From the IMG/VR virus record IMGVR_UViG_3300017963_000029, positions 1 through 64,000 of that record: a stretch of DNA of 64,000 nt. One strand, given 5' to 3'. Source of the stretch: a virus. Of this stretch, positions 1 to 64,000 are shown one piece after another (positions within the stretch are counted from its first letter, which is position 1; each line of letters starts with the position of its first letter). The translations under genes and the position numbers were made by a program. The notes under the pieces were generated by a model. The model made no database searches and was not told the DNA's origin. It saw only the letters and a list, made by a program, of their open reading frames with translations.

Positions 1-424
1 GAAAGCCGCCGGCTCCATCTTCCCTACCATCTCCTTCGGGCAACCTCCCTCCCACATCCTCTCCGCGCTCAAAAACGCCGCCGCGCGTTACGGCGTTCCC
101 CTCGGTATCATGAAAGGGGTGGCGCACACCGAAAGCCGCTACAGCCCGACCGCGACAAGCCGTGTCGGCGCCAAGGGCCTGATGCAGCTGATGCCGGTGG
201 TGATCAGGACCTACGGCATCTCCAATCCCTTCAGCCCTACCCAAAGCGCGCTAGGAGGAGCGAGGTTCCTGTCCAAGATGTACCGCAAATACGGCAACTG
301 GCCCCAAGCACTCGCCGCCTACAACTGGGGACCCGGTAATGTCGACCGCCGGCCGGCGATGCAGCAGTGGCCCAGCGCGACCCAGCACTACGTCAAGAAC
401 GTGATGGGCAAAGCCGCTGCCTAA
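1..424 (+). CDS. Lytic transglycosylase (SLT domain), 5'-truncated by window edge
   Basis: Frame is open from position 2. SLT motifs: AHTES (catalytic E), GAKGLMQLMP, ALAAYNWGPG, TQHYV. Confidence 0.92.
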   Translation, partial: KAAGSIFPTISFGQPPSHILSALKNAAARYGVPLGIMKGVAHTESRYSPTATSRVGAKGLMQLMPVVIRTYGISNPFSPTQSALGGARFLSKMYRKYGNWPQALAAYNWGPGNVDRRPAMQQWPSATQHYVKNVMGKAAA

Positions 425-942
425 CGTGTAGTAGCCCTCTCCGCCAACTTGAGCTGCTTTTCCGTCAACTCTCTCACCCTACGCTCTCTACGAGCGGAGC
501 GTATATCTTTGTACACGTCGTATGCGATGTACCCCACGAGTAGAATCCCACCGTAAGTTATCCCCGTCTTCATGAGGTCCAGTAAATCGTCGAGAACTCC
601 TTTTTTCGGTCTCCCAAAATCTGCAGTCGATTGCGCTTCGGGTTCATGTCCCAACACCTTTGCGACCCGCTTGCGCTCTTTTTCGTAAATCACCCTGGCC
701 TCGTCAAGGCGTTTCAACGTATCGGCTTGAAAAAATACATCAAACCCCGCTGCCACCGTCCCAAACTGATCTGTCCATCTCTTATATTTTTCATAAGGCC
801 CGCGGGAGGGCACGTTCATATTAGCTGGCGTTGTTGAAAAAGCCTCTTCTAGATACAGCGTATGCCACTCCCCTAACAGTTGAAATATACGATTAATCAA
901 CTGATTTGGTGTTAGGAAAGTCCAGGCTCCTAGTTCCGACAT
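421..942 (-). CDS. Membrane-anchored virion protein (C-terminal TM); paralog-like to 24257-24709
   Basis: Start moved to the ATG overlapping the upstream stop (TGATG). C-terminal hydrophobic stretch GITYGGILLVGYIAY is followed by a basic tail. Confidence 0.6.
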   Translation of the reverse strand: MSELGAWTFLTPNQLINRIFQLLGEWHTLYLEEAFSTTPANMNVPSRGPYEKYKRWTDQFGTVAAGFDVFFQADTLKRLDEARVIYEKERKRVAKVLGHEPEAQSTADFGRPKKGVLDDLLDLMKTGITYGGILLVGYIAYDVYKDIRSARRERRVRELTEKQLKLAERATTR

Positions 943-1214
943 CAGATCTTTCTCCAGGACTTGATATACCCCTCGCGGCGGAGCGAGTAAAGGAGGAACA
1001 ACCAGGCGGTGATGGTCATCGAACCCAACAACGCACCACCTGCAAGCTGTCCTCCTCGAACGCCGGCAAGCGCCAGCCCTGGCGTGAGCACCAACGCGCG
1101 CTGAACCGTACCGGCCATTACCCGGCCCCATCCCCCCGGTTGCTTCTCAAGCACCGACGCGACGTTGTACGAGGTCGGCGGCGACTCCCGCTCTATGTAG
1201 GGATGCGGCTTCAC
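942..1214 (-). CDS. Small membrane protein
   Basis: Two hydrophobic segments; translationally coupled to both neighbours. Confidence 0.6.
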   Translation of the reverse strand: MKPHPYIERESPPTSYNVASVLEKQPGGWGRVMAGTVQRALVLTPGLALAGVRGGQLAGGALLGSMTITAWLFLLYSLRREGYIKSWRKI

Positions 1215-1639
1215 TTACCCTCTAAATACCCTCGTCCCGGCAACATCGACGCCACCGTCAACATGGCGAGACCGGTTCCTCCCACCATCGCTCCGTGTTT
1301 GACAGCCTCGTCCTTAGAAATGAAGTAAACCCCCAACGTGGCCAGAAGCGCCCAGAACGAGATGTTCTGCACCCGGTGTGGAGCCATGAACGTCGACTGA
1401 TAAAAAGAAGGAGGCTTTTCGGTGGCCGGTCCTTCCACCACCCTGAACTTCCCGACCGGATTGCCCTCGGCGCGGAGTTCCTCCTTGCTGCCCTTGATCC
1501 ACTCCTTCGCGTCCTTCTTGTTACTGAAGGTATCCCAAGCAGAGTGCCACTTTTTCTCACCCGGGATCTGAAACTCGACGTGATAGGTATCACCCAGACA
1601 ATCCCCAAGACAGACGAACTGGTCCATGCTGTTACGCAT
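1211..1639 (-). CDS. Small membrane protein with two C-terminal TM segments
   Basis: Hydrophobic stretches FWALLATLGVYFI and AMVGGTGLAMLTVASML; overlaps its neighbours in operon fashion. Confidence 0.6.
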   Translation of the reverse strand: MRNSMDQFVCLGDCLGDTYHVEFQIPGEKKWHSAWDTFSNKKDAKEWIKGSKEELRAEGNPVGKFRVVEGPATEKPPSFYQSTFMAPHRVQNISFWALLATLGVYFISKDEAVKHGAMVGGTGLAMLTVASMLPGRGYLEGK

Positions 1640-1988
1640 CGCTATCCTCCAGTTTCATCGGTGGGGGCCCGGTCGGCGCCGTTATCTTGCAGAGCACCCA
1701 AAGCGCCCAAGGATAGGCTGGGCCACAAGCAAGCACGAGCTCGTGATTATTCTGCCACCCGGCAACCAGAATCGCTACCAGACCCGTGGACCAGAAGCTC
1801 ATGCACACGTCGCAGGCCCACGGCTTCTTGCGCTCCATCATCCACTTCTTGATAAAAGGAAGCGCCCGCACGGCCACCGTGATGCCGGCAGAGGTGGCCC
1901 CGATGAAAAGAGCCCAGAGCAATATTGACAGAGGAGAAAGCATTTCAACGTCTCGTCTCGACTTCCCATCCCTTGGGGCGAGTGACAT
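1632..1988 (-). CDS. Membrane protein with CxxC (DUF1360-like)
   Basis: TM - KPWACDVCMSFW - TM arrangement. The start may be the internal Met (MLSPLS). Confidence 0.55.
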   Translation of the reverse strand: MSLAPRDGKSRRDVEMLSPLSILLWALFIGATSAGITVAVRALPFIKKWMMERKKPWACDVCMSFWSTGLVAILVAGWQNNHELVLACGPAYPWALWVLCKITAPTGPPPMKLEDSDA

Positions 1989-2391
1989 AACCAGCTTTAC
2001 CTTCTGCCCGGATCCTCACCCGGAAGTAATCGTTTGCGAGCGGGATAACCTCGACGACCTCGAACTCCTTACCTGCTGCTGGCCCCATCCTCACCTTGAA
2101 TACATCCCCCGGAACAAGATCCTCCACAGCGACCATCGATCCCCCCGGAGAGATGCTCTCCTGTTTTTCCGTCATGCTGGGCCACGCTTCGCGGTAGCTC
2201 TCCACCGGATGAAGCGCCTGAGCCGACCGCCACTTCTTGAGCACCTTCCCGTTGTCGACCCGCTCCACCTGGTACCGACCTCGTTCCCACTTCTGAAGCT
2301 TTTTTCGGTCGTGAATAACACGAACCCGGACACGCTCACCACTCACGTAGGTGAGGTAAATACCACCGACTTTGATGTCCCGGGCTTTCAT
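1945..2391 (-). CDS. Hypothetical protein, two SH3/KOW-like small domains
   Basis: Repeated beta-rich units: ARDIKVGGIY and VEDLVPGDVF. Confidence 0.55.
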   Translation of the reverse strand: MKARDIKVGGIYLTYVSGERVRVRVIHDRKKLQKWERGRYQVERVDNGKVLKKWRSAQALHPVESYREAWPSMTEKQESISPGGSMVAVEDLVPGDVFKVRMGPAAGKEFEVVEVIPLANDYFRVRIRAEGKAGYVTRPKGWEVETRR

Positions 2392-2394
2392 TTA

Positions 2395-2679
2395 TCAGAA
2401 CATATGCGAAGGCAACTCCATACCTAGAGAGTTGGCAGCCTTGAAGATGTTGTTGCGAAGAAGAGCAGTGTCCCAACTACGACCTGATTTAACTACACCC
2501 ATCACCCTGCTCAACGCGGAAGTCGTAGCAGGATCGAGATCAAGTTCTTGCTGAAGCTTATGAATTACATCAAGAAGCAGCTCAGCCGACTGAGGATCTT
2601 CTTTCCTCAAACGATCATGAAGAAGAAGGGCGTCTTTCTTCGACACGATGTTGTAGAAAATTGTCATTCCGGTGCTCAT
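2395..2679 (-). CDS. Hypothetical protein
   Basis: Part of the coupled minus-strand run; helical, protein-like composition. Confidence 0.55.
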   Translation of the reverse strand: MSTGMTIFYNIVSKKDALLLHDRLRKEDPQSAELLLDVIHKLQQELDLDPATTSALSRVMGVVKSGRSWDTALLRNNIFKAANSLGMELPSHMF

Positions 2680-3164
2680 TGCCCCCCTCCGAAACCAATA
2701 TCCCCCTTGATGAAATCCCAGCCGGTATTGCCCATCCGGTTTTGCGCCCTGTCCATGTAGAAACCAAAAAGCCCCTCGACTTTTTGTGCTTCTTCCTTTG
2801 CCTCTCTAAGAAGCTTGCGGAGGTTGTTGCCTATGCTCTCCCAGACAACAGCGCGCGTACCATATTCGTCGAGAAGCTCTACCTTCTCTTCGTCACTCAA
2901 CTCCTTGATGCTTCTCCCCTGTTCGATCCATCCGCGAAACTCTACCGCAGCGGCCAGATGTTCGTCCCCTGCTTCCGAAGGAGCTACTACAGAGATGGTC
3001 ACGACATGTTTACCCAGCCTCCGGGCTTCTCCCTCTCCCATCCAAGCCGGCAAATACTTGGTGTCGACGACAAGCCAGTAGTCGAACTCTCCGTTATTAA
3101 GCTTCTGAGAGATCCACTTGGCGTGGTCTTCCGTCTTAAATAACTCGTTGAACCTTACCATCAC
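2676..3164 (-). CDS. Hypothetical protein
   Basis: Coupled start and stop with neighbours; acidic globular sequence. Confidence 0.6.
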   Translation of the reverse strand: MMVRFNELFKTEDHAKWISQKLNNGEFDYWLVVDTKYLPAWMGEGEARRLGKHVVTISVVAPSEAGDEHLAAAVEFRGWIEQGRSIKELSDEEKVELLDEYGTRAVVWESIGNNLRKLLREAKEEAQKVEGLFGFYMDRAQNRMGNTGWDFIKGDIGFGGGQ

Positions 3165-3907
3165 TACCTCTTGATGAAGGTCATGCCAGCGAGCGCGAGC
3201 CCGATGATCAAAGCCGTGGTGGCAAATGCTCCCTTGGCCGGTGTGGGAGGATCAGGCACCGGTACCGGCTCCACCTTGAAGGGTTTTCGAGTACGCCCGA
3301 AACCGAGACCGCAGAGGCCGCTTATCTTACCGAGAACCTGGTGCGACTCGCGCATCACCCGGAGGACCTCCCTTTCCTTCTCCACCGTCAATTCCCGATC
3401 GGTGGGCCGGATGGCCACGGTCCACTGGTAAACAGCTCTCGGCGCGAACTTGATCTTGTTCTCGACGCTCGGCGTTTTATAACAGTGGTACACGAGTCCC
3501 TTGAAGGGTCCTGCTCCCATGTACAACTCATAGGCGCACAAGGGTTTGTTGACCTTCCGGAACATCCACACCGGGCTGGCATCCTGAACGAATACCGGCT
3601 CCCCCACTATCTCGAATCCCAGCTCCTCGAGCTTGGGGACGACGGACAAAGCAACCTCTTCCTTCGTGGGCATCCGGTACACTTCTCCGCCGCCGACCCC
3701 GCCGGCGCCTGACGCCATGAACTTGCTTTCAACGCACTTGCGGATGGTGATCTTGAGCCCCGGTGTGGTGTTGTTCGCCACCTTCTTCTTGGCAGGCACC
3801 ACCGGAGGAACAACCGCCCCCAACCCGGAGAAAGGCGCATTGCGAGTCGGGGCTACCCTGGTGGTAGTCCAACTGGTGCCATCCAGGCCATGTATCTCCA
3901 TCGGCAT
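3164..3907 (-). CDS. C-terminally anchored virion membrane protein
   Basis: AGGAG RBS; N-terminal IHGLDG and FSGLG motifs; Pro linker then TM (AFATTALIIGLALAGMTFI-KR). Confidence 0.65.
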   Translation of the reverse strand: MPMEIHGLDGTSWTTTRVAPTRNAPFSGLGAVVPPVVPAKKKVANNTTPGLKITIRKCVESKFMASGAGGVGGGEVYRMPTKEEVALSVVPKLEELGFEIVGEPVFVQDASPVWMFRKVNKPLCAYELYMGAGPFKGLVYHCYKTPSVENKIKFAPRAVYQWTVAIRPTDRELTVEKEREVLRVMRESHQVLGKISGLCGLGFGRTRKPFKVEPVPVPDPPTPAKGAFATTALIIGLALAGMTFIKR

Positions 3908-3916
3908 CGCGCTCTC

Positions 3917-4120
3917 CTAGGTGTAAGTATCGCAGGGACAATCGTCGGTGAACTCGAACTCCGCCTTGTTCCCGCGGCGGCGAACGACGATCCATTTCTG
4001 TAGCGGCGCCGAGAAATAGACATGTCGTCGGCTATTGGAGTACTCCGGTTGCGCCTGCGCCTGGTACCCCTGCAAGTGCATGTACATATCGGAGATCGGT
4101 ACTGTCGACTTCTGTGTCAT
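3917..4120 (-). CDS. Small hypothetical protein
   Basis: Fills the gap within the minus-strand operon. Confidence 0.5.
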   Translation of the reverse strand: MTQKSTVPISDMYMHLQGYQAQAQPEYSNSRRHVYFSAPLQKWIVVRRRGNKAEFEFTDDCPCDTYT

Positions 4121-4125
4121 GTCGT

Positions 4126-5808
4126 TCAGTCTTGTAGTTGTAGCTTTTGAAGATCCTTCAACTTCTCGGCCACGCCGCCCAGGCGAAGATATATTTTCGT
4201 TAAATTCCTCGCCGCAGCCATGTTGCCTATCTTCACAGCCCTCTCGATCTGCCGGGCCAGAGCTGCCTGCACAGCGGTGTTCTTGGTGAGAGCTGTCCCA
4301 ACTGCGTTGGTGGCCTCCATCTTCTCTGCAGTATCGGCAGTTTTTTGTGTTTCCCGGATCAACTTGTTTGTCTCGGCAACATTCTTCTGCGTGGGGGTTT
4401 TGGTTTTCTGAGCGGCGAGCTTTTTCTTCAACCTATCAACCTTCTTACGCAGTCTCTGGGCTTCCTTCCCGGCCTTTAGCGTAACCTTGGCTCGTCTTTT
4501 TGCTTTCTCCGTCAGTTGCTTGGCTTTTTTGCCTACGGACTTCTCAACCTTCTTCGCCCCCCTCGTACCTGGCCGAGACGCCGCCTTCTCCACCGCCTTG
4601 GCTTCTTGTTTCTGGCGTTGCTTCTTTCTTCGCTGCTTTCTCTCTGCCTTTTTCTTCTTCTGTTTTGCCTTTATTTGCCTGTTTAACTCGACCAGCTGGG
4701 CCTGTCTCTTCTTGTAATCCACTGCCAACGCGAACGCCCTGGCCTTGTCTTGAGGATTGTTTTTGAAGTATGTATCCGCAACAGCTTGAACATTAGTCTT
4801 GCTGCGCAAAAGATTTTCCACCTGGGCGCGGTCGAACTTCGCCAGCCGGGGATTGTTCCTCATGGGTACAGCATAAGCCATGGCTCCCGCCCCAATGAGA
4901 GAAGGGTTCTTCCGAAACTCTTCACCGAAAGCCTTGATGGCCGTCGCCATGATTGCCATACCCACATTACGAGCTGATTCCCTGGCACGGTTCCCTGCTT
5001 TCACCTCTGCTTTTCTTCTCTCCTCGGCTTTAACCTGTTCCTTGGCTTCTCTGTCTCTTTTTGCGAACTCAGGGTTGGCCATGAACATCTTGCGAAGCAT
5101 TGACCATCTTTTTTCTTTCTTACCCGTGGGTGTGGCCTCTATCCAAGTAACAGGAAAGGTGTACTTTGAATAAGGAGTTCGACCTCCTTTAGGGATCGGT
5201 ATCCTCCCTGCCTGCATGTCCCTCATGATCCCGACGAATCTTGCCTTCCGTCCGCTTATCGTCACGGTACGATGACCTTTATCATCGAAGTTCAATCGCA
5301 TTTTGATAGGTTTATTCGCTCTGTACCAGGCGATAGGATTTCCACCACGAGCCTTCGCATATGCAGCAAAAGCAGTGATAAGCGCCCCTCTCTTCTTTTT
5401 CGCACGGCGCTTTTTTTGTTTTGCACCGGTGAAGAGATCTACGAGAGGACCACAAACCAGGTCCGTTGGTATCGCGCCCCCGATGGGGCCTAACCCCGCG
5501 GCGGTGGTAGCTGCTGCAGCACCTGCTCGGGTGGCAGCCTCACAGGCCCCCTTGGCAGCGCCTTCCACATCACCGCTCGCGGCCTGTGTCCCGTATTTGA
5601 ACGCCTCTTCCTCTACACCAGCCAGACCCAGAAGCTCCGCATCCGCGAGCCCGACCGTGCTCGGCATGAGCGGCAGCCGTCCACTGTCGGGAAAGGCGCT
5701 GCCGCCGCTGTAGTTCGCCCCGGAAGACGCATCGATGACGTTCTTCCGGATCCGGACGTTGGGGATGCGAGCGAGAGCACCCCCACCTTCACCTATCTCA
5801 ATCGCCAT
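4126..5808 (-). CDS. Lys/Arg-rich putative core (DNA-condensing) protein with N-terminal 38-aa repeat
   Basis: GAGGAG RBS; very basic coiled-coil C-terminal half; N-terminal VRIRKNVIDASSGANYSGG...VGLA motif shared with the next gene. Confidence 0.7.
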   Translation of the reverse strand: MAIEIGEGGGALARIPNVRIRKNVIDASSGANYSGGSAFPDSGRLPLMPSTVGLADAELLGLAGVEEEAFKYGTQAASGDVEGAAKGACEAATRAGAAAATTAAGLGPIGGAIPTDLVCGPLVDLFTGAKQKKRRAKKKRGALITAFAAYAKARGGNPIAWYRANKPIKMRLNFDDKGHRTVTISGRKARFVGIMRDMQAGRIPIPKGGRTPYSKYTFPVTWIEATPTGKKEKRWSMLRKMFMANPEFAKRDREAKEQVKAEERRKAEVKAGNRARESARNVGMAIMATAIKAFGEEFRKNPSLIGAGAMAYAVPMRNNPRLAKFDRAQVENLLRSKTNVQAVADTYFKNNPQDKARAFALAVDYKKRQAQLVELNRQIKAKQKKKKAERKQRRKKQRQKQEAKAVEKAASRPGTRGAKKVEKSVGKKAKQLTEKAKRRAKVTLKAGKEAQRLRKKVDRLKKKLAAQKTKTPTQKNVAETNKLIRETQKTADTAEKMEATNAVGTALTKNTAVQAALARQIERAVKIGNMAAARNLTKIYLRLGGVAEKLKDLQKLQLQD

Positions 5809-6722
5809 GCTGCTCTCCTCGTGTTTTTATACTGCTGGTGGCGTTACCTCTTCTATCGGAAAGGTAGGAGCGGCATGGGACGGTACGGCATCGGACGCGG
5901 AACCGGAGGCCGATACGGAGGCCGTACCGGTACCGGGAGAGGAGCAGGTCTGCCCGTCAACTTCATCAGCAAGTTGCGCCGCATCGTGCGGATCCGCGCG
6001 AGCTCGCGACCCAACGCCGAGAGCTTCATGAGAGCCATCCTGCGTTGCTGCGGCGACATGCCACGATATGCCTTCTGGATCTTCTGCGCCGCACCCTTCA
6101 ACCTCTTCAGCCGCTTGCGCCCTGCCTTCTGCTTGAAGGCTTTGACAAACCGCGACCTCTTGAACCTTAGCGGGTTGGTGGGCACGAAACCGAGACCAGC
6201 CAACAGCGTCTCGTCGGCGGCATCGTCGGTAGCATCCAGGGAGTTGAGGCCGGCCAGGCCGACCGAACTGGGCATCAGCGGAATGCGTCCACTGTCCGGG
6301 TAGGAGCTTCCACCGCTGTAGTTCGCCCCGGAGGACGCATCGACGACGTTTTTCCTGATCCGGACGTTACCCCCCTGAACCGACATCGAGGAGCCGAAGT
6401 GGGCGTCGAGCTCTCCCAACGGGATGCCATCGTAGCAACCACCCACGCAGCCGCCCGCGAGGCCCGCGCTGCTGACCGTCAGCGGGATGCCGCCGCTGTC
6501 CGGGAAATCTGATCCGCCGGTGTAGTTCGCCCCCTGAGACGGGTCCACCACATTCCGACGAGGAGGAAGCACGCTCACGGTCTTCTGGTAGGCCAACAGA
6601 TCCGCATCCGCGAGCCCGACCGAACTGGGCATCAGCGGAATGCGTCCACTATCCGGGTAGGAGCTTCCACCGCTGTAGTTCGCCCCGGAGGACGCGTCGA
6701 TGACGTTTTTCCTGATCCGGAC
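5644..6722 (-). repeat. Four dispersed copies of a ~114-bp coding repeat (5644-5757, 6252-6365, 6456-6560, 6609-6722)
   Basis: Directly visible, e.g. 'tgtagttcgcccc' is present in all four copies; the 6252 and 6609 copies are near-identical. Confidence 0.9.
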
Positions 6723-6827
6723 GTCGCTGGCCTGCGCGCCGGCGGCTTCCGCCTGCGCGGGAGAGGCGTCAAGGCCTCCGAGTTCCAGGCCGTCCAGAAC
6801 GGCGATTTCATCTCCGAGATGTGGCAT
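5853..6827 (-). CDS. Putative core precursor: three 35-38-aa repeats plus Arg/Lys-rich C-terminus
   Basis: Start at MPHLGD after GAGGAGAACAGAC. The repeats end in GLA, and LAGLG precedes the basic C-terminal domain. Confidence 0.7.
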   Translation of the reverse strand: MPHLGDEIAVLDGLELGGLDASPAQAEAAGAQASDVRIRKNVIDASSGANYSGGSSYPDSGRIPLMPSSVGLADADLLAYQKTVSVLPPRRNVVDPSQGANYTGGSDFPDSGGIPLTVSSAGLAGGCVGGCYDGIPLGELDAHFGSSMSVQGGNVRIRKNVVDASSGANYSGGSSYPDSGRIPLMPSSVGLAGLNSLDATDDAADETLLAGLGFVPTNPLRFKRSRFVKAFKQKAGRKRLKRLKGAAQKIQKAYRGMSPQQRRMALMKLSALGRELARIRTMRRNLLMKLTGRPAPLPVPVRPPYRPPVPRPMPYRPMPLLPFR

Positions 6828-6843
6828 GTCTGTTCTCCTCTGG

Positions 6844-9800
6844 TTACTTCCTTCCCAACAATAGCGCGATTGCGCCCAAAGCGACACCCCCTATGGCGAG
6901 CGGCAGGACCATTCCTGCGCCTTCTTTTTTCGGCTCGGGGGGAGGAACCGGTGGAGGTACCGGAACCGGTACCGGAACGGGAATTGGGGGCGGCGGAGGG
7001 GGAGGTGGCGGCGGTGGAGGAATCGGCACCGGAATCGGTACGGGGATCGGCGGCGGAGGCGGAGGTGGCGGCGGTGGAGGAGGTGGTGGGGGAGGCGGCG
7101 GAGGAATCGGCTGATCTTCCGGTTTGCGCCCTATTTTATTATTGGCAATCAAGGTGGCCAGCTGCTGATTGAACAACAGGAAGTCGTCCGTCTCGCTCCG
7201 GATCATCTGCGACAGCCCCTGGCGCGCGACCGCCTCGGCCCCGGCCTTGGCCACCACCGTATTTCCCATCACCAGGGCGAGCTTCCGCCAGTTCTGTCCC
7301 GTCAGGAGCGCCTCGGAAAGCGGTTGATCCAGCGTGTCCAGGGCCGTGGCCGAGAAGGATACCGCGTCCTCAAAATACGCCATGAGGGTTCCCAACTCTG
7401 CCGCGTCGGGATACGTCTTTGTCGCCGTGGCATCCATCACCTCCCGCAACTCCGGGTTCTCCTCAAGCATGTTGCGCGCTCGAGCAATGACGCGCCGGCC
7501 GGCACCCAGCCACTTCAAGTAGATGTCGCTCGCGGTCTCAGTAAGCCCCTCGGTGTTGGAAACACGCTTCACGGCGCCCATGATCTTCGGCCCGAAGGCC
7601 TCCATGACCTTGATGGACTCTGCAAGCCGCGACCAGGACCTCTTTGCTGCCTCCGGGATGGTAGGAGGAGGCGGTGGAGGAGGTGGTTGATCCGGCTTTT
7701 TCAGGCTTCGACGATAGTCCCGCGCCGAGATCTTGATTCTCTTGGCCTCAAGCGGTGTCAACAGGACGGTCTTCTTGTCCTTGGACACCTTGCGAGGCAG
7801 CGCGATCTTCCACGCCGGTACCAATCTCATGCCTTTGCCGACCGAGTCCGGGTGCAGCGCATCGATGAGCCCCTGCTGGGTGCTCTTCGTCCACTTCCCC
7901 GTCAGCTTGCCGGCGACCGCAACCTTGTAGCCGCTGAACGTCAGTGCCTGCTGAACGTGCAGGACCTTGACCGGCGTGTTCATCTTCTTCATCAACGCCC
8001 GGACGCGCTTCTGGAGCTTCTTTTTCGGATCTTCCGGCGGTGTCGGCGGCGGAGGCTTCTCGATGCTCTGTCGATAAAGCTCCGCGCGCTCCTGCATCGC
8101 GTCATGCCACCTCGGGGTGGTGAGCAACGTCATCCGATCGACAGACACCACCATCGGTACCATGGCCTCGAGAACCGGAATGGCTGCAGGCTTTTTGTGA
8201 GCTTCGATGATGTACTGGAAGTACCCCCGCTTGGTGGCGTCATCCCAGGTGCCGGTGGCCTTCACCGTGGGGGCGATCTTCTCCTTGAGGACCTCGGTCC
8301 ACAAGATGGCCTGCTGAACCGTCAGCACCGGTATCTCCACCGTCTGAAGCTCTGCCAGGCGGCGAGCCTGCGCCTTGATATCGTCCTCTTCCGGCTTTTC
8401 CGGTTCATCAGGCTTCGGCGGCGGAGGCTTGGTGCCGGCCACAATCGCCTCAAGCTTGTCCGCGATGTTCTTTCTGAGTCGGGTGATGGTCTTGCGGTTC
8501 TTGGAAACGCGGTACCCGGTATTCACCCCGTGGTCGATCTTGAGGATGTACGTGTTGAGCGAAGCCGCGGTCACGTCGTCGAAAAACGCCCCGGGACCGA
8601 TCTTCTTACCGATGGCGGCAAAGGCCTTCTTCACCTTGGCCACCGAGATGCTCACTCGAGGAGGCGGCTTGGGGGCACCTACCGACGCCTTCTGAAGTTC
8701 CTCGCCTATCGCGCGCGGAACCCTGATCGACTTGCGGTTCTTGGCAACGACGTACTCCACCGTCGAGCCTGGCGGAGTGTATCGTTCTTGAAAAGCGTTC
8801 TCAGTCCTCGAACCCCAGTACCCGTCGGTGTCGAGAAGAGGTTTCACGCCCTTACCGTTGAGCCCGGCCTGGACGGTGGAGACCTTGAGGACGACCGTGG
8901 CCGGCTTCGGTTTCGGCTCGGGCTTCGGCTTCGGTGGCCGCGGTGCCCGCGCATCCGAAGTCATCTTCAAATAGGCCTTCTCGTTGACGCGTGCCTCCTT
9001 CGACGAGACCTTGACGAAGAGAGGGTTGAGCCCGCGTCTCTGGGCCGACTTCTGCCAGGCCGCCTTTGTCGCGGCATCGGGGCGCCCGGTGGGCTTTACG
9101 GTGCGCTTTCGCCACTGGAGCCCGTACAGAATGGCCTGAAGCTCTGCGGCATTTTTGACCACGGTACCGGGCCGTGGTTTAGGCTCGGGGGGTGGTGCCG
9201 GCGCAGGAATAAAAGGCTTGGGCTCGGGCTTCGGCTTCGGTTTGGCCTCCTCCACCGCCAGCTGGTACCCCTTGTCGAGCTCCGCGGCGACCCGCTTGTC
9301 GATCTTCACCACATCCGCCTTGGCCGTCTTCTCAACGTTGGGGATGGCGTTTATTCTGTCCGCGGCGATCTTCACCGCCTCGATGGTGGGGGCGTCCGGG
9401 CGCCGGGTTATCTCCACCGGTGTGCCCTGGAGCTTTCCCTTCTTCACCCAGTAGTTGAACCCTCGCTGGATTTTCACCACCGCGATGGGAACCATCCCTG
9501 CGGCGCGCTTGGCCTTCATGCCGGCGGCGGCCTTCAGCTGCAGATAGGTCCGGTGAGAGACGGTGGCAATGAACGGGCCCACGCGCTTGAACAACGGATC
9601 GAGCTTCCGGGTCTTGGCCGACGTCTCCCAGGCCCCTTTTGTTTTCGGGCCGTATTTCTTGTCGATGGCTACCTTCGCCGCGCTCCAGCCTAGACCGCGC
9701 AAGATCTTCTGCGCCATCTCCACCTTGATGTTGACCAGCCTCTCGGCCTTGGTGGGGGCTTCCTTCGGCTTTGACACGAAGGGTACCAGCCGACTCCCGG

Positions 9801-10158
9801 TGGGCTTCGGCTTCGGTTTTGGTTTGGTGCGCTTTATGAATTCTTCGTCGGACTCAGGTTTCGCTGCGAGATACTTCTTCCGGCCCTCCATCGAGATCTC
9901 GTAGAAGGCATTCGGATGGACCCACGCGTGGTTGGGGCCAGCGCGGTCGAAGGCAGGATTGACGTTCTGCTTTATGGCCCGCATCTGCCAGGCGCGTTTT
10001 GTGTTTGGCCCGAACTCGTTGTCGACCTTCAACCCGTGCCCCCAGAGGTTGAGGCTTTCCTGGAGCACGGAGATCGACTTCTTGACGAGACCCGACTGCG
10101 AAGGTTGCGTCGGCTTGGGGGCTTCGAACTCCCCCAGATATTCCATCAACAGGCTCAA
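6844..10158 (-). CDS. Large membrane-anchored protein with about 8 degenerate peptidoglycan-binding (PG_binding_1-like) repeats and a poly-Pro stalk
   Basis: Repeated units of the form Q..L...G....D/TG..G..T..A (e.g. LQESLNLWGHGLKVDNEFGPNTKRAW, VQAGLNGKGVKPLLDTDGYWGSRTENAF); PKPKP linkers; C-terminal TM plus RK. Confidence 0.75.
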   Translation of the reverse strand: MSLLMEYLGEFEAPKPTQPSQSGLVKKSISVLQESLNLWGHGLKVDNEFGPNTKRAWQMRAIKQNVNPAFDRAGPNHAWVHPNAFYEISMEGRKKYLAAKPESDEEFIKRTKPKPKPKPTGSRLVPFVSKPKEAPTKAERLVNIKVEMAQKILRGLGWSAAKVAIDKKYGPKTKGAWETSAKTRKLDPLFKRVGPFIATVSHRTYLQLKAAAGMKAKRAAGMVPIAVVKIQRGFNYWVKKGKLQGTPVEITRRPDAPTIEAVKIAADRINAIPNVEKTAKADVVKIDKRVAAELDKGYQLAVEEAKPKPKPEPKPFIPAPAPPPEPKPRPGTVVKNAAELQAILYGLQWRKRTVKPTGRPDAATKAAWQKSAQRRGLNPLFVKVSSKEARVNEKAYLKMTSDARAPRPPKPKPEPKPKPATVVLKVSTVQAGLNGKGVKPLLDTDGYWGSRTENAFQERYTPPGSTVEYVVAKNRKSIRVPRAIGEELQKASVGAPKPPPRVSISVAKVKKAFAAIGKKIGPGAFFDDVTAASLNTYILKIDHGVNTGYRVSKNRKTITRLRKNIADKLEAIVAGTKPPPPKPDEPEKPEEDDIKAQARRLAELQTVEIPVLTVQQAILWTEVLKEKIAPTVKATGTWDDATKRGYFQYIIEAHKKPAAIPVLEAMVPMVVSVDRMTLLTTPRWHDAMQERAELYRQSIEKPPPPTPPEDPKKKLQKRVRALMKKMNTPVKVLHVQQALTFSGYKVAVAGKLTGKWTKSTQQGLIDALHPDSVGKGMRLVPAWKIALPRKVSKDKKTVLLTPLEAKRIKISARDYRRSLKKPDQPPPPPPPPTIPEAAKRSWSRLAESIKVMEAFGPKIMGAVKRVSNTEGLTETASDIYLKWLGAGRRVIARARNMLEENPELREVMDATATKTYPDAAELGTLMAYFEDAVSFSATALDTLDQPLSEALLTGQNWRKLALVMGNTVVAKAGAEAVARQGLSQMIRSETDDFLLFNQQLATLIANNKIGRKPEDQPIPPPPPPPPPPPPPPPPPPPIPVPIPVPIPPPPPPPPPPPPIPVPVPVPVPPPVPPPEPKKEGAGMVLPLAIGGVALGAIALLLGRK
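6938..7110 (-). repeat. Poly-proline / PIPVP coding low-complexity tract
   Basis: GGN-rich tract on the + strand that encodes PPPP...PIPVPIPVP on the - strand. Confidence 0.9.
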
Positions 10159-10583
10159 AACACCACCTTTGAAACAACCATCGGAACCTGCCCAACAACA
10201 GGTTGGCCACCCGCGTCAGATATCACCTGAGCATAGAGGTGGTCGGTCGGTAACAACACCGCCCGGTACCTGTCGTTCAACTGTCCAGGTGCGGCCGGCG
10301 GGTTGAAAGTTATCAGCACCCCCGACTCCCCCATCGATTCTGACGAGGAAAATAAAACGCGTGCTCCTACAGCACCAGCCTGCGCCGGAAGCCACACCTC
10401 GATGTAATACACCTGGTGATTCTTGGAAGGATTCTTGGCCAGCTCCTCCGAGTTAGCCGTCGGAACACGCACCACACTGCGCGTCCCATGCGCGACTCTC
10501 TTCGGGCCCACCACCGACGCCAGGTAAGCTCTGATGTTGAGATTACCTTCGCCTGGATCGTTATCTAAATCGAATGGCAACAC
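10155..10583 (-). CDS. Beta-rich minor capsid/penton-like protein
   Basis: GGAGG RBS with GTG start; alternating beta pattern ending LLPTDHLYAQ...VVSKVVF; lies in the capsid cluster. Confidence 0.5.
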   Translation of the reverse strand: MLPFDLDNDPGEGNLNIRAYLASVVGPKRVAHGTRSVVRVPTANSEELAKNPSKNHQVYYIEVWLPAQAGAVGARVLFSSSESMGESGVLITFNPPAAPGQLNDRYRAVLLPTDHLYAQVISDAGGQPVVGQVPMVVSKVVF

Positions 10584-10596
10584 GGTGCCTCCCTAG

Positions 10597-11157
10597 CTAG
10601 GGGCCGGGAGCACACGCGACGTAATCACCGATCAACTGGATACCAAACTCGCGAGCCGCGCCAACGAGCGCCGCCCAGCGGTTGGTGTCGACGGTCCACA
10701 ACGCCTCCATCGTGGTACCCGGCACGCAGATATATACCCCGTCCCACTGCACGGCGTTTCCGTCTCCACGTCGGCTCAGCAACGATTGGAGGTTCACCGG
10801 ACGCTTGAACAGGGTGAAGTTACGTCCTGCCTCCTGCAGCTGAAAACGAACGAGCGCACCTGCGGCGCCGACGAGGTCCGGATCCATCGCCCATCCGGTC
10901 ACCTGCCGGATGATGAGGTTGTACCGGCTCAGCACCTCGATGGGGTCGGTCTCGAAGACGATGTTCCCCTGCGGATCGATCTGGACCGCGAACGTGATGT
11001 CCTCGATCCGCATGTCCTCGGGCGCGATGAGGCCCGACGCGAGGTCCGAGTAATATTGGACGAGCGCGCCCGGGGGCACGCGTCCTTCTTCTTCCGCAGC
11101 CTCGGCCGGCTGTCCCGCCGGGGCCGCTGCCATTCCACCACCTGTTCTCTGTTTCAT
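10597..11157 (-). CDS. Putative second single-jelly-roll capsid protein
   Basis: Beta-strand-rich and adjacent to the MCP candidate; C-terminal YICVPGTTMEALW...FGIQLIG is typical of a jelly-roll end (inference). Confidence 0.5.
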   Translation of the reverse strand: MKQRTGGGMAAAPAGQPAEAAEEEGRVPPGALVQYYSDLASGLIAPEDMRIEDITFAVQIDPQGNIVFETDPIEVLSRYNLIIRQVTGWAMDPDLVGAAGALVRFQLQEAGRNFTLFKRPVNLQSLLSRRGDGNAVQWDGVYICVPGTTMEALWTVDTNRWAALVGAAREFGIQLIGDYVACAPGP

Positions 11158-11207
11158 ACGGGACTCTCCGAAAAGGGCCTAAAGAGGAAACGCGAAAGAG
11201 CGTTGCC

Positions 11208-11231
11208 CCGGCCTCCCTCGCGGGAGGCCGG
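11208..11231 (-). terminator. GC-rich hairpin directly downstream of the MCP candidate
   Basis: CCGGCCTCCC-tcgc-GGGAGGCCGG perfect 10-bp stem, followed on the - strand by a pyrimidine-rich stretch. Confidence 0.65.
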
Positions 11232-11254
11232 AACACCCAACCGGGGACAGCCCG

Positions 11255-11917
11255 CTACTTGGTGACCGCGGCCCTGATCAAGCCGTGGAGATCACACGTC
11301 ACGAGCACCGGCTGCTCGATCTGCGGATCCTCGTAGGTCAGACCCGCGTTGGTCAGCCACTGCCGGGCGTTGAACTCGAGCACGCCGTCCAGCTCGTGGT
11401 TCTGATTCAAGAGCTGGCGTTTGACCAACCTGGCCGCGCTGGCGGTGGCGGGCACGCCGATGGAGAAGATACCGGCGTCCGTCTCGGTGGTGGTGCCGTA
11501 CATCCCCAGGCCTGAAGGAAACCGGATACTCGGACCTTCGTCTTGCAAAATTTCGTTTATCCGGAGCCTGAAGAACGAGTTGTCGACGCACTTTTTCACG
11601 TCGCGCGGCACGGTGACCACATTGCCCGTCGCCAGCCTCCAGTAGAGACCGATGCGGTCGAGCACCATCGACTCGCCGGCGCTGAGCTTGCGCGGGGTGC
11701 GGATGTTCGTGTCACACTCGCGCTTTCCCTGGATGTCCTGGAAGAACACGTACTGCGTGCCCGCCGGGATCCCGGTGGCCGGCGGCCCCAGCGGGGTCGC
11801 GTCGATGAGCACCGTGTCGTATTTCGAACTTTCACGGAAATCTCGTATGTTGACGATCTGACCGGTGTCGCTGTCGCGAAACAGGCCGGGCTGGCCTTCG
11901 ATCGGCATCAATGGCAT
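11255..11917 (-). CDS. Putative major capsid protein (single jelly-roll type)
   Basis: Strong RBS (AGGAGAAAGACATG); YDT...YVFFQ...DTN...L.AG pattern; beta-rich 220 aa; preceded by a membrane-protein gene and followed by a hairpin. The fold is inferred, not computed. Confidence 0.6.
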   Translation of the reverse strand: MPLMPIEGQPGLFRDSDTGQIVNIRDFRESSKYDTVLIDATPLGPPATGIPAGTQYVFFQDIQGKRECDTNIRTPRKLSAGESMVLDRIGLYWRLATGNVVTVPRDVKKCVDNSFFRLRINEILQDEGPSIRFPSGLGMYGTTTETDAGIFSIGVPATASAARLVKRQLLNQNHELDGVLEFNARQWLTNAGLTYEDPQIEQPVLVTCDLHGLIRAAVTK

Positions 11918-11984
11918 GTCTTTCTCCTTTTGTACTACTTAATCTTCGTTACTGGTGTCTCGTTCGTTTGCCCGGGACCAGGTC

Positions 11985-12584
11985 CTAGGCCATGTAAGGG
12001 TTGTACTGTCCCAGCGTCTCCTGCTGCACCACGGTACCCATGAGCGCCTCGGGAGTTACCACCGGCTCCTGGAAACCCTGAAAGGCTCCGGGAGTGGCGT
12101 GAACGTCGGTCCTCTCGAGAGCCGACAGCGCGGTGGTGGCATCGCCGTACTGCATCATGGCCTCGTCGGCCCCGTCCAGCTCCAGGTCCTCGGGAAGAAC
12201 GCCGAAGGGGGTGCCCACCAACTGCGAGACGTTGCCTTCCTTGTCCTTGAAGAAGCTGTCCACGATCTGCGCGAGTCCGAGACCGGCCACGCCGCCGATG
12301 ACCGCCATGGCGGCATCGCGGTTGTAGTCCCACAGACCGCGCCCGACGAGCGCACCGCCCACCGTCATGATGGCCGCGCGGAGACGATGCACGTTGATCG
12401 CCTTTTCGGGGTCATCCTCCCACTCCTTGGGAACCGGGATCATCGGGCCGACCCAGCTGGCGAGCAGGATGGCACCGGCACCGGCGCCGGCCGCGATCAT
12501 GCTGTCGCGGATCATGCTGGGGGTGTAGAACTGGTCGAGACCGTCGTACATGTCCAGACCCATCATATCGTCGTAATTCGGCAT
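11985..12584 (-). CDS. Virion membrane protein (2-3 TM) preceding the MCP
   Basis: AGGAGAAAGACATG start; Gly/Ala-rich TM helices; MMGLD, YDGLD and FQGFQ motifs. Confidence 0.7.
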   Translation of the reverse strand: MPNYDDMMGLDMYDGLDQFYTPSMIRDSMIAAGAGAGAILLASWVGPMIPVPKEWEDDPEKAINVHRLRAAIMTVGGALVGRGLWDYNRDAAMAVIGGVAGLGLAQIVDSFFKDKEGNVSQLVGTPFGVLPEDLELDGADEAMMQYGDATTALSALERTDVHATPGAFQGFQEPVVTPEALMGTVVQQETLGQYNPYMA

Positions 12585-12675
12585 GTCTTTCTCCTGACTA
12601 TACGGCCCTTGATGACGGGCCTGGAAATCGAGTTCGCACTCAAAAATATCCCCTACAGGATACCATCGTCAACTC

Positions 12676-13383
12676 CTATGTTGGAAATACTTTCGAATCT
12701 TCCACCATCCCCCGCGGCGCTTCCCATCCAAGAGGCATGTTGACTGATCCATCTAAAGAAATCCACCGACTAGGGTTTCTACGCGGTAGTCCCACCTGCG
12801 CGTAGATGTGATTCCACTCCGGTGCGCCCTTCGTTCTGATTACTTTGAAACGGCAAGGTAACCCGATGGCCGCCGCACTCGAGCAAGCAAGAACGGCGTA
12901 ATCGTCGCAGTCACCACTACGTAAAGCGAGGGTATGACGCGGTTTTTGGTATGAATCAACGCGAGTAATATCAGATGTATACCGGACGTTATTGCGAATT
13001 GCCTTGAACAACGCCTGAAGCTCTCGTCCGTTATTTTTTTCTGGCACGCACCAGGTACCACCGCACTTCTTGTTGATGGCCCGACGGGCAAACTCGTAGA
13101 TGACCGGGTCGCGTTTTCCCTGATCCACGAGCTTCTGCAGGTGACGTATACGGTCCTCGAGGTTTTTTATTTGGTACGTTCTGAGGCGTACTCGCCCTAT
13201 GCCGGTATCCCCCACCTGCGTGGAGGTGAGAACCGACCCCATCCCTCTTTTACTCCCGCGCCGCGGTCGCCGGCGAGGACGCGGACGCGCGGGGTTCCCG
13301 TTTTTTATACGCTTTACGCCGCTGGATATCTGGTTCAATCCGAGCGCGATGCTGAACAGCCCCAGCGCGAGATTGCCGAGCAT
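12676..13383 (-). CDS. Transglutaminase-like cysteine protease (putative virion maturation protease)
   Basis: Catalytic triad motifs SGDCDD (Cys), WNHIY (His), WISLDGS (Asp); N-terminal hydrophobic anchor and Arg-rich linker. Confidence 0.85.
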   Translation of the reverse strand: MLGNLALGLFSIALGLNQISSGVKRIKNGNPARPRPRRRPRRGSKRGMGSVLTSTQVGDTGIGRVRLRTYQIKNLEDRIRHLQKLVDQGKRDPVIYEFARRAINKKCGGTWCVPEKNNGRELQALFKAIRNNVRYTSDITRVDSYQKPRHTLALRSGDCDDYAVLACSSAAAIGLPCRFKVIRTKGAPEWNHIYAQVGLPRRNPSRWISLDGSVNMPLGWEAPRGMVEDSKVFPT

Positions 13384-13425
13384 GGTGCGTTCAGATTACG
13401 CCCGGATTGCACCGGGTTCAATACC

Positions 13426-15576
13426 CTATCCCGTCGGAGGTGGCAGATTTTCTTCTTCGCCTTGTGTCAGTTCGTCGTCCTCATCGTCGTCATACTCTTC
13501 TTCACCTTCATCTTCGGGCTCCGCGGGCGGCTGCGCTCCCTGGCTTTGAGCATGCGTCACGATGTCCGCGAAATGCCGGTCGAAGACCAGTAATACACGG
13601 TCGCGCAAGCTCTTGTCGGTGAGGTTTATCTCCTCGAGCCCCGCGAAAAACGCGTCGAGGAACTCGATGGTCTGCTTCTTGTCGTTGTTCTTTATGGTGG
13701 CCAGAACCGCCCTTGCAAACTGGTCCCAGTGGTCAAGTCCTGCCAAATAAAACAGCAACTCGAACATCGCTTCCACCAGGTCGCCATCCTCTGTTGCCGC
13801 GAGCAACCCGTTGAGATGTTCCGCAATATCAGGCGGAAGCGGAGGAATACGACCGCCGGTGCGTTTTTGAACCCGCTGAACCGCCGCCTCCTGTCCCGGT
13901 GTTGCTACCGGAGCTTCCTCTGCGCCGGGCTGTTGATCCGGAATCGGCGGTGGTGCTGCCGCCACCACCGGCTTGTGCTGGTTGGGATTGCGGTCGATCT
14001 CCTGCTGCAGCGCCTCGCTCTCCTCCTGAAGTTGCCTTTCGGCGTCCACCCTGCGCCGGGCCAGATCGAGACGCCTGGTACGAAGAGCAGATGCCCGGCG
14101 CTCGAAGTCGATGACCTCTGCCTCCATCGCCGCGTCACTGCCCGGTGGCAGCTGCTGATGTTGCTGAACTTGCGGAAGCACCCTCTGCTGCGGATTGGCA
14201 GAAGTCTTAGCACGAATGACACCAGCCATCGAGCTCGCGAAGTCGCGGTTGCTGACCAACGCCGCACACGCATCCCAGAAACTGGTGGCACCCACTCCTC
14301 CCTCGCTCTGCTGCCGCAACGTCTGCACCGCGGTCATCATCACCTGCCAGTTCTCGAATGCTTTCTTGAAGTCGTCGGTACCGTGACCACTCTTTACCAG
14401 TTCGATGAGATCTCGCGGTGACATACGTTCCTCGAGAAGGTGTTGCAAAAGTTTGTTGTCCGTATCGCTTTTTTCCGGACGAAGAAGCGCCACTATCTCC
14501 GCCATACCCTTGAGATTCTGCACGGGATCCGCCGGCGCTGGCATCGGGGGCATCTTGTCGCCTCCCCCTTTTCTGTCCTCAAGGATGGTGGTCAACAGCG
14601 CGAGCATCACCGGATCAGTACCCTTGGAGGCGGCCATCATGGTGGCCATCCGATCGTCGGATTTAGCCTGCATCTCCATGAACATCTGCATGAAGGCCTG
14701 GGTCTGCTGCCCCTGCGACTGAATGATGGCGGCGAGCGTTCCCTTCCCCTCGTCGCCCTCACCTCCCGCCACCTCCTTCTGCAATTCCCATATGTCCTTG
14801 AGCGTCGAAACAGGATCCTTTTCCGGTGTGGTGCGCAACCGTGAGAGCGCCTCTTGCAGCTGCTGTTGCTGTTGCGAAACGAGGGTCTTTACCAGATCCA
14901 TGGAGTTGGTGCCCGGAGCCGTTTCCACCGCGGTGGGGTTGACCGGATCATCGATGGTGACGGTGCCCGCGTCGTACTCGCGCCCGAAGGCGTCCACCAG
15001 CGTCACCTCGTAAATACCGGGACCCTTGGACGGTTTGATGTGCTGGTAGATAAACGTCTCGACGTTCTGATTGGAAGCGAAATCGTTGATGTTGTAGATC
15101 CCGATGAGCGACTTGGCACCGTTGGCCTGGCGGAGGTGGATCTTCAAATGCTCCGCTCCGGGAACCTTCTCTCCCAGCGGTCCCAGCTTCTTCGTACTGG
15201 GTGACTGCGTGGTGCGAGACTGCCGGTCGCGCTCCTGCCGGTCGCGTGCCTGTTGCCGACTCTCGGCCGGCGGAGCCGCCTGGGCGTTACTTATTCGATT
15301 CGCGAGATCCGTGATACCCGGTGGTATATCGTCCGGGCCCGGAGGAGCATCAGGTTGCGGATCATCAGCAGGTGCCGGCTGCGCCGGGGTCGTCTCCACC
15401 GTCGGTGGATTGGGTTCCGGGTTCACCGGCGGGGTAGTAACGTCGACTGCGCCACCGGCGGTCGCCGCGGTATCCAGCCGCTCCGCATCGGAGGTCGACT
15501 TCCCCGTTTCGAGGTTCTTCGTTACATCATCAACTGCTGGATTTCCTGCGTTTTTACCAGATTTTCTGGCTGCCAT
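13426..15576 (-). CDS. Large acidic/Q-M-rich protein of unknown function (possible assembly scaffold)
   Basis: 716-aa ORF with GAGGAG RBS; disordered ends and a helical M/Q-rich middle. Confidence 0.7.
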   Translation of the reverse strand: MAARKSGKNAGNPAVDDVTKNLETGKSTSDAERLDTAATAGGAVDVTTPPVNPEPNPPTVETTPAQPAPADDPQPDAPPGPDDIPPGITDLANRISNAQAAPPAESRQQARDRQERDRQSRTTQSPSTKKLGPLGEKVPGAEHLKIHLRQANGAKSLIGIYNINDFASNQNVETFIYQHIKPSKGPGIYEVTLVDAFGREYDAGTVTIDDPVNPTAVETAPGTNSMDLVKTLVSQQQQQLQEALSRLRTTPEKDPVSTLKDIWELQKEVAGGEGDEGKGTLAAIIQSQGQQTQAFMQMFMEMQAKSDDRMATMMAASKGTDPVMLALLTTILEDRKGGGDKMPPMPAPADPVQNLKGMAEIVALLRPEKSDTDNKLLQHLLEERMSPRDLIELVKSGHGTDDFKKAFENWQVMMTAVQTLRQQSEGGVGATSFWDACAALVSNRDFASSMAGVIRAKTSANPQQRVLPQVQQHQQLPPGSDAAMEAEVIDFERRASALRTRRLDLARRRVDAERQLQEESEALQQEIDRNPNQHKPVVAAAPPPIPDQQPGAEEAPVATPGQEAAVQRVQKRTGGRIPPLPPDIAEHLNGLLAATEDGDLVEAMFELLFYLAGLDHWDQFARAVLATIKNNDKKQTIEFLDAFFAGLEEINLTDKSLRDRVLLVFDRHFADIVTHAQSQGAQPPAEPEDEGEEEYDDDEDDELTQGEEENLPPPTG

Positions 15577-15586
15577 CGTCTTCTCC

Positions 15587-16525
15587 TCACATGAGAGTGC
15601 CGCCGCTTCGATGAACGGCGCCTGCCAAATCGTGTTCGTCCAGGAAGAGGTAGTGGTTTACCAACGTCTTCACGTCCTTGTGCCCGGCTATCTTCGCCAA
15701 AACAACAGGATCCACGCCCTTCCGGTAGAGAGAGGTCAAGTAGGTGCGCCTCATGGTGTGCGGGGTGAACCGCATTCCCAGAGGTTGTCGGATCTTTTGA
15801 ACTTTTGCCCGAAGCGTCCGATCGGACAGATGGCCATCGATGCCAGGGAACAACCACTTCGTGTCCTTGTGCTTCCGGCGCCACCCCTTGAGGAATGCCA
15901 TCACCACCTCCACCCCCTCGTCGAGTAACGGAACGAGTTTCTCGTTGCCACCCTTACTCCGGACGATCACCGTAAGTGTTTGTTTTTGAACTCCTTCACT
16001 GAGTTGAAGGTCTGTCCTTCGCAGACAATTAAGCGGTAACGAAACCAGTTCCTGCGCGCGGAGCCCGGAGCACGGCAGCAGCAACACCGCAGTCCTTGAA
16101 GGCTCTTTGAGCTCGCCGCCCAACCGGAAGTACTCTTGAAAAAGCTGGGGGGAGAGGATGTCTTTTATTTTGGTATTAATCTTCGGAAGCTCAGGCGGGT
16201 AGAAGTCGGGAACCTCCATGTCCTTCATTCGGCTCCAATCAATAAACCGTTTCACCCCGGCCATTTGCTGATTAATTGTCGAAGGAAGGTAACCTGCCTG
16301 GACCATCCGCGCGCAGTAGTCCTTCACCGCCGCTCGAGGTGCCATCGCCAGGCTGTATCCGCTCTCCTTGAGCCACTGGAGGAACTTATCCGCCGAATAA
16401 ACGTATCTGTCCGCAGTCGCCGCCGAACGGATAGACGCTATATACAGCTGAAAGTCCTCCAACACCGGTTGCACATGAAACGAATGCCAGAAAAAAACGT
16501 CCGTGGCAAGAAGATTGCTCGCCAA
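15587..16525 (-). CDS. Tyrosine recombinase (XerC/D-like integrase/resolvase)
   Basis: SAM-like N-terminal domain; catalytic residues in GLRAQEL (R), SKGG (K), HTMRR (HxxR), AGH and HY (Y). Start codon uncertain (TTG). Confidence 0.92.
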   Translation of the reverse strand: MASNLLATDVFFWHSFHVQPVLEDFQLYIASIRSAATADRYVYSADKFLQWLKESGYSLAMAPRAAVKDYCARMVQAGYLPSTINQQMAGVKRFIDWSRMKDMEVPDFYPPELPKINTKIKDILSPQLFQEYFRLGGELKEPSRTAVLLLPCSGLRAQELVSLPLNCLRRTDLQLSEGVQKQTLTVIVRSKGGNEKLVPLLDEGVEVVMAFLKGWRRKHKDTKWLFPGIDGHLSDRTLRAKVQKIRQPLGMRFTPHTMRRTYLTSLYRKGVDPVVLAKIAGHKDVKTLVNHYLFLDEHDLAGAVHRSGGTLM

Positions 16526-16593
16526 CGTTTTTTATTTGGCAAGAATAGGCCGTATAACCCGGCTCCAACCGCGCCGAACCCCCCGGACACCCC

Positions 16594-16622
16594 TTGAAAA
16601 TAGTGGAAAGATCCGGTATTTT
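16594..16622 (+). promoter_or_regulatory. Sigma70-like promoter candidate
   Basis: TTGAAA-17 bp-TATTTT in the divergent intergenic region. Confidence 0.35.
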
Positions 16623-16839
16623 GCCGGAAGTGCCTATGCGGCACGGGGGCAACATGGCTAACGCGGAACACCGATACCGCGCCGTCCACCACCGAGATCA
16701 ACACCGTGACGTTTTTCTGCCGTCACCCGGTACCGCCGACGGTGCGCGACGACTCCTTCCGCCGGGCACCGTTGCCGTTTTCTTTCGCCGGGACCACCGC
16801 TTCGGGCGCGGCTACATAACGTAAAGAGCGGCTAAACTC

Positions 16840-16868
16840 TTGAATCCCGACGCGAGCAAGCGTACCGT
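16840..16868 (+). promoter_or_regulatory. Sigma70-like promoter candidate for the plus-strand structural operon
   Basis: TTGAAT-17 bp-TACCGT, followed by a CGCCTCC/GGAGGCG hairpin (16884-16901) before the RBS. Confidence 0.35.
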
Positions 16869-16932
16869 GCAGTATAAGACCATCGCCTCCCTTCGGAGGC
16901 GCTGTAACGATTAACCTTCGAGTGAGGAAGAC

Positions 16933-17799
16933 ATGCCTTCACAGCGAATGCCTCTATTCGGTGGGATGATTCTGCCGGTCCACGCACCTCTCCCCGCCGA
17001 ACCTCAGTTCCCGTTGACCATTTTCACGCCGCCGGACAAGGCTCTTCCCAAGACGCCGAGAGGCACACAGGCCTATTACCAGCTGCACCTCTGGCTGAAG
17101 CCCGGCGCCAACCTGAGCGAGGTCTACAATCTCGAGGCCTATCTGGACAGCGATCCCGCCAGCCCGGAACTCGTCTGGGGCGGCACCATCGCCCGTACCT
17201 TCGGTGCCATCCCGAACGCCGCTGCCATCAAGATCCTGGACGGCTACACGGTGCGCGGCGACGTCACCTTGCGCCTTAGAGCAGAGATCGCTTCGGCTGC
17301 CGATGCCTATCCGCTCGGGCCCCAGGTATGGGGTTACTACTACCGGGTGGGCCGCGGAACCGTCATCGAACCGGAAACCCGCTTCATCGGGCAGGACAGT
17401 CCGGACGGCATCACCGAAGGCGTTCCCATCAAAATCGAGGACGGAGAAAAAGAAGTCATTCACGTTTTCGAAGAAAATCGTATCGACGAGGTGTCGCTGG
17501 CCTTCATGCCGGAAGCAACAGACGACGGAGGCAACACCATCAGCCTTGCCTTCGAGGACGAGAACGGCGTGGACATCATCCCCAACCACCGGGTAAATCT
17601 CAACATTCCCGGATCGCTTCCCAACTTCGTTCACGACCCCATGAGCGTTTACTCGATATATCGTATCCCGCTGGGCGGCGGCATCTACCCCTCCTACTTG
17701 ATCCCGGCCAACGTGACCAACCCCCACCAGATCACCGCCGAACTGTTACCCAACGGAGCAACTCCTCTCTGGGTCCACGGTCACTTCACGCGGAGGTAA
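16933..17799 (+). CDS. Beta-rich two-domain structural protein
   Basis: GAGGAAGACATG start; two beta-sandwich-like halves ending VWGYYYR and WVHGHFTR. Confidence 0.6.
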   Translation: MPSQRMPLFGGMILPVHAPLPAEPQFPLTIFTPPDKALPKTPRGTQAYYQLHLWLKPGANLSEVYNLEAYLDSDPASPELVWGGTIARTFGAIPNAAAIKILDGYTVRGDVTLRLRAEIASAADAYPLGPQVWGYYYRVGRGTVIEPETRFIGQDSPDGITEGVPIKIEDGEKEVIHVFEENRIDEVSLAFMPEATDDGGNTISLAFEDENGVDIIPNHRVNLNIPGSLPNFVHDPMSVYSIYRIPLGGGIYPSYLIPANVTNPHQITAELLPNGATPLWVHGHFTRR

Positions 17800-17800
17800 C

Positions 17801-18178
17801 ATGACGCAGTTTTTCTTCCGAGACGAAGACGAAAAGCTGGCTCAGGGCGCCGTTCACATGGACGACCTGGACCTCATCAACAGCCCTTTCGACGGGGCGC
17901 TGGTGGCGGTGGCTATGAAAGGTGGCCGGCACGTCTGCTGGCAGTGCGGCGAGGGCTTCGACGAGTCCAACCCCAAGCTCAAGCGGGTGGAGGTGAAACA
18001 CGGCTACTCTCGCATCCTTCTTCACGCCCGGTGTGAAAAAGGCAAGCCGGGCATCTCCGTCTACTACAACAACCTCCGCGGCATGCAGGTCCGGCGTAAG
18101 ATGGCGAGTATCGCCAAGGCCTCTCAGAGCATCGCGGACAGCGCGGCCGCCACCGCCAAGAAGCTCATCACCGGTTGA
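17801..18178 (+). CDS. Zn-finger-containing small protein
   Basis: CWQC...HARC; GGAGG RBS. Confidence 0.6.
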   Translation: MTQFFFRDEDEKLAQGAVHMDDLDLINSPFDGALVAVAMKGGRHVCWQCGEGFDESNPKLKRVEVKHGYSRILLHARCEKGKPGISVYYNNLRGMQVRRKMASIAKASQSIADSAAATAKKLITG

Positions 18179-18191
18179 ACCAGGAGGGCCG

Positions 18192-18932
18192 ATGCCAAAT
18201 CTAACATCTGCTCGCGACAACTCGGCATACGCCCAGTTCTCGATCGACGATTACGGGCGTCAAGGAGACGAACGTCCCTACCAGGTGGTGCAGCCCGCCT
18301 ACGATGCTCCGAAGTTCCTGGACCGGTTCAACAACCTCGACGCCGCCCTCCGGGAGTGCAAGACGCTCTGCACGCTCCAGGGAAAGCCCTTCCGGGTGGT
18401 CCGGTGGGAGCGCGCCGGCTCCGGAGCGCGCGGCGGCGTTCCCTGTAAGGTCTGCAAGGGATGTCCCCCCTCCCCACGTTTTCCTCAACGACGACCGGGT
18501 GAGCTCCACGGCTATCCTGATGCCACCCCCATCGCAGAGGTGAGACCCGACGGACAGCACATCGTCTACAACCATTGTGGTAAGCCCAAACTGGTCGGCA
18601 GGTCCAACTACGTCGTCAGCCACACCCCCTTCCCGCGCGAGTTTCACCCACGGCCTCTTCGCCAGAACTACCTCGAGGCCGTGAAGACCGCACAGCTGTA
18701 CGCCAGGCGACGAGGCCGGCGCGCGTACATCTGCTCGGACTTCGGCGCGAAGTGCAAAGGGCGCAACCCCAAGTACTGGGTGCCCGTCGTCTACGTGAAC
18801 CCGGGTGGCCTGGCCATGCGTTACCCGGACGACCCCGTTGGCACCACCACCGTCAACCCGGTAGGTCCGGGACAGTTCAAGGAGTTAGTGGCCCAAAGCC
18901 GAGGAGCATCCCTTCTCGGTCAAGGAGCCTGA
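18192..18932 (+). CDS. Hypothetical Cys-containing protein with internal duplication
   Basis: AGGAGG RBS at 18182. RFNNLDAALRECK and RQNYLEAVKTAQ look like repeated units, with LHGY between them. Confidence 0.6.
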   Translation: MPNLTSARDNSAYAQFSIDDYGRQGDERPYQVVQPAYDAPKFLDRFNNLDAALRECKTLCTLQGKPFRVVRWERAGSGARGGVPCKVCKGCPPSPRFPQRRPGELHGYPDATPIAEVRPDGQHIVYNHCGKPKLVGRSNYVVSHTPFPREFHPRPLRQNYLEAVKTAQLYARRRGRRAYICSDFGAKCKGRNPKYWVPVVYVNPGGLAMRYPDDPVGTTTVNPVGPGQFKELVAQSRGASLLGQGA

Positions 18933-18965
18933 GCAGCACCCATTTTTCCCCTGTAGGAGAAAGAC

Positions 18966-19391
18966 ATGCCCGAAACCAACGCAAAATATCTCTGTCCGAT
19001 CGGCAGGGACCGGATCGTCTCGTTCGTGAGCAACAACGGCGCCCCCGTTCCGGAAATCATGGAACAGACGTACTACAACGAGGCCCAGAACAGCGGCGGT
19101 GCCCGGAAGGGCAACCGCAAGATCTCCGCTCTGGTCGAGATCTACGAGGAGATCCCGCGCCAGACCGACGACACCATCCTGAAGATGACGGTCAAGGTTC
19201 CCGCCGGTATCATCTCTCCGCACGTTCAGAGATTCGCGGCCAGCACCCCGCGGCTCTACTACTACCCGCAGGTGATCCTGTCGCCGTACAGCCTGGACTT
19301 CCATCCCCAAGGAGTATGGGGAGAGGTTGAAGTAGGATCCGAAGATCCCGACGAACAACGGTCGAGGTTTGGCTTCACCAGCTCCTGGTGA
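18966..19391 (+). CDS. Hypothetical (structural) protein
   Basis: CCCTGTAGGAGAAAGACATG start context. Confidence 0.65.
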   Translation: MPETNAKYLCPIGRDRIVSFVSNNGAPVPEIMEQTYYNEAQNSGGARKGNRKISALVEIYEEIPRQTDDTILKMTVKVPAGIISPHVQRFAASTPRLYYYPQVILSPYSLDFHPQGVWGEVEVGSEDPDEQRSRFGFTSSW

Positions 19392-19476
19392 AAATCGCAG
19401 AACCCCTGCGCTACCTCATCCAGGTTGATTGGTCGCACAGCGTCATCAACTAACCCCGCGCTCTCGAGAATAGAGT

Positions 19477-19827
19477 GTGGCCGCTATCAACATCGTCTGT
19501 CTTCTCGGGCGTATCTCAAGCCCGGACGCGGGCGTTTCTGTCGACACGTCGGGGGCCCAGCGGAACTCCACCCGCTGGATCTTCGACGTGTCGCACGATA
19601 CCGCGACCACCTCCTTCCGTTTACAACTACGAGACTCTCTCACCGGAGAGGTCAAGGACTACATGATCTCCTCCGTCACATTCACTCCCTTCAACATGGA
19701 GGCCGCCGGCGCGAAGTTAAGGGTGCCCATTATCGAGTCCCCCACGTTGACCATCGAGCTAGATCCACAACTGGGCCTGGCCAGGTACAGGGTCACGGTG
19801 GATACCGTACATACCCTGGAGAGATGA
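19477..19827 (+). CDS. Beta-rich small structural protein
   Basis: GTG start; beta-strand pattern. Confidence 0.5.
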   Translation: MAAINIVCLLGRISSPDAGVSVDTSGAQRNSTRWIFDVSHDTATTSFRLQLRDSLTGEVKDYMISSVTFTPFNMEAAGAKLRVPIIESPTLTIELDPQLGLARYRVTVDTVHTLER

Positions 19828-19834
19828 GGAGCCT

Positions 19835-20182
19835 ATGCCGTTGAAACCCGGAGACCTTTGGTATTACCGCACGAAACAACCGGTGATAGCCAATATCGCT
19901 TACCCGAAGCCGGTCAAGGTACACCTGATCTCCTTCAACCACCTGAACCTCATATCCGAACAGTACATCATGTTGTTCGACAGGGATAAGATACCAAACG
20001 ACGGAGCTTTCCCTCTCGTGGAGTTCACCGCGCCGCCCCAGCGCATGGTCAGCTACACACCTGCTTTTGGTGGAAGGAAATTCAATAACGGGCTCGTGGT
20101 TGCCCTGTCCGCGACCCCCATCACGTTACAGAAAGTAACGGTTCCGGAGATCACCTACCAGATCGAAGGCGTCATCGCATGA
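19835..20182 (+). CDS. Small jelly-roll/penton-like protein
   Basis: Pattern YIMLFD...P..GA.P...F.NGLVVALS; GAGGAG RBS. Confidence 0.55.
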   Translation: MPLKPGDLWYYRTKQPVIANIAYPKPVKVHLISFNHLNLISEQYIMLFDRDKIPNDGAFPLVEFTAPPQRMVSYTPAFGGRKFNNGLVVALSATPITLQKVTVPEITYQIEGVIA

Positions 20183-20715
20183 ACGGCGTTTACGCACAGG
20201 CCGGTGTTTTTGTTTCCGAGGGTAGCTCAGGCCCAGGCACCACCGTCACCAACGTCGACCCGACCGTCAACGACGACGCCACCCAAGGGTACATCCAGGG
20301 GTGGCACTGGATAAACGAAGCCGCAGGCCCTCCTCGCGTCTTCATTCTCGTTGACAATACTCCGGGTGCGGCCAACTGGGACCAGGTAAACGCTCCTTCC
20401 GGAACCGGCATCACCTATGGCGAGCAATACACCTACAGCGATACCACCAACAAAGTAGTCGGACCTCTCAACAACGACCCGGTCCCCGTCGGAGGCCTCA
20501 GTCTCTTTCCGGAAGAAGGCCTCCCTCAGATGTACACCAAAGACTATACCGTGCGTGAAGTGGCGGGAGGTTCCGCGCCCGGTTATTACATTTGTGTTTC
20601 CCCCACGAGCAGTGCTCCAGGAGGAGGTGCGTTCGTAGGAGGAGCCAACCCATCGGGAGGAATAGACACAATCCTTTCCAGTGGAGATGAGGTGCGTGTG
20701 ATTTACCCGGCGTAG
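20179..20715 (+). CDS. Spike/fibre-associated protein
   Basis: DPTVNDDATQGY..G..W.N...FILVDNTPGAANW is a motif of the kind seen in phage fibre proteins. Confidence 0.6.
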   Translation: MNGVYAQAGVFVSEGSSGPGTTVTNVDPTVNDDATQGYIQGWHWINEAAGPPRVFILVDNTPGAANWDQVNAPSGTGITYGEQYTYSDTTNKVVGPLNNDPVPVGGLSLFPEEGLPQMYTKDYTVREVAGGSAPGYYICVSPTSSAPGGGAFVGGANPSGGIDTILSSGDEVRVIYPA

Positions 20716-20734
20716 CCGGTAACAGGAGAAAGAC

Positions 20735-21346
20735 ATGTCAAAACAGGACGCGAAGTGGATTAAGAAGGATGACGTAACCCTCGAAGGCGACGGCGCAGGC
20801 AGTAGCGGAAACCTCCGCGTCAAGGATGACGGCATCGACGAGAACAAGATCAACTCGTCGTCGCTTCTCACCAACGGCGGTCTGAACGGAGGCAGCGGTA
20901 CCAAGCTGTCCCTGGACATCACTGACCTAACTGATGGTTCCGCAGTTGCCGACGATGACCAACTCGCCATCTACGACCAGGACGCCGGGGGCCACCGCCG
21001 CGTCACCAGAGCAGAACTTCTGGCCGGTGCCGCGACCGAACAGAAGATTCAGGAGATGATCACCATCGCTGCCGGGGATATTACCGCCGGATACTTCAGC
21101 CTGGCCAACGACCCGGTGAACAAGGGCTGCGTCAGCGTTACCCCGGTCGGAGGCCCCCAGCAGGTAAACTACGACTCGGTCGGTGGCACCGGAGCCACGC
21201 CCGACTTCGACCTGGACGACTTCGCCACCACCCCCAAACGGGTGAAGATCAACTCGGACGGAACCGACGGTTCCCCCAACCTTCAACCCGCCGCCAACAT
21301 GGATTGGACTGCGGGTGACGTCGTCATCGTCGAATACGAAATCTAG
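20735..21346 (+). CDS. Fibre/spike protein
   Basis: AGGAGAAAGACATG start; LRVKDDGI and DITDLTD..AVADDDQLAIYD fibre-like motifs. Confidence 0.65.
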   Translation: MSKQDAKWIKKDDVTLEGDGAGSSGNLRVKDDGIDENKINSSSLLTNGGLNGGSGTKLSLDITDLTDGSAVADDDQLAIYDQDAGGHRRVTRAELLAGAATEQKIQEMITIAAGDITAGYFSLANDPVNKGCVSVTPVGGPQQVNYDSVGGTGATPDFDLDDFATTPKRVKINSDGTDGSPNLQPAANMDWTAGDVVIVEYEI

Positions 21347-21352
21347 TGACGA

Positions 21353-21916
21353 GTGTCGAAAAATTCCCCGAGATGGCTTGGCCCGTTCACCGACGTTCCT
21401 CAGAAAGTAACGCCGGTAGCGGGCGACCTCGTCCTCATTGGGGACAGCGCGGCAAGTGGTGCAAGGAAATACGCAGAGCTATCTCGTCTTTCTTTGGCTC
21501 GAAGCGGAGGCGCTCTCTACATCTCCGCACCCGCGGCCACCCTTTCAGTGGACGCAACTCCGGTGAAAGCCTCCGGAACCACCACCTCCTTACGTGCCGA
21601 CAACTTCACCCACACCAACGGAAGGCTTACCTATACCGGCGCGGTACAGAAATTCTTTCAGGCGACCGCAGCGATATCCACAAAATCCTCCGTAGGTAAC
21701 GTCGTCCTAAGCATGTACTTCGCAAAAAACGGAGTCGCAGTAGCCGCAAGCGAAATAACTCGAAAAATAGGAACCGCAAACGACGTAGGAGCAGCCCCTC
21801 TCATTCTCCCCATTACCCTCACCCAAAACGATTACATCGAGGTGTTCGTCTCAGTTACCGGCGCAACCCCTGACATAACCCTGGACAAAATGCTCCTTAA
21901 CCTTATCGAAGAATAA
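21353..21916 (+). CDS. Receptor-binding protein with C1q/TNF-like C-terminal head
   Basis: GRLTYTG...YFAKNG...ITLTQNDYIEVFV; N-terminal motif shared with the next gene. Confidence 0.6.
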   Translation: MSKNSPRWLGPFTDVPQKVTPVAGDLVLIGDSAASGARKYAELSRLSLARSGGALYISAPAATLSVDATPVKASGTTTSLRADNFTHTNGRLTYTGAVQKFFQATAAISTKSSVGNVVLSMYFAKNGVAVAASEITRKIGTANDVGAAPLILPITLTQNDYIEVFVSVTGATPDITLDKMLLNLIEE

Positions 21917-22452
21917 TGAAATTAACTCCTGATTGGCTAGACCAGTTCAACACAGGAGGAGTTGCCCAAAAAGCAACCCCGGCCTCCGGTGATCGTGTAC
22001 TCATAGACGACAGTGCTGCTTCGTTCGCGAAGAAGTACACGTTCCTGAGCAACCTACTCGGCAACACTGGAGTTGAATTTGGTTTCGGAGCGTCCATGGG
22101 AAGCGGGGATGTTGGTAAATACTTCCAACCCCATGGAGATGCCAACGGTGGTAAGTTCAGCTCCCTCGACTCTGAAAGCCAACTGGTCTCCCCCGTCAGT
22201 GGCACCATCGAGGCTCTTGCCTGGATAGCTGAAAACAGCCCCATCACCAACGCTGTACTCAAGGTTTGGAAAAACGGCCTAGTGGTAAAAACCATCACGG
22301 TCTCCGGAAGCGGCCCACCCAGCAGCGGAGCCAGCACAGGTCTGAACGTGGCGGTGGCTGTCGGTGATCTGCTCGCCGTTGAATACGACGCTGTAGGTTC
22401 CGGAGGTGACATGAAAAAAACCGCCATCGAGCTTTTCATTAGGGGCGTTTGA
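21916..22452 (+). CDS. Receptor-binding/spike protein, N-terminus paralogous to 21353-21916
   Basis: WLDQF...QKATPASGDRVLIDDSAAS..KKY; beta head ending VAVGDLLAVEY. Confidence 0.6.
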   Translation: MKLTPDWLDQFNTGGVAQKATPASGDRVLIDDSAASFAKKYTFLSNLLGNTGVEFGFGASMGSGDVGKYFQPHGDANGGKFSSLDSESQLVSPVSGTIEALAWIAENSPITNAVLKVWKNGLVVKTITVSGSGPPSSGASTGLNVAVAVGDLLAVEYDAVGSGGDMKKTAIELFIRGV

Positions 22453-23675
22453 TGATTGTAGCCATCATACCTCAAGGAACCGGAAAGATTCGCGTTGAGG
22501 AGTTCCGCGAAGCTGTAGATGAAGCTACAGCAGTCGCCGCCTTCTGTGCTGAATATACGCCTCCGAAAACCCCCGCGGATTACCTGGGCTACAACACCGG
22601 TTGGGTTTCTTATCAATCGCCCGGTAAAAAGAAATTCTGGGCCTATGACTTTTCCTCCCCTGGTCTAGTGGAAGTGGCTTCGCCTTTATTCAAAACTACG
22701 GGGGATGTCCAAACAGAACCTTACCGCAAACCCCAAGACCTTTTGATTTACTACGGTTATCCTAACTCGTTCAATAGTGCGACTTGCGGCTGGAACAACG
22801 AAAAGGTCGCCCAGGAAATGAGTAAGTACGAGATCGTGGTCTTCGGCAACGGCGTGGCCGACCCCACACACCCCGACTACGCCAACACGCTCATCATCAT
22901 CCCGCGACTTAAAGAGCTCCGACCCAACATCAAACTCTTCGGATACGTCGCCGCCACCGAGGCCATCGCTGACTTTAAAACCAAAGTAGACCAATGGTTT
23001 GACCTGGCAGTATACGGTATTTTTGTCGATTCAGCTGGTTACGACTACGGCACGCCGGCCACCAACGGTCGAGACGCTTTCAACGAGCGTATCGACTACA
23101 TCCACAACAAGGCCTACTGCAACGTGGTCTTCGCCAACGCCTGGAACAGCGACCACATCCTGGGTACAGCCGACGACCCCTCTTACCCCAACTCCACCTG
23201 GAATCCCTCATTACACGAATCGCACCTAGGCGGGTACGACTACGTTCTACTTGAATCCTTCCCTATAAATACCACCGTCTGGACTCCAGGATACGAAGAT
23301 AAAGACGAATGGCACGCTCGCGGTGAAAAATTAATGGCCCACCGAGAAACCTACGGCGTCAATCTGGCCGGCGTGGGTATCATCGACAACAGTAACCCCT
23401 CCGGACAAGATCTATTCGACTTTGGTTTCATCTCGGCACTGGCCTGGAACCTGAACGCCTTCGGTACCAGCGACACCTCTTACGCTTCCGGGTCTGCCCA
23501 GGTGAACTGGTGGACCCGGCCCGACGTGACCGGCTTAGGATGCAGCTGGTGTACCGATCCCTCAGTACAAGAAGACGTAAATGACGCAGACGTCTTCTGG
23601 CGTTTTGTTGAGCACGGGAAGTTCATGCTCGATTTTTCAACCGGAGCACAAACAAGCTCCGTAACCAAATGGTAA
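22449..23675 (+). CDS. TIM-barrel glycoside hydrolase-like protein (GH114/spherulin-4-like), putative exopolysaccharide depolymerase
   Basis: LIYYG, IKLFGYV, GIFVDSAGYDYG, FANAWN and LLESF motifs. Confidence 0.65.
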   Translation: MMIVAIIPQGTGKIRVEEFREAVDEATAVAAFCAEYTPPKTPADYLGYNTGWVSYQSPGKKKFWAYDFSSPGLVEVASPLFKTTGDVQTEPYRKPQDLLIYYGYPNSFNSATCGWNNEKVAQEMSKYEIVVFGNGVADPTHPDYANTLIIIPRLKELRPNIKLFGYVAATEAIADFKTKVDQWFDLAVYGIFVDSAGYDYGTPATNGRDAFNERIDYIHNKAYCNVVFANAWNSDHILGTADDPSYPNSTWNPSLHESHLGGYDYVLLESFPINTTVWTPGYEDKDEWHARGEKLMAHRETYGVNLAGVGIIDNSNPSGQDLFDFGFISALAWNLNAFGTSDTSYASGSAQVNWWTRPDVTGLGCSWCTDPSVQEDVNDADVFWRFVEHGKFMLDFSTGAQTSSVTKW

Positions 23676-23678
23676 GCC

Positions 23679-24260
23679 ATGCCCGCCGCCTGGTCCGCAA
23701 AAGACGAACGCCAGTACGAGCACATCCTCGAGAGCTGCCGTACCGGTCGAAAAAAGAGGTCGCTGAATACCTGCAAGCGCATCGCCGCCTCCACCGTGAA
23801 CAAGCAACGTCGGATCGAGAGGCGCACTCTCTCAGAGCTTCAGGCTCCCCTGCTGAATGAAGCCTGCGAGATGACCTACAACTGGGATTACCTCGAAGGC
23901 AAAGAACTCAAAGAAGCCAAAAAGCTCGCCAACGAAGGATTAGTATATCCAGAAGAAAAAGCAAAATACCTGATACTCACTTCAAAAGGTAAGAAGAAAA
24001 TAGGCGCAAAAAAGTGTCTATGGACTTTGAAGGGGAGGAACCCCGATTTCGCAGGTCTTCCCGGATTTCTCTTCGGTGCCGGTGCCGGCACTCTCATGAC
24101 CGCCGGCTACGTAGGACACCCCGCCATTATGCGGGCCGACCTTACCGAAAAAGAAGTTATCGACCTGACCTATGATCGAGCCTCCAAAGGTGTGATGGCC
24201 GCTCTGGCTCTTCTGGGGGCAAGCGTTGCCATCAAACTGCTCTCAAAGGTGAACGTATGA
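23679..24260 (+). CDS. Membrane-anchored multi-segment protein (ChaB-like basic N-terminus)
   Basis: WSAKDERQYEHILES...RIAASTVNK; FAGLPG motif; C-terminal TM. Confidence 0.55.
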   Translation: MPAAWSAKDERQYEHILESCRTGRKKRSLNTCKRIAASTVNKQRRIERRTLSELQAPLLNEACEMTYNWDYLEGKELKEAKKLANEGLVYPEEKAKYLILTSKGKKKIGAKKCLWTLKGRNPDFAGLPGFLFGAGAGTLMTAGYVGHPAIMRADLTEKEVIDLTYDRASKGVMAALALLGASVAIKLLSKVNV

Positions 24261-24709
24261 GCCTCGAGCTACTCACCCCTCAGAAAACAATGGACCGGGC
24301 GCGGAAGCTCTACCGGGCCTTCGGTAAGCTGGGAGGCGCCGTTCAACATCACCCCAAGCTGTACAAGATGTTCTACCCGCGGTACCGAGCCTACAACGAT
24401 TACTATCTGGACCTGAAAAACAACCGCATCGCCCAGGTGTTCGAGTTCACCGCCATCGATGGATGGGTGAAGGAGTTCGCCTTTCTCCGCAGAAAAGCCG
24501 AGGTAGAAGGCGCGGACGTGTCGCGCGTCCCTTTCATCAAGCCCGGTGGTATTATTGCTGACGTACTACCCGACGTACCGGTTCTCCCGGACATTCCGGA
24601 CATTCCCACATCCGAAGAAATTGGTGAAGAGATGTCGGGGGTCGTTCTTCTGGGCGTAGCTGCTCTGGTGGCCGGGGGACTCATCCTCTATTTCACTACT
24701 CGCAAATGA
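24257..24709 (+). CDS. C-terminally anchored membrane protein
   Basis: PDVP/PDIP linker, then GVVLLGVAALVAGGLILYF-TTRK. Confidence 0.65.
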   Translation: MSLELLTPQKTMDRARKLYRAFGKLGGAVQHHPKLYKMFYPRYRAYNDYYLDLKNNRIAQVFEFTAIDGWVKEFAFLRRKAEVEGADVSRVPFIKPGGIIADVLPDVPVLPDIPDIPTSEEIGEEMSGVVLLGVAALVAGGLILYFTTRK

Positions 24710-25104
24710 CCTGGCATGCTGCAGTGGCCGTTACACAACGGCCTGATGGTCGGGTGCTGGGGTTGACCCGCGGCACCAACCTCAACAACATCAACTTCCC
24801 GGGGGGCATGCGGGAACGCTACGACGGCTCCCCGGGGATGACCGTGCGCCGGGAGTTCAAGGAAGAGACCGGGCTCACCATCAAGAAGATGAAACCGCTG
24901 GGGGTCTTCCGGGACGGCAGGAAAGTGGTCCACGCCTTCCAGGTGCTGAAATGGGATGGCGAGCTCAAACCGAGCCCCGAAGGGCGTCCTGTCTGGGTAT
25001 TACCTTCCAGATTGACATCCCCTTCGAGCACCTTCCGCTGGCAGAACGCCGCCCTGCTGCGAAAAGTGGGACCGGTGGTAAGCTATCGGTCAAAGAAACG
25101 ATAA
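24706..25104 (+). CDS. NUDIX hydrolase
   Basis: Nudix box FPGGMRERYDGSPGMTVRREFKEETGL. Confidence 0.9.
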   Translation: MTWHAAVAVTQRPDGRVLGLTRGTNLNNINFPGGMRERYDGSPGMTVRREFKEETGLTIKKMKPLGVFRDGRKVVHAFQVLKWDGELKPSPEGRPVWVLPSRLTSPSSTFRWQNAALLRKVGPVVSYRSKKR

Positions 25105-25118
25105 CCGAAGAGGTTACG

Positions 25119-25502
25119 ATGAAAGTCAGAGACATACTGAACCACCTGCTGCCCGGTGTAGTTGATTTCGACGATTACGAAGACGTGGACTACCACCTGG
25201 CGGAGCAGTTCAAGCTTCTCGGCGCACCTCAAATGACCGGAGGCGCAGATTGGTCCGCAGACTCGGTCTGGAAACTTCACCCCCGCGTGCAGCGTCTCCT
25301 GGGTCTAAAACCCCGTAACCCCAAAATCGACGTCTTTCTGATCTGGTCCGAAGGTGAACCGGACGAGACTCTCATCTTCCTCGCAGGCCTCGCGGACTAC
25401 AAGCTGGGCGGTTACCGCACCAAATACATCCGGGACTTCACGGTGGAAGATCTTCGCAAGCTCGAGCGCGAAGGGTTGTTACGACGATCCAGCAAACGTT
25501 GA
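25119..25502 (+). CDS. Hypothetical protein
   Basis: GAGG RBS before the ATG at 25119. Confidence 0.55.
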   Translation: MKVRDILNHLLPGVVDFDDYEDVDYHLAEQFKLLGAPQMTGGADWSADSVWKLHPRVQRLLGLKPRNPKIDVFLIWSEGEPDETLIFLAGLADYKLGGYRTKYIRDFTVEDLRKLEREGLLRRSSKR

Positions 25503-25509
25503 ATACAAG

Positions 25510-25908
25510 ATGCTAGGCCAGTACATACGAGGATGTCCCTCTTCCGTGCGTCGACTTGTATTTGCTGTACGCAGAGCATTATCCGAGGAGCTTCGGCGCC
25601 CGAAATATCGGGGACACCCTGTTCGATCCGCCGGCCACTGCTACGTGGCCTCCGAGGCGCTCTACCACCTGCTGGGGGGTAAGAAGGCCGGATGGGTGCC
25701 TCGCCGTGTTCAACACGCCGGCGATACCCACTGGTACCTGGTCCATTCCTCCGGGTGTACGGTCGACGCGACCAGCGACCAGTTCTGTACCCCGGTCCCG
25801 CGCCATCTTGCTCGCGGTGCTGGCTTCCTGACAAAACGTCCTTCAAGAAGGGCACAGATCATCATGCAAAGAGTACGTAACCGTGGACGCCGATCGCATC
25901 ACGCATAA
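25510..25908 (+). CDS. Papain/transglutaminase-like small Cys enzyme
   Basis: GHCYVASEALY...THWYL...VDATSDQF gives a C-H-D triad pattern. Confidence 0.6.
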   Translation: MLGQYIRGCPSSVRRLVFAVRRALSEELRRPKYRGHPVRSAGHCYVASEALYHLLGGKKAGWVPRRVQHAGDTHWYLVHSSGCTVDATSDQFCTPVPRHLARGAGFLTKRPSRRAQIIMQRVRNRGRRSHHA

Positions 25909-26308
25909 CCTGTATCTCGGAGGCGCCCCAAAGTCCTGCGGGCCGTTCGACACGGTGGTCCTCGCTGCCGAGGAGCTCCAGGACATCCCTCTGAACTGCC
26001 AGGTGATCCACGCTCCTCTGGACGACGCCGTCCCCACCCCGGACGAGGTGAAGACGGCCATCTACACCGCGCGAGCCGTGCGTCTCCTCCGCCGGCGCGG
26101 GCAGAAGGTGCTGGTCACCTGCGCCCAGGGAATCAACCGGTCGGCTCTGATCGTGGCCCTGTCGCTGATGATGGACGGCGCCTCCGCCAGCGAAGCTATC
26201 CACAAGATACGCTCCCGGCGCCGGGGGACAATGATGCCTCCGCTTTCCAACCGGGCTTTCGTGAAAACGCTCAAGAGATATGAGAAGATGAGGAGACGCC
26301 ATGCCTGA
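25883..26308 (+). CDS. Dual-specificity protein phosphatase
   Basis: LYLGG, PLDD (general acid), VLVTCAQGINRS (CX5R) and SNRAF motifs. Confidence 0.9.
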   Translation: MDADRITHNLYLGGAPKSCGPFDTVVLAAEELQDIPLNCQVIHAPLDDAVPTPDEVKTAIYTARAVRLLRRRGQKVLVTCAQGINRSALIVALSLMMDGASASEAIHKIRSRRRGTMMPPLSNRAFVKTLKRYEKMRRRHA

Positions 26309-27203
26309 ATTCAAACAAGGAGACATCGTTCGCCACACCGGGAAGTTCCTGCGGTCGATCGGTATGTATGCCGGCGCCCCCATCAACGGCCAGGTGGTGG
26401 GTTTCAAGAAGATGGCAGGGCGCCCCTGGCCCGTGGTCGAATGGAGCGACGAGGACTGGGGCACCAAGATGATCAACCCGGCGAACATCGAACTGGACCC
26501 CAGGTACGCTCGACAGAAAGGACGACCGGCTCCTCCGGTACACTTCGACGACATCGCCCCTCCGACGATAATGTACTCCGCGCCCGACGGTCTCGGAGAT
26601 GAAGACTCCCGGTGGTTCAAGGTCCATTGGGTCGCCGGATCCTATGCTGGCGTGCGTGAGGTCCAGGCTGAAGACGGAGAAGAAGCAAAAGCCAAGGTAC
26701 GCGCCTGGGTCCGTAAGCAGATGGCGATCCCCCAGTACTACGAGTCGTACCGGGTCGAGGAGCTCGACGGACTTGAGAACGTGGAGCGAAACTACACCGT
26801 CTCGGTCCTGGGTGTCGAAGGAACGTACCGGCGCCCCCACCTGACTCTGGAAGAAGCAAAAAAGTACGTGCAACAACTGAAGACCCGGTTGTCTCCCGCC
26901 TGGCAGGATAAGATCCGCGTCTACTACCGGGACGGCTCCGAGGTATCTCTCGATGGACTCGGGGGTCACCGCTACAAGCGCCCGCCTCGCGTCGGTACCC
27001 GCGTCCGCTTCACCCCCAACCCGGCGAGCCTGCAGCTGTACTCCAACCCTCCTGCCGAAGGAGAAGAAGGCGAGGTTACCACCATCGCCGGCCCCCGCGG
27101 CCAGATGTCCTTCATGCGCGGCCCGGGTGGAGGCCTCGTCTACGTGGACTGGGACGACCACGGACCGATGGGTGTGAGCCTGTACGACATCGAAAGGGCC
27201 TGA
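26301..27203 (+). CDS. Four-domain polyvalent protein with DGL(G/E) linkers
   Basis: SH3-like first and last domains; domains separated by PDGLG, LDGLE and LDGLG. Confidence 0.7.
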   Translation: MPEFKQGDIVRHTGKFLRSIGMYAGAPINGQVVGFKKMAGRPWPVVEWSDEDWGTKMINPANIELDPRYARQKGRPAPPVHFDDIAPPTIMYSAPDGLGDEDSRWFKVHWVAGSYAGVREVQAEDGEEAKAKVRAWVRKQMAIPQYYESYRVEELDGLENVERNYTVSVLGVEGTYRRPHLTLEEAKKYVQQLKTRLSPAWQDKIRVYYRDGSEVSLDGLGGHRYKRPPRVGTRVRFTPNPASLQLYSNPPAEGEEGEVTTIAGPRGQMSFMRGPGGGLVYVDWDDHGPMGVSLYDIERA

Positions 27204-27205
27204 CC

Positions 27206-27559
27206 ATGAGGCGCGTCGGATTCACAATCGAAAAAGAGACCTACGAAGAACAACGAGAAGCCGGTCGCTACAACCCCGGCCTGGTCGTTCTCTTCAGAGA
27301 TCGAACAGGAAACCACCGCGTCCACATCGGAGCCGGCTACTCCGACGACGTCGAGGTCTACCGAGAAGGCGAAGAGACCTTCATCCTGAGCAAGAACTGG
27401 CGACTCGGCTACGTGGGGTTGGAGATCTACCGGGGTTCCCGGCACATCGGGGAGATGTTCCTGCAGAACAGCCAGGACATCGACGAGATACTCGGCCCCC
27501 AGGGCCTGGACCTCGCGGACTACAACATCATCAAACGCATGGCGCAGTACATCGACTGA
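27206..27559 (+). CDS. Hypothetical protein
   Basis: Coupled in the operon; GC3-rich codons. Confidence 0.6.
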   Translation: MRRVGFTIEKETYEEQREAGRYNPGLVVLFRDRTGNHRVHIGAGYSDDVEVYREGEETFILSKNWRLGYVGLEIYRGSRHIGEMFLQNSQDIDEILGPQGLDLADYNIIKRMAQYID

Positions 27560-27945
27560 TGCCCTTCCTCCCCTCCAAGAAATGGATCAAGACACGCGCC
27601 GCGTGGCGTGGGGCGGTGTTGGCTCAGATCCGGGAGTGGGCCGAAGACCGGGGCGACCTCTACGACAAGGCCACGCACAACGTGGCTGTGCGCCGCCTGG
27701 AGCGGTTGGAGATGCTCGAACGCGTCCTGCGTCCGAAGGAGCACTTCAAGCTGGGTTGGCCATATGATCCTGCCGACGCGGCGGCGATGATCGTGTTGCC
27801 CCGGCGGAAAGCTAGAAAGTTGGCGCACTCCTTCTTCGGGGAGCAAGTATACGAAAACGGAAAACCCGTAGACGTCGACTACGATGTCGCGGACGCGTGG
27901 TTGAAGAAGTTCAACCTCGACTGGTTCGATCCGGGGGAGTACTGA
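27559..27945 (+). CDS. Hypothetical protein
   Basis: TGATG coupling on both sides. Confidence 0.6.
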   Translation: MPFLPSKKWIKTRAAWRGAVLAQIREWAEDRGDLYDKATHNVAVRRLERLEMLERVLRPKEHFKLGWPYDPADAAAMIVLPRRKARKLAHSFFGEQVYENGKPVDVDYDVADAWLKKFNLDWFDPGEY

Positions 27946-28496
27946 TGCGACCATATCCTCAACAACGTGAGCAGATCTACCTGGGAGGCCTCGAGGCCGT
28001 GCGCCGGCGGCGCCGGAAGGTCTGCACGTCGCGCCGGTACAAGTATGCCTGGATGCGGATCGAACCCTGCGTCGAGATGCCCGAGAGCGACGAAGAGGTC
28101 CCGAAGATCGTCTCGTCGAAAGCCGCCAACGAGTTTATCCACGAGGCGGTGCCTTTCGCCGGCAGACCTGGTGAACACTTCATGGTGGTGTGCCTGAACA
28201 ACAAGAACGTGCCCATCGCGGTGGCGGTGCCCTTCATCGGCGGGCGCAACTCCTCCGTGGTCGACAAGTCCATCGTCTTCCAGGCAGTGCTGCTCGCCGG
28301 GTCGGTGGCATTCTTCGTTGCGCACAACCACCCGAGCAACGAGACCACCCCAAGCCCGGAAGACGTTGCGCTGTCGCGGAGCCTGAAAAGGGCCTCCGAG
28401 CTTCTGGGTCTTACCTTCCTCGACTCGCTGGTCGTCACCGACGACCCCGGCGAGTACGCGAGCCTGCTCGACATGGGGTTGCTGAGCGGCGAATAA
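27945..28496 (+). CDS. JAB/MPN (RadC-like) domain protein
   Basis: EHFMVVCLN...AHNHPS..PSPED...FLDSLVV. Confidence 0.88.
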   Translation: MRPYPQQREQIYLGGLEAVRRRRRKVCTSRRYKYAWMRIEPCVEMPESDEEVPKIVSSKAANEFIHEAVPFAGRPGEHFMVVCLNNKNVPIAVAVPFIGGRNSSVVDKSIVFQAVLLAGSVAFFVAHNHPSNETTPSPEDVALSRSLKRASELLGLTFLDSLVVTDDPGEYASLLDMGLLSGE

Positions 28497-28522
28497 TAAC
28501 CCTCACAGGTCAGGAGAAAGAG

Positions 28523-28825
28523 ATGCCACCTTCAAAGAGAATACCCACCAGAGCGACCCGGGAGTTCGTCGCGGCCCTGCAGGAGTTCACCGCTGCCACC
28601 CTGAAGCTCGACGAAGCCTGGCAGAAAGCATGGGAGGATCTAGCTCCGGATTACGGTGCAGAAGGATACCCCGAGAGCTTCAAGGGCAGCTTCGAGGACA
28701 TCTCGCTTGAGGTCATCTGGTGGAAAGAAGCCCAGGAGTTGGTCAACAACATCCCGCACAAGTACCCCCGGCCCAACCCGCGCATCGGGATGCAGACGTT
28801 GAAGATGAGAGGACGACAGCGTTAA
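28523..28825 (+). CDS. Hypothetical protein
   Basis: CAGGAGAAAGAGATG start context. Confidence 0.6.
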   Translation: MPPSKRIPTRATREFVAALQEFTAATLKLDEAWQKAWEDLAPDYGAEGYPESFKGSFEDISLEVIWWKEAQELVNNIPHKYPRPNPRIGMQTLKMRGRQR

Positions 28826-28911
28826 CCCCACCCTGTGCCGACCGTATCAGTGTTCCGGGATTGGGGATGTACCCGACCACCACGGCCGGCACGGGTCACC
28901 TCCTCCATAGC

Positions 28912-28945
28912 AAAAACGGCTCCCCCGCACCATACGGAGGAGCCG
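28912..28945 (-). terminator. Rho-independent terminator
   Basis: 11-bp stem (one G-U pair) followed by TTTTT on the - strand. Confidence 0.6.
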
Positions 28946-28985
28946 CTGCGACAATCACAAAACCGTAGAGCCTGCAGCCTACCAC

Positions 28986-29026
28986 AAAAGCGAAGGCCCC
29001 GCACACCGCTCGAGTACGGGGCCTTC
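28986..29026 (-). terminator. Rho-independent terminator
   Basis: GAAGGCCCCG/CGGGGCCTTC stem followed by GCTTTT on the - strand. Confidence 0.6.
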
Positions 29027-29108
29027 TGTACCGGAACCCGCGCCCTCTTCTGTCCGGGGGAGGGGGCGGAAAACCACTGTGACAGGGCAACTGTAGCGCG
29101 AGACGCGC

Positions 29109-29741
29109 TTACAGTCCATGTTCCTGCCGCCACTCCTCGCACGAGCCCCACGGGATGCACTGGTAAGGTGTCGCCGGATGCCCGGGTAATCTGGGTGTCG
29201 TGGTGAGATCGACGTGGCTACATTCCTCTCCTGCCGCCGCTTTCGTCTCCGAACAGTAGTGCAACGACCCCGTGAAAGCGGTCTGGAAACACCAGTACCC
29301 GTCCGGACAATCCCCCTGATCGACGCCGACGCACTCCCGGCACTGGGCCTCTTCTTCCTGCGCGTCCGGTCCCGCATCCGGTCCCGCATCCTCGACCGCC
29401 GCGTCCCCGGCATCGGTCCCGCCGTCCGAGCCCGCATCCGGTAGATCAGCGTCTCTCCCCCCGTCGAGCTCGTGTTCTCCGCCGGTACCACCGGCTCCCC
29501 CGGTCCCGCCGGCGGTACCCGCGGTGGAGGAATCGCCGCGCTCGATCGCCGCGTCCTCTCCACCGTTGCCGCCGCCCTCCCCGGCCCCGCCGGCACCACC
29601 GGTGGCACCATCGTCGCGCGCGACCGCCCCATCCTCCATCCCCGCATCGTCGGTGCCGCCATCCGGGTGTGGACCCACGAAGATCGGCCCGTGCGAGCAC
29701 GCCGCCAGGGCGACCACCATCACCACCATTTTTACCCTCAT
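29109..29741 (-). CDS. Myxobacterial-type lipoprotein with DAG/GG low-complexity linker and Cys-rich C-terminal domain
   Basis: Signal peptide with lipobox ALAA-C; DAGPDAG/DGG repeats; Cys-rich tail; GGAGG RBS. Confidence 0.7.
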   Translation of the reverse strand: MRVKMVVMVVALAACSHGPIFVGPHPDGGTDDAGMEDGAVARDDGATGGAGGAGEGGGNGGEDAAIERGDSSTAGTAGGTGGAGGTGGEHELDGGRDADLPDAGSDGGTDAGDAAVEDAGPDAGPDAQEEEAQCRECVGVDQGDCPDGYWCFQTAFTGSLHYCSETKAAAGEECSHVDLTTTPRLPGHPATPYQCIPWGSCEEWRQEHGL

Positions 29742-29826
29742 TTTGACCCTCCGGTTTTCAACATTACTGTAAATTAAGGCTCTACTTAAGACGGACTCTG
29801 GTTTTTGAGCACCTATTCACCATTTA

Positions 29827-30185
29827 CGTGCCGCATGTGCCGCGAAACCCATGTAAGTATTTTCTTACGTGCCGCAAGTGCCACGCCGCGGCACTTGCGC
29901 GGCACTTGCGCGGCACTTGCGCGGCAGGTCTTTATTTTGTAATAACATACGTTTATCTAATTGCGGCACATGCGGCACATCAATTTCAGCTCTTCACAAA
30001 ATTTGATCTTCGAAATTCAATTTAAATTACCGTGTATAAGGAACGTGCCGCATGTGTCGCAATTAGATAACCTAGTGAAATTGTTGTAGAAGTACCTGCC
30101 GCGCAAGTGCCGCGCAAGTGCCGCGCAAGTGCCGCGGGCACACAAACGTATTAACGATGTATACATGCCGCAAGTGCCGCGGGCA
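29827..30185. repeat. Nested inverted repeat with GTGCCGC iterons around an AT-rich core; putative replication origin
   Basis: Perfect 44-bp IR (29886-29929 / 30094-30137) built of 11-bp tandem units; 26-bp IR with 1 mismatch (29953-29978 / 30045-30070); AT-rich 66-bp centre. Confidence 0.9.
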
Positions 30186-30194
30186 GCTTTAAAT

Positions 30195-32672
30195 TCAGTT
30201 GAGCTTGAAATCTCCGGGGTCATTCGGATCCCCTTGCTGGGCCTTTATGAGACGGGCCTTCGGAGATGATTCGTGCCTCTCCTGCGGGGTCTTGATCCGG
30301 AGTCCGAGAAAGCCTCTGACGCCACTGTGCAGCTTGTGGTCCGGGTATCGCTTGCGCATGGCGACGTAGAACCTCTTGCGCTGATGGAAGACCTTATTAC
30401 GGCTGTCCTCCGCGTACTCGAGGTAGGCCGCCCAGGCGATGTCGCGCGGTACGAAAAGCTCCGGACCCTCGATGAACCACTGGTCGATGAAGGGCTGCAG
30501 AGGGTCCTGCTCGCGGCGGTAGTCTTCGGTCGCCATCTCCACCGCCTCCGGGGTGGGAAGACCTTTCTCGCGCCACAGGACGGCCTCGCGCGCGATGCGG
30601 GTCCAGATGCCCGGGATCTCCTGGCGGAGCTTCTGAGGGAGATCTCGGTCCTCCTTGCCGCGAAACGAGGCGTTCCACGGGATGACCTTGAGCCGGCGCC
30701 AGATGCCCTCGTCGGTACCGCGGACGTGCGGCAGCTGGTTGGCGCTCACCCAGAGTTGATATTCGGGCACGTAGGTCCACTCGTCCTCGCGCATCTTCCT
30801 GCCGGTGATGGGGTCGCTGCCGGTGAGTTCCTTGATCAGCGACTCCGCGAGCGCCTTCCCCTCCTCCACCTCCTGGGCGGTCACGAGCCTCTTGCCGAAG
30901 AACGACATCCGCCACGTCTCGTGCTTCTCGGCACCCTTGTTGGTGAGCAGATTTTTGCTGTTGGCGGCGAAGGCGTAACCGCCGATACCAATGCCGAAAG
31001 CCTCGATGATAGCGTTCATGAAGGTGGTCTTACCGTTGGCGCCTTCACCGATGTTGAGGACCAGGATCTGCTCCGTGGTCACCCCTACGGCGGTGTAGCC
31101 GAGCAAGCGCCAGATAAAATCCACCAGACCGCGGTTACCCTGCATGCACTCGGACAGGAATCGGTCGAAGGTCGGGCAGGTGGCATTCGGGTCGAACTTG
31201 TGCGGCGCGAGGCGCGTGATGTAGTCCTTGCGGTTGTGCTCGCGCAGCTGCCCGGTGCGAAGGTCGAGCGTACCATTCAGGAAGTTGAACACCCACGGAT
31301 CCCTGTTCAGCTGGGTATATGAAATGAGAATGTCTCGGTCGGTGGCGGCGAGAGCGGCGCCGGCCGAGACCTTGTTGCGCGTCTCGCTCTGCTTGGCGAA
31401 CTTCAGGATCTCCTCGATTATTTTGTCGAGCCGTTTGTACTTCTCCTCCGCCAGGTCCATTACTTCCGGACTGACGTTAGGATCTTCATTTAATTTTTCA
31501 AACTCTTTTTTGGCGATCCACCGGTCGTGTCGAAATGCGTCAGCCTCTTCCGGGATGGAGCGCACGGTTTCTTTCATGTGCTCCTGGACCAGCGCGCGGC
31601 CGGCCTCGAGGTTCCAGAAGGCCCCCTCCCAAACCAACCACCTCTGCCACGTCTCCTCCCATGCCAGATCTTTCTTGTGCCGATCGAGCAGCCGCTCTCC
31701 GAGCCCCATTTCGGTCAGGGGTCGGCTCTTTATCTCGTCGATCTTCGGCGGGTACCAGGGGCGCCCCTTGCCGTCCTCGATGGCACCCTCCACCTCCTCG
31801 ATGGCTTTTTCGCGGTACGCCGGCACCGCCGGGTCGTGGGTGTTGCGGTTGTAGCGGTAGTCGAGCGCCGCGATGACCATCTCCCGCACCCGTTTCTCTT
31901 CGATGAGGTGGGGGATGCCGCGAGCGATACCAAAAACGCCATGGCTCTTCAGGTCGTAGAGCTCGCCGGGGAAGGGTCGGTCGCGTATCTCGTCGCAGAG
32001 ATTATGTAATTTGGCGTCCCAGTAGTCTCGCAGGCCCTCTGTTATCTCGCCGCGGTCTTCCTCCGACAGGCTTTCCTCGTAGTTGTCGAGCGGTTTTTCT
32101 TTCATCCCTTCCGGGAGGGGCAGGCCGAGGACCATGTCCACGCCCAGCCCGGGGCCATCTTCACCGGAAACGCTGTATCGCGCCGGGTCACCACCGGGCT
32201 GGTAGAACATGTGGCAGGGGTCGGCGCACTTCTCGTCCGCGATGCCGTTCAGGCCGAAGTAGTACAGCGCCCGCACAAAGAACGCCGGCCACTCGGTGAT
32301 GTCGACGGACCGGGATAACTTCACGATAATGCGGACTTTCAGCTGTCCCTGCGGCTCGTGGCTGAAGCTCGTATAGAGGATGTAGCCGTACTGTGCCACC
32401 TGCTTGAGCGTGGGCTCCAGATCTTTCCAGGTACCCTTGTCGACGTCGAACACCAGAAAGTGGTTGCGCAGGACGTTTACCGCGCAACGCCGGACGCCGG
32501 CTTCGGCGTACTCCGCCGACATGAAAAGTGGAAGTTGTTCCTTATATTCCGCCGGTATGAATGTGTCTTTCTTGAGGAATTTCTCTACCAGCGCGCCGAA
32601 GTCAGGCAGCGTTACCTGGTAGTTGACGAATCTGGAGTTGGAGACACAGGCACAACCGGAGAAAATTATCAC
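30195..32672 (-). CDS. Primase-helicase (N-terminal primase-like domain, D5_N, P4-family SF3 ATPase)
   Basis: VFDVD...YTSFSH (primase-like); NFLNGTLDLRTGQLREH; Walker A GEGANGKTT; IKELTGSD; DEGIWRRL. Exact start uncertain. Confidence 0.92.
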   Translation of the reverse strand: MIIFSGCACVSNSRFVNYQVTLPDFGALVEKFLKKDTFIPAEYKEQLPLFMSAEYAEAGVRRCAVNVLRNHFLVFDVDKGTWKDLEPTLKQVAQYGYILYTSFSHEPQGQLKVRIIVKLSRSVDITEWPAFFVRALYYFGLNGIADEKCADPCHMFYQPGGDPARYSVSGEDGPGLGVDMVLGLPLPEGMKEKPLDNYEESLSEEDRGEITEGLRDYWDAKLHNLCDEIRDRPFPGELYDLKSHGVFGIARGIPHLIEEKRVREMVIAALDYRYNRNTHDPAVPAYREKAIEEVEGAIEDGKGRPWYPPKIDEIKSRPLTEMGLGERLLDRHKKDLAWEETWQRWLVWEGAFWNLEAGRALVQEHMKETVRSIPEEADAFRHDRWIAKKEFEKLNEDPNVSPEVMDLAEEKYKRLDKIIEEILKFAKQSETRNKVSAGAALAATDRDILISYTQLNRDPWVFNFLNGTLDLRTGQLREHNRKDYITRLAPHKFDPNATCPTFDRFLSECMQGNRGLVDFIWRLLGYTAVGVTTEQILVLNIGEGANGKTTFMNAIIEAFGIGIGGYAFAANSKNLLTNKGAEKHETWRMSFFGKRLVTAQEVEEGKALAESLIKELTGSDPITGRKMREDEWTYVPEYQLWVSANQLPHVRGTDEGIWRRLKVIPWNASFRGKEDRDLPQKLRQEIPGIWTRIAREAVLWREKGLPTPEAVEMATEDYRREQDPLQPFIDQWFIEGPELFVPRDIAWAAYLEYAEDSRNKVFHQRKRFYVAMRKRYPDHKLHSGVRGFLGLRIKTPQERHESSPKARLIKAQQGDPNDPGDFKLN

Positions 32673-32953
32673 AGGGCTCCCCTACGCGGCGGTACCAACC
32701 AGGATTACGCGTATAGAAAACTCTCGTCAAGATTTTTCGCTAACGAAAATTAAAAACACCACCCCTTGTGGCGTGTTACCGGGCGTAACACAAAAAAGAG
32801 CCCATCGAGATGACCGGGGTTGCGCTAGTAGGAATCGATCACACAAGATGGGCTGGGGATGTCTTTTGCTTGTTATCGTTGTTTTTTGTAGTGCCTCGTT
32901 AGCGTGTGCGGCTACGTATACGATGGCAGATGACGTTTTTTCGCGCAAGTGTC

Positions 32954-32982
32954 TTGACAGGCTATTTACGTAAGCGCAAATT
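32954..32982 (+). promoter_or_regulatory. Promoter candidate for the early/replication operon
   Basis: Consensus TTGACA, 17 bp, then a weak -10 (CAAATT), just upstream of the AGGAG RBS of 33006. Confidence 0.35.
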
Positions 32983-33005
32983 CACCGGTGCTAGTAGGAG
33001 ACCAG

Positions 33006-34340
33006 ATGCCGCTCGATGCTACCGCGCAAAAGCACTGGCTGAGCGCGACACAACACGATACCTATCAGCTTTGCCCTAGAAAATGGGGGTGGGAGAAGCT
33101 CGACGGCATCAAAAAGCCTCGTAATAAGTATGCAGATAGGGGAGATGCCATCCACGGGTTGCTGGAGAACTGGCTCGAGCGCGGGACACCCATCGATACC
33201 TCCACCGACTACGGGAAGATGGTGGTGCCGGGGTTGAAGTACCTTCCACCACCGGGGGCGGGGCTCGTGGAGAAGCGGTTCAAGTTTCAGACCGAGACAG
33301 CCATTTACGTGGGGAAGTGGGATCTTCTGCAACAGTTTCAGCGGGAGCTTCATCTCACCAGGATAATAGATCACAAGACCACCGGTAACTTCAAATGGGT
33401 CAAGCCCGCTCACATATTGAAGAGCAACGTGCAGGCGATTTTGTATGCTGTAGCCGGTATTGTCTGCGAGCCTGTCCCCGAGGACCGCGACAAGCTGTTT
33501 CTGGAGTTGAGTTGGATATACTACCTGACCAGCGCCACCAATCCGGGAGCTCGTAAGGTAACCGTTTACGTGGTACCCGATGGAAAATCGTTGCGAGAGA
33601 TGGATGGGTATTTGCCGGGGTCGTTCAATCCGTCGAGCGGTCTGATGGATTTGACGTTTCATTCAGACGTGATGGAGGAGTTTGCCCGGATAGAAACGGT
33701 TTCCCGGGAGATGCTCGATCATCATCGTATGGGGAGGAAGGCTATTGACCTGGAGTATCGGGTCGCGGGTTGTGAAGCATTCGGGGGGTGTCCTTACCTG
33801 GATACCCACTGCAAACTGACACCACAAGAAAAAATAAGAGGATACATGGAACAGCAAAGTGCAGCAGACAAGATGAGAGCAGCCAGGCAACAACAGGAAG
33901 AGCGCGCCGCAGCAGAAACGCCCTCCGCGACACCTTCGCCAGCTACGGGTGGAGGAGAAGAGGTTACGATGGCGGCCAAGATGCGCGCGGCCAAGTCTGC
34001 CACCACCGAGGCCAGCCCCGACGTGGTGGAGGGGGCGGCAGCGGCCACCGCCGAGACCGCCGCAGAGGTGCAGAGCAAGCCGCCGGCCGTCAATCCTCCC
34101 GGCGAGGCTGACGCCAAGCCGTCCGAGAAGCCGATGGACCCGGCGATGGCAGCGGAAGCACGAAAAGTCATCGATGGTGCCGGTACCAAGGTATCGGGTC
34201 GCCTGCGTATGGCCGGGAACATCGCCAGCGGCATCATCGGAGCGAGGCTTTTCGTTCACAGCGCCCCCGATTACGCAAAAAGTGTAGGGGATCTCGCGCT
34301 CAAGATCACGGACGCCATCATCGCCGCCGCGAAGAAGTAG
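33006..34340 (+). CDS. Cas4/RecB-like PD-(D/E)XK nuclease with low-complexity C-terminal tail
   Basis: LSATQ...CPRKW; GKWDL...IIDHKT; Q...Y; C-terminal CEAFGGCPY...C (Fe-S ligand pattern). Confidence 0.85.
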   Translation: MPLDATAQKHWLSATQHDTYQLCPRKWGWEKLDGIKKPRNKYADRGDAIHGLLENWLERGTPIDTSTDYGKMVVPGLKYLPPPGAGLVEKRFKFQTETAIYVGKWDLLQQFQRELHLTRIIDHKTTGNFKWVKPAHILKSNVQAILYAVAGIVCEPVPEDRDKLFLELSWIYYLTSATNPGARKVTVYVVPDGKSLREMDGYLPGSFNPSSGLMDLTFHSDVMEEFARIETVSREMLDHHRMGRKAIDLEYRVAGCEAFGGCPYLDTHCKLTPQEKIRGYMEQQSAADKMRAARQQQEERAAAETPSATPSPATGGGEEVTMAAKMRAAKSATTEASPDVVEGAAAATAETAAEVQSKPPAVNPPGEADAKPSEKPMDPAMAAEARKVIDGAGTKVSGRLRMAGNIASGIIGARLFVHSAPDYAKSVGDLALKITDAIIAAAKK

Positions 34341-36157
34341 TGAACGCTTTGACCGACATCTCCCCGGACAAGCTCCTGAAGCTGCGGCGCCGCCTGGGCC
34401 GCAGCTTCAAGGAGGAGATCTCCGACACTCCGGAGTTGAAGCGGATAATCGAGCTTCCGCGACGGATCTGGCAGGAGGAGATCTACGAGGGGATGGACGT
34501 CGAGCAGCTGGTGGTCGCGCTCACCGACTACCTGAAAATACAAGAAGGAGAGCAGGTGCTGCGCCCCGTGCAGGCCAAGGCGTTGCAGGAAGCCCACGAT
34601 ATCGGGGGGCTCTTCGGGCCCATCCCGGTCGGGGACGGGAAGACGTTGATCTCGTTTCTCGTGCCGGTGGCGATGGAGGCCGAGAGGCCTCTGTTGGTGG
34701 TGCCGGCCAAGCTCAGAGAGAAAACGCGTCGGGACTTCCTGGGGCTCGCGGAGCACTGGAAGCGGCATCCACACATCCCGGTGGTGAGTTACGAGAAGAT
34801 CTCCCGGGAGAACGGCACCAGATACCTCGAGGACCTCAATCCGGACCTCATCATCTGCGACGAGGCGCACCGGCTCAGAAACAAGACGGCGGCGGTGACG
34901 AGGCGCTTCAGTCAGTGGATGGAGAAGCATCCCGAGACCCGCATGGTGGCGATGTCGGGCACCATCACCAACCGATCGCTGCTCGACTTCGACCACATTC
35001 TCCGGTGGTGCCTCCCGGCGGAGCTTCAACCGCTACCGCCGCCGTCGATGGAGTTGAACGCCTGGGCCGCCGCAGTGGACGTCATCAAGCCGCGCGAGAA
35101 CCGGATGGCGGCGAATCCGGGGGCCCTGCGCAAGCTCTGTAACGCCGAGGAGCTTCAGCAGGGCCGGGAGGGGGTCCGGAGCGCCGTTCGCCGGCGGTAC
35201 CAGGAGACGCCGGGGGTGGTGGCCTCTCCGGGCCAGGAGGTCGACGCCTCGCTCAACATCGTGCTTTCGCTGGTCGACGGCTACAACGACCGCATCTTGC
35301 AGCTTGCCCATGACCTGAACGGCGACCCTCCTGAAAAACGTGGCAAGAAGCCCAACGGCGAGGTGGTCACCGACCGGGATCTGGCTGTCCGGTGGCAGAT
35401 CTTCCGGTGCCTGACCAGCGGGTTCTGGTACGAGTGGGTGCCGCCTCCGCCGAAGCCCTGGCGGAAGGCGCGCGGAGCCTGGAAAAAGAACGTCCACGAC
35501 ATCCTCGCCCAGGACATCGTGGGGCTCGAGTCGGAGATGCTGGTTGCTCGCGCGGTGGCCGGCGGCGACGAGCGGTGGAACTTCGAGAACGATGTCTACA
35601 AGACTTACGCGGCGTGGAAAGCCGTTCGTGACACTTATGAACCTGATGTGCAGCCGGTCTGGGAGGACGTCCGGATGCTCCACGCCATCCACGAGTGGAC
35701 CCGGACTCACCGGGGCATCATCTGGGTGAGCGAGGTCGCGCTTGGGGAGTGCATCGAGGAGACGATGGGCCTCCCTTACTTTCGCAACCTGGGGCTTAAC
35801 AAGGACAAGCGACCGATAGAAGACGTGGATCCTTCCGAGGGCTGCGTGGTGGCCAGCGTCAGCGCCAACAGTGAGGGGAGGAACTTGCAGGCCTGGGCCG
35901 AGAACCTCGTCATCAGCCCGCCGCCGGACGGCAAGACCTGGCAGCAGCTGCTTGGTCGCACTCACCGCCCGGGACAGGAAGCCGACGAGGTCTGGGTCGA
36001 CGTGTTCATCGGGTGCAAGGTTGAGTGGCAGTGCTTTCAGCAGGCGCTGAGAGACGCGCACTACGCCTCGAAGATGGAGGCATCCAAGAAGCTCACATAC
36101 GCGACGATCGATAGGTTCGAGCCGCCGTGGGGAGAGAACTCGTTGTGGCCGATTTAA
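34340..36157 (+). CDS. Superfamily 2 (SNF2-like) helicase
   Basis: Q-motif LRPVQ; VGDGKT; ICDEAH; MSGT; EGRNLQ; QLLGRTHRPGQ. Confidence 0.9.
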   Translation: MNALTDISPDKLLKLRRRLGRSFKEEISDTPELKRIIELPRRIWQEEIYEGMDVEQLVVALTDYLKIQEGEQVLRPVQAKALQEAHDIGGLFGPIPVGDGKTLISFLVPVAMEAERPLLVVPAKLREKTRRDFLGLAEHWKRHPHIPVVSYEKISRENGTRYLEDLNPDLIICDEAHRLRNKTAAVTRRFSQWMEKHPETRMVAMSGTITNRSLLDFDHILRWCLPAELQPLPPPSMELNAWAAAVDVIKPRENRMAANPGALRKLCNAEELQQGREGVRSAVRRRYQETPGVVASPGQEVDASLNIVLSLVDGYNDRILQLAHDLNGDPPEKRGKKPNGEVVTDRDLAVRWQIFRCLTSGFWYEWVPPPPKPWRKARGAWKKNVHDILAQDIVGLESEMLVARAVAGGDERWNFENDVYKTYAAWKAVRDTYEPDVQPVWEDVRMLHAIHEWTRTHRGIIWVSEVALGECIEETMGLPYFRNLGLNKDKRPIEDVDPSEGCVVASVSANSEGRNLQAWAENLVISPPPDGKTWQQLLGRTHRPGQEADEVWVDVFIGCKVEWQCFQQALRDAHYASKMEASKKLTYATIDRFEPPWGENSLWPI

Positions 36158-36576
36158 CTAAAGAGGATATTCCTAACAAAGTAATTTTATTTGGTCGTGA
36201 ATTGGAATTAGAAATTTTTGATCACGAAAGAGAATGGGAGAGGTATTCTTTTTGGTCTAAATGGGCGGTAGTCAGTACAGATATGACCAGAAAAGTGGAC
36301 GAAGAAGAATACACACAGGAAGAGGATATTTTTAAGTTCAGGTTGGTAGGAAAAACATCAGATTGGGACACTCCTAACGAGGATTTTGATATCGAAATTT
36401 ATGTTGTTTTGTACATATGGGATTGCGCGACTAACCAAGAAATAGAGATCAAATTCATAGGGGATGCGTTTGCTGACACAGTAGATGAAGGAATCGAAAG
36501 AGCAAAAGAACGCATAGAAGAGATACTGAAAGACATCGAAAGTAAAGTAGGGATGTTCAGAGAGGTAATGAAATGA
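36127..36576 (+). CDS. Acidic hypothetical protein (AT-rich gene)
   Basis: ORF spans a conspicuously AT-rich segment; start uncertain. Confidence 0.55.
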   Translation: MGRELVVADLTKEDIPNKVILFGRELELEIFDHEREWERYSFWSKWAVVSTDMTRKVDEEEYTQEEDIFKFRLVGKTSDWDTPNEDFDIEIYVVLYIWDCATNQEIEIKFIGDAFADTVDEGIERAKERIEEILKDIESKVGMFREVMK

Positions 36577-36640
36577 AAATCATCAAACCCAGCTACACCA
36601 TCGAGAAGCTCGACGACATCAAGTCATTCGAGGGATAACC

Positions 36641-36838
36641 ATGGAGGACAAGAAGATAAAAGTTGTACCGAGAACAAAGTGCTGGGACTGTGACGGCACA
36701 GGAGCGAAGCCCTCGCGGACGTGCGCGTTCAGGAGCATGACGTGCTCGACGTGTGGCGGTTCCGGCTATCTCGAAGAGGAAGTAGAAGGGTCTCGTCACC
36801 AGGCGAAACCCATCAATTTCGGAGATCGAGGAAGATAA
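36641..36838 (+). CDS. DnaJ-type zinc-finger microprotein
   Basis: CWDCDGTG...CSTCGGSG (two CxxCxGxG motifs). Confidence 0.6.
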   Translation: MEDKKIKVVPRTKCWDCDGTGAKPSRTCAFRSMTCSTCGGSGYLEEEVEGSRHQAKPINFGDRGR

Positions 36839-36889
36839 AAACAAGAACAACAAATAACAACGAGAACGATAACAACAGGAGACAACGAG

Positions 36890-37372
36890 ATGTCATTATT
36901 CGATGGAATTGAAGATGCACAGGTAAGTAAGACCGGGCAGTGGTTCGAGGAGGGGGTCTACAAGGTCAAGGTCAAGCAGGTGAAGCTGCAGGCCTCACAG
37001 GTGGGAGCCGCCAAGCAGTGGTTCATCGTCGAGACCGAGGTCCTCGAGAGCAGCTGTCCCACGATCACGCCGGGGATGGAGAGGTCCCAGCTGATCGACA
37101 TGGGGGGCCCGATGGCGCTGCCCAACATCAAGGCGTTCGTCGCCGCCGCCTCCGGGGTCGACCCCAACTCCGCCACCGTCACTGAGGAGGTGGAGGCCTA
37201 CTGGCAGAAGGTCATAGGGGAGTACACGCCGCTGAAGCTGTTGGTGGAGCAGATCGTCTCCGACGCCAACCCGTTCGAGGGTTTCGTGATGGATCTGGAG
37301 TGCAAGATCATCACCACCAAGACCGAGAAGAAGCCCTTCACCAAGCATTTCTGGCAGCCGCGCAAGGTCTAG
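36890..37372 (+). CDS. Putative single-stranded DNA-binding (OB-fold-like) protein
   Basis: Lies between helicase and PolA; FEEGVYKVKV...FIVETEVL pattern; strong RBS and downstream hairpin. Confidence 0.55.
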   Translation: MSLFDGIEDAQVSKTGQWFEEGVYKVKVKQVKLQASQVGAAKQWFIVETEVLESSCPTITPGMERSQLIDMGGPMALPNIKAFVAAASGVDPNSATVTEEVEAYWQKVIGEYTPLKLLVEQIVSDANPFEGFVMDLECKIITTKTEKKPFTKHFWQPRKV

Positions 37373-37383
37373 ACGGCGAGGGA

Positions 37384-37421
37384 CGGAGGACCGCCGGCCT
37401 GGCGGTTTCGGCGGTCCTCCG
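37384..37421 (+). terminator. Strong hairpin after the SSB-like gene
   Basis: CGGAGGACCGCCG...CGGCGGTCCTCCG 13-bp stem; no U-tract, so it may be an mRNA stabiliser or processing site. Confidence 0.5.
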
Positions 37422-37431
37422 AGGCTCCCCG

Positions 37432-38028
37432 ATGAGCACAATCGACCGAATAGAGACGTTCTGGGAGAAGGCCTGCTCCCGGTACCCGAGAATTCCGGAG
37501 GAGATGGGGCTCAGCGCGTCTCCTTTCTTCCGCTTGAATCTCTGGGTGGGCAAGGAGCTACCGGACTTCAAGGGGCTGACGTTCGAGCAGTTCCTGGGGG
37601 GAGAGTACGAGGTTCTGGACAACCACCCTGGTCCGCTGACGCACTTCGGCGTGGCCGGCATCATAATGGAAACCTCAGAAGGTTTTGGGGACTGTGTGGT
37701 GGGCCGGGCGCTGTACTCCTTGGACTTGAAAGAGCACCTCGACATCATGCAGCAGTTTGGGGTGGGGTGGGTTGCTCTCCAGCAGAAGTACAGGAACGAC
37801 AACGAAGTAACGATGAAACCGGTCGGTTGCGACCGCATCGGGGGGTTGTGGGTCCATCCTGAGCACCGGCGTCAGGGGCTGGGAACTTTCATGGAAGTAA
37901 AGCGGTGGATGAATACGCCACACGCGACTCTCTACATGAAATACGCTTTTCTGCAGCAGCATTCGAGGTCCGGGTACGAGCTTCAAAAGAGAGTCTATGA
38001 AGAACTGCTCCGGAAGAGGCTTTTCTGA
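37432..38028 (+). CDS. GNAT-like acetyltransferase
   Basis: Acetyl-CoA motif A: LWVHPEHRRQGLG. Confidence 0.7.
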   Translation: MSTIDRIETFWEKACSRYPRIPEEMGLSASPFFRLNLWVGKELPDFKGLTFEQFLGGEYEVLDNHPGPLTHFGVAGIIMETSEGFGDCVVGRALYSLDLKEHLDIMQQFGVGWVALQQKYRNDNEVTMKPVGCDRIGGLWVHPEHRRQGLGTFMEVKRWMNTPHATLYMKYAFLQQHSRSGYELQKRVYEELLRKRLF

Positions 38029-38264
38029 TGTCAGAGAAAAAACTTTCAGAGTACGAGGAGCTAAAAAGTCTCGATCCTAAGTTTCTGGAGATGTTGGATA
38101 AAGCTTTAAGAGTGACTCAAGAATGGGAGTTTCTCGATGATAGTCGTTATCGGATATACGACGGAGTAGCGCAGGGAGCAGATGAGCTAGCAGATGCTCT
38201 CAGATGTTGGCAGGCACATGGCTGTCCTATAAAAAATAAGAAACCCCTAGTGAAGCGTAAATAA
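38028..38264 (+). CDS. Hypothetical protein
   Basis: Coupled TGATG/TAATG with its neighbours. Confidence 0.5.
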   Translation: MSEKKLSEYEELKSLDPKFLEMLDKALRVTQEWEFLDDSRYRIYDGVAQGADELADALRCWQAHGCPIKNKKPLVKRK

Positions 38265-40393
38265 TGGCCTCCCCTATCGCATTCGACTGTGAGACGTTTT
38301 TGATTCGTCCAGGGCTACTGGCGCCTCCGATGGTCTGCCTGACGTCGGCCATGCCGCCCGGGAATGTCCGGTTGTTTCACGCGAAACCGGAGATGATGCC
38401 CAACGGGTGCCTGCAGAAAGACGTGGACCGGGGGTCGTCAGGCTCAAGCAGCGCCCGCGGTCACTTCGAGTGGATCCTGGAGCAGGACCCCATCTACGGC
38501 CTGAACATCGCCTTCGACATGACCGTGTGCCTAAACGAGTGGCCGGATCTCTTCCCCAAGGTGTTCAAGGCCTACGACGAGAATCGCGTCGTCGACATCG
38601 CGCTCTGTCAGCAGCTTATCGACAATGCCCGCGGGGCCATGACCTTTTTCAAGCAGCAACAGAAGCCCTACGGCTACAGTCTGGCCGGCATCGCCAAGCG
38701 TATTTTGAAGAAGGACCGGAGCGAGGAGAAAGAGAATCCGGACGCCTGGCGTCTCCGATATGGAGAGTTGATAGACGTGCCACTTCCTGAGTGGCCCGAG
38801 GCGGCGACCAAATACGCGATGGACGACAGCGAGGACACGCTCGAGATAGCCAACTACCAATGGCTTCATCACCGCGAGTTGATGAAGGACGCGCCGGCCC
38901 AGGCGCGGGCGGCCTTCGCGTTGCAGCTGTTGATGTGCTGGGGCGTCCGCACGGATCCAGAGCGGATAGCGATGCTCAAGGCCGCGGCAGAGGAGAAGTA
39001 CTACGATATCACCCGCAGGCTCGTCGAGAACGGCCTCGTGAGGGGAGATGATGCGCCACCCAGGCAGCGGGGCACCAGAAACACGCGCGCAGCACAGAGG
39101 AGAATGCTCCAGATCCGGCGCGATAACGACTTGCCTCTCACGCTCACCAAGACCGGGTACAAGAAGTACAAGGAGCGCACAGGAAAGAAGAAAATCGCTG
39201 TCGACATCGTGTTCACCGAGGAGGAGCTCGTCAAATACATGGCGGTGGACGAGGATGCCTGCAACGAGAGCGGCGACGACCTGCTGCACGACTACACCAT
39301 GCGGGTACAGCTGCACAATATCCTCCATACGCACGTCCCCGACCTGCTGAAGGGGGTTCACCAGCCGATCCAGCCGTCCTACTTCACGATGGTGGAGTCG
39401 GGGAGGACCTCGTGCGCGAAGAGCCGCTCGGAGGACAAGAAAAAGCCGTCACCGACCAACGGCTTCCAGTTCCAGAACCCCAAGCGGGCGCTTTCCTACT
39501 TTCCGACCGGCGTGGGCATCCGGGAGTGTTTCATCGCGCGGCCAGGGAGGTTCTTGTGTGATGCGGATTTCACGGGGCTCGAGCTTTGTAGTGGGGCCCA
39601 GACCTGTATCAGCACGGTGGGGTACTCCCGGATGGCGGAGGCCTTGAACGCCGGCAGGGACGTGCATCTGCAGTTTGGCGGCAGGTTGATGGGCATCAGC
39701 TACGAGGAGGCGCTCGAGCGCCGCCACGATCCTGAGGTAAAGGCGTTCCGGCAGAGGGCGAAGCCGCTTAACTTCGGAGCGCCAGGCGGCCTTGGCGTGT
39801 TTGGACTCATCGGCCTCGCCCGCGGTTATGGTGTCAAGTTCACGCCGGCAGAGGCCAAGAGCATTCTCAACGAGTGGTTCGAGGAGTTCCCGGAGTGGCA
39901 GGACTACTTCAAATACGTCCGCGACCACATCGACCGGGTGAGCGGCAAGGGGCAGATAGCGCAGCTGTTTGTCAGTCGTGTGCGTGGGGGCATCACTTTC
40001 ACCTCCGGGTGCAACACGTTGTTCCAGGGGCTCGGCGCCGACGGCGCAAAAGCCGCGTGTTACGCCGTGGCCAAGCGTTGTTACATGAAGGTGCCTGGTT
40101 CAGTTCTGTATGGCGCGCGGCCTCTGGGGTTCGTTCACGACGAGATACTTTCTGAAGTGTTCCGAGAAATTGCACACGAGCAGGCCATGGAAAAAGCCAA
40201 GGTGATGGAGGAGGCCTGCAACAAGTTCTTGCCGGATGTTCCGGTGAAGTGTGAGCCCTCCCTGGCCGAGAGATGGTCCAAGGACATCGAGTCCGTTTAC
40301 GACCGGGATGGCAGACTGCAACCTTACGACCTCGCCAAGGAAGGCCGGTGGGAGGTCTATTACGGCGACGGCGAGCCGGTGGAGTGGAAATGA
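38264..40393 (+). CDS. DNA polymerase, family A, with 3'-5' exonuclease
   Basis: Exo motifs AFDCET, NIAFD and YAMDD; SGRTS; motif A DADFTGLEL; motif B RQRAKPLNFG; motif C FVHDEI. Confidence 0.95.
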   Translation: MASPIAFDCETFLIRPGLLAPPMVCLTSAMPPGNVRLFHAKPEMMPNGCLQKDVDRGSSGSSSARGHFEWILEQDPIYGLNIAFDMTVCLNEWPDLFPKVFKAYDENRVVDIALCQQLIDNARGAMTFFKQQQKPYGYSLAGIAKRILKKDRSEEKENPDAWRLRYGELIDVPLPEWPEAATKYAMDDSEDTLEIANYQWLHHRELMKDAPAQARAAFALQLLMCWGVRTDPERIAMLKAAAEEKYYDITRRLVENGLVRGDDAPPRQRGTRNTRAAQRRMLQIRRDNDLPLTLTKTGYKKYKERTGKKKIAVDIVFTEEELVKYMAVDEDACNESGDDLLHDYTMRVQLHNILHTHVPDLLKGVHQPIQPSYFTMVESGRTSCAKSRSEDKKKPSPTNGFQFQNPKRALSYFPTGVGIRECFIARPGRFLCDADFTGLELCSGAQTCISTVGYSRMAEALNAGRDVHLQFGGRLMGISYEEALERRHDPEVKAFRQRAKPLNFGAPGGLGVFGLIGLARGYGVKFTPAEAKSILNEWFEEFPEWQDYFKYVRDHIDRVSGKGQIAQLFVSRVRGGITFTSGCNTLFQGLGADGAKAACYAVAKRCYMKVPGSVLYGARPLGFVHDEILSEVFREIAHEQAMEKAKVMEEACNKFLPDVPVKCEPSLAERWSKDIESVYDRDGRLQPYDLAKEGRWEVYYGDGEPVEWK

Positions 40394-40917
40394 AAGAAAT
40401 ACTTGAAGCCGCAAGAGAGCAGATCGCAGAAATGTTGGAGGGAGATCTGTACGCGAAAAACTTCAGCGATGCCATTCGTGTGGCCAAGTTGGCGGAGGAG
40501 ATAGCTGCTAACGAAGGCAGATCCGAGTTGGTAAGAGTAAAGCACAAGGCTCTAGCTGAGAGCGAGTTTTTCGCGCCTATCCTTTACGAAGCCATCTTGG
40601 CCGATTTGGCCACCGGCAACGACATGTTGAAAGATAAGTATGATCGACTTCAACGGGCACACGCGGATTTAGAACGAAAGCATCTGATGGTCGACGCCGC
40701 CGGCAATCGGTTGAACGCCGAGAGAAAGGCTTTGGACGCCGAGAGGACCGTCATTCACGAAGAGAGGCTGGCCATGAGGAAGGTACACGCCGCTCTCGCG
40801 ATCGAGAACAAAAGCGGTGTAGATCTTCCGGCGCTGCCTCCAATACCGGAGTTACCGCCGGATCCGCTGGACGAGGAAGAAGAGGAAGACAATGGCAACG
40901 AGACAGGAAGAGATTGA
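40390..40917 (+). CDS. Coiled-coil hypothetical protein
   Basis: ATGA overlap with the PolA stop; heptad-like pattern. Confidence 0.55.
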   Translation: MKEILEAAREQIAEMLEGDLYAKNFSDAIRVAKLAEEIAANEGRSELVRVKHKALAESEFFAPILYEAILADLATGNDMLKDKYDRLQRAHADLERKHLMVDAAGNRLNAERKALDAERTVIHEERLAMRKVHAALAIENKSGVDLPALPPIPELPPDPLDEEEEEDNGNETGRD

Positions 40918-41128
40918 GTCGGGGTGTTTGTCCAGAGTGTACGAGGACGAGCCCGTGTTCGTTATCAGGGCCGCGGACAAGTGCGCCCCTTACATGGTGA
41001 CTGTGTGGGGTCTTTTTGCGCAGTTGATGGGCGCTGATCCCGAAAAAATAGTGGGGTCCATGAAGGCGATGGTTCGTATGCAGAAGTGGCAGAAGGACAA
41101 TCCCGACAAGGTGAAGGTACCGGACTGA
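40892..41128 (+). CDS. Conserved small phage protein
   Basis: DEPVFVIRAADKCAP...W...K.PD pattern. Confidence 0.6.
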   Translation: MATRQEEIESGCLSRVYEDEPVFVIRAADKCAPYMVTVWGLFAQLMGADPEKIVGSMKAMVRMQKWQKDNPDKVKVPD

Positions 41129-41790
41129 TGAACAAGATCTTCTGTATAGGACACTTCAAGACCGGGACCACGAGCTACTCGATGGCCATGCGGATGCTCG
41201 GTTTCCGGGACATCCACTTCCCCCTCAAGTACGCGGAGCGCCTGCAGGAGACAGGGGACGTGTACTGGGATGACCGGGAGTGGGACTCCATGAGCAACAT
41301 CAACGAGGTCGAGTACGACCGGTGTGACCGGGTGTATCCGGACAGCAAGTTCGTGTTGACGACCCGGGTTGTTGATAGTTGGTTGGTTTCTATCCAGAAA
41401 CACATGGCGACGAAGTGGCCCCCGCGGCTCAAGAAGTTGTTGGATTGGCGCTCGGAGGTCGTCTTCGGGGTTCCCTGCGAGTTGGAGGCGTTTGACGAGG
41501 AGCATTTTCGAAAAAGATATATCGAGCACTATGAAGGTGTGCTCGATTATTTCAGAGGGCGAGAGGAGCAGCTGCTCGTGCTTTTCCTCGAGTCCAATAT
41601 GAAGATGGAATCGCTCGCCACCTTCCTGGGCAAGGGGATTCCCTACCCCCGGATGAACGTTTCACCTGGTCCGGTCGCCGGCATGGAGTGCCCGGGGATC
41701 CCGACGTTGGTCGCCGGGGGCTTGAAACGGACGGTTGATTACGACGAAAAGACCGTGTTCCTGCAGTTCGAGGAACCGGTGAAGTGGTGA
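41128..41790 (+). CDS. Sulfotransferase-like P-loop protein
   Basis: KIFCIGHFKTGTTS...LG; YPDSKFVLTTR..DSW..S; YFRGREEQLL. Confidence 0.8.
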   Translation: MNKIFCIGHFKTGTTSYSMAMRMLGFRDIHFPLKYAERLQETGDVYWDDREWDSMSNINEVEYDRCDRVYPDSKFVLTTRVVDSWLVSIQKHMATKWPPRLKKLLDWRSEVVFGVPCELEAFDEEHFRKRYIEHYEGVLDYFRGREEQLLVLFLESNMKMESLATFLGKGIPYPRMNVSPGPVAGMECPGIPTLVAGGLKRTVDYDEKTVFLQFEEPVKW

Positions 41791-41791
41791 T

Positions 41792-42907
41792 ATGCGCGAC
41801 GTAGACCGAAATGCCCGGTTGGTGCTGACTTACGGTGGGATGTCCTGGCTGGCGGGAAACGTGAATTCTTCGGTTAGTCGGAAGGATCTGTTTCTCGTAA
41901 TGCGCAAAGACGTAGGAAAAACCGCTTTCAAAAAGGCGCTTAAAAACACCAGATGGCAGAAGGAGTGCGTGGCGCGAATGGTGGAGGCCGGTCTTCTTCG
42001 GGAGATTAAAAAAGGCAGTCAGGTGTTCTACAAGGTACACAACGAGCAGCTTCTGAAAGATGCTGTTGCCGATAGTGACAATAACGGGGGGATGGCTCTC
42101 GCCAGGTATCTGTTTCCTCACGAGGTTGGCGTGGATGAGGAGGACATCCCCGACGAGCTTCGGGAGATGTTGCAGGAAGAAGGGGTATCACAAGGCGTTC
42201 TCGTCCCAGAAAGCCGCGAAGAAGCTCCGAAGTCGTTGGCAGAGAAGATGCGAGCGGCGAGTGCAAAAGGCGACTCGTTATTTGATGGGATAAAGGAAGT
42301 AGACGTGAGGGGTCCTTCTTTTACCGGAGAGGAACTGACGGAACCCACGATTCAGAAAGGCATAGCCAAAAACGAAGAATTAATAGATATGCTCCGGCGT
42401 TTTCAAGGGTACGTCGAACACATAAGCGGTACGTTCGATACCATCAACAGCAATCTGACTCTCGCAGAGCAGCGGTTCAGCAGTGTAGATACTAGGTTGA
42501 AAGCACTGGGCAAGACCCTGGACCGGCATGTCAGCGTCACTGAAAACGCGGTGAAAGAGGAGGCAGAGAACCGTCGTAAGGACGCGACAGAGCTTCTGGA
42601 GATGTTCACCATTATCGGGGAGAACCAGGTACGGGGGACGAAGCTCGTGGGAGTATTGAACGAGAACGTCAAGAAGCTGACAGAGGGAACGTCGAAGGAG
42701 AGCGAGGTGACGGCCAAAGTTGTGCAGGCCATCCACGCAGAACTGAAGTCGGTGGCCGACTCGTACAGGGCTCTGGTCGAATCACAAACAGGCGAGGGGC
42801 GTATGAAGGAAGCGATGGATCTCATCAAACGCGGCCTCCGGGATTTTGAGGAAGGACAGTCGCTGCTCCTCGAGCAGCAGGCAGAACAGGGCGGTGATGG
42901 CGAGTGA
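41792..42907 (+). CDS. wHTH-like N-terminus plus coiled-coil protein
   Basis: MVEAGLLREIKKGSQVFY (wing-like); long heptad region. Confidence 0.55.
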   Translation: MRDVDRNARLVLTYGGMSWLAGNVNSSVSRKDLFLVMRKDVGKTAFKKALKNTRWQKECVARMVEAGLLREIKKGSQVFYKVHNEQLLKDAVADSDNNGGMALARYLFPHEVGVDEEDIPDELREMLQEEGVSQGVLVPESREEAPKSLAEKMRAASAKGDSLFDGIKEVDVRGPSFTGEELTEPTIQKGIAKNEELIDMLRRFQGYVEHISGTFDTINSNLTLAEQRFSSVDTRLKALGKTLDRHVSVTENAVKEEAENRRKDATELLEMFTIIGENQVRGTKLVGVLNENVKKLTEGTSKESEVTAKVVQAIHAELKSVADSYRALVESQTGEGRMKEAMDLIKRGLRDFEEGQSLLLEQQAEQGGDGE

Positions 42908-43811
42908 AATAAGACTACGGCGGTTGATGGACCGGTACCGCGAGCTCGTGGAGAGAAACGCGCCCAGCATAGATCTGGCGAGGCTCGAGAAGGAGATCTG
43001 GGCCATCGTCAAGGTGAATCGCGACGTGGCGCTTCGGCGCCGGATATGGTTCGCAGAGGTGTTTGGAGGGAACACCGTCTATTACGAGAACCGGTGGCAC
43101 ATCTTCAGAAAGAAGTGGGCCCGCCCGCTTTTCGACGAGGTGGACAGCAAGAGGATGACCTGGAAGAGCGCCATCACCGCCTATCGGCGCTCCAACTTCC
43201 TCGCGCGCCGGCACGGCATGAAACCCGGCAAGGTTCTCAAGCGCGTGATGGAGCAGTACGACGGGACCACCAAATCCGTCGAGAATGCTGTTGTCGACGG
43301 CGAGGTGGTGCTTGATGTCAGCGACGGGCGCGAGTCGCTCAATCTGTTGGCCAAGGAGTTACGGGCCAAGGTAAAGCATGCCGCGGAGGTGTACGTGGCA
43401 GCGGCGCTCGACAAGATGGGCGTCGAGGACGACCAGCATCAGAAGATAATAGAGGACTTCGTTATCAGCATGGACCAGGTGGTCAACGAGTTACTGATGA
43501 CCATCCGCGTCTGCAGGAAGAACGCCAAGGAAGAGGGGCTCGCGAAGATAGGCCTTCGGTCGTTCGATTGGGCGTGCGAGGTCCTGGGTATTCAGGCTTC
43601 TTTTGGTGAGGAGGTGGATCTCAAGCTCGTCGGTAAAGTGGTTCGCCGGCGAGCGAGAGATCTGCACCCTGACCGTAATAAAACCCCGCAAGCGAAACAG
43701 GAGTATGACAACGTAAACCGTGCCCACGAGATACTGCTGGCGTACTCCCGGTTTCGCAGGAAAGGCAATGGAAATGGTATCACGCAGAAAGAAAATACGC
43801 AGTCTCCTTGA
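42897..43811 (+). CDS. Protein with C-terminal J-domain
   Basis: ACEVLGI...RRRARDLHPDRN...YDNVNRAHEIL (HPD motif). Confidence 0.8.
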   Translation: MASEIRLRRLMDRYRELVERNAPSIDLARLEKEIWAIVKVNRDVALRRRIWFAEVFGGNTVYYENRWHIFRKKWARPLFDEVDSKRMTWKSAITAYRRSNFLARRHGMKPGKVLKRVMEQYDGTTKSVENAVVDGEVVLDVSDGRESLNLLAKELRAKVKHAAEVYVAAALDKMGVEDDQHQKIIEDFVISMDQVVNELLMTIRVCRKNAKEEGLAKIGLRSFDWACEVLGIQASFGEEVDLKLVGKVVRRRARDLHPDRNKTPQAKQEYDNVNRAHEILLAYSRFRRKGNGNGITQKENTQSP

Positions 43812-44310
43812 TTACAAACCCGACCCGAAAGTGAAGGACGAGGGCATGCAGGCGGCGATGTTCATGGTGTGGGCGGCGGAGGAGCTTCCCTACCGCTACA
43901 TCCCGATGCCCATCATCGTCCGGATGGCCCGGGGCATGAATCGCACGCCCCGGCACGACAGCCCGGAGGTGGAGCTGTTCAAGAACAACCGCTTCCAGCG
44001 GGTCAAGCGCATCCTCCTCGAGCAGTATCGGCGCGAGAATGACTGGGGCCCCGGGATGGGATATCGGGCCACGGTCGACAGCGCGGACACTCTCAGGACG
44101 GCTTGGAAGAAGAGGCTCCGGGATATCCTGGCCGCCTTCAAAAGGGCCAAGGCCACCGGAGAGACCATCAACGAGAATCAGTTGACCAAGAAGGACCGGG
44201 AGTACTTCCTGTCTACCCGTGGGGCGGTCAAGAAGATGGACGGGCCCTCGTTGGGCGGGAAGTTGTTGCCGCGTGACGCCGAAGAGGATGGTAAGAAAAA
44301 GACGGAGTGA
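43768..44310 (+). CDS. Basic hypothetical protein
   Basis: AGGA upstream of the ATG; GC3-rich codons. Confidence 0.6.
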   Translation: MEMVSRRKKIRSLLDYKPDPKVKDEGMQAAMFMVWAAEELPYRYIPMPIIVRMARGMNRTPRHDSPEVELFKNNRFQRVKRILLEQYRRENDWGPGMGYRATVDSADTLRTAWKKRLRDILAAFKRAKATGETINENQLTKKDREYFLSTRGAVKKMDGPSLGGKLLPRDAEEDGKKKTE

Positions 44311-46451
44311 TGCTCACCATAGGCTCTTTATTCTCTGGTATTGGAGGGCTCGAGTTGGGGCTGGAATTGTCCGGTCTCGGCCCCGTGCTCTTTCAAGCGG
44401 AGAAGGAGGAGTACTGCCTGGGCATCCTCGAAAAACACTGGCCAGAAGTGAAGAGGTTCGACGATGTCAGAAAAGTCACCGCAGACACCGTGCCACGAGT
44501 CGACGTACTGTGCGGAGGATTTCCTTGTCAGGATATATCAGCAGCCGGCAAGGGTGAGGGCCTTAGCGGTTCTCGAAGCGGCCTCTGGTACGAGTTCGCT
44601 CGCGTCGTTAGTGAGCTCTGTCCAGAGTGGGTTGTCGTCGAAAACGTTGCAAGCGCAGCAAACCGTTGGGTCGATGCCGTCCGAAGAGACCTGGAAGGGA
44701 AAGGTTATGCAACGCTACCGATCCCACTTGCAGCAGCTGATGTTGGATCTTCTCATCTTCGTAAAAGAATCTTCATCGTTGGGCACCGCGCGCTGGACAA
44801 CCCCGAAGAGCACGGCGAGCGGCCCGGACTACGCGCGATCCGGGAGGAAACGGAGCGGTGGAGACGACTTGGTGACTCAGGTGGCGAAGTGGCCGACCCC
44901 GACGGCATCCCTGTATGGGACGAGCCAGAACGAGGGACAGGTACCCCATCAACGTCCGAGTGCAGGGACGCCGAGTTTATGGACGATAGCTCGCCGGTGG
45001 CCGACACCCGACGCGAACATGGGCAGCGGAGGGAGGATGACGGATCCGGAGAAAGTAACGCCGACGGGAAGAGATTTGGAGACAGGCAGAAAAAGGCAGA
45101 TAACGTTAGGCGATGCGGTTCGCCGCCATCGTCGGTGGCCCACGCCGACGGCGGGGGATTCGAAGTCGAGCGGCAGCAGGAACTTACCGGGGTCGAAAGC
45201 CCACCCGGGGGTGTCGTTGACGGACATGGCGCTTCACGGGAACAGCTCGACACCTCGCAGATGGCCGACGCCCAAACACCGGGATTTCAAGAGCGCAGCT
45301 GGTCCAGCAGGGATGAAACGAGACAATCCGGATTTGAATGTGGTGGCAGCGAAATGGCCGACGCCGACATCGTCGGAAGCGGGCAATACATCGAGGGGAG
45401 GGGACCGGAAGGACGAGCTTCTTTTGGGTGGCCTTTCGAGTGGCCACCACCGCCCGGAGACATGCAGTCATGGGGGCAAGTGCCGCCCGACTCTCAGCCC
45501 TCAGTTTGTGCTGTGGCTCATGGGATTCCCCAGAGGGTGGCTAGACTGAAGGCTTTGGGCAATGCAGTCGTACCACAATGCGCCGAAGTAGTTGGCTACA
45601 TAATACAAGAACTATATACCCACGAAATACAGGAGATAGAAATGAAGTTGTTCAAGTTGAGTAAGACCGACAAGAAGGAGAAGTGCGCGGCCAACCGTTG
45701 CAAAGACGATCACACGGGAGAGGTTCCCGGCGATTTGTGGGGAAGAGAAACGGCCAAGCTTTGCGACCGGCACTTCAACGAGGCAGTCACCTTCGCAGAG
45801 CAGAACCCCGACTACAAGCCGCCGACCCCGGGAACTCCGGGCACCTCGTTGACGGTGGTGGACCAGGCACTGAACGACGAGCTTGAGGCCCAGTACAAGG
45901 AAGCCGAGGACATGCTCAAGGAGTTGGATGGCTTCGAGGTGGTAACGCAGCAGGACCTGGAGAACATAGCCGAGGTCCTCGTGATGGTGAAAGGCCGACG
46001 CAACTGGCTCGAGACGCGCGAGAAGGAGATAACCGTCCCCATCCACACCTCGTTGAAGAAGGTGCGAGAGCTATTTGAGCCGTCCAAGACGTTCTGGGCC
46101 AATGCCGAGGTCATCCTGAAGCAGAAGATAGCCGCAGCCAAGCTCCGCGAGGCCTGCAACACCGCCCAGGCGTTGCAGGAAGCGGCAGATGCCGCCGGCA
46201 TCGGGGACAGCACCACGGTGGCGCATGCCACCTCGCGCATCACCACGGTCGGGGACGTGCCGGGCATCAGTACCCAGGACCGGTGGAACTACAAGGTGGT
46301 GGACGCTTCGAAGGTGCCACGGAAGTACTTGATGGTCGACGACGCCAAGCTCCGGGCCCACTGCGCGATGTTCAAGGGCGACGACAAGCCCACCGCCATC
46401 GAGGGCATTGATTTTTTACCCGATGTCCGGGTGACGGCGAGGTCGAAATGA
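44307..46451 (+). CDS. C5 DNA cytosine methyltransferase (alpha chain), read in frame into a downstream phage protein
   Basis: Motif I SLFSGIGG; IV GGFPCQD; VI ENV; VIII RKRIF; X LKALGNAVVPQ. No stop codon before the 45642 cistron. Confidence 0.9.
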   Translation: MMLTIGSLFSGIGGLELGLELSGLGPVLFQAEKEEYCLGILEKHWPEVKRFDDVRKVTADTVPRVDVLCGGFPCQDISAAGKGEGLSGSRSGLWYEFARVVSELCPEWVVVENVASAANRWVDAVRRDLEGKGYATLPIPLAAADVGSSHLRKRIFIVGHRALDNPEEHGERPGLRAIREETERWRRLGDSGGEVADPDGIPVWDEPERGTGTPSTSECRDAEFMDDSSPVADTRREHGQRREDDGSGESNADGKRFGDRQKKADNVRRCGSPPSSVAHADGGGFEVERQQELTGVESPPGGVVDGHGASREQLDTSQMADAQTPGFQERSWSSRDETRQSGFECGGSEMADADIVGSGQYIEGRGPEGRASFGWPFEWPPPPGDMQSWGQVPPDSQPSVCAVAHGIPQRVARLKALGNAVVPQCAEVVGYIIQELYTHEIQEIEMKLFKLSKTDKKEKCAANRCKDDHTGEVPGDLWGRETAKLCDRHFNEAVTFAEQNPDYKPPTPGTPGTSLTVVDQALNDELEAQYKEAEDMLKELDGFEVVTQQDLENIAEVLVMVKGRRNWLETREKEITVPIHTSLKKVRELFEPSKTFWANAEVILKQKIAAAKLREACNTAQALQEAADAAGIGDSTTVAHATSRITTVGDVPGISTQDRWNYKVVDASKVPRKYLMVDDAKLRAHCAMFKGDDKPTAIEGIDFLPDVRVTARSK
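44464..45549 (+). CDS. Overlapping +1-frame ORF: MTase beta-like chain with six W(P/T)TP repeats and motif IX-like end
   Basis: 361 open codons inside the MTase gene, ending LSPQFVLWLMGFPRGW. Start uncertain. Confidence 0.7.
   Translation: MSEKSPQTPCHESTYCAEDFLVRIYQQPARVRALAVLEAASGTSSLASLVSSVQSGLSSKTLQAQQTVGSMPSEETWKGKVMQRYRSHLQQLMLDLLIFVKESSSLGTARWTTPKSTASGPDYARSGRKRSGGDDLVTQVAKWPTPTASLYGTSQNEGQVPHQRPSAGTPSLWTIARRWPTPDANMGSGGRMTDPEKVTPTGRDLETGRKRQITLGDAVRRHRRWPTPTAGDSKSSGSRNLPGSKAHPGVSLTDMALHGNSSTPRRWPTPKHRDFKSAAGPAGMKRDNPDLNVVAAKWPTPTSSEAGNTSRGGDRKDELLLGGLSSGHHRPETCSHGGKCRPTLSPQFVLWLMGFPRGWLD
45642..46451 (+). CDS. Internal-start phage protein (Cys/His knuckle, coiled coil, Gp157/Gam-like C-terminus)
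   Basis: AGGAG at 45631 before an in-frame ATG; C-terminal VVDASKVPRKYLMVDD...IEGIDF. Confidence 0.6.
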   Translation: MKLFKLSKTDKKEKCAANRCKDDHTGEVPGDLWGRETAKLCDRHFNEAVTFAEQNPDYKPPTPGTPGTSLTVVDQALNDELEAQYKEAEDMLKELDGFEVVTQQDLENIAEVLVMVKGRRNWLETREKEITVPIHTSLKKVRELFEPSKTFWANAEVILKQKIAAAKLREACNTAQALQEAADAAGIGDSTTVAHATSRITTVGDVPGISTQDRWNYKVVDASKVPRKYLMVDDAKLRAHCAMFKGDDKPTAIEGIDFLPDVRVTARSK

Positions 46452-46684
46452 TCATCCGGATAATGGCCGGCGAGATATCGCTGGAGTTCGAGCTTCAGAG
46501 AGACGCGACCGCCCATATGTTGGTGGATGGAGGTTCCACTGATTTAGGTAAGTGGGAGAAGGACGGTAACACCCTCGAGATCATGGTATCCGAGGAGGCT
46601 TTGAAGGGGGCTTTCACGAGCGTGGTCGCCAGTGCAGCCAAGGACCACGACAGTAAGGACGTGTTGATCTTCGAGTTGGATTAA
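46448..46684 (+). CDS. Hypothetical protein
   Basis: Coupled ATGA/TAATG with its neighbours. Confidence 0.5.
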   Translation: MIIRIMAGEISLEFELQRDATAHMLVDGGSTDLGKWEKDGNTLEIMVSEEALKGAFTSVVASAAKDHDSKDVLIFELD

Positions 46685-47160
46685 TGAACCACGCGGCGCT
46701 CGAGAAGAGGTTCTGGGCCAAGGTAGACAAGAACGGCCCGTACAACGAGAGGCTGGGGAGCCGGTGTCATGTGTGGAAGGGGGCTCGCCGCCGTGGGTAC
46801 GGACGTTTCGGGCTCACCTCCAAGGTGACGTTGTCGGCTCATCGCTTCGCCTGGGAGTTGGAGAAGGGGCCGATACCTGAAGGCCTGATCGTGCTCCACC
46901 AGTGCGACAACAAACCATGCGTTAACACCGACCACCTGCGCATCGGCACCACCCAGGACAACTCCGACGACTGTCGTGAGCGAGGGCAGCTTCCCGCCGG
47001 CGAGCGGAACGGAGGAGCCAAGCTTAGCGCCGAGGATGTTAGGGAGATAAGACGAAGAGCGGCGAACGGATCAACACATTCGGCGCTTGCCAGGGAGTAT
47101 GGGGTACACAAGACAACTATAACGAGGGCCGTCTCCAGGCGGCACTGGAGGGTAGCATGA
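46684..47160 (+). CDS. HNH homing endonuclease with C-terminal HTH
   Basis: RFWAKVDK...CHVWKG...AHRFAW...VLHQCDNKPCVNTDHL..GT..DN; AKLS..DVREIR. Confidence 0.92.
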   Translation: MNHAALEKRFWAKVDKNGPYNERLGSRCHVWKGARRRGYGRFGLTSKVTLSAHRFAWELEKGPIPEGLIVLHQCDNKPCVNTDHLRIGTTQDNSDDCRERGQLPAGERNGGAKLSAEDVREIRRRAANGSTHSALAREYGVHKTTITRAVSRRHWRVA

Positions 47161-47561
47161 GCAACTATGTACCGATGCCGAGTCCGGAACTCCGGGCGGC
47201 GATAGAGTGGCTGAAGAAAATGGCGGAGATGCAGCCGTGGGATTCTGAAAACTCTAAGAATGCTCGCACGTTTCTTCGTGAGCTGGATATGTTGATATAC
47301 GGCTACATCCGGTTTTATGAGTGGGAGCGGTATCAGGATTTCATTCGTCCGCGCAACGAGTTGGCGCAAAAGATTTTTACAAGGCATCTCCCGGTGGCTT
47401 TGGAAAAACTAGAACCGGGACCAAGGGTTCCGCAGATCGACGAGATCATGGAAGGATGTATCAGAATGGCAGATCGTTTCCTTGAGCTATCTGGCGAGAA
47501 GGTGAAGAATGTCGAGGATATCAAGGAGCGTCTGCGTGAGCACTTAGGGTGGAAGCCGTGA
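47157..47561 (+). CDS. Hypothetical protein
   Basis: GGAGG RBS; ATGA overlap. Confidence 0.55.
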   Translation: MSNYVPMPSPELRAAIEWLKKMAEMQPWDSENSKNARTFLRELDMLIYGYIRFYEWERYQDFIRPRNELAQKIFTRHLPVALEKLEPGPRVPQIDEIMEGCIRMADRFLELSGEKVKNVEDIKERLREHLGWKP

Positions 47562-48394
47562 TCGTCAACACCGCCAAGAACCGGAATCGCGACAAGTACA
47601 CCTTCGCGAACATCAACCTACTGGGGAAGTGTAATGCGGATTGTTTCTTCTGCCTGGGCAAGGATATCGAGCATCTTCTGTCGCAGCATAACCAGACACA
47701 AACGCACTGGCTTAACTGGCCTAACCTGCAGGAGTTCCTCAACCTCTGTCAGGAACATCACATCGAAAAGATCTACCTCACGGGCCAGAACACTGACCCT
47801 ACTTTGTACCGGTATTTATCCGGACTGATCGGGTTTCTACAGTCGGCGGGTTTTCACGTTGGTATCCGGACCAACGGCCTGGCGGCGGAACGAGTACTGC
47901 CGGCAATAAATCTGTGCAGGGAAGAGATCGGCTACTCCATCCACACCCTGGACCCCATGACGCAGAAGATGGTGATGGGGACCGAGAAGATACCCGATTG
48001 GGGGAAGTTGCTCACCGAGAGCGGCCCCAACGTGAGGGTGTCCATCGTTCTCAACCGGTGTAACGAGTACGAGCTCTTTGACATTCTCCGGTTCACGAGG
48101 AACTTCTCGGACCTCCGGTACATCCAGGTCAGGCGCATCAGCACCGACACGCGCCTTGAGGCGCTGGCGCCCGACATGGCCGCCTACGAGCGCGTGTATA
48201 CCATCGTCAGCCGGGCGTTCCCGCTGAAGCGGAGGTTCGTCACGGACGCCGAGGTCTACGACATCTATGGCCAGGACGTGGTGTTCTGGCGCACCATCAA
48301 GACGTCGGTCAACTCGATGAACTATTTCACCGACGGGACTATCAGCGAGAAGTACTTCATCGTCGAGGGGTATCTTGAGCAGCAGGGAGAATAG
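47558..48394 (+). CDS. Radical SAM protein
   Basis: CNADCFFC (CX3CX2C); YLTGQNTDP; IRTNG. Confidence 0.88.
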   Translation: MIVNTAKNRNRDKYTFANINLLGKCNADCFFCLGKDIEHLLSQHNQTQTHWLNWPNLQEFLNLCQEHHIEKIYLTGQNTDPTLYRYLSGLIGFLQSAGFHVGIRTNGLAAERVLPAINLCREEIGYSIHTLDPMTQKMVMGTEKIPDWGKLLTESGPNVRVSIVLNRCNEYELFDILRFTRNFSDLRYIQVRRISTDTRLEALAPDMAAYERVYTIVSRAFPLKRRFVTDAEVYDIYGQDVVFWRTIKTSVNSMNYFTDGTISEKYFIVEGYLEQQGE

Positions 48395-48751
48395 ATGATG
48401 ACCGATTGGAAGCACGAATTACAGCAACCTCCGATGATAGCGATGATCGTTATGTTTTCGCTGCTCACCATAATTGCTTTGAGCTATACGTGGTCGAGGA
48501 TCATGTGTAACTGTCCGGAGTGCGATTGCTCTGGTTGTGAGTGTGTACTGAAGGATTGAAGCGTGAGCTACTACCGCTTTGCTTCTCGAAGTTGTCGAAT
48601 CTGCGACTGTGCTCTTTCTCCGGTCTCCACCATTGTCCTTTACGGCAACACCTACTGCCCTCTTCACGCATACATGTTTTTGATACTTCTGGCTGACGAG
48701 GTAATAGAACTGGACTCGCACAGCGGTCCTATAATCAAGAGGAGGTGAAGG

Positions 48752-48979
48752 GTGGGCTACAGACACTGCGAGAAACATGACCGAGATGCCACCAACGGTT
48801 GTCCCCTGTGCATGGTCGAGAGCTACCATTATCATCCTTGCTCTGACAAAGAGTTCTGCAAGGGTAAAGGGACCTCGCTTTGTGAAAGCAATTGTGTGCC
48901 CGACGGGGATGGTGAGTACGAGCCTAAGATCTGCGTTTTATGTTACCTGGCGCGACAGTATACGGAGATAGAAAAATGA
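48752..48979 (+). CDS. Cys-rich small protein
   Basis: GGAGG RBS; multiple CxxC/CxxH motifs. Confidence 0.45.
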   Translation: MGYRHCEKHDRDATNGCPLCMVESYHYHPCSDKEFCKGKGTSLCESNCVPDGDGEYEPKICVLCYLARQYTEIEK

Positions 48980-49293
48980 AAGATAAAACACTTTTTGGAG
49001 CAGGACTTGCTTTAATTATTTTCTTGGGAGGCCTTTTAGTGTTCATGGATATAGGGCGTATGCAGCTTGAAAAACGTATTGCTTCGCTCGATATCGACCT
49101 CAAGGTGTGTCAGGGACACAAGGAGGTAAACTGGGCCAACTACAAGGCCTGCCAGGGGAAGCTCGAGAAGTGCCGCGAGCGAAAACCGTTACCTGAGCGT
49201 CTCAAGAACATGACCCTGCAGGACGTCATAGACGACGTGCGTGAGATAGACCAGATGGTGAAGGCGTTCGTTGAAAGGCAGAAGAGCCGGTAA
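48976..49293 (+). CDS. N-terminal TM plus coiled-coil protein (spanin-like architecture)
   Basis: LFGAGLALIIFLGGLLVF followed by heptads containing Cys. Confidence 0.5.
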   Translation: MKDKTLFGAGLALIIFLGGLLVFMDIGRMQLEKRIASLDIDLKVCQGHKEVNWANYKACQGKLEKCRERKPLPERLKNMTLQDVIDDVREIDQMVKAFVERQKSR

Positions 49294-49295
49294 TG

Positions 49296-49793
49296 CTACA
49301 TCGAGTTCAGCGCGACGGAGAGGCCTTCAAACTGGGCGGTGAGCTTCGAGAGGTTGTCGATGATTACGCAGAGGCCGGCGGTGTTCCAACGGGGGACCGT
49401 CGCGTCCGTGTGGGGTCGGTCGATGGCTCTCAGCAGGTCCTCTTCGGTTCGCCGTATCATTTCCTTGACCCAGTGACACTGCAGGTGGAGTCGGTCTACC
49501 CGACAAAGCTCTGTCCATGATTCGTATTCTTTTTCGACGGTTCGCTGTGCCTGGCGGATAAGGTCGGAGGGAAGATGGGAAGCGTCAACGATAAGGCTTT
49601 CGAAAACACCACCGGGTTTGAGGCTTTGAAGTTCCGCTCCGACGAGGCCTGCCACCGGGTGTACTTCGAAAACACATCGATCATGCCCCTCGATGCTCTC
49701 GTAAATGAATGTTCCGCTATGCTCTTCTGGATTGAGACACAGAAGGCATATCTGGTATTTCTCTTTCAGCGGGATGTTGGAGACGCTTCCCAT
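49296..49793 (-). CDS. Hypothetical protein
   Basis: ATG immediately follows the MTase stop on the - strand. Confidence 0.5.
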   Translation of the reverse strand: MGSVSNIPLKEKYQICLLCLNPEEHSGTFIYESIEGHDRCVFEVHPVAGLVGAELQSLKPGGVFESLIVDASHLPSDLIRQAQRTVEKEYESWTELCRVDRLHLQCHWVKEMIRRTEEDLLRAIDRPHTDATVPRWNTAGLCVIIDNLSKLTAQFEGLSVALNSM

Positions 49794-50423
49794 CTAGGAT
49801 TTCCAATCGACCCAGCCGAAGGATACACTTTCAGTCCATTTTTCGTAATCCGACATCGGAAGAGGCTCCGGGCGGAGGATGCACTCCACCGCCATGTAGT
49901 CGGCCATGGGGGTGAACTTGGTGGGGGTGCCACCGAGGCCCACGAAGTGTGGGCGGTAGGTCAGGATGGCGATACGGATGGGCTGGACGTACCGCCAGCA
50001 GTCCTGGAATCGGTCCTTGCCGTTCAGGGCCACGGTTCGTATCAGCGCGCAGGCTCTACGGGCCCACAACAGGCTCCTGTAGATGAAGAAGGCCTCGCCG
50101 TTGTTGGCGTAGGGAGGGTTCAGGATGGCCAGGTCGGCCCGCAGTTGGGGCACTTCCAGGTGGAGGAAGTCGGCACAGATGATCCGCGCCCGGGGGCGCC
50201 AATATTGGAGCTCGGGGATGATGTCCGGGTCGATTTCCACCGCCACCACCCCCTCCCGGTCGGGGGTGAGGGACCCCTCGCCGGCGGCGGGGTCGACGAT
50301 AAGCTCCGCCTCGTCGACCCGGGCCCATTTCTGGAAGTCAAACGCCACCTTCGTCGGTGTGAACCACTGACACCAGTTCTCGCGCTCCTCGTCGGAGGTG
50401 ATGACCGCGGCGACCTGGGGCAT
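49794..50423 (-). CDS. N6-adenine DNA methyltransferase
   Basis: QWFTP; VDPAAGEG (SAM-binding); VEID; ADFL; LNPPY. Confidence 0.88.
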   Translation of the reverse strand: MPQVAAVITSDEERENWCQWFTPTKVAFDFQKWARVDEAELIVDPAAGEGSLTPDREGVVAVEIDPDIIPELQYWRPRARIICADFLHLEVPQLRADLAILNPPYANNGEAFFIYRSLLWARRACALIRTVALNGKDRFQDCWRYVQPIRIAILTYRPHFVGLGGTPTKFTPMADYMAVECILRPEPLPMSDYEKWTESVSFGWVDWKS

Positions 50424-50426
50424 GAC

Positions 50427-50642
50427 CTACTTCCGGGGTTTGGCCAGTATTTTCAGAAGTTTCTCGGGCGAAACGGGAGCCCACTTGCATATTCGCAACA
50501 GGTGCGATGCGCGGGGCTCGGTGTCGCCCTCCCAGCGGCTGATGGTGGGGGCCGAAAGGCCCAGAGCAGCGGCGGCCTGGGTCTGGGTGAGCCCCTTTTT
50601 CTTCCGGAGCTTCTCGAACCACTTGGCAAACGAGGTAGCCAT
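50427..50642 (-). CDS. XRE/Cro-like HTH transcriptional regulator
   Basis: LRKKKGLTQTQAAAALGLSAPTISRWEG..EP. Confidence 0.88.
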   Translation of the reverse strand: MATSFAKWFEKLRKKKGLTQTQAAAALGLSAPTISRWEGDTEPRASHLLRICKWAPVSPEKLLKILAKPRK

Positions 50643-50698
50643 GCGAGGAAAGATAACAGTACACTTGCGTAAACGCAAGGAAAGGGTAGGATGACGCC

Positions 50699-51022
50699 AT
50701 GGGAATGAAAGACGACGATAAGAACCGTCTCGTCCAGGCAACCCCGGAGGAGCAGGATGCGGCTTTTCAGCGTGCCAGGGGTGTTCTGGAGGCCATGAAT
50801 CCGGTGCTGGATGAGTACGACGTTCTGGACCAGCTGACGGCATTACAGATGCGCATCGCGCAGCTTGCGGTACGAACTGGTAGAGGAACCGAGGGTATCC
50901 TGACGTTAATAAATGTGAACATCCCTCCCATGATGAAGATGTGGGAGCAGGCTTATTCAGAGGTACAGGAGGAAGACGGTGGCGGCACTGACAGAGGAAC
51001 AACTTCAGGGAATGTTAACTGA
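50699..51022 (+). CDS. Hypothetical protein
   Basis: First gene divergent from the HTH; helical composition. Confidence 0.55.
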   Translation: MGMKDDDKNRLVQATPEEQDAAFQRARGVLEAMNPVLDEYDVLDQLTALQMRIAQLAVRTGRGTEGILTLINVNIPPMMKMWEQAYSEVQEEDGGGTDRGTTSGNVN

Positions 51023-51194
51023 GTTGGAAGACGGGGCCTTCATGATCCTCGAGGAGGGAGACCTCGAGTTCATTCAGGGCGCGAAGATGACCGTGGACAT
51101 GGGCTTTCCGTTGACGCCTGCGGACATGGATCGCGTGGCCCGGATTTACGACAAGTTCAAAAAGATCCAGCACGACACCATGGGTATAGGGTAG
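50979..51194 (+). CDS. Hypothetical protein
   Basis: GGAGG RBS with GTG start. Confidence 0.5.
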   Translation: MAALTEEQLQGMLTELEDGAFMILEEGDLEFIQGAKMTVDMGFPLTPADMDRVARIYDKFKKIQHDTMGIG

Positions 51195-51283
51195 TTTTCA
51201 TAAGACGCACGAGAGATGGGTTACGTGTTTTCTTTTGTGGTGGTTGTCGTTTGGTTGTTGGCATGTTCTTACGTTAAGTAGAA

Positions 51284-51601
51284 ATGGCCATCAATGAAGA
51301 ACATCTAAGAGTAGACATGGTCGGTTTCTCGGTGGCGTTCATCTATAAAGGGCGGCACTTCAGTTTAAGTTTAAAAGAAGCAGGTAGTCCGATTTTTTGT
51401 CTTCTGGAAGTAAGAAAAGGAGAAATGCCCGATCCGTCCAATATGTTGAGCGGCATGTTGAAACATTCGAAGATAGCAACGGCGAAGATTCATTGGGACG
51501 GAGCTTTCCCAAAAGATCCGCTAGTTGCAGAAGCCATGGATGTCATCACCGGATATTTGGTGGAAAGAAACTTCATATCGTTGAGCGAGGATTCTCACTA
51601 A
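51284..51601 (+). CDS. Hypothetical protein (AT-rich gene)
   Basis: ORF with lower GC than its surroundings. Confidence 0.45.
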   Translation: MAINEEHLRVDMVGFSVAFIYKGRHFSLSLKEAGSPIFCLLEVRKGEMPDPSNMLSGMLKHSKIATAKIHWDGAFPKDPLVAEAMDVITGYLVERNFISLSEDSH

Positions 51602-51611
51602 AGGAGACCAC

Positions 51612-52034
51612 ATGGAAAAGGAGTTCGTGGAACTGGCAATCAAGACCCCCATCTTTCACGGGGACCGACGCGTGCCGCCGGCTCTCATCGGTACGGCGGA
51701 AGGTTGGGTCAATCCGGAGGAGATATGCGGAATCACTTCCGGGGTTCACGACGTGCCGATAGTAGCCGACGCTCGTAACAAACAGAGCCAGAGCAAGAAA
51801 CCCAAGCCTGGTGGTTTCATGACGGTGCTGCACTTTCACAGCGGCGACCGGATCCTGGTGATGGGAACGCCGAAGGAGCTTCGGAAGCAGATCATCGAGG
51901 CCGTCAGTCCGGAAGCTGTCGAGCCCGAAGAAGACGAGACAGAGGAGGCACCGGAGGAAACCCCGGAGACCCCTGAAGAGACCAACGAGCCAGAGACTGA
52001 AACCCAGCAGTCTGAAGAGGAAGGTGGCGAATGA
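51612..52034 (+). CDS. Hypothetical protein with acidic tail
   Basis: AAGGAG RBS. Confidence 0.6.
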   Translation: MEKEFVELAIKTPIFHGDRRVPPALIGTAEGWVNPEEICGITSGVHDVPIVADARNKQSQSKKPKPGGFMTVLHFHSGDRILVMGTPKELRKQIIEAVSPEAVEPEEDETEEAPEETPETPEETNEPETETQQSEEEGGE

Positions 52035-52411
52035 ACTTCGATACGGCATTTGAGGAGTACCTCGACGTCCGCAACAAACTCCGCGAGCAGCAGGGGGCAC
52101 TGGATAAGAAGAGAAGCGAGATGGCCGCGCTGGGCCGCGAGATGGAGAGCATGAAGAAGCGGTATAACGCCACGCGCCGACAGCTGGTGAAGGCTCAGGA
52201 CGCCCTGGTCCCCGTGCTTCGCAAGGAGGTGGCGTCGTTTCCGCTCCCGGACGAGGACAAGAGCGCCTACGAGGAGGGTACCCGGAACGTTCTCAGGAAG
52301 ACGCCGGAACAGGAAGCTGCGGCGCTCGACAAAGTCATTCCGCCTGCGGAAGATGATGCTGAAGAAGCCTCCACACCCGAAGCGGTAGAGGTTGATGTCG
52401 GCTCGCCATAA
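52031..52411 (+). CDS. Coiled-coil protein
   Basis: ATGA overlap; heptads. Confidence 0.55.
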   Translation: MNFDTAFEEYLDVRNKLREQQGALDKKRSEMAALGREMESMKKRYNATRRQLVKAQDALVPVLRKEVASFPLPDEDKSAYEEGTRNVLRKTPEQEAAALDKVIPPAEDDAEEASTPEAVEVDVGSP

Positions 52412-52736
52412 GGATCCCGTCGGGCCTCCGGGGACACTTCTACGTTGCAAGGGTCCCGGGTGTAAGAACACCGTCAAGTACCGTTCACGCAAGTGGACCA
52501 ACGAATGGATGATGACCTGGGTGGAGAGCAAGGGAAAGCTGTTCGATGTGTGCTCCATGGAGTGCGCGGATGCCCTGAAGGAGAAACATGCCAAACACGC
52601 CGCCGCGGTAGCACGGCGGGATTTTCGAGAGGCAGATAAATTCGATACAGAGGTTCTTTTGCCCAAAGGCAGTGAACCTCCCCTTCAAGTATTTTTTCGA
52701 GACATCAAGCAGAAGAAGGCCAAGGAGAAGGCATGA
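52392..52736 (+). CDS. Zn-finger protein
   Basis: CKGPGC...VCSMEC. Confidence 0.55.
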   Translation: MMSARHKDPVGPPGTLLRCKGPGCKNTVKYRSRKWTNEWMMTWVESKGKLFDVCSMECADALKEKHAKHAAAVARRDFREADKFDTEVLLPKGSEPPLQVFFRDIKQKKAKEKA

Positions 52737-52978
52737 GCCCTAAGACAGCACGCGAGCTTCGGCGTTATGCCATCTCTCAGATGAGCGACAAGAGCCGGCA
52801 GAAAACCAAGACTCACATGTACCGCTTGCTCAAAAAAGGGTGGAACGAGTTGCTTAACGCGCGGGAAAGAGGGGTTTTCCGTCGTACCGTGCTCCGCAAC
52901 GGCCCGATGGAGCCGAAGCTCCGGGAGTTCTTGGAGCAGCGAGGATTCAACGTATATGGAACGATCGTGCATGAATAA
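52733..52978 (+). CDS. Small basic protein
   Basis: AAGGAG RBS; ATGA overlap. Confidence 0.5.
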   Translation: MSPKTARELRRYAISQMSDKSRQKTKTHMYRLLKKGWNELLNARERGVFRRTVLRNGPMEPKLREFLEQRGFNVYGTIVHE

Positions 52979-53105
52979 GTCGTGCCATAAATATTACACG
53001 ATATATCCGTAAAAAACCTAATGATTTCAAGTACTTAGAGCACAATTGGAGTTTGCCGGTAATAGACATTTCCGGCATAGATAGAGTGTATAAAGGGAGG
53101 TTGAA

Positions 53106-53582
53106 ATGTCGAAAAAGGTGCAGGAAGAGGTTTCGAACGGCGCAGTGGATGGTGGTTGGGGGTTTCAGGAGGCTGCTTCGGTGACCCCCTACAGCATGAT
53201 GCAGAAGACGGTGCAGACATACTTGCAGTCCTTGCTCACAGAACCTGCTACTCCGGAATCGCTTCAGGCTTTGGAGCAATCGGTGGAGGCGTGTCACCAG
53301 TTGCTGGTGACTTGGAGTACCTCCGACCCCAAGGACTTTGTCGGGAGTTTTGAGAGGTTTCAGGAGCAGGTAAACGCCCTTTATGAAGAACAGGAGACTC
53401 CGCCAGCATCTTCGGACGTCAACCTTCCTGAGCTGGCCCAGGCGGTGATAGAGGCCATCCAGGAACGTAACCGCCCCACCATGGGAGGGCTGCTCCGGTC
53501 TCTGGCCCTTGCCAAGGAGTTGAAGCTCGAGAAGGTGGCCGCGCACATCGAGGAGCAGCTGCTAGCGATGGTGGAGGAGTAA
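53106..53582 (+). CDS. Hypothetical protein
   Basis: GGAGG RBS after an AT-rich intergenic region. Confidence 0.6.
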   Translation: MSKKVQEEVSNGAVDGGWGFQEAASVTPYSMMQKTVQTYLQSLLTEPATPESLQALEQSVEACHQLLVTWSTSDPKDFVGSFERFQEQVNALYEEQETPPASSDVNLPELAQAVIEAIQERNRPTMGGLLRSLALAKELKLEKVAAHIEEQLLAMVEE

Positions 53583-53585
53583 CCG

Positions 53586-54428
53586 GTGCGAATACTTCAA
53601 CGAGGGAGTAAGGGACAGGCGGTTGTCGGACTCAAGGAACGCCTCGCCGCGCAGGGGTTCTGGCCCGACCATCTGATGGGGCTCGATTTCACTCCGAAGC
53701 TCGAAGACGCGGTGGCGTACTTCCAGATGACGCACCTGGGGCCCGACGGTAAACCTCTCGCAGTCGACGGGAAGGTGGGTCCCAATACCGAATGGGCCTT
53801 GAAACATCCTACCGGGAAGGCCCAGACGTCGAACATCTCGCCGGCAGGAACCAAGACCGGGGGCCCGAAGTTCAACATCCCCGACGGGCTCAGCCTCGAA
53901 CGGTACGAGACGTTGATGCGGGCGCTCGGGGAACACGGCGTCCGGGAAAGGCCCATGGGGAGCAACCGCGGGCCCGGCATCGACAAGTACCTCCCGCGGT
54001 GGTGGCTCGAAAAGGAAGGGAAGGGCCCGGCCTGGTGCTGCTTCTTCGTAAGCTGGGTGGTTCGTCAGGTCTTCGGTTTCCATCCGCTGGGGCGCAACCA
54101 CGGCTCGTGCAAGCAGGCCTGGAAGGCCGCCCAGGAGCGCGAGATGGCTTATCAGGTACACGAGGTGGATACGATAGTCCCCGGAGATGCATTCTATATG
54201 CGGTGGAGGGGTGGAGGGCACATCGGTTTTATTTACCGGGTGTCGGAGGACGGCCAGGAGATGAATACGGTGGAAGGGAACTGCGGCAACAGGGTAAAGG
54301 TGGGCCGACGTTCCCTTTCGGACGAGAGGATCTTCGGCATCATCGACTTCTACGGAGAAGAGTATCCGGACGAATTTGAACGTGGTCTCATCGAGGCCAA
54401 GGACGTGGCGAAGGACGGCACGCGGTGA
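53586..54428 (+). CDS. Endolysin: PG-binding domain plus CHAP amidase
   Basis: LQRGSKG..V..LK..L...G; VDGKVGPNT; SNRGP; AWCCFFVSW (Cys); GHIGF (His); TVEGN. Confidence 0.9.
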   Translation: MRILQRGSKGQAVVGLKERLAAQGFWPDHLMGLDFTPKLEDAVAYFQMTHLGPDGKPLAVDGKVGPNTEWALKHPTGKAQTSNISPAGTKTGGPKFNIPDGLSLERYETLMRALGEHGVRERPMGSNRGPGIDKYLPRWWLEKEGKGPAWCCFFVSWVVRQVFGFHPLGRNHGSCKQAWKAAQEREMAYQVHEVDTIVPGDAFYMRWRGGGHIGFIYRVSEDGQEMNTVEGNCGNRVKVGRRSLSDERIFGIIDFYGEEYPDEFERGLIEAKDVAKDGTR

Positions 54429-54640
54429 TCAATCGTTGCAGGACATGCAAGTGGTACCAGGCGATACCTACCCTTCCTCCGGATTTTCCTGGACCCATGA
54501 GCTACGACGGGTACTGTCGGTTGTTTCCGGTGATACCGGAGATAACGACCAAGGAGGACGGGTACTGCGGGCAGCACAAGTTTGGATCGGTGTGGAAAGC
54601 GTTATGGGCGTTTTTGAAGAGAGTATGCGGTCGTGGGTAG
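54425..54640 (+). CDS. Small Cys-rich protein
   Basis: CRTCKW...GYCR..P...YCGQH. Confidence 0.55.
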   Translation: MINRCRTCKWYQAIPTLPPDFPGPMSYDGYCRLFPVIPEITTKEDGYCGQHKFGSVWKALWAFLKRVCGRG

Positions 54641-54768
54641 TCGGCCTGTGCCGGTTCGAAACCGGGCGACGGCACCGTCACCCGGAGGGTCTTTCATTCC
54701 CTATCTCCCGGTGTGGCCCCGTGCTGGTCGGGTGACTCGCGCGCCGGGCGCGCTAACGGGGCTTTATT

Positions 54769-54957
54769 ATGGACAACATCAGAACACCACCGAGTAACGA
54801 CAAGTACCGGGATGGCTGGGACCGCATCTTCGGTAAAAAGAAAACGGAGTGCGACTGTGAGGCCTGCCAGGAGAACCGCAGGCGCGCGAAAGAGGGGTTA
54901 CCACCTACGCACGAGACCGGAGGGCCGATCTGCCCGACGCCAGCAGACAGGAGATGA
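54769..54957 (+). CDS. Small protein
   Basis: SNDKYRDGWDRIFGKK pattern, of a type common in phage microproteins. Confidence 0.5.
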   Translation: MDNIRTPPSNDKYRDGWDRIFGKKKTECDCEACQENRRRAKEGLPPTHETGGPICPTPADRR

Positions 54958-55538
54958 AAATGTGTAAGGAAGGAAAGTGTAGTAAGTGCGGACGAAAGTT
55001 TAGTAAATCGGCAGTGCTTCCCGGTCACGCGATAACACTTCTGATAGGGGGTCCTCGTTGTTACCAGTGTTACTACGAGGAGCAGGGGTGGGACCTTGAG
55101 ACGTGCGTGGACTGCGAGAAGAAATTTCCCTTGTCCGAGGGCCTCGTTTTAACCATGGACGGCCCGCTGTGCATGGAGTGCAACCCCAGCGGTGCGATCG
55201 ATCCGCCTCCGGAGAGTGCTTTACCGGAGGGTGCGGACCTTCCACCGGGTGTAGGGTTTCCCGTGTCCGAGTCGGTCATGGGGAGCCTGGTCTCCAACTT
55301 CGTGTCCGGGATGTTCGATCGGATGGGCAGCAGGGAGCGCATCGCTACGGTGATGTTGGGAGCTAATCAAGTATTTGATGGTTTACAAGCCATAGCCCAT
55401 ACGATTTGGGAAGGTAGAGAGCCTTCTTTTTTGAGCAGAGAGGATTTAATAAAAGAATCTTTGAAGGACGCAGACGCGCTCATTGCGGCGCTACGTTCTA
55501 ACAAGGGAGATAAAAATGAAAACGGTGAGGTTCAATAA
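54954..55538 (+). CDS. Double Zn-finger protein
   Basis: CSKC...CYQC and CVDC...CMEC; C-terminal ADALIAAL. Confidence 0.6.
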   Translation: MKMCKEGKCSKCGRKFSKSAVLPGHAITLLIGGPRCYQCYYEEQGWDLETCVDCEKKFPLSEGLVLTMDGPLCMECNPSGAIDPPPESALPEGADLPPGVGFPVSESVMGSLVSNFVSGMFDRMGSRERIATVMLGANQVFDGLQAIAHTIWEGREPSFLSREDLIKESLKDADALIAALRSNKGDKNENGEVQ

Positions 55539-55746
55539 GGTAGGGCTCGACGTCAACTTTGAACGTGTGGGCGACGAGCTACAGGTAAGCATCAACGTAC
55601 CGGCACCCATGGTGAACGAGAAGCTCAAGATGTTGCAGGACTTCAAGGAGAGGGCTCGCTACCTCCCCGGGCTCGGGCCCGTGTACCACGTCATCAGCCT
55701 CCTCGAGGCGGCCATCATCGGAGCCCTGGAGGAACCACCCAAGTGA
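55516..55746 (+). CDS. Hypothetical protein
   Basis: GGGAG RBS. Confidence 0.5.
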   Translation: MKTVRFNKVGLDVNFERVGDELQVSINVPAPMVNEKLKMLQDFKERARYLPGLGPVYHVISLLEAAIIGALEEPPK

Positions 55747-55749
55747 TCC

Positions 55750-56160
55750 ATGGTCCGGGTGTGCCTGATATTGCGCGTGTACTGCTCCGGTACGGAGCCG
55801 GACATGTCGGAGTGCGGCAAGCACTTTCATGCGGAGGTGCCGCTCCACATGCTGCCTCTTTTCGCGCGCGGCGAGGTGACCATCTCCACCCTGGAGACCA
55901 CGGACGATATCAGGGGCTGGTACCTCGAGAAGAACCGCGAGGCCCTGTGTCCGAAGCACAACACCGCGCGCCGGCCGGCGGTGGAGTTGGTGGAAGAAGA
56001 CAAGGAAGAGCCGACCGAAGAAGTGCTGGAGCGAGCTCGTCGCCTTCAGGCGCTGGCCACGGATAAATCAGCCACGGAAGGGGAACGTCGTAACGCCTGG
56101 GAGAGCTTCACCAAGCTCTGGAAGCAGTACCGGTTACCCAACGATATAGGGATAGAGTGA
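55750..56160 (+). CDS. Zn-binding plus DUF2786-like C-terminal protein
   Basis: GW...LCPKH; ERARRLQALATDKSATEGERRNA. Confidence 0.55.
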   Translation: MVRVCLILRVYCSGTEPDMSECGKHFHAEVPLHMLPLFARGEVTISTLETTDDIRGWYLEKNREALCPKHNTARRPAVELVEEDKEEPTEEVLERARRLQALATDKSATEGERRNAWESFTKLWKQYRLPNDIGIE

Positions 56161-56792
56161 TGAACGAGAGCCACAAGCCAATGACGGTTGAAGAGGTGGA
56201 AGAGATGTTGAAGGCCACGTTGCACGGCCCTCCACCCCAGGAGACTATATACCGCATATTCGCCACCCTGGCGGATTGGAAGGACACGATCAAGCAGGTC
56301 ATATATGCCGAAGGAGGGGACAAGCCTCCGGAAGTGGTGGAACTGAGAGACCAACTCACTCTTTGTCGGGATGATATAAGAGAAGCGGAGCGTCGGCACA
56401 TCGAAGAGATGCGCGGATACGCAAAAGAGCTTTGGGAGATGCGCGGCTTGTACGCGGTAGCGTGTCAGCGCCTTCAACAGCTGGGGGAGGAAACGGCACC
56501 GCTTACGGAAGCTCCCGTAAGAAAGGTGGTACCGGACGTTGTCCATCGCTGTCGCGTGTGTGAGGAGGGTTTCACCATGGAGGCGGTGAACATTCCGGTA
56601 CCGGGACCGCCGGGATCGGTCGTTGTCTTGTTCTGGTGCCGAAAGTGCGGGCGAATGTTGATAGCCAACCCGGACTTCATCGAGGTGGGGTGCTCGGAGG
56701 AAGCTTCGAAGGAGTACTTCGGAAGGGTCAAGGAGTTTTTCGAGGAGATGGTGGCGGTGGAGAGGGAAAAGTGGGAACAGAGGAAGAAATAA
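56157..56792 (+). CDS. Coiled-coil plus Zn-ribbon protein
   Basis: CRVC...WCRKCG. Confidence 0.55.
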   Translation: MMNESHKPMTVEEVEEMLKATLHGPPPQETIYRIFATLADWKDTIKQVIYAEGGDKPPEVVELRDQLTLCRDDIREAERRHIEEMRGYAKELWEMRGLYAVACQRLQQLGEETAPLTEAPVRKVVPDVVHRCRVCEEGFTMEAVNIPVPGPPGSVVVLFWCRKCGRMLIANPDFIEVGCSEEASKEYFGRVKEFFEEMVAVEREKWEQRKK

Positions 56793-57082
56793 GGAAGTAT
56801 CGGGACCTCGTAACGGAAGCTGGTCGGCCTGGTTTCAACAAGATGTGTCCTATTCGCGAGGCTGCCTGGCGTATCGTGGTGGGGCGCACCGGGAATATAG
56901 AAGGTAAGGACGCCAGGTACTGTCTGGGACCGGCGTGCGCGTGGTGGGTGGGGGAGTATTGTGCGGTCGTTGCCATATACCGTCGGCTGGGAGGTATTCA
57001 GGCGCAGGCATCCAGGCAAACGTCCAGCCGTAGGGAACCTGGCAGCGGAGAGTTGGGCAGGTCGGGAAGGTATTACGAGTGA
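56771..57082 (+). CDS. Small Cys-rich protein
   Basis: MCP...CLGPACAWW...CAV; start uncertain. Confidence 0.4.
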   Translation: MGTEEEIRKYRDLVTEAGRPGFNKMCPIREAAWRIVVGRTGNIEGKDARYCLGPACAWWVGEYCAVVAIYRRLGGIQAQASRQTSSRREPGSGELGRSGRYYE

Positions 57083-57104
57083 TTTTAGAGTAGAGGGTGT
57101 TCCA

Positions 57105-57338
57105 ATGAGTACCATGATTAAAATAATAGAAGACATGTTTTGTAGAGGATGCGGATTAAAAGAAGCAAAAGTCGTTCATAAAGATAAGAAAGTAGTACTA
57201 AGGTGGTGTGAATCTTGCGGGACATTGATGGAACACCCACGGATGGGATCTGATTATCAAGGGGAAAAGCCTACGGTAGTAGGAATGCCTGCTCTAGTTA
57301 AAGCTGAAAAAGTCCGTATCGCGTTAACGCAAAAATAA
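57105..57338 (+). CDS. Zn-ribbon microprotein
   Basis: CRGC...WCESCG. Confidence 0.5.
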   Translation: MSTMIKIIEDMFCRGCGLKEAKVVHKDKKVVLRWCESCGTLMEHPRMGSDYQGEKPTVVGMPALVKAEKVRIALTQK

Positions 57339-58018
57339 TGACTACCGTCTCCCAGCACATCCGCCGGCGGCTCCTGTTCCTGGGCAAGCTCGGGCAGTCC
57401 GAGTGGTCCTACGAGTTCGAAGAGCTAATGCGCAACCGCCTCATCATGGGTGCGTTCCGGTACGGAAAGCTTAGAGCGCCAGGGAAGCCCCAGTTCGACC
57501 GGGTGGCCTACGCCATCCGCTGCCTCGAGCAGTTTCGACAGACCGGGAACCTAGAGCACCTGGTGGACGCGGCAAACCTCTGCCTCGTGGAGTTTGTGGA
57601 GGGGAAGCATCCCCACCGACACTTTGCTGCGGTGGACGGGGGAGACCACGCAGAGAAGGTGTTGGACGCGGCTGAAAAGGTGCGCGAGGTGACGACGGAT
57701 GAGGACGCGAAGGTTCTTGAGGGGGCTCGAATGGATCGCGTACTGAGACCTCCCACGGTGCCACCGGAAGGTGTGGACCTCACCGAGACGCGGATGATGC
57801 AGGCCATCGGCAAGCGTCTCCAGAACTGGAACGGCCTGTGCGTTCTCTGCGGTGGCTGGGGGCCGTTCAGGAAACCGAAGGATTCGAAGTACGAGTGGAC
57901 GGACGTCTGTGCGTGGTGCCACCACGTTCCTGATCCAGAAAGTAGCGGGCCTTATAAACCTCTATCGATAGCAGAACGAGAGGATTATCCGAAGGCACCC
58001 GACGGGGGACCAAAGTAA
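57338..58018 (+). CDS. Hypothetical protein, N-terminal helical domain resembling dATP/dGTP diphosphohydrolase-like phage proteins, C-terminal Zn finger
   Basis: [10 protein letters not shown]...[14 protein letters not shown]; CVLC...CAWC. Confidence 0.5.
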
Positions 58019-58425
58019 TGATCCGAAAACGCCGTAACAGAACGCTCTCCCGCCTCCGGGTACGGAAGAAGGACAAGCAGTTTCTCAAGCAGTTCGACTA
58101 CCCGGAGGGGGTTCGTTTTCTCCCCCTGACGCGCCAGGAGTGCCTGACCACCGAGAGGCCGTGCCCGTTCGTGTCTTGTCGGTATCACCTGTACCTGGAC
58201 GTCACCGAGAAGGGCTCGTTGAAGCTCAACTACCCCGACCAGGAGCCTTGGGAGATCTCCGAGTCGTGCGCTTTGGACGTCGCGGATGCCGGCGACCACA
58301 CGCTCGAGGAGGTGGGACAGCTGCTGCAGGTCACCCGCGAGCGCGTCAGGCAGATCGAAAAGGGGAGTAAAGAGAAGCTTGAGGAGGACCCGGACGTGCT
58401 CCGGTTGCAGGAGGAGGCGGCGTGA
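58018..58425 (+). CDS. Sigma-70 region-4-like HTH protein with Cys cluster
   Basis: [12 protein letters not shown]...SCALDVA...[20 protein letters not shown]. Confidence 0.85.
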
Positions 58426-58589
58426 TCAAAAGGTTGAAGCTCTTTCTGGCCAGAGCCGCGTTGTATACGTTCTGCGCCAGGGTGGATGAGGAAGGTGTTA
58501 TCCGTTGTCCGTTTTGCGAGAACAAGACGGAGGTCAAACCCACGTTTTGGTGTAGAAAATGTAATGTACTTTTGAGATAGGAGAATGAA

Positions 58590-59183
58590 ATGCCGTTAGT
58601 ACCCGTAGATAATAAGCCAGGACTGTTTCGTGATACGATTACCGGACAGGTTTTTAATGTTCGCGAGTATCGTGGCTCAGATCTTATTTTCCCTTTTGAA
58701 GGTGGTCGTGCCATACCCAAGGAGTCCTGGCAACCAGAACCAGGAGCTTCGATGGCACTACAGGCGTGGTCCTTTCTCATGTATCCATGGCCAGAGGTTA
58801 TTCCTGTCACCCTGCGAGCCAAGTTGTACGTCAATGGTGACATCATGGCTGAGGGGCCTTTATTTGCTCTAGCTGAACCTCTGGTACGTGCTGAGGACGA
58901 AGAGATACGGGAGCGGTTACGTGTCGTGGAAGAAAAAATAGAGACGCTCGAAATCGAAATGAAGGAAGCTAAAAAAGAGAAGGACCTTTCTGGCGACCCT
59001 AGAGCTGTTCACATACCTTCCAAGATTTACCCGGTTACTCGTTTAAGGAATCTAGTAGACATGAAGCACAAGTTGTGGGCAGAAATCGAGGGTCCAGGTA
59101 ATGATTTTGTACCATTGCGCGAGAAGCTGGAACTACTGGCACTTCGTTTACGCGGTGTAGGACGTGAGCCGGTGAAAGATTGA
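58590..59183 (+). CDS. Divergent paralog of the putative MCP (11255-11917) with coiled-coil insertion
   Basis: MPLVPVDNKPGLFRDTITGQVFNVREYR matches MPLMPIEGQPGLFRDSDTGQIVNIRDFR, with further colinear matches. Confidence 0.75.
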   Translation: MPLVPVDNKPGLFRDTITGQVFNVREYRGSDLIFPFEGGRAIPKESWQPEPGASMALQAWSFLMYPWPEVIPVTLRAKLYVNGDIMAEGPLFALAEPLVRAEDEEIRERLRVVEEKIETLEIEMKEAKKEKDLSGDPRAVHIPSKIYPVTRLRNLVDMKHKLWAEIEGPGNDFVPLREKLELLALRLRGVGREPVKD

Positions 59184-59289
59184 TTGATACCCCCATCGAG
59201 GTCGACTACTTCTACGCGGGCGTGATCGTCGGTTTTTGCCTCACCGTCTTGTGGGGCTGGTACTACATAAGCAAAAGGATGAGATAAAA

Positions 59290-59535
59290 ATGATAGATAT
59301 GAATATCAATATTAGTGTGACAGTAAAGGTACGTCTTACCACACTAGGTAAAGAGCTTTACGAAAAAAGTGGGAGGAATGAGTTTGTCCGTTGGGATGAA
59401 GATGGTTTGTTAGAGACCGAGTTGTGGAATTTAATGGTAGTTTTTGGTCCACATTTTAATGAGCATGTCGGTCCTTTTTTTGAAAATAATGCAATATATG
59501 TAGTGGATTTAAGGAATGATCATGACCACTCGTAA
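59290..59535 (+). CDS. Small phage protein (AT-rich)
   Basis: VKVRLT..GKE...LWNLM.VFG pattern. Confidence 0.55.
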   Translation: MIDMNINISVTVKVRLTTLGKELYEKSGRNEFVRWDEDGLLETELWNLMVVFGPHFNEHVGPFFENNAIYVVDLRNDHDHS

Positions 59536-60217
59536 TGGTGATTGGTTTCAAACCTACACCGGTAAGAAGTTCTACGTTTTCGATCCGCGCAGCGACGAGA
59601 TCGACATCGAGGACATCGCGCACTCCCTGGCGAACACCTGTCGGTTCAACGGACATACGAGTTATTTCTATTCGGTAGCGCAGCACTCTGTCCACGTCTG
59701 TAACGTCTTCGGCAAGCTCGTGGAGGGAACCGAGTTCGAGGAGAACTATCGGGCGTACCTCTGCGCGCTGTTGCACGACGCGACGGAGGCCTACGTCGGG
59801 GACATGATACGACCCATCAAGTTGTCGTTGCCGGACTACAAGGTGGCCGAGAACAACATCTGGACCTGCATCCTCAAGAAATTTGAGCTTTGGGACACCT
59901 GGCACCTGCAGGGCACGATGGATCTGCGCCTCTTCGTATCGAACCTCGTCAAGATGGCCGACGACATCATGCTGGCCACCGAGAGGCGAGATCTGCTGGC
60001 CAAGGGGCCGGGGAAGTGGCGCATCGAGGAACTCGTCGACCCCGATGATATGCTGGTTCTCCCGAAGCCTCCGGGTACCGTGAAGAGTATTTTTCTAAAG
60101 CTATTTGGGGAGCTACAATCGCGTATAGGAGAAGAAGATGCCGACACCGGTCACAGTGGTGAAAAAGGTGGTGGAGACGGCCCGGAAGTGGGTCAGGGTT
60201 CGCCGGAAGTACCGTAA
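59516..60217 (+). CDS. HD-domain 5'-deoxynucleotidase-like phosphohydrolase (YfdR/YfbR-like)
   Basis: IDIEDIAHSL...RFNGHT..FYSVAQHSV...LLHDATEAYVGD...AD..ML.TE.RDL. Confidence 0.9.
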   Translation: MIMTTRNGDWFQTYTGKKFYVFDPRSDEIDIEDIAHSLANTCRFNGHTSYFYSVAQHSVHVCNVFGKLVEGTEFEENYRAYLCALLHDATEAYVGDMIRPIKLSLPDYKVAENNIWTCILKKFELWDTWHLQGTMDLRLFVSNLVKMADDIMLATERRDLLAKGPGKWRIEELVDPDDMLVLPKPPGTVKSIFLKLFGELQSRIGEEDADTGHSGEKGGGDGPEVGQGSPEVP

Positions 60218-60506
60218 GCTCCTGGACAGCAAGAGCGCGAAGGAAGAGGACCTGAAGAAGGTCCGGAAGAGCCTCCTCGACGTCACCAACAGGCTCGAGA
60301 CCGCGGTGCTCGAGTTCGAGGTGATGTACCGCCACGTCCAGAAGCACGGGCTCAAGAAGCCCAAGAAGCCCTTCCCGTGGAGGGAGGTCCTGGGCATCGT
60401 CTCGGCCGGCGCGGGCGCGCTCGAGAAGGCCATCGGCTCTCCCGGGGTCGGGGGGCCTGCCGACCCGAATACCATCGATGTTCAGGCCGAGATAATCGAT
60501 CGATGA
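60138..60506 (+). CDS. Basic hypothetical protein
   Basis: AGGAG RBS; overlaps the 3' end of the HD gene by about 80 nt. Confidence 0.55.
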   Translation: MPTPVTVVKKVVETARKWVRVRRKYRKLLDSKSAKEEDLKKVRKSLLDVTNRLETAVLEFEVMYRHVQKHGLKKPKKPFPWREVLGIVSAGAGALEKAIGSPGVGGPADPNTIDVQAEIIDR

Positions 60507-60997
60507 GCCGCCTGTTCGAGGACCACTGGGACGTCCGGTTCATCCGGCTCGCGGAGCATATTGCCGGCTGGAGCAAGGACCCGTCGACCAAGGTGGGCTG
60601 CGTCATCGTCGGCCCGGACAAGGAGATCCGCTCCACCGGCTTCAACGGCTTCCCGCGGGGCATCAAGGATGACCCCCGGAGGCTCGAAAACCGCGACGAG
60701 AAGTACCCGCTCATCTGCCACGCGGAGGAGAATGCCATCTTGCAGGTGGCACGGGTCGGCGGCGCATCGCTCCGGGACTGCTGGGTGTACATCACCTGGC
60801 CACCCTGTACCCGGTGCGCGCGGTCCATCGTGCAGGCCGGTATCAAGGGGGTGAGCTACCCGCAGGGGCTCGACGTTCCTGAAAGATGGTGGTCGGACCT
60901 TGAGAAGGCCCGCTCGATGCTCGACGAGGCCGGGATCTTCGTCCGGACGGTCGCCGTCAAGCTCAAACAGACGTCGTCAGAGGTTTCTATCGGCTGA
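60503..60997 (+). CDS. dCMP deaminase
   Basis: SKDPSTKVGCVI; GFNGFPRG; HAEENAI; PCTRC. Confidence 0.93.
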   Translation: MSRLFEDHWDVRFIRLAEHIAGWSKDPSTKVGCVIVGPDKEIRSTGFNGFPRGIKDDPRRLENRDEKYPLICHAEENAILQVARVGGASLRDCWVYITWPPCTRCARSIVQAGIKGVSYPQGLDVPERWWSDLEKARSMLDEAGIFVRTVAVKLKQTSSEVSIG

Positions 60998-61595
60998 ACT
61001 GCCGCCAGAGGATCCATCCACCGGCTCCTAACGCCAGGAGCAACACGAGACCGCCGGCCGCCGCCGGCGCGATGTCTTCGAAGCGCCAGCCACCGGCGTC
61101 GTAGAAGGGCTTGAGGAGCGGGTACGGGTTTATCTTTCGCTTGTAGGGGCTGGTGATGGCGTAGTGCAGGTGCGGACAGGTGTGGATGGCATTCCCGGTG
61201 CGCCCGACGTAGCCAATAACTTGCCCCGCGGTGACCGGTTGGCCCGGTCGGACCTTGGGGCGTTTCTGCAGGTGGGAGTAGTAGTGCTCGTTGCCGTCGG
61301 GGTCTCGGATCCAGACGTACCAGCCGCCCTTTTCGGAATATCCGGCTCCTGGTAGCCCCCGCCATTCGCGCATCACGGAGCCTGCCGTCGTCGAGCGGAT
61401 GGGGGTCCCCTCCGCAGCCACGATATCGGTCGCGTGGTGCTTGAACTGCCCGCGGGGGGCCAGGAAGGAGTCCCAGAAACGCGGGCGCCAGCCGCTCTCC
61501 TTGTCCGGGTAGCAGGTCTTCCCGTGAGCTCCCACCCGATATCCCCGGAACTTGCTGGGGACCTGGACCGGGAAGACCGACAGGGTTACGGGCAT
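60987..61595 (-). CDS. M23 family peptidase with C-terminal membrane anchor
   Basis: HHATDI; YYSHL; GQVIGYVGRTGNA..CPHLHY; INPYP; TM GGLVLLLALGAGGWILW. Confidence 0.9.
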   Translation of the reverse strand: MPVTLSVFPVQVPSKFRGYRVGAHGKTCYPDKESGWRPRFWDSFLAPRGQFKHHATDIVAAEGTPIRSTTAGSVMREWRGLPGAGYSEKGGWYVWIRDPDGNEHYYSHLQKRPKVRPGQPVTAGQVIGYVGRTGNAIHTCPHLHYAITSPYKRKINPYPLLKPFYDAGGWRFEDIAPAAAGGLVLLLALGAGGWILWRQFSR

Positions 61596-61616
61596 ACCGT
61601 ATCAGGGGGTGAAACG

Positions 61617-61648
61617 CCTGCTCGCCAGACCGGGGCCCGGCGAGCAGG
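61617..61648 (-). terminator. Hairpin between the 61667 gene and the M23 gene
   Basis: CCTGCTCGCC / GGCGAGCAGG 10-bp stem. Confidence 0.4.
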
Positions 61649-61666
61649 GTATGGGCGGACGAGGAG

Positions 61667-61918
61667 CTAGTCCTCGGCCTTGGTCGCCTTGACGCCGGCC
61701 TTGACCATGGCTTCGATGTCCTTCTCGTCGAACCCGCGGTTCTTCAGGAAGAACGTGGTTTTCACATCGCCGTGGAGTTTGACCATACCGATGACGGCTT
61801 GCTTGATTTCTTCGGTAACTTTTCCCCTGGCGATTCGAACGGAATGTTGAATCACGCTTTGGGGAGAAGGCGGACGACGTGCCGGTACTTTCTTTTCGGT
61901 CTTTTTCTTGGTCGCCAT
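61667..61918 (-). CDS. Small basic protein
   Basis: Lys-rich N-terminus; LKNRGFDEKDIE resembles LQRWGFSAQEAD of 62809-63021. Confidence 0.55.
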   Translation of the reverse strand: MATKKKTEKKVPARRPPSPQSVIQHSVRIARGKVTEEIKQAVIGMVKLHGDVKTTFFLKNRGFDEKDIEAMVKAGVKATKAED

Positions 61919-61920
61919 GA

Positions 61921-62757
61921 TTACGCCCTCTTCGCGGCCTGCAGAGCGACAAAGGAAGCCGCGAGAAAGATGCGACCGTCGTCATTGGGGGGCGTGACAC
62001 TGGTGTTGATCTGTGCCTTGAGAGCACCGCCGTCCGGGATGAACAGGTCTTCGGAGGCGATCAAGGAGAAGAAGTCAACGGCGCCATCGGGGGCTACGGT
62101 CACCGAGTCGATCTGGATGTCATTCTGACCATCGCTCATGAAGAGATCGACTTGGATTCCACCAATGGCACTATCCCAGTTGAACACGCGGATGTACGAA
62201 GTCGCCATTCCTCCACCCAAGTCCGGAAGAACCAGAGCGGTGCCCGGTTTGGGCTGTGCCACGACCTGAAGAGAGGCGTCCAGATCCTTACGAACGTTGA
62301 TGACTTCCGCGTCGGTCCACACAGGCCACATCATGGCGCGGCCCGCTGCGACTTGCCCCAGGTCTCTGGAGATGATCTGTTCACCTTCCACCAGGAAGAA
62401 GTTACCTTGCATACCTATTTCGGTTATGGCTACCGCTATCCAGGCAGGTGCTCCCGCAGGAAGACCGATAGTACCTATCTGTAGCTCGTTGCCCTGGCCG
62501 TCCTGGAAGAACATATCGGTAGTGTAGGTTCCGGAAATTCCATTTCCGCCACCCATGTAGTCACCGGACATGGATTCCGGTCTCTGGATCAGACGACCGA
62601 GACCATCATACGGCGACGGAACGATGATCTGGTCGGGTCCGGGGCTCACCAACTGCAGAGACGTGTGGGGTCCCTTGAAGGTATTGAGCCAAGGTTGGGG
62701 TTTCACGGACGGGTTTCCTCCGCCACGATGCTGAAGGGGTTCGTCTCCTCTTGTCAT
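61921..62757 (-). CDS. Two-domain beta-rich structural protein, paralog of 63031-63858
   Basis: FQDGQGNE, LVEGEQI, VVAQPKPG and FNWDS match the neighbouring gene. Confidence 0.65.
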   Translation of the reverse strand: MTRGDEPLQHRGGGNPSVKPQPWLNTFKGPHTSLQLVSPGPDQIIVPSPYDGLGRLIQRPESMSGDYMGGGNGISGTYTTDMFFQDGQGNELQIGTIGLPAGAPAWIAVAITEIGMQGNFFLVEGEQIISRDLGQVAAGRAMMWPVWTDAEVINVRKDLDASLQVVAQPKPGTALVLPDLGGGMATSYIRVFNWDSAIGGIQVDLFMSDGQNDIQIDSVTVAPDGAVDFFSLIASEDLFIPDGGALKAQINTSVTPPNDDGRIFLAASFVALQAAKRA

Positions 62758-62808
62758 TGTATTGTCTGTCCTTCCTCGCCTACAGGGACGGGGTTTTGGG
62801 TTCTACTG

Positions 62809-63021
62809 CTACGACGGGTTCTGCGGGTAGAAGGTCGTTATCATGGTGTCGGCCTCCTGCGCGCTGAATCCCCATCGTTGAAGTCTTCGGTGGAGGCGTT
62901 GTGCGTTGACGCCCTTGTTCACGAGGCAGACCATGGCCTCGTTGATGGCTTCCTGTGAAGCGCCGTCTCGTTTGGCGCGTTGCAAGGTGCGCCGGGCCTC
63001 TGCTCTTTGTTCGATGGGCAT
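62809..63021 (-). CDS. Small helical protein
   Basis: Lies in the minus-strand operon; resembles the C-terminal half of 61667-61918. Confidence 0.5.
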   Translation of the reverse strand: MPIEQRAEARRTLQRAKRDGASQEAINEAMVCLVNKGVNAQRLHRRLQRWGFSAQEADTMITTFYPQNPS

Positions 63022-63030
63022 TTTATCTAC

Positions 63031-63858
63031 CTATCCCAGATCCTTAGGGAGATCGAACTCTGCGAAGAGGGTGGCGATGTACAGCTTGCCGATGGGGTTA
63101 CCATCGTTGGGTTGTACCTCGAGTCGGTACGGGTACGGAAACATGTGAGACTCGATGGTGTCCAAGAAGATGTTTCCGACGCTGTTTGCGCCAACAGAAT
63201 CGGTGTTGGACATCAACACCCGGTTTCCCTGGTCGTCGGACACGTAGCAGTTGAAGGTGTGGGGGTCCGAGTCGTAGTTGAACGCCAGGATGCTGGCCCC
63301 ACAGGGGTAGGAGCTGGTGGCCGGCATCTGCCAGGTCTTGCCCACCGGAGGTTGTGCGATGACTGTTCTTCCTCCGTTCACGATGGGGATGCGCTCGCAG
63401 ATGGCGTTTCGGGCATCGTGGATCGAGACGGGAATGAAAAGCAGTCCGTCGTTACCGGAAGGGTCGCCGCTCGTGATGCGGATGACCACTTTCTCACCCT
63501 CGACGAAACCAAACACGGCACAAGCCGGGTTGGGGGAGGGAATCTGGTCAAAACTTCCGTCCGAGAGAAGGGCGACGGTAGCGAGAGTGATCTCGTTTCC
63601 GTTCGCGTCGATGAAGATCACATCGTAGCCGATGTCCACGCCGCATCGGTTGTACAGGGATCCGATGGTCTGAAAGGCCACGACCCCTGCGAGACGGATC
63701 TTGTCCTTCAAGCCCTCGAGGACGGTGTGCTGACCTCCGGACTTGATGGGGACGATCTCGCCTGCGCCTTTCACGCCTTCGAAAAGGACTACAGGTCCCG
63801 GGCTGGTGTTCTTACCGGCGCGTTTCTGAAGGGGGTTGTCCCCGATTCCAGCTGGCAT
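63031..63858 (-). CDS. Two-domain beta-rich structural protein
   Basis: GAGGAGAAGACATG start; FIDANGNE, FVEGEKV, VIAQPPVG and FNYDS motifs. Confidence 0.65.
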   Translation of the reverse strand: MPAGIGDNPLQKRAGKNTSPGPVVLFEGVKGAGEIVPIKSGGQHTVLEGLKDKIRLAGVVAFQTIGSLYNRCGVDIGYDVIFIDANGNEITLATVALLSDGSFDQIPSPNPACAVFGFVEGEKVVIRITSGDPSGNDGLLFIPVSIHDARNAICERIPIVNGGRTVIAQPPVGKTWQMPATSSYPCGASILAFNYDSDPHTFNCYVSDDQGNRVLMSNTDSVGANSVGNIFLDTIESHMFPYPYRLEVQPNDGNPIGKLYIATLFAEFDLPKDLG

Positions 63859-64000
63859 GTCTTCTCCTCACCTACAGGGGTTGAGAGTCGCTTCAGATTA
63901 CCACGATTACGTATTAAAGGAAGAGGTCTGTAGCGTGCCAAAACAATGTTACCCAGGCTTGCCGCGGTACTTCTGCCACTCCCGATAGAAATCCCTCCAG

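Follow-up and report, generated by a model that had tools for sequence, protein, structure and literature searches.

The 64,000-nt window analysed here, taken from the IMG/VR record IMGVR_UViG_3300017963_000029, is most likely part of a complete 82.6-kb genome, circular or terminally redundant, that belongs to an uncultured bacterial virus. Modelled folds and gene content suggest that this virus probably has no packaging motor and builds its shell from small jelly-roll proteins, in a manner resembling SPV1. The contig is 82,687 bp long and both its ends carry an identical 123 bp, so the genome is complete at ~82.56 kb, with 77% of it in the window and 18.7 kb outside. An initial annotation of the window had put the genome at 64 kb or more, and the identical ends place it beyond that minimum. 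Two complete relatives, G001 and G002, are 88.8 and 101.9 kb long; G000, G001 and G002 are all DTR records, 100% complete and classed as viral in IMG/VR.

How widespread are such genomes? The family of the 220-aa protein, whose gene is the best conserved in the lineage, falls into 241 clusters at 50% identity, and the contigs that carry it are never above ~102 kb. Dozens of metagenomic contigs share a collinear block of ~12 genes; the longest of these contigs measure 64-102 kb, and L002-L007 as well as the complete genomes G001 and G002 have the block in the same gene order. The 220-aa protein averages 62% identity, the 186-aa protein 54% and the protease 53%, against 30-43% for the remaining block genes. 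A literature search gave no paper describing the lineage, and no homologue was found among GenBank phages or in 72,556 plasmid records. Apparently the lineage is widespread and undescribed, with complete genomes of ~64-102 kb. About two thirds of the ORFs in the present genome have no family match. The best explanation is drawn from predicted structures and gene content.

Which proteins might form the shell? The initial annotation had singled out three beta-rich ORFs (10155-10583, 10597-11157 and 11255-11917) and proposed two single-jelly-roll capsid proteins. All three ORFs are real and conserved, and the jelly-roll fold of the 186- and 220-aa proteins was checked by structure prediction. The 186-aa protein (10597-11157, minus strand), a candidate capsid shell protein, is convincingly predicted to fold as a single jelly roll nearest to SPV1 VP4. 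This icosahedral shell protein is the top PDB match of the model in two aligners, and four more shell proteins of membrane-containing viruses are matched at prob 1.00; beyond the top match, the jelly-roll matches are generic. The adjacent gene encodes the 220-aa protein (11255-11917, minus strand), a candidate major or penton capsid protein. Its model (pLDDT 69) gives a weaker jelly-roll match, with the other SPV1 chain, 6oj0_Z, as the top Foldseek match, and its Atlas language-model features lean towards the PM2 and PRD1 capsid families; a jelly-roll-like sandwich is moderately indicated. The proposal of two such capsid proteins is thus solid for the 186-aa protein and moderately supported for the 220-aa one. 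The 142-aa beta-rich conserved protein (10155-10583, minus strand; homologues in 35 loci) could possibly be a third jelly-roll or a vertex protein, a weak suggestion, the Atlas leads being PRD1 P5 spike N, XepA, Ena and cupin. Profile comparison showed no sequence relationship among the three proteins, and none of them has sequence similarity to any solved capsid protein; profile searches of PDB sequences with A1 and A2, taken as far as E 10, had no SPV1 chain among their matches. In this genome the 220- and 186-aa proteins have no signal peptides.

Judging from profile matches, the N-terminal module of the candidate 220-aa capsid protein recurs in two other genes, which is a new finding. The first 32 residues of a 197-aa protein (58590-59183, plus strand) copy the module (hhalign prob 97%, E 9.6e-11, 53% identity over 32 residues; arm HMM E 5.7e-11). 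A 114-aa basic, Cys-rich protein (52392-52736, plus strand) aligns through its last 40 residues with positions 19-67 of the 220-aa protein (hhalign prob 95%, E 4e-8), and the arm HMM matches it also. Database instances of the module lie behind Tat-like signals or membrane anchors.

The three beta-rich genes are part of the conserved minus-strand block (1632-16525), and as part of the same joint explanation this block is probably the virion module. Its first gene encodes a 312-aa Xer-type tyrosine recombinase (15587-16525; Phage_integrase E 2.9e-20 and Phage_int_SAM_1 in Pfam), whose best NCBIfam matches are XerA, XerD and XerC, each under the equivalog cut-off. Since its homologues adjoin the block in 24 loci, the recombinase belongs to the block by this sequence comparison, a further new finding. 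The next gene (13426-15576) gives a 716-aa acidic, low-complexity protein (net -42) that is conserved in 25 loci at ~30% identity and has no Pfam, PHROG, NCBIfam or PDB match; it is a candidate scaffold or tape-measure protein. A membrane protein and a GDCDD Cys protease had been noted beside the jelly-roll cluster, and both are indeed present upstream of it. The former is a 199-aa acidic Gly/Ala-rich protein with two to three hydrophobic segments by hydropathy (11985-12584; 55 loci). The latter is a 235-aa transglutaminase-fold cysteine enzyme (12676-13383; Transglut_core E 1.5e-13), membrane-anchored through a hydrophobic N-terminus, whose residues D158, C159, D160, H192 and D211 are kept without exception across 24 homologues. 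By its sequence it retains the catalytic triad (Cys159, His192, Asp211), which is also new.

On the other side of the cluster, and still on the minus strand, lies the gene of a 1104-aa polybasic protein (6844-10158; net +80) with homologues in 18 loci. It has about seven peptidoglycan-binding repeats (PG_binding_1 E 8.1e-10, and PG_binding_3), to which its PHROG endolysin matches are confined. Pro-rich linkers and a long poly-Pro tract are also present, and the protein is membrane-anchored at its C-terminus. A 344-aa protein (5853-6887; net +18; 19 loci) contains a 38-aa module in triplicate and ends in a basic tail rich in Pro and Arg, and a 560-aa protein (4126-5808; partial homologues in 10 loci) has one copy followed by a long Lys-rich helical region, with no family match in PHROG or Pfam. 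The 38-aa module is common to these two proteins. The block continues with a small conserved 67-aa protein (3917-4120; 14 loci and both complete relatives) and a 247-aa basic membrane protein (3164-3907) anchored by a C-terminal TM segment at residue 226, and at its far end is a conserved 118-aa protein (1632-1988; 11 loci and both complete relatives). The many C-terminally anchored membrane proteins first noted were found again at 3164-3907, 6844-10158, 23679-24260, 24257-24709, 55483-55746 and 60987-61595. The block has at least seven membrane proteins together with several polybasic proteins, and the basic proteins carry net charges of +80, +18, +28, +24 and +23. So many membrane proteins suggest that the virion may have an internal lipid membrane.

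Is there any sign of the usual packaging machinery? The window had been described as lacking terminase, portal, HK97 and tail genes, and in profile searches this proved true of the window and of the genome as a whole. Terminase, portal and HK97 genes were absent from the flanking 18.7 kb too; their presence there, or a lack of jelly-roll folds, was what the initial annotation had named as refuting its idea, which thus survived both tests. PHROG and Pfam searches of ~80 ORFs, including all of at least 350 aa, matched no terminase, portal, HK97 capsid or tail family. Six-frame searches with Terminase_6N, TerL_ATPase, Terminase_3, GpA_ATPase, Phage_portal, Phage_capsid, FtsK_SpoIIIE, Pox_A32 and PRD1 P3 were all empty over the whole 82.7-kb genome and the two complete relatives. 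For the large terminase, PF03237, PF03354, PF04466 and PF05876 had no match in the three complete genomes while control genomes were matched, and PHROG scans of all large ORFs gave none. The portal family PF04860 was found in none of the three genomes, nor was there a PHROG portal match. The same is true of the HK97 capsid (PF05065 in none of the three, no PHROG match), for which structure prediction covered two ORFs; a cryptic HK97 fold, in the ~299-aa core protein for instance, is conceivable. PF09018 (PRD1 P3), the sole double-jelly-roll capsid model searched, was in none of the three either. The search of the rest of the contig for an FtsK/A32-like ATPase was also negative, since PF01580 and PF04665 are absent here and in both complete relatives. 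In the motif scan, canonical Walker A motifs occur only in a RecD2-like helicase and the primase-helicase, with a GKT motif in the SF2 helicase; none lies in the conserved block, and no P-loop protein other than helicases was seen. ParA, VirB4 and VirD4 ATPases of Walker type were likewise missing from the motif scans. An FtsK/A32-type ATPase unites the Varidnaviria-type viruses with two single-jelly-roll proteins, P23-77, SH1 and HCIV-1. With this defining ATPase missing in three complete genomes, the Varidnaviria-like assignment of the initial annotation is not upheld as worded, and its reading as a whole is supported in part.

The replication arm was as first described, with primase-helicase, PD-(D/E)XK nuclease, SF2 helicase, PolA, dCMP deaminase and HD phosphohydrolase. 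Its conserved module (32988-40393, plus strand; Pfam and PHROG matches) contains the nuclease (32988-34340), the SF2 helicase (34340-36157) and the family A DNA polymerase (38264-40393), all three common to G001 and G002. The 825-aa primase-helicase (30195-32672, minus strand; PHROG DNA primase E 1.8e-92, Walker A motif) has no homologue in these two relatives. Further genes encode a RecD-type helicase, HNH and homing endonucleases, RadC, an intein and nucleotide-metabolism enzymes. A 280-aa endolysin (53586-54428, plus strand) joins PG_binding_1 (E 9.3e-5) with CHAP (E 3.6e-9). Two conserved genes divergent from the block (17801-18932, plus strand; 22 and 16 loci) encode proteins of 125 aa and ~299 aa, the latter Cys-rich, with no family or PDB match. 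Outside the core, a 187-aa protein with a fibre-tip-type domain (21353-21916, plus strand) matches phrog_16509 (E 3e-10) and phrog_24754, 'tail fiber protein' (E 2.5e-5), and by tblastn 67 Flavobacterium podophage records and 4 Vibrio phage records; from these matches it is a candidate receptor-binding protein. Its domain is shared with tailed phages, a caveat on the missing tailed-phage genes. Peptidoglycan-binding domains, the CHAP endolysin and a bacterial-type tmRNA gene are features of a bacterial host. The suggested Myxococcota host found no support: relatives, always free contigs of 11-86 kb, were binned with MAGs of Gemmatimonadota (twice), Actinomycetota and Anaerolineae, and the viral tmRNA does not resemble the tmRNAs of these MAGs.

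If there is no packaging ATPase, is there an icosahedral shell at all? The virion might be pleomorphic, enveloped or of some other new type, with the jelly-rolls as spikes, matrix or nucleocapsid-associated proteins. We consider this unlikely, although it would fit the missing ATPase, the many membrane or tail-anchored and very basic proteins, the generic matches past the top one, the reuse of the N-terminal module of the 220-aa protein in other proteins, and its place behind Tat-like signals or membrane anchors in the database. Against it, an icosahedral shell protein tops the PDB in two aligners, four further shell proteins of membrane-containing viruses score prob 1.00, and the extreme conservation of the 220-aa protein suits a protein that forms a lattice. 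Known pleomorphic prokaryotic viruses, moreover, have much smaller genomes (~7-17 kb). Slightly less likely again is a non-viral, plasmid-like replicon whose block builds a cell-envelope or secreted structure, the jelly-rolls being carbohydrate-binding or surface proteins. Jelly rolls are typical of carbohydrate-binding modules, and the block combines peptidoglycan-binding repeats and membrane proteins with a Xer-type recombinase, as in plasmid dimer resolution; free contigs binned into MAGs, the lack of packaging machinery and the lack of homologues in any GenBank phage also agree with a plasmid. However, the plasmid records hold no homologue, the motif scans gave no Walker-type ParA, VirB4 or VirD4, the 220- and 186-aa proteins here lack signal peptides, and three members are listed as viral in IMG/VR. 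The phage-type replisome also speaks against a plasmid, as do the endolysin, the HNH and homing endonucleases and the genes of nucleotide metabolism, and the narrow range of genome sizes (~64-102 kb) is expected under a capsid-volume constraint.

Least likely, and very improbable, is a tailed phage so divergent that profile searches miss its terminase, portal and HK97 capsid genes. The many ORFs without family match would leave room for it, and the replication module and the fibre-tip domain, known in podophages and myophages, would suit it. But seven terminase, portal and capsid families were blank in six frames of three complete genomes while controls responded, helicases are the only P-loop proteins, the unannotated ORFs of at least 400 aa are all low-complexity or non-core, and the best-conserved genes encode jelly rolls of 186-220 aa, below the size of the HK97 fold.

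How could a motorless jelly-roll virus of this size work? Its own module of PolA, SF2 helicase and nuclease would copy the genome, and the Xer-type recombinase might resolve multimers into unit circles. Polybasic proteins would condense the DNA; the peptidoglycan-binding repeats of the 1104-aa protein, which suit a periplasmic role better, speak against this step. A membrane studded with tail-anchored proteins would form around the DNA core, followed by a shell of jelly-roll capsomers, with no motor pumping DNA, as proposed for SPV1. Release would be through the CHAP endolysin, while the peptidoglycan-binding protein and the cysteine enzyme may attack the cell wall during entry or serve in the processing of virion proteins. 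No characterised motorless icosahedral virus is known to exceed ~20 kb, and a shell filled in this way with an 82-kb genome would be unprecedented.

Compared with known systems, the genome shares with PolA-replisome tailed phages (Caudoviricetes) the family A polymerase, SF2 and RecD-type helicases, primase-helicase, PD-(D/E)XK nuclease, dCMP deaminase, HNH endonucleases and intein, but by profile search not their terminase, portal, HK97 capsid and tail module. The double-jelly-roll phages (Tectiliviricetes), among them Tectiviridae and Corticoviridae (PRD1, PM2, SSIP-1; genomes 10-44 kb), infect bacteria, have no tail and enclose a membrane, and would be similar in their jelly-roll-based shells and virion-associated cell-wall enzymes. 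They differ by encoding an FtsK-type ATPase and a double-jelly-roll capsid protein (270-400 aa), whereas neither a P3-type capsid gene (PRD1 P3 model only) nor such an ATPase was found here. The Halopanivirales/Helvetiavirae (Sphaerolipoviridae, Simuloviridae, Matsushitaviridae; P23-77, IN93, SH1, HHIV-2, HCIV-1) have adjacent small jelly-roll capsid genes, bacterial hosts for P23-77 and IN93, and an internal membrane, a feature that the present virus may share. Yet their genomes are 17-31 kb, their conserved block starts with an FtsK/HerA (A32-like) packaging ATPase that is absent here and in the two relatives, and nothing in their sequences marks the 220- and 186-aa proteins as paralogues. 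Since the FtsK/A32 ATPase is absent, the nearest analogue is the motorless SPV1 (Portogloboviridae, PDB 6OJ0) and not the Halopanivirales. SPV1 has a hyperthermophilic archaeal host, in contrast to the bacterial features here, a genome of 20.2 kb against 82.6 kb (four to five times larger here), no detectable sequence similarity, and no polymerase (PMC8459092) where the present virus has its own PolA replisome. On the other hand, both have circular dsDNA genomes, and both are without a genome-packaging ATPase (SPV1: PMC8812541; here three complete genomes searched). Its small single-jelly-roll shell proteins include the best structural match to the 186-aa protein (VP4), and a second 6OJ0 chain weakly matches the 220-aa protein. 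In SPV1 the pentons are made of a second jelly-roll protein, VP10, and the nucleoprotein core is coiled. The structural module is in both cases rich in membrane and DNA-binding or basic proteins (SPV1: PMC8459092), and in SPV1 a nucleoprotein core lies under a membrane and a single-jelly-roll shell without any packaging ATPase (PMC8812541, PMC8459092).

The window is the first 64,000 bases of one contig. The contig is 82,687 bp long, its first 123 bases are identical to its last 123, and its IMG/VR entry lists direct terminal repeats and 100% completeness. Thus the genome measures about 82.56 kb and is circular or has terminal redundancy. GC content ranges from 52 to 65% along the window, and the ORFs picked by GC3 amount to about 120 genes, arranged in five strand blocks. 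Does this genome carry any hallmark gene of tailed phages or of Varidnaviria? About 80 ORFs, including every ORF of at least 350 aa in the whole genome, were scanned against PHROGs, Pfam and NCBIfam, and none gave a hit to a family of terminases, portals, HK97 capsids, tail tubes, sheaths, tape measures or baseplates. Six-frame searches covered the present genome and two complete relatives with terminal repeats, G001 (88,820 bp) and G002 (101,942 bp). Terminase_6N, TerL_ATPase, Terminase_3, GpA_ATPase, Phage_portal, Phage_capsid, FtsK_SpoIIIE, Pox_A32 and PRD1 P3 gave no match at E <= 1 in any of the three, and control genomes responded in the same family searches. The initial annotation had reported the window to be free of terminase, portal, HK97 and tail genes; by both kinds of search this holds for the complete genome as well, and terminase, portal and HK97 genes were looked for and not found in the 18.7 kb of flanking contig. 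The FtsK/A32-like ATPase for which it had looked to the rest of the contig is found neither in this genome nor in G001 or G002.

A canonical Walker A motif is present only in a RecD2-like helicase and a primase-helicase, and a GKT motif in an SF2 helicase. What G001 and G002 have in addition is limited to a MoxR-like AAA+ protein, which is not conserved, and a RecD-like helicase. The MoxR-like ATPase (G001 4334-5413) was considered as the packaging motor of the lineage and rejected, because its counterpart is missing from both the present genome and G002. The sole tail-flavoured match is a fibre-tip-type domain at 21353-21916, common to Flavobacterium podophages and Vibrio phages; it is a receptor-binding module, neither a tail hallmark nor a core gene. 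Adjoining the fibre-tip gene is a 408-aa acidic protein (22449-23675) with a weak Spherulin4-like, glycoside-hydrolase-type match (Pfam, E 1.3e-4), which could be a surface-polysaccharide depolymerase.

How far does the lineage extend? Related loci were collected from IMG/VR (2), GTDB genomes (4) and JGI metagenomes (63), and one collinear block runs across them. No marker-bearing contig is longer than about 102 kb, and the long ones gather at 64-102 kb. All four MAG matches are free contigs, not chromosomal insertions, and tblastn with a 220-aa protein (11255-11917) found its gene in no GenBank phage and no PLSDB plasmid. A search of sequencing runs placed the DNA in one sediment and one seawater metagenome, both possibly the source of the present DNA, and listed no RNA run carrying it. 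Literature searches found no account of the lineage. Besides the block, the three complete genomes have in common only a PD-(D/E)XK nuclease, the SF2 helicase, PolA and a cytosine methylase. The primase-helicase (30195-32672), which adjoins the GC-skew switch, has a homologue in neither G001 nor G002, although both do have homologues of PolA, of the SF2 helicase and of the nuclease; the initiator seems to be exchangeable within the lineage.

In the present genome the conserved block lies on the minus strand at 1632-16525. It starts with a Xer-type recombinase (15587-16525), an acidic low-complexity protein of about 716 aa, a transglutaminase-fold enzyme (12676-13383) and a small membrane protein, and continues with the 220-aa protein, a 186-aa protein (10597-11157), a 142-aa protein (10155-10583), a tail-anchored protein that measures about 1000 aa and carries peptidoglycan-binding repeats, a 38-aa-repeat protein and small proteins. 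On its far side the recombinase is flanked by two further conserved genes. Mean identity to the present genome is 62% for the 220-aa protein, 54% for the 186-aa protein, 53% for the transglutaminase-fold enzyme and 30-43% for the remaining block genes.

The initial annotation had proposed two single-jelly-roll capsid proteins, with the 220-, 186- and 142-aa proteins as the candidates, and structure prediction bears this out best for the 186-aa protein. Its model (42 sequences) is confident, with pLDDT 83, and shows an eight-stranded sandwich after an N-terminal helix. It matches in BFVD a protein of Sulfolobus polyhedral virus 1 (SPV1) named capsid protein VP4, in a list that also holds many unrelated sandwiches with similar E-values. 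The AlphaFold2 model of the 220-aa protein, from a 28-sequence alignment, is a beta-sandwich with a weaker pLDDT of 69, and a comparison with the ESM Atlas leans, at lead level only, to the PM2 P2 and PRD1 P3 capsid families. For the 142-aa protein there are only Atlas leads, to XepA, the PRD1 P5 spike N, Ena and cupin. No mutual relationship among the three was detectable by hhalign, and no sequence-level link from the 220- or 186-aa protein to any solved structure was found; PDB profile or sequence searches with the queries A1, A2, A4 and A5 and with a 409-aa protein gave nothing meaningful. The 220-aa protein has 271 homologues, the best 120 of which are all at least 62% identical, and a profile search finds 241 clusters at 50% identity, almost all with lengths of 205-250 aa. 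An AAGGAG ribosome-binding site belongs to its gene, and a 14-bp GC hairpin (z only -1.8) comes after it; this statistically weak signal is suggestive of high expression. A promoter and terminator consensus scan of the block showed no excess over shuffled controls.

A portable module makes up the first 30-65 residues of the 220-aa protein and is fused to unrelated proteins elsewhere in the present genome. Copies are found at the N-terminus of 58590-59183 (hhalign probability 97%) and at the C-terminus of 52392-52736 (95%), and also in one G001 gene (78758-79180, L075). In database proteins of 120-210 aa (P0235-P0270) the module follows a Tat-like RRxFL signal or a membrane anchor, and in several cases the protein stops exactly after the FFxDIQGK strand. 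Such a distribution would be consistent with an arm docking at the capsid, by which other proteins are recruited or anchored. At 69 other loci, no ORF with the arm module was found within 10 kb of the putative capsid gene except that gene itself.

Among the other block genes, the transglutaminase-fold enzyme has a hydrophobic N-terminus, and its Cys159, His192 and Asp211 are invariant across 24 homologues; it is probably catalytically active as a protease or cross-linker tethered to the membrane. The large anchored protein (1104 aa, net charge +80) combines about seven peptidoglycan-binding repeats and Pro/Lys-rich linkers with a long poly-Pro tract and a C-terminal anchor. Membrane segments occur in at least seven block proteins, and several further proteins are strongly basic. 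A 38-aa module, VRIRKNVIDASSGANYSGGS.YPDSGR.PLMPS.VGLA (4126-6887), occurs once in a 560-aa protein and three times in a 344-aa protein; both have very basic C-terminal tails, and no family match was found for them. The recombinase, which belongs to the conserved block, is Xer-like and not lambda-integrase-like. Taken with the missing terminase and the lack of an integrated copy, this suggests that it resolves replication multimers to unit circles.

Small genes at genome positions 70646-72510 (6646-8510 of L001, the contig part outside the window) and 76549-77127 encode extremely basic products of net charge +22 to +28. Their Lys+Arg content reaches 35% and some have four Cys, and they are candidates for DNA-condensing proteins. 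The RecD2-type helicase (1094 aa, genome 77357-80641, L001 13357-16641) is split by an intein with a LAGLIDADG homing endonuclease (Pfam Intein_splicing, LAGLIDADG_3). Unusual accessory genes of the replication arm (41086-43811 and 47549-48394) encode a Sulfotransfer_4 enzyme and a DnaJ-domain protein, and also a radical-SAM protein that weakly matches MoaA and viperin-like proteins. The 409-aa protein (genome 65455-66684, L001 1455-2684, minus strand) is hit by the Pfam model GP88 (PF17338, E 8.6e-15), which stands for a phage family with no known function and of which literature searches found no description; the protein has no homologue in G001 or G002, and tblastn against GenBank phages was negative.

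What is the host? A full tmRNA gene, together with the peptidoglycan-binding and CHAP domains, indicates that it is bacterial. The tmRNA gene is full-length (genome 72964-73332, L001 8964-9332, minus strand; RF00023, 121 bits) and encodes an unusually long tag, ANDNGNSEAAKLDLAA. Since it is missing from G001, it is an accessory rather than a core gene. The MAG bins with relatives belong to Gemmatimonadota (twice), Actinomycetota and Anaerolineae; the tmRNA tags of MAGs with relatives are ANTELALAA and ANNQMAMAA, and the viral tmRNA is no closer to the tmRNAs of such MAGs than generic tmRNA conservation. A Myxococcota host, which the initial annotation held to be probable, has no support; the viral tmRNA matches none of the tmRNAs of these MAGs.

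By structure prediction and gene content, the element has jelly-roll folds, a replisome of its own, an endolysin and a conserved module with many membrane proteins, and it lacks a packaging motor. A tailless virus with a jelly-roll shell is the somewhat favoured reading; an internal membrane and motorless assembly are proposed with less confidence. Among prokaryotic viruses, the characterised tailless ones with jelly-roll capsids are all small, about 10-44 kb, and all except SPV1 and FLiP fill their shells by an FtsK-type motor. The initial annotation had placed the genome, of at least 64 kb, in a Varidnaviria-like lineage. The jelly-roll-based tailless type, larger than the characterised ones, is retained, but the Varidnaviria-type ATPase is missing, and Portogloboviridae is therefore the better comparison. 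In the proposed mechanism, the PolA module would copy the genome, the Xer-type enzyme would yield monomer circles, polybasic proteins would condense the DNA, and membrane and single jelly-roll (SJR) shell would assemble around it, as in the model for SPV1 (PMC8459092, PMC8812541). The CHAP endolysin (53586-54428) would lyse the cell, and the peptidoglycan-binding protein, the cysteine enzyme and the fibre-tip protein may work at entry.

If an environmentally common lineage of 64-102 kb genomes is built on SPV1-like jelly rolls and has no motor, this architecture would extend to phage-sized genomes with full replisomes. As a bacterial analogue of Portogloboviridae, such a lineage would bear on the proposed route by which two-SJR viruses evolved from portoglobovirus-like ancestors (PMC8812541). 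Virus-detection pipelines would also prove to have a blind spot, as the marker gene is in only 2 of about 2.9 million IMG/VR contigs against 63 metagenome contigs. By computation entirely, the lineage is predicted to be an undescribed variant of a known architecture. In SPV1 there is a nucleoprotein core with an inner lipid layer, the capsomers are VP4 hexamers and VP10 pentamers, and an ATPase is lacking (PMC8459092, PMC8812541). The present genome shares with Portogloboviridae the lack of a packaging ATPase; it is not a member of that family, because there is no sequence homology, the genome is fourfold larger, the host is bacterial and it has its own replisome. One may tentatively suppose, as a rather unlikely possibility, that the archaeal portogloboviruses have their bacterial counterpart in this lineage: deep-branching, SJR, membrane-lined and motorless, with a circular DNA of 64-102 kb, a membrane and a shell built around the protein-condensed, Xer-resolved genome, and a detachable N-terminal capsid module recruiting other proteins into the particle. 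In that case there would be motorless SJR viruses in both prokaryotic domains, and the size limit known for tailless prokaryotic viruses would be about doubled. It would then be the first bacterial analogue of the isolated archaeal family Portogloboviridae.
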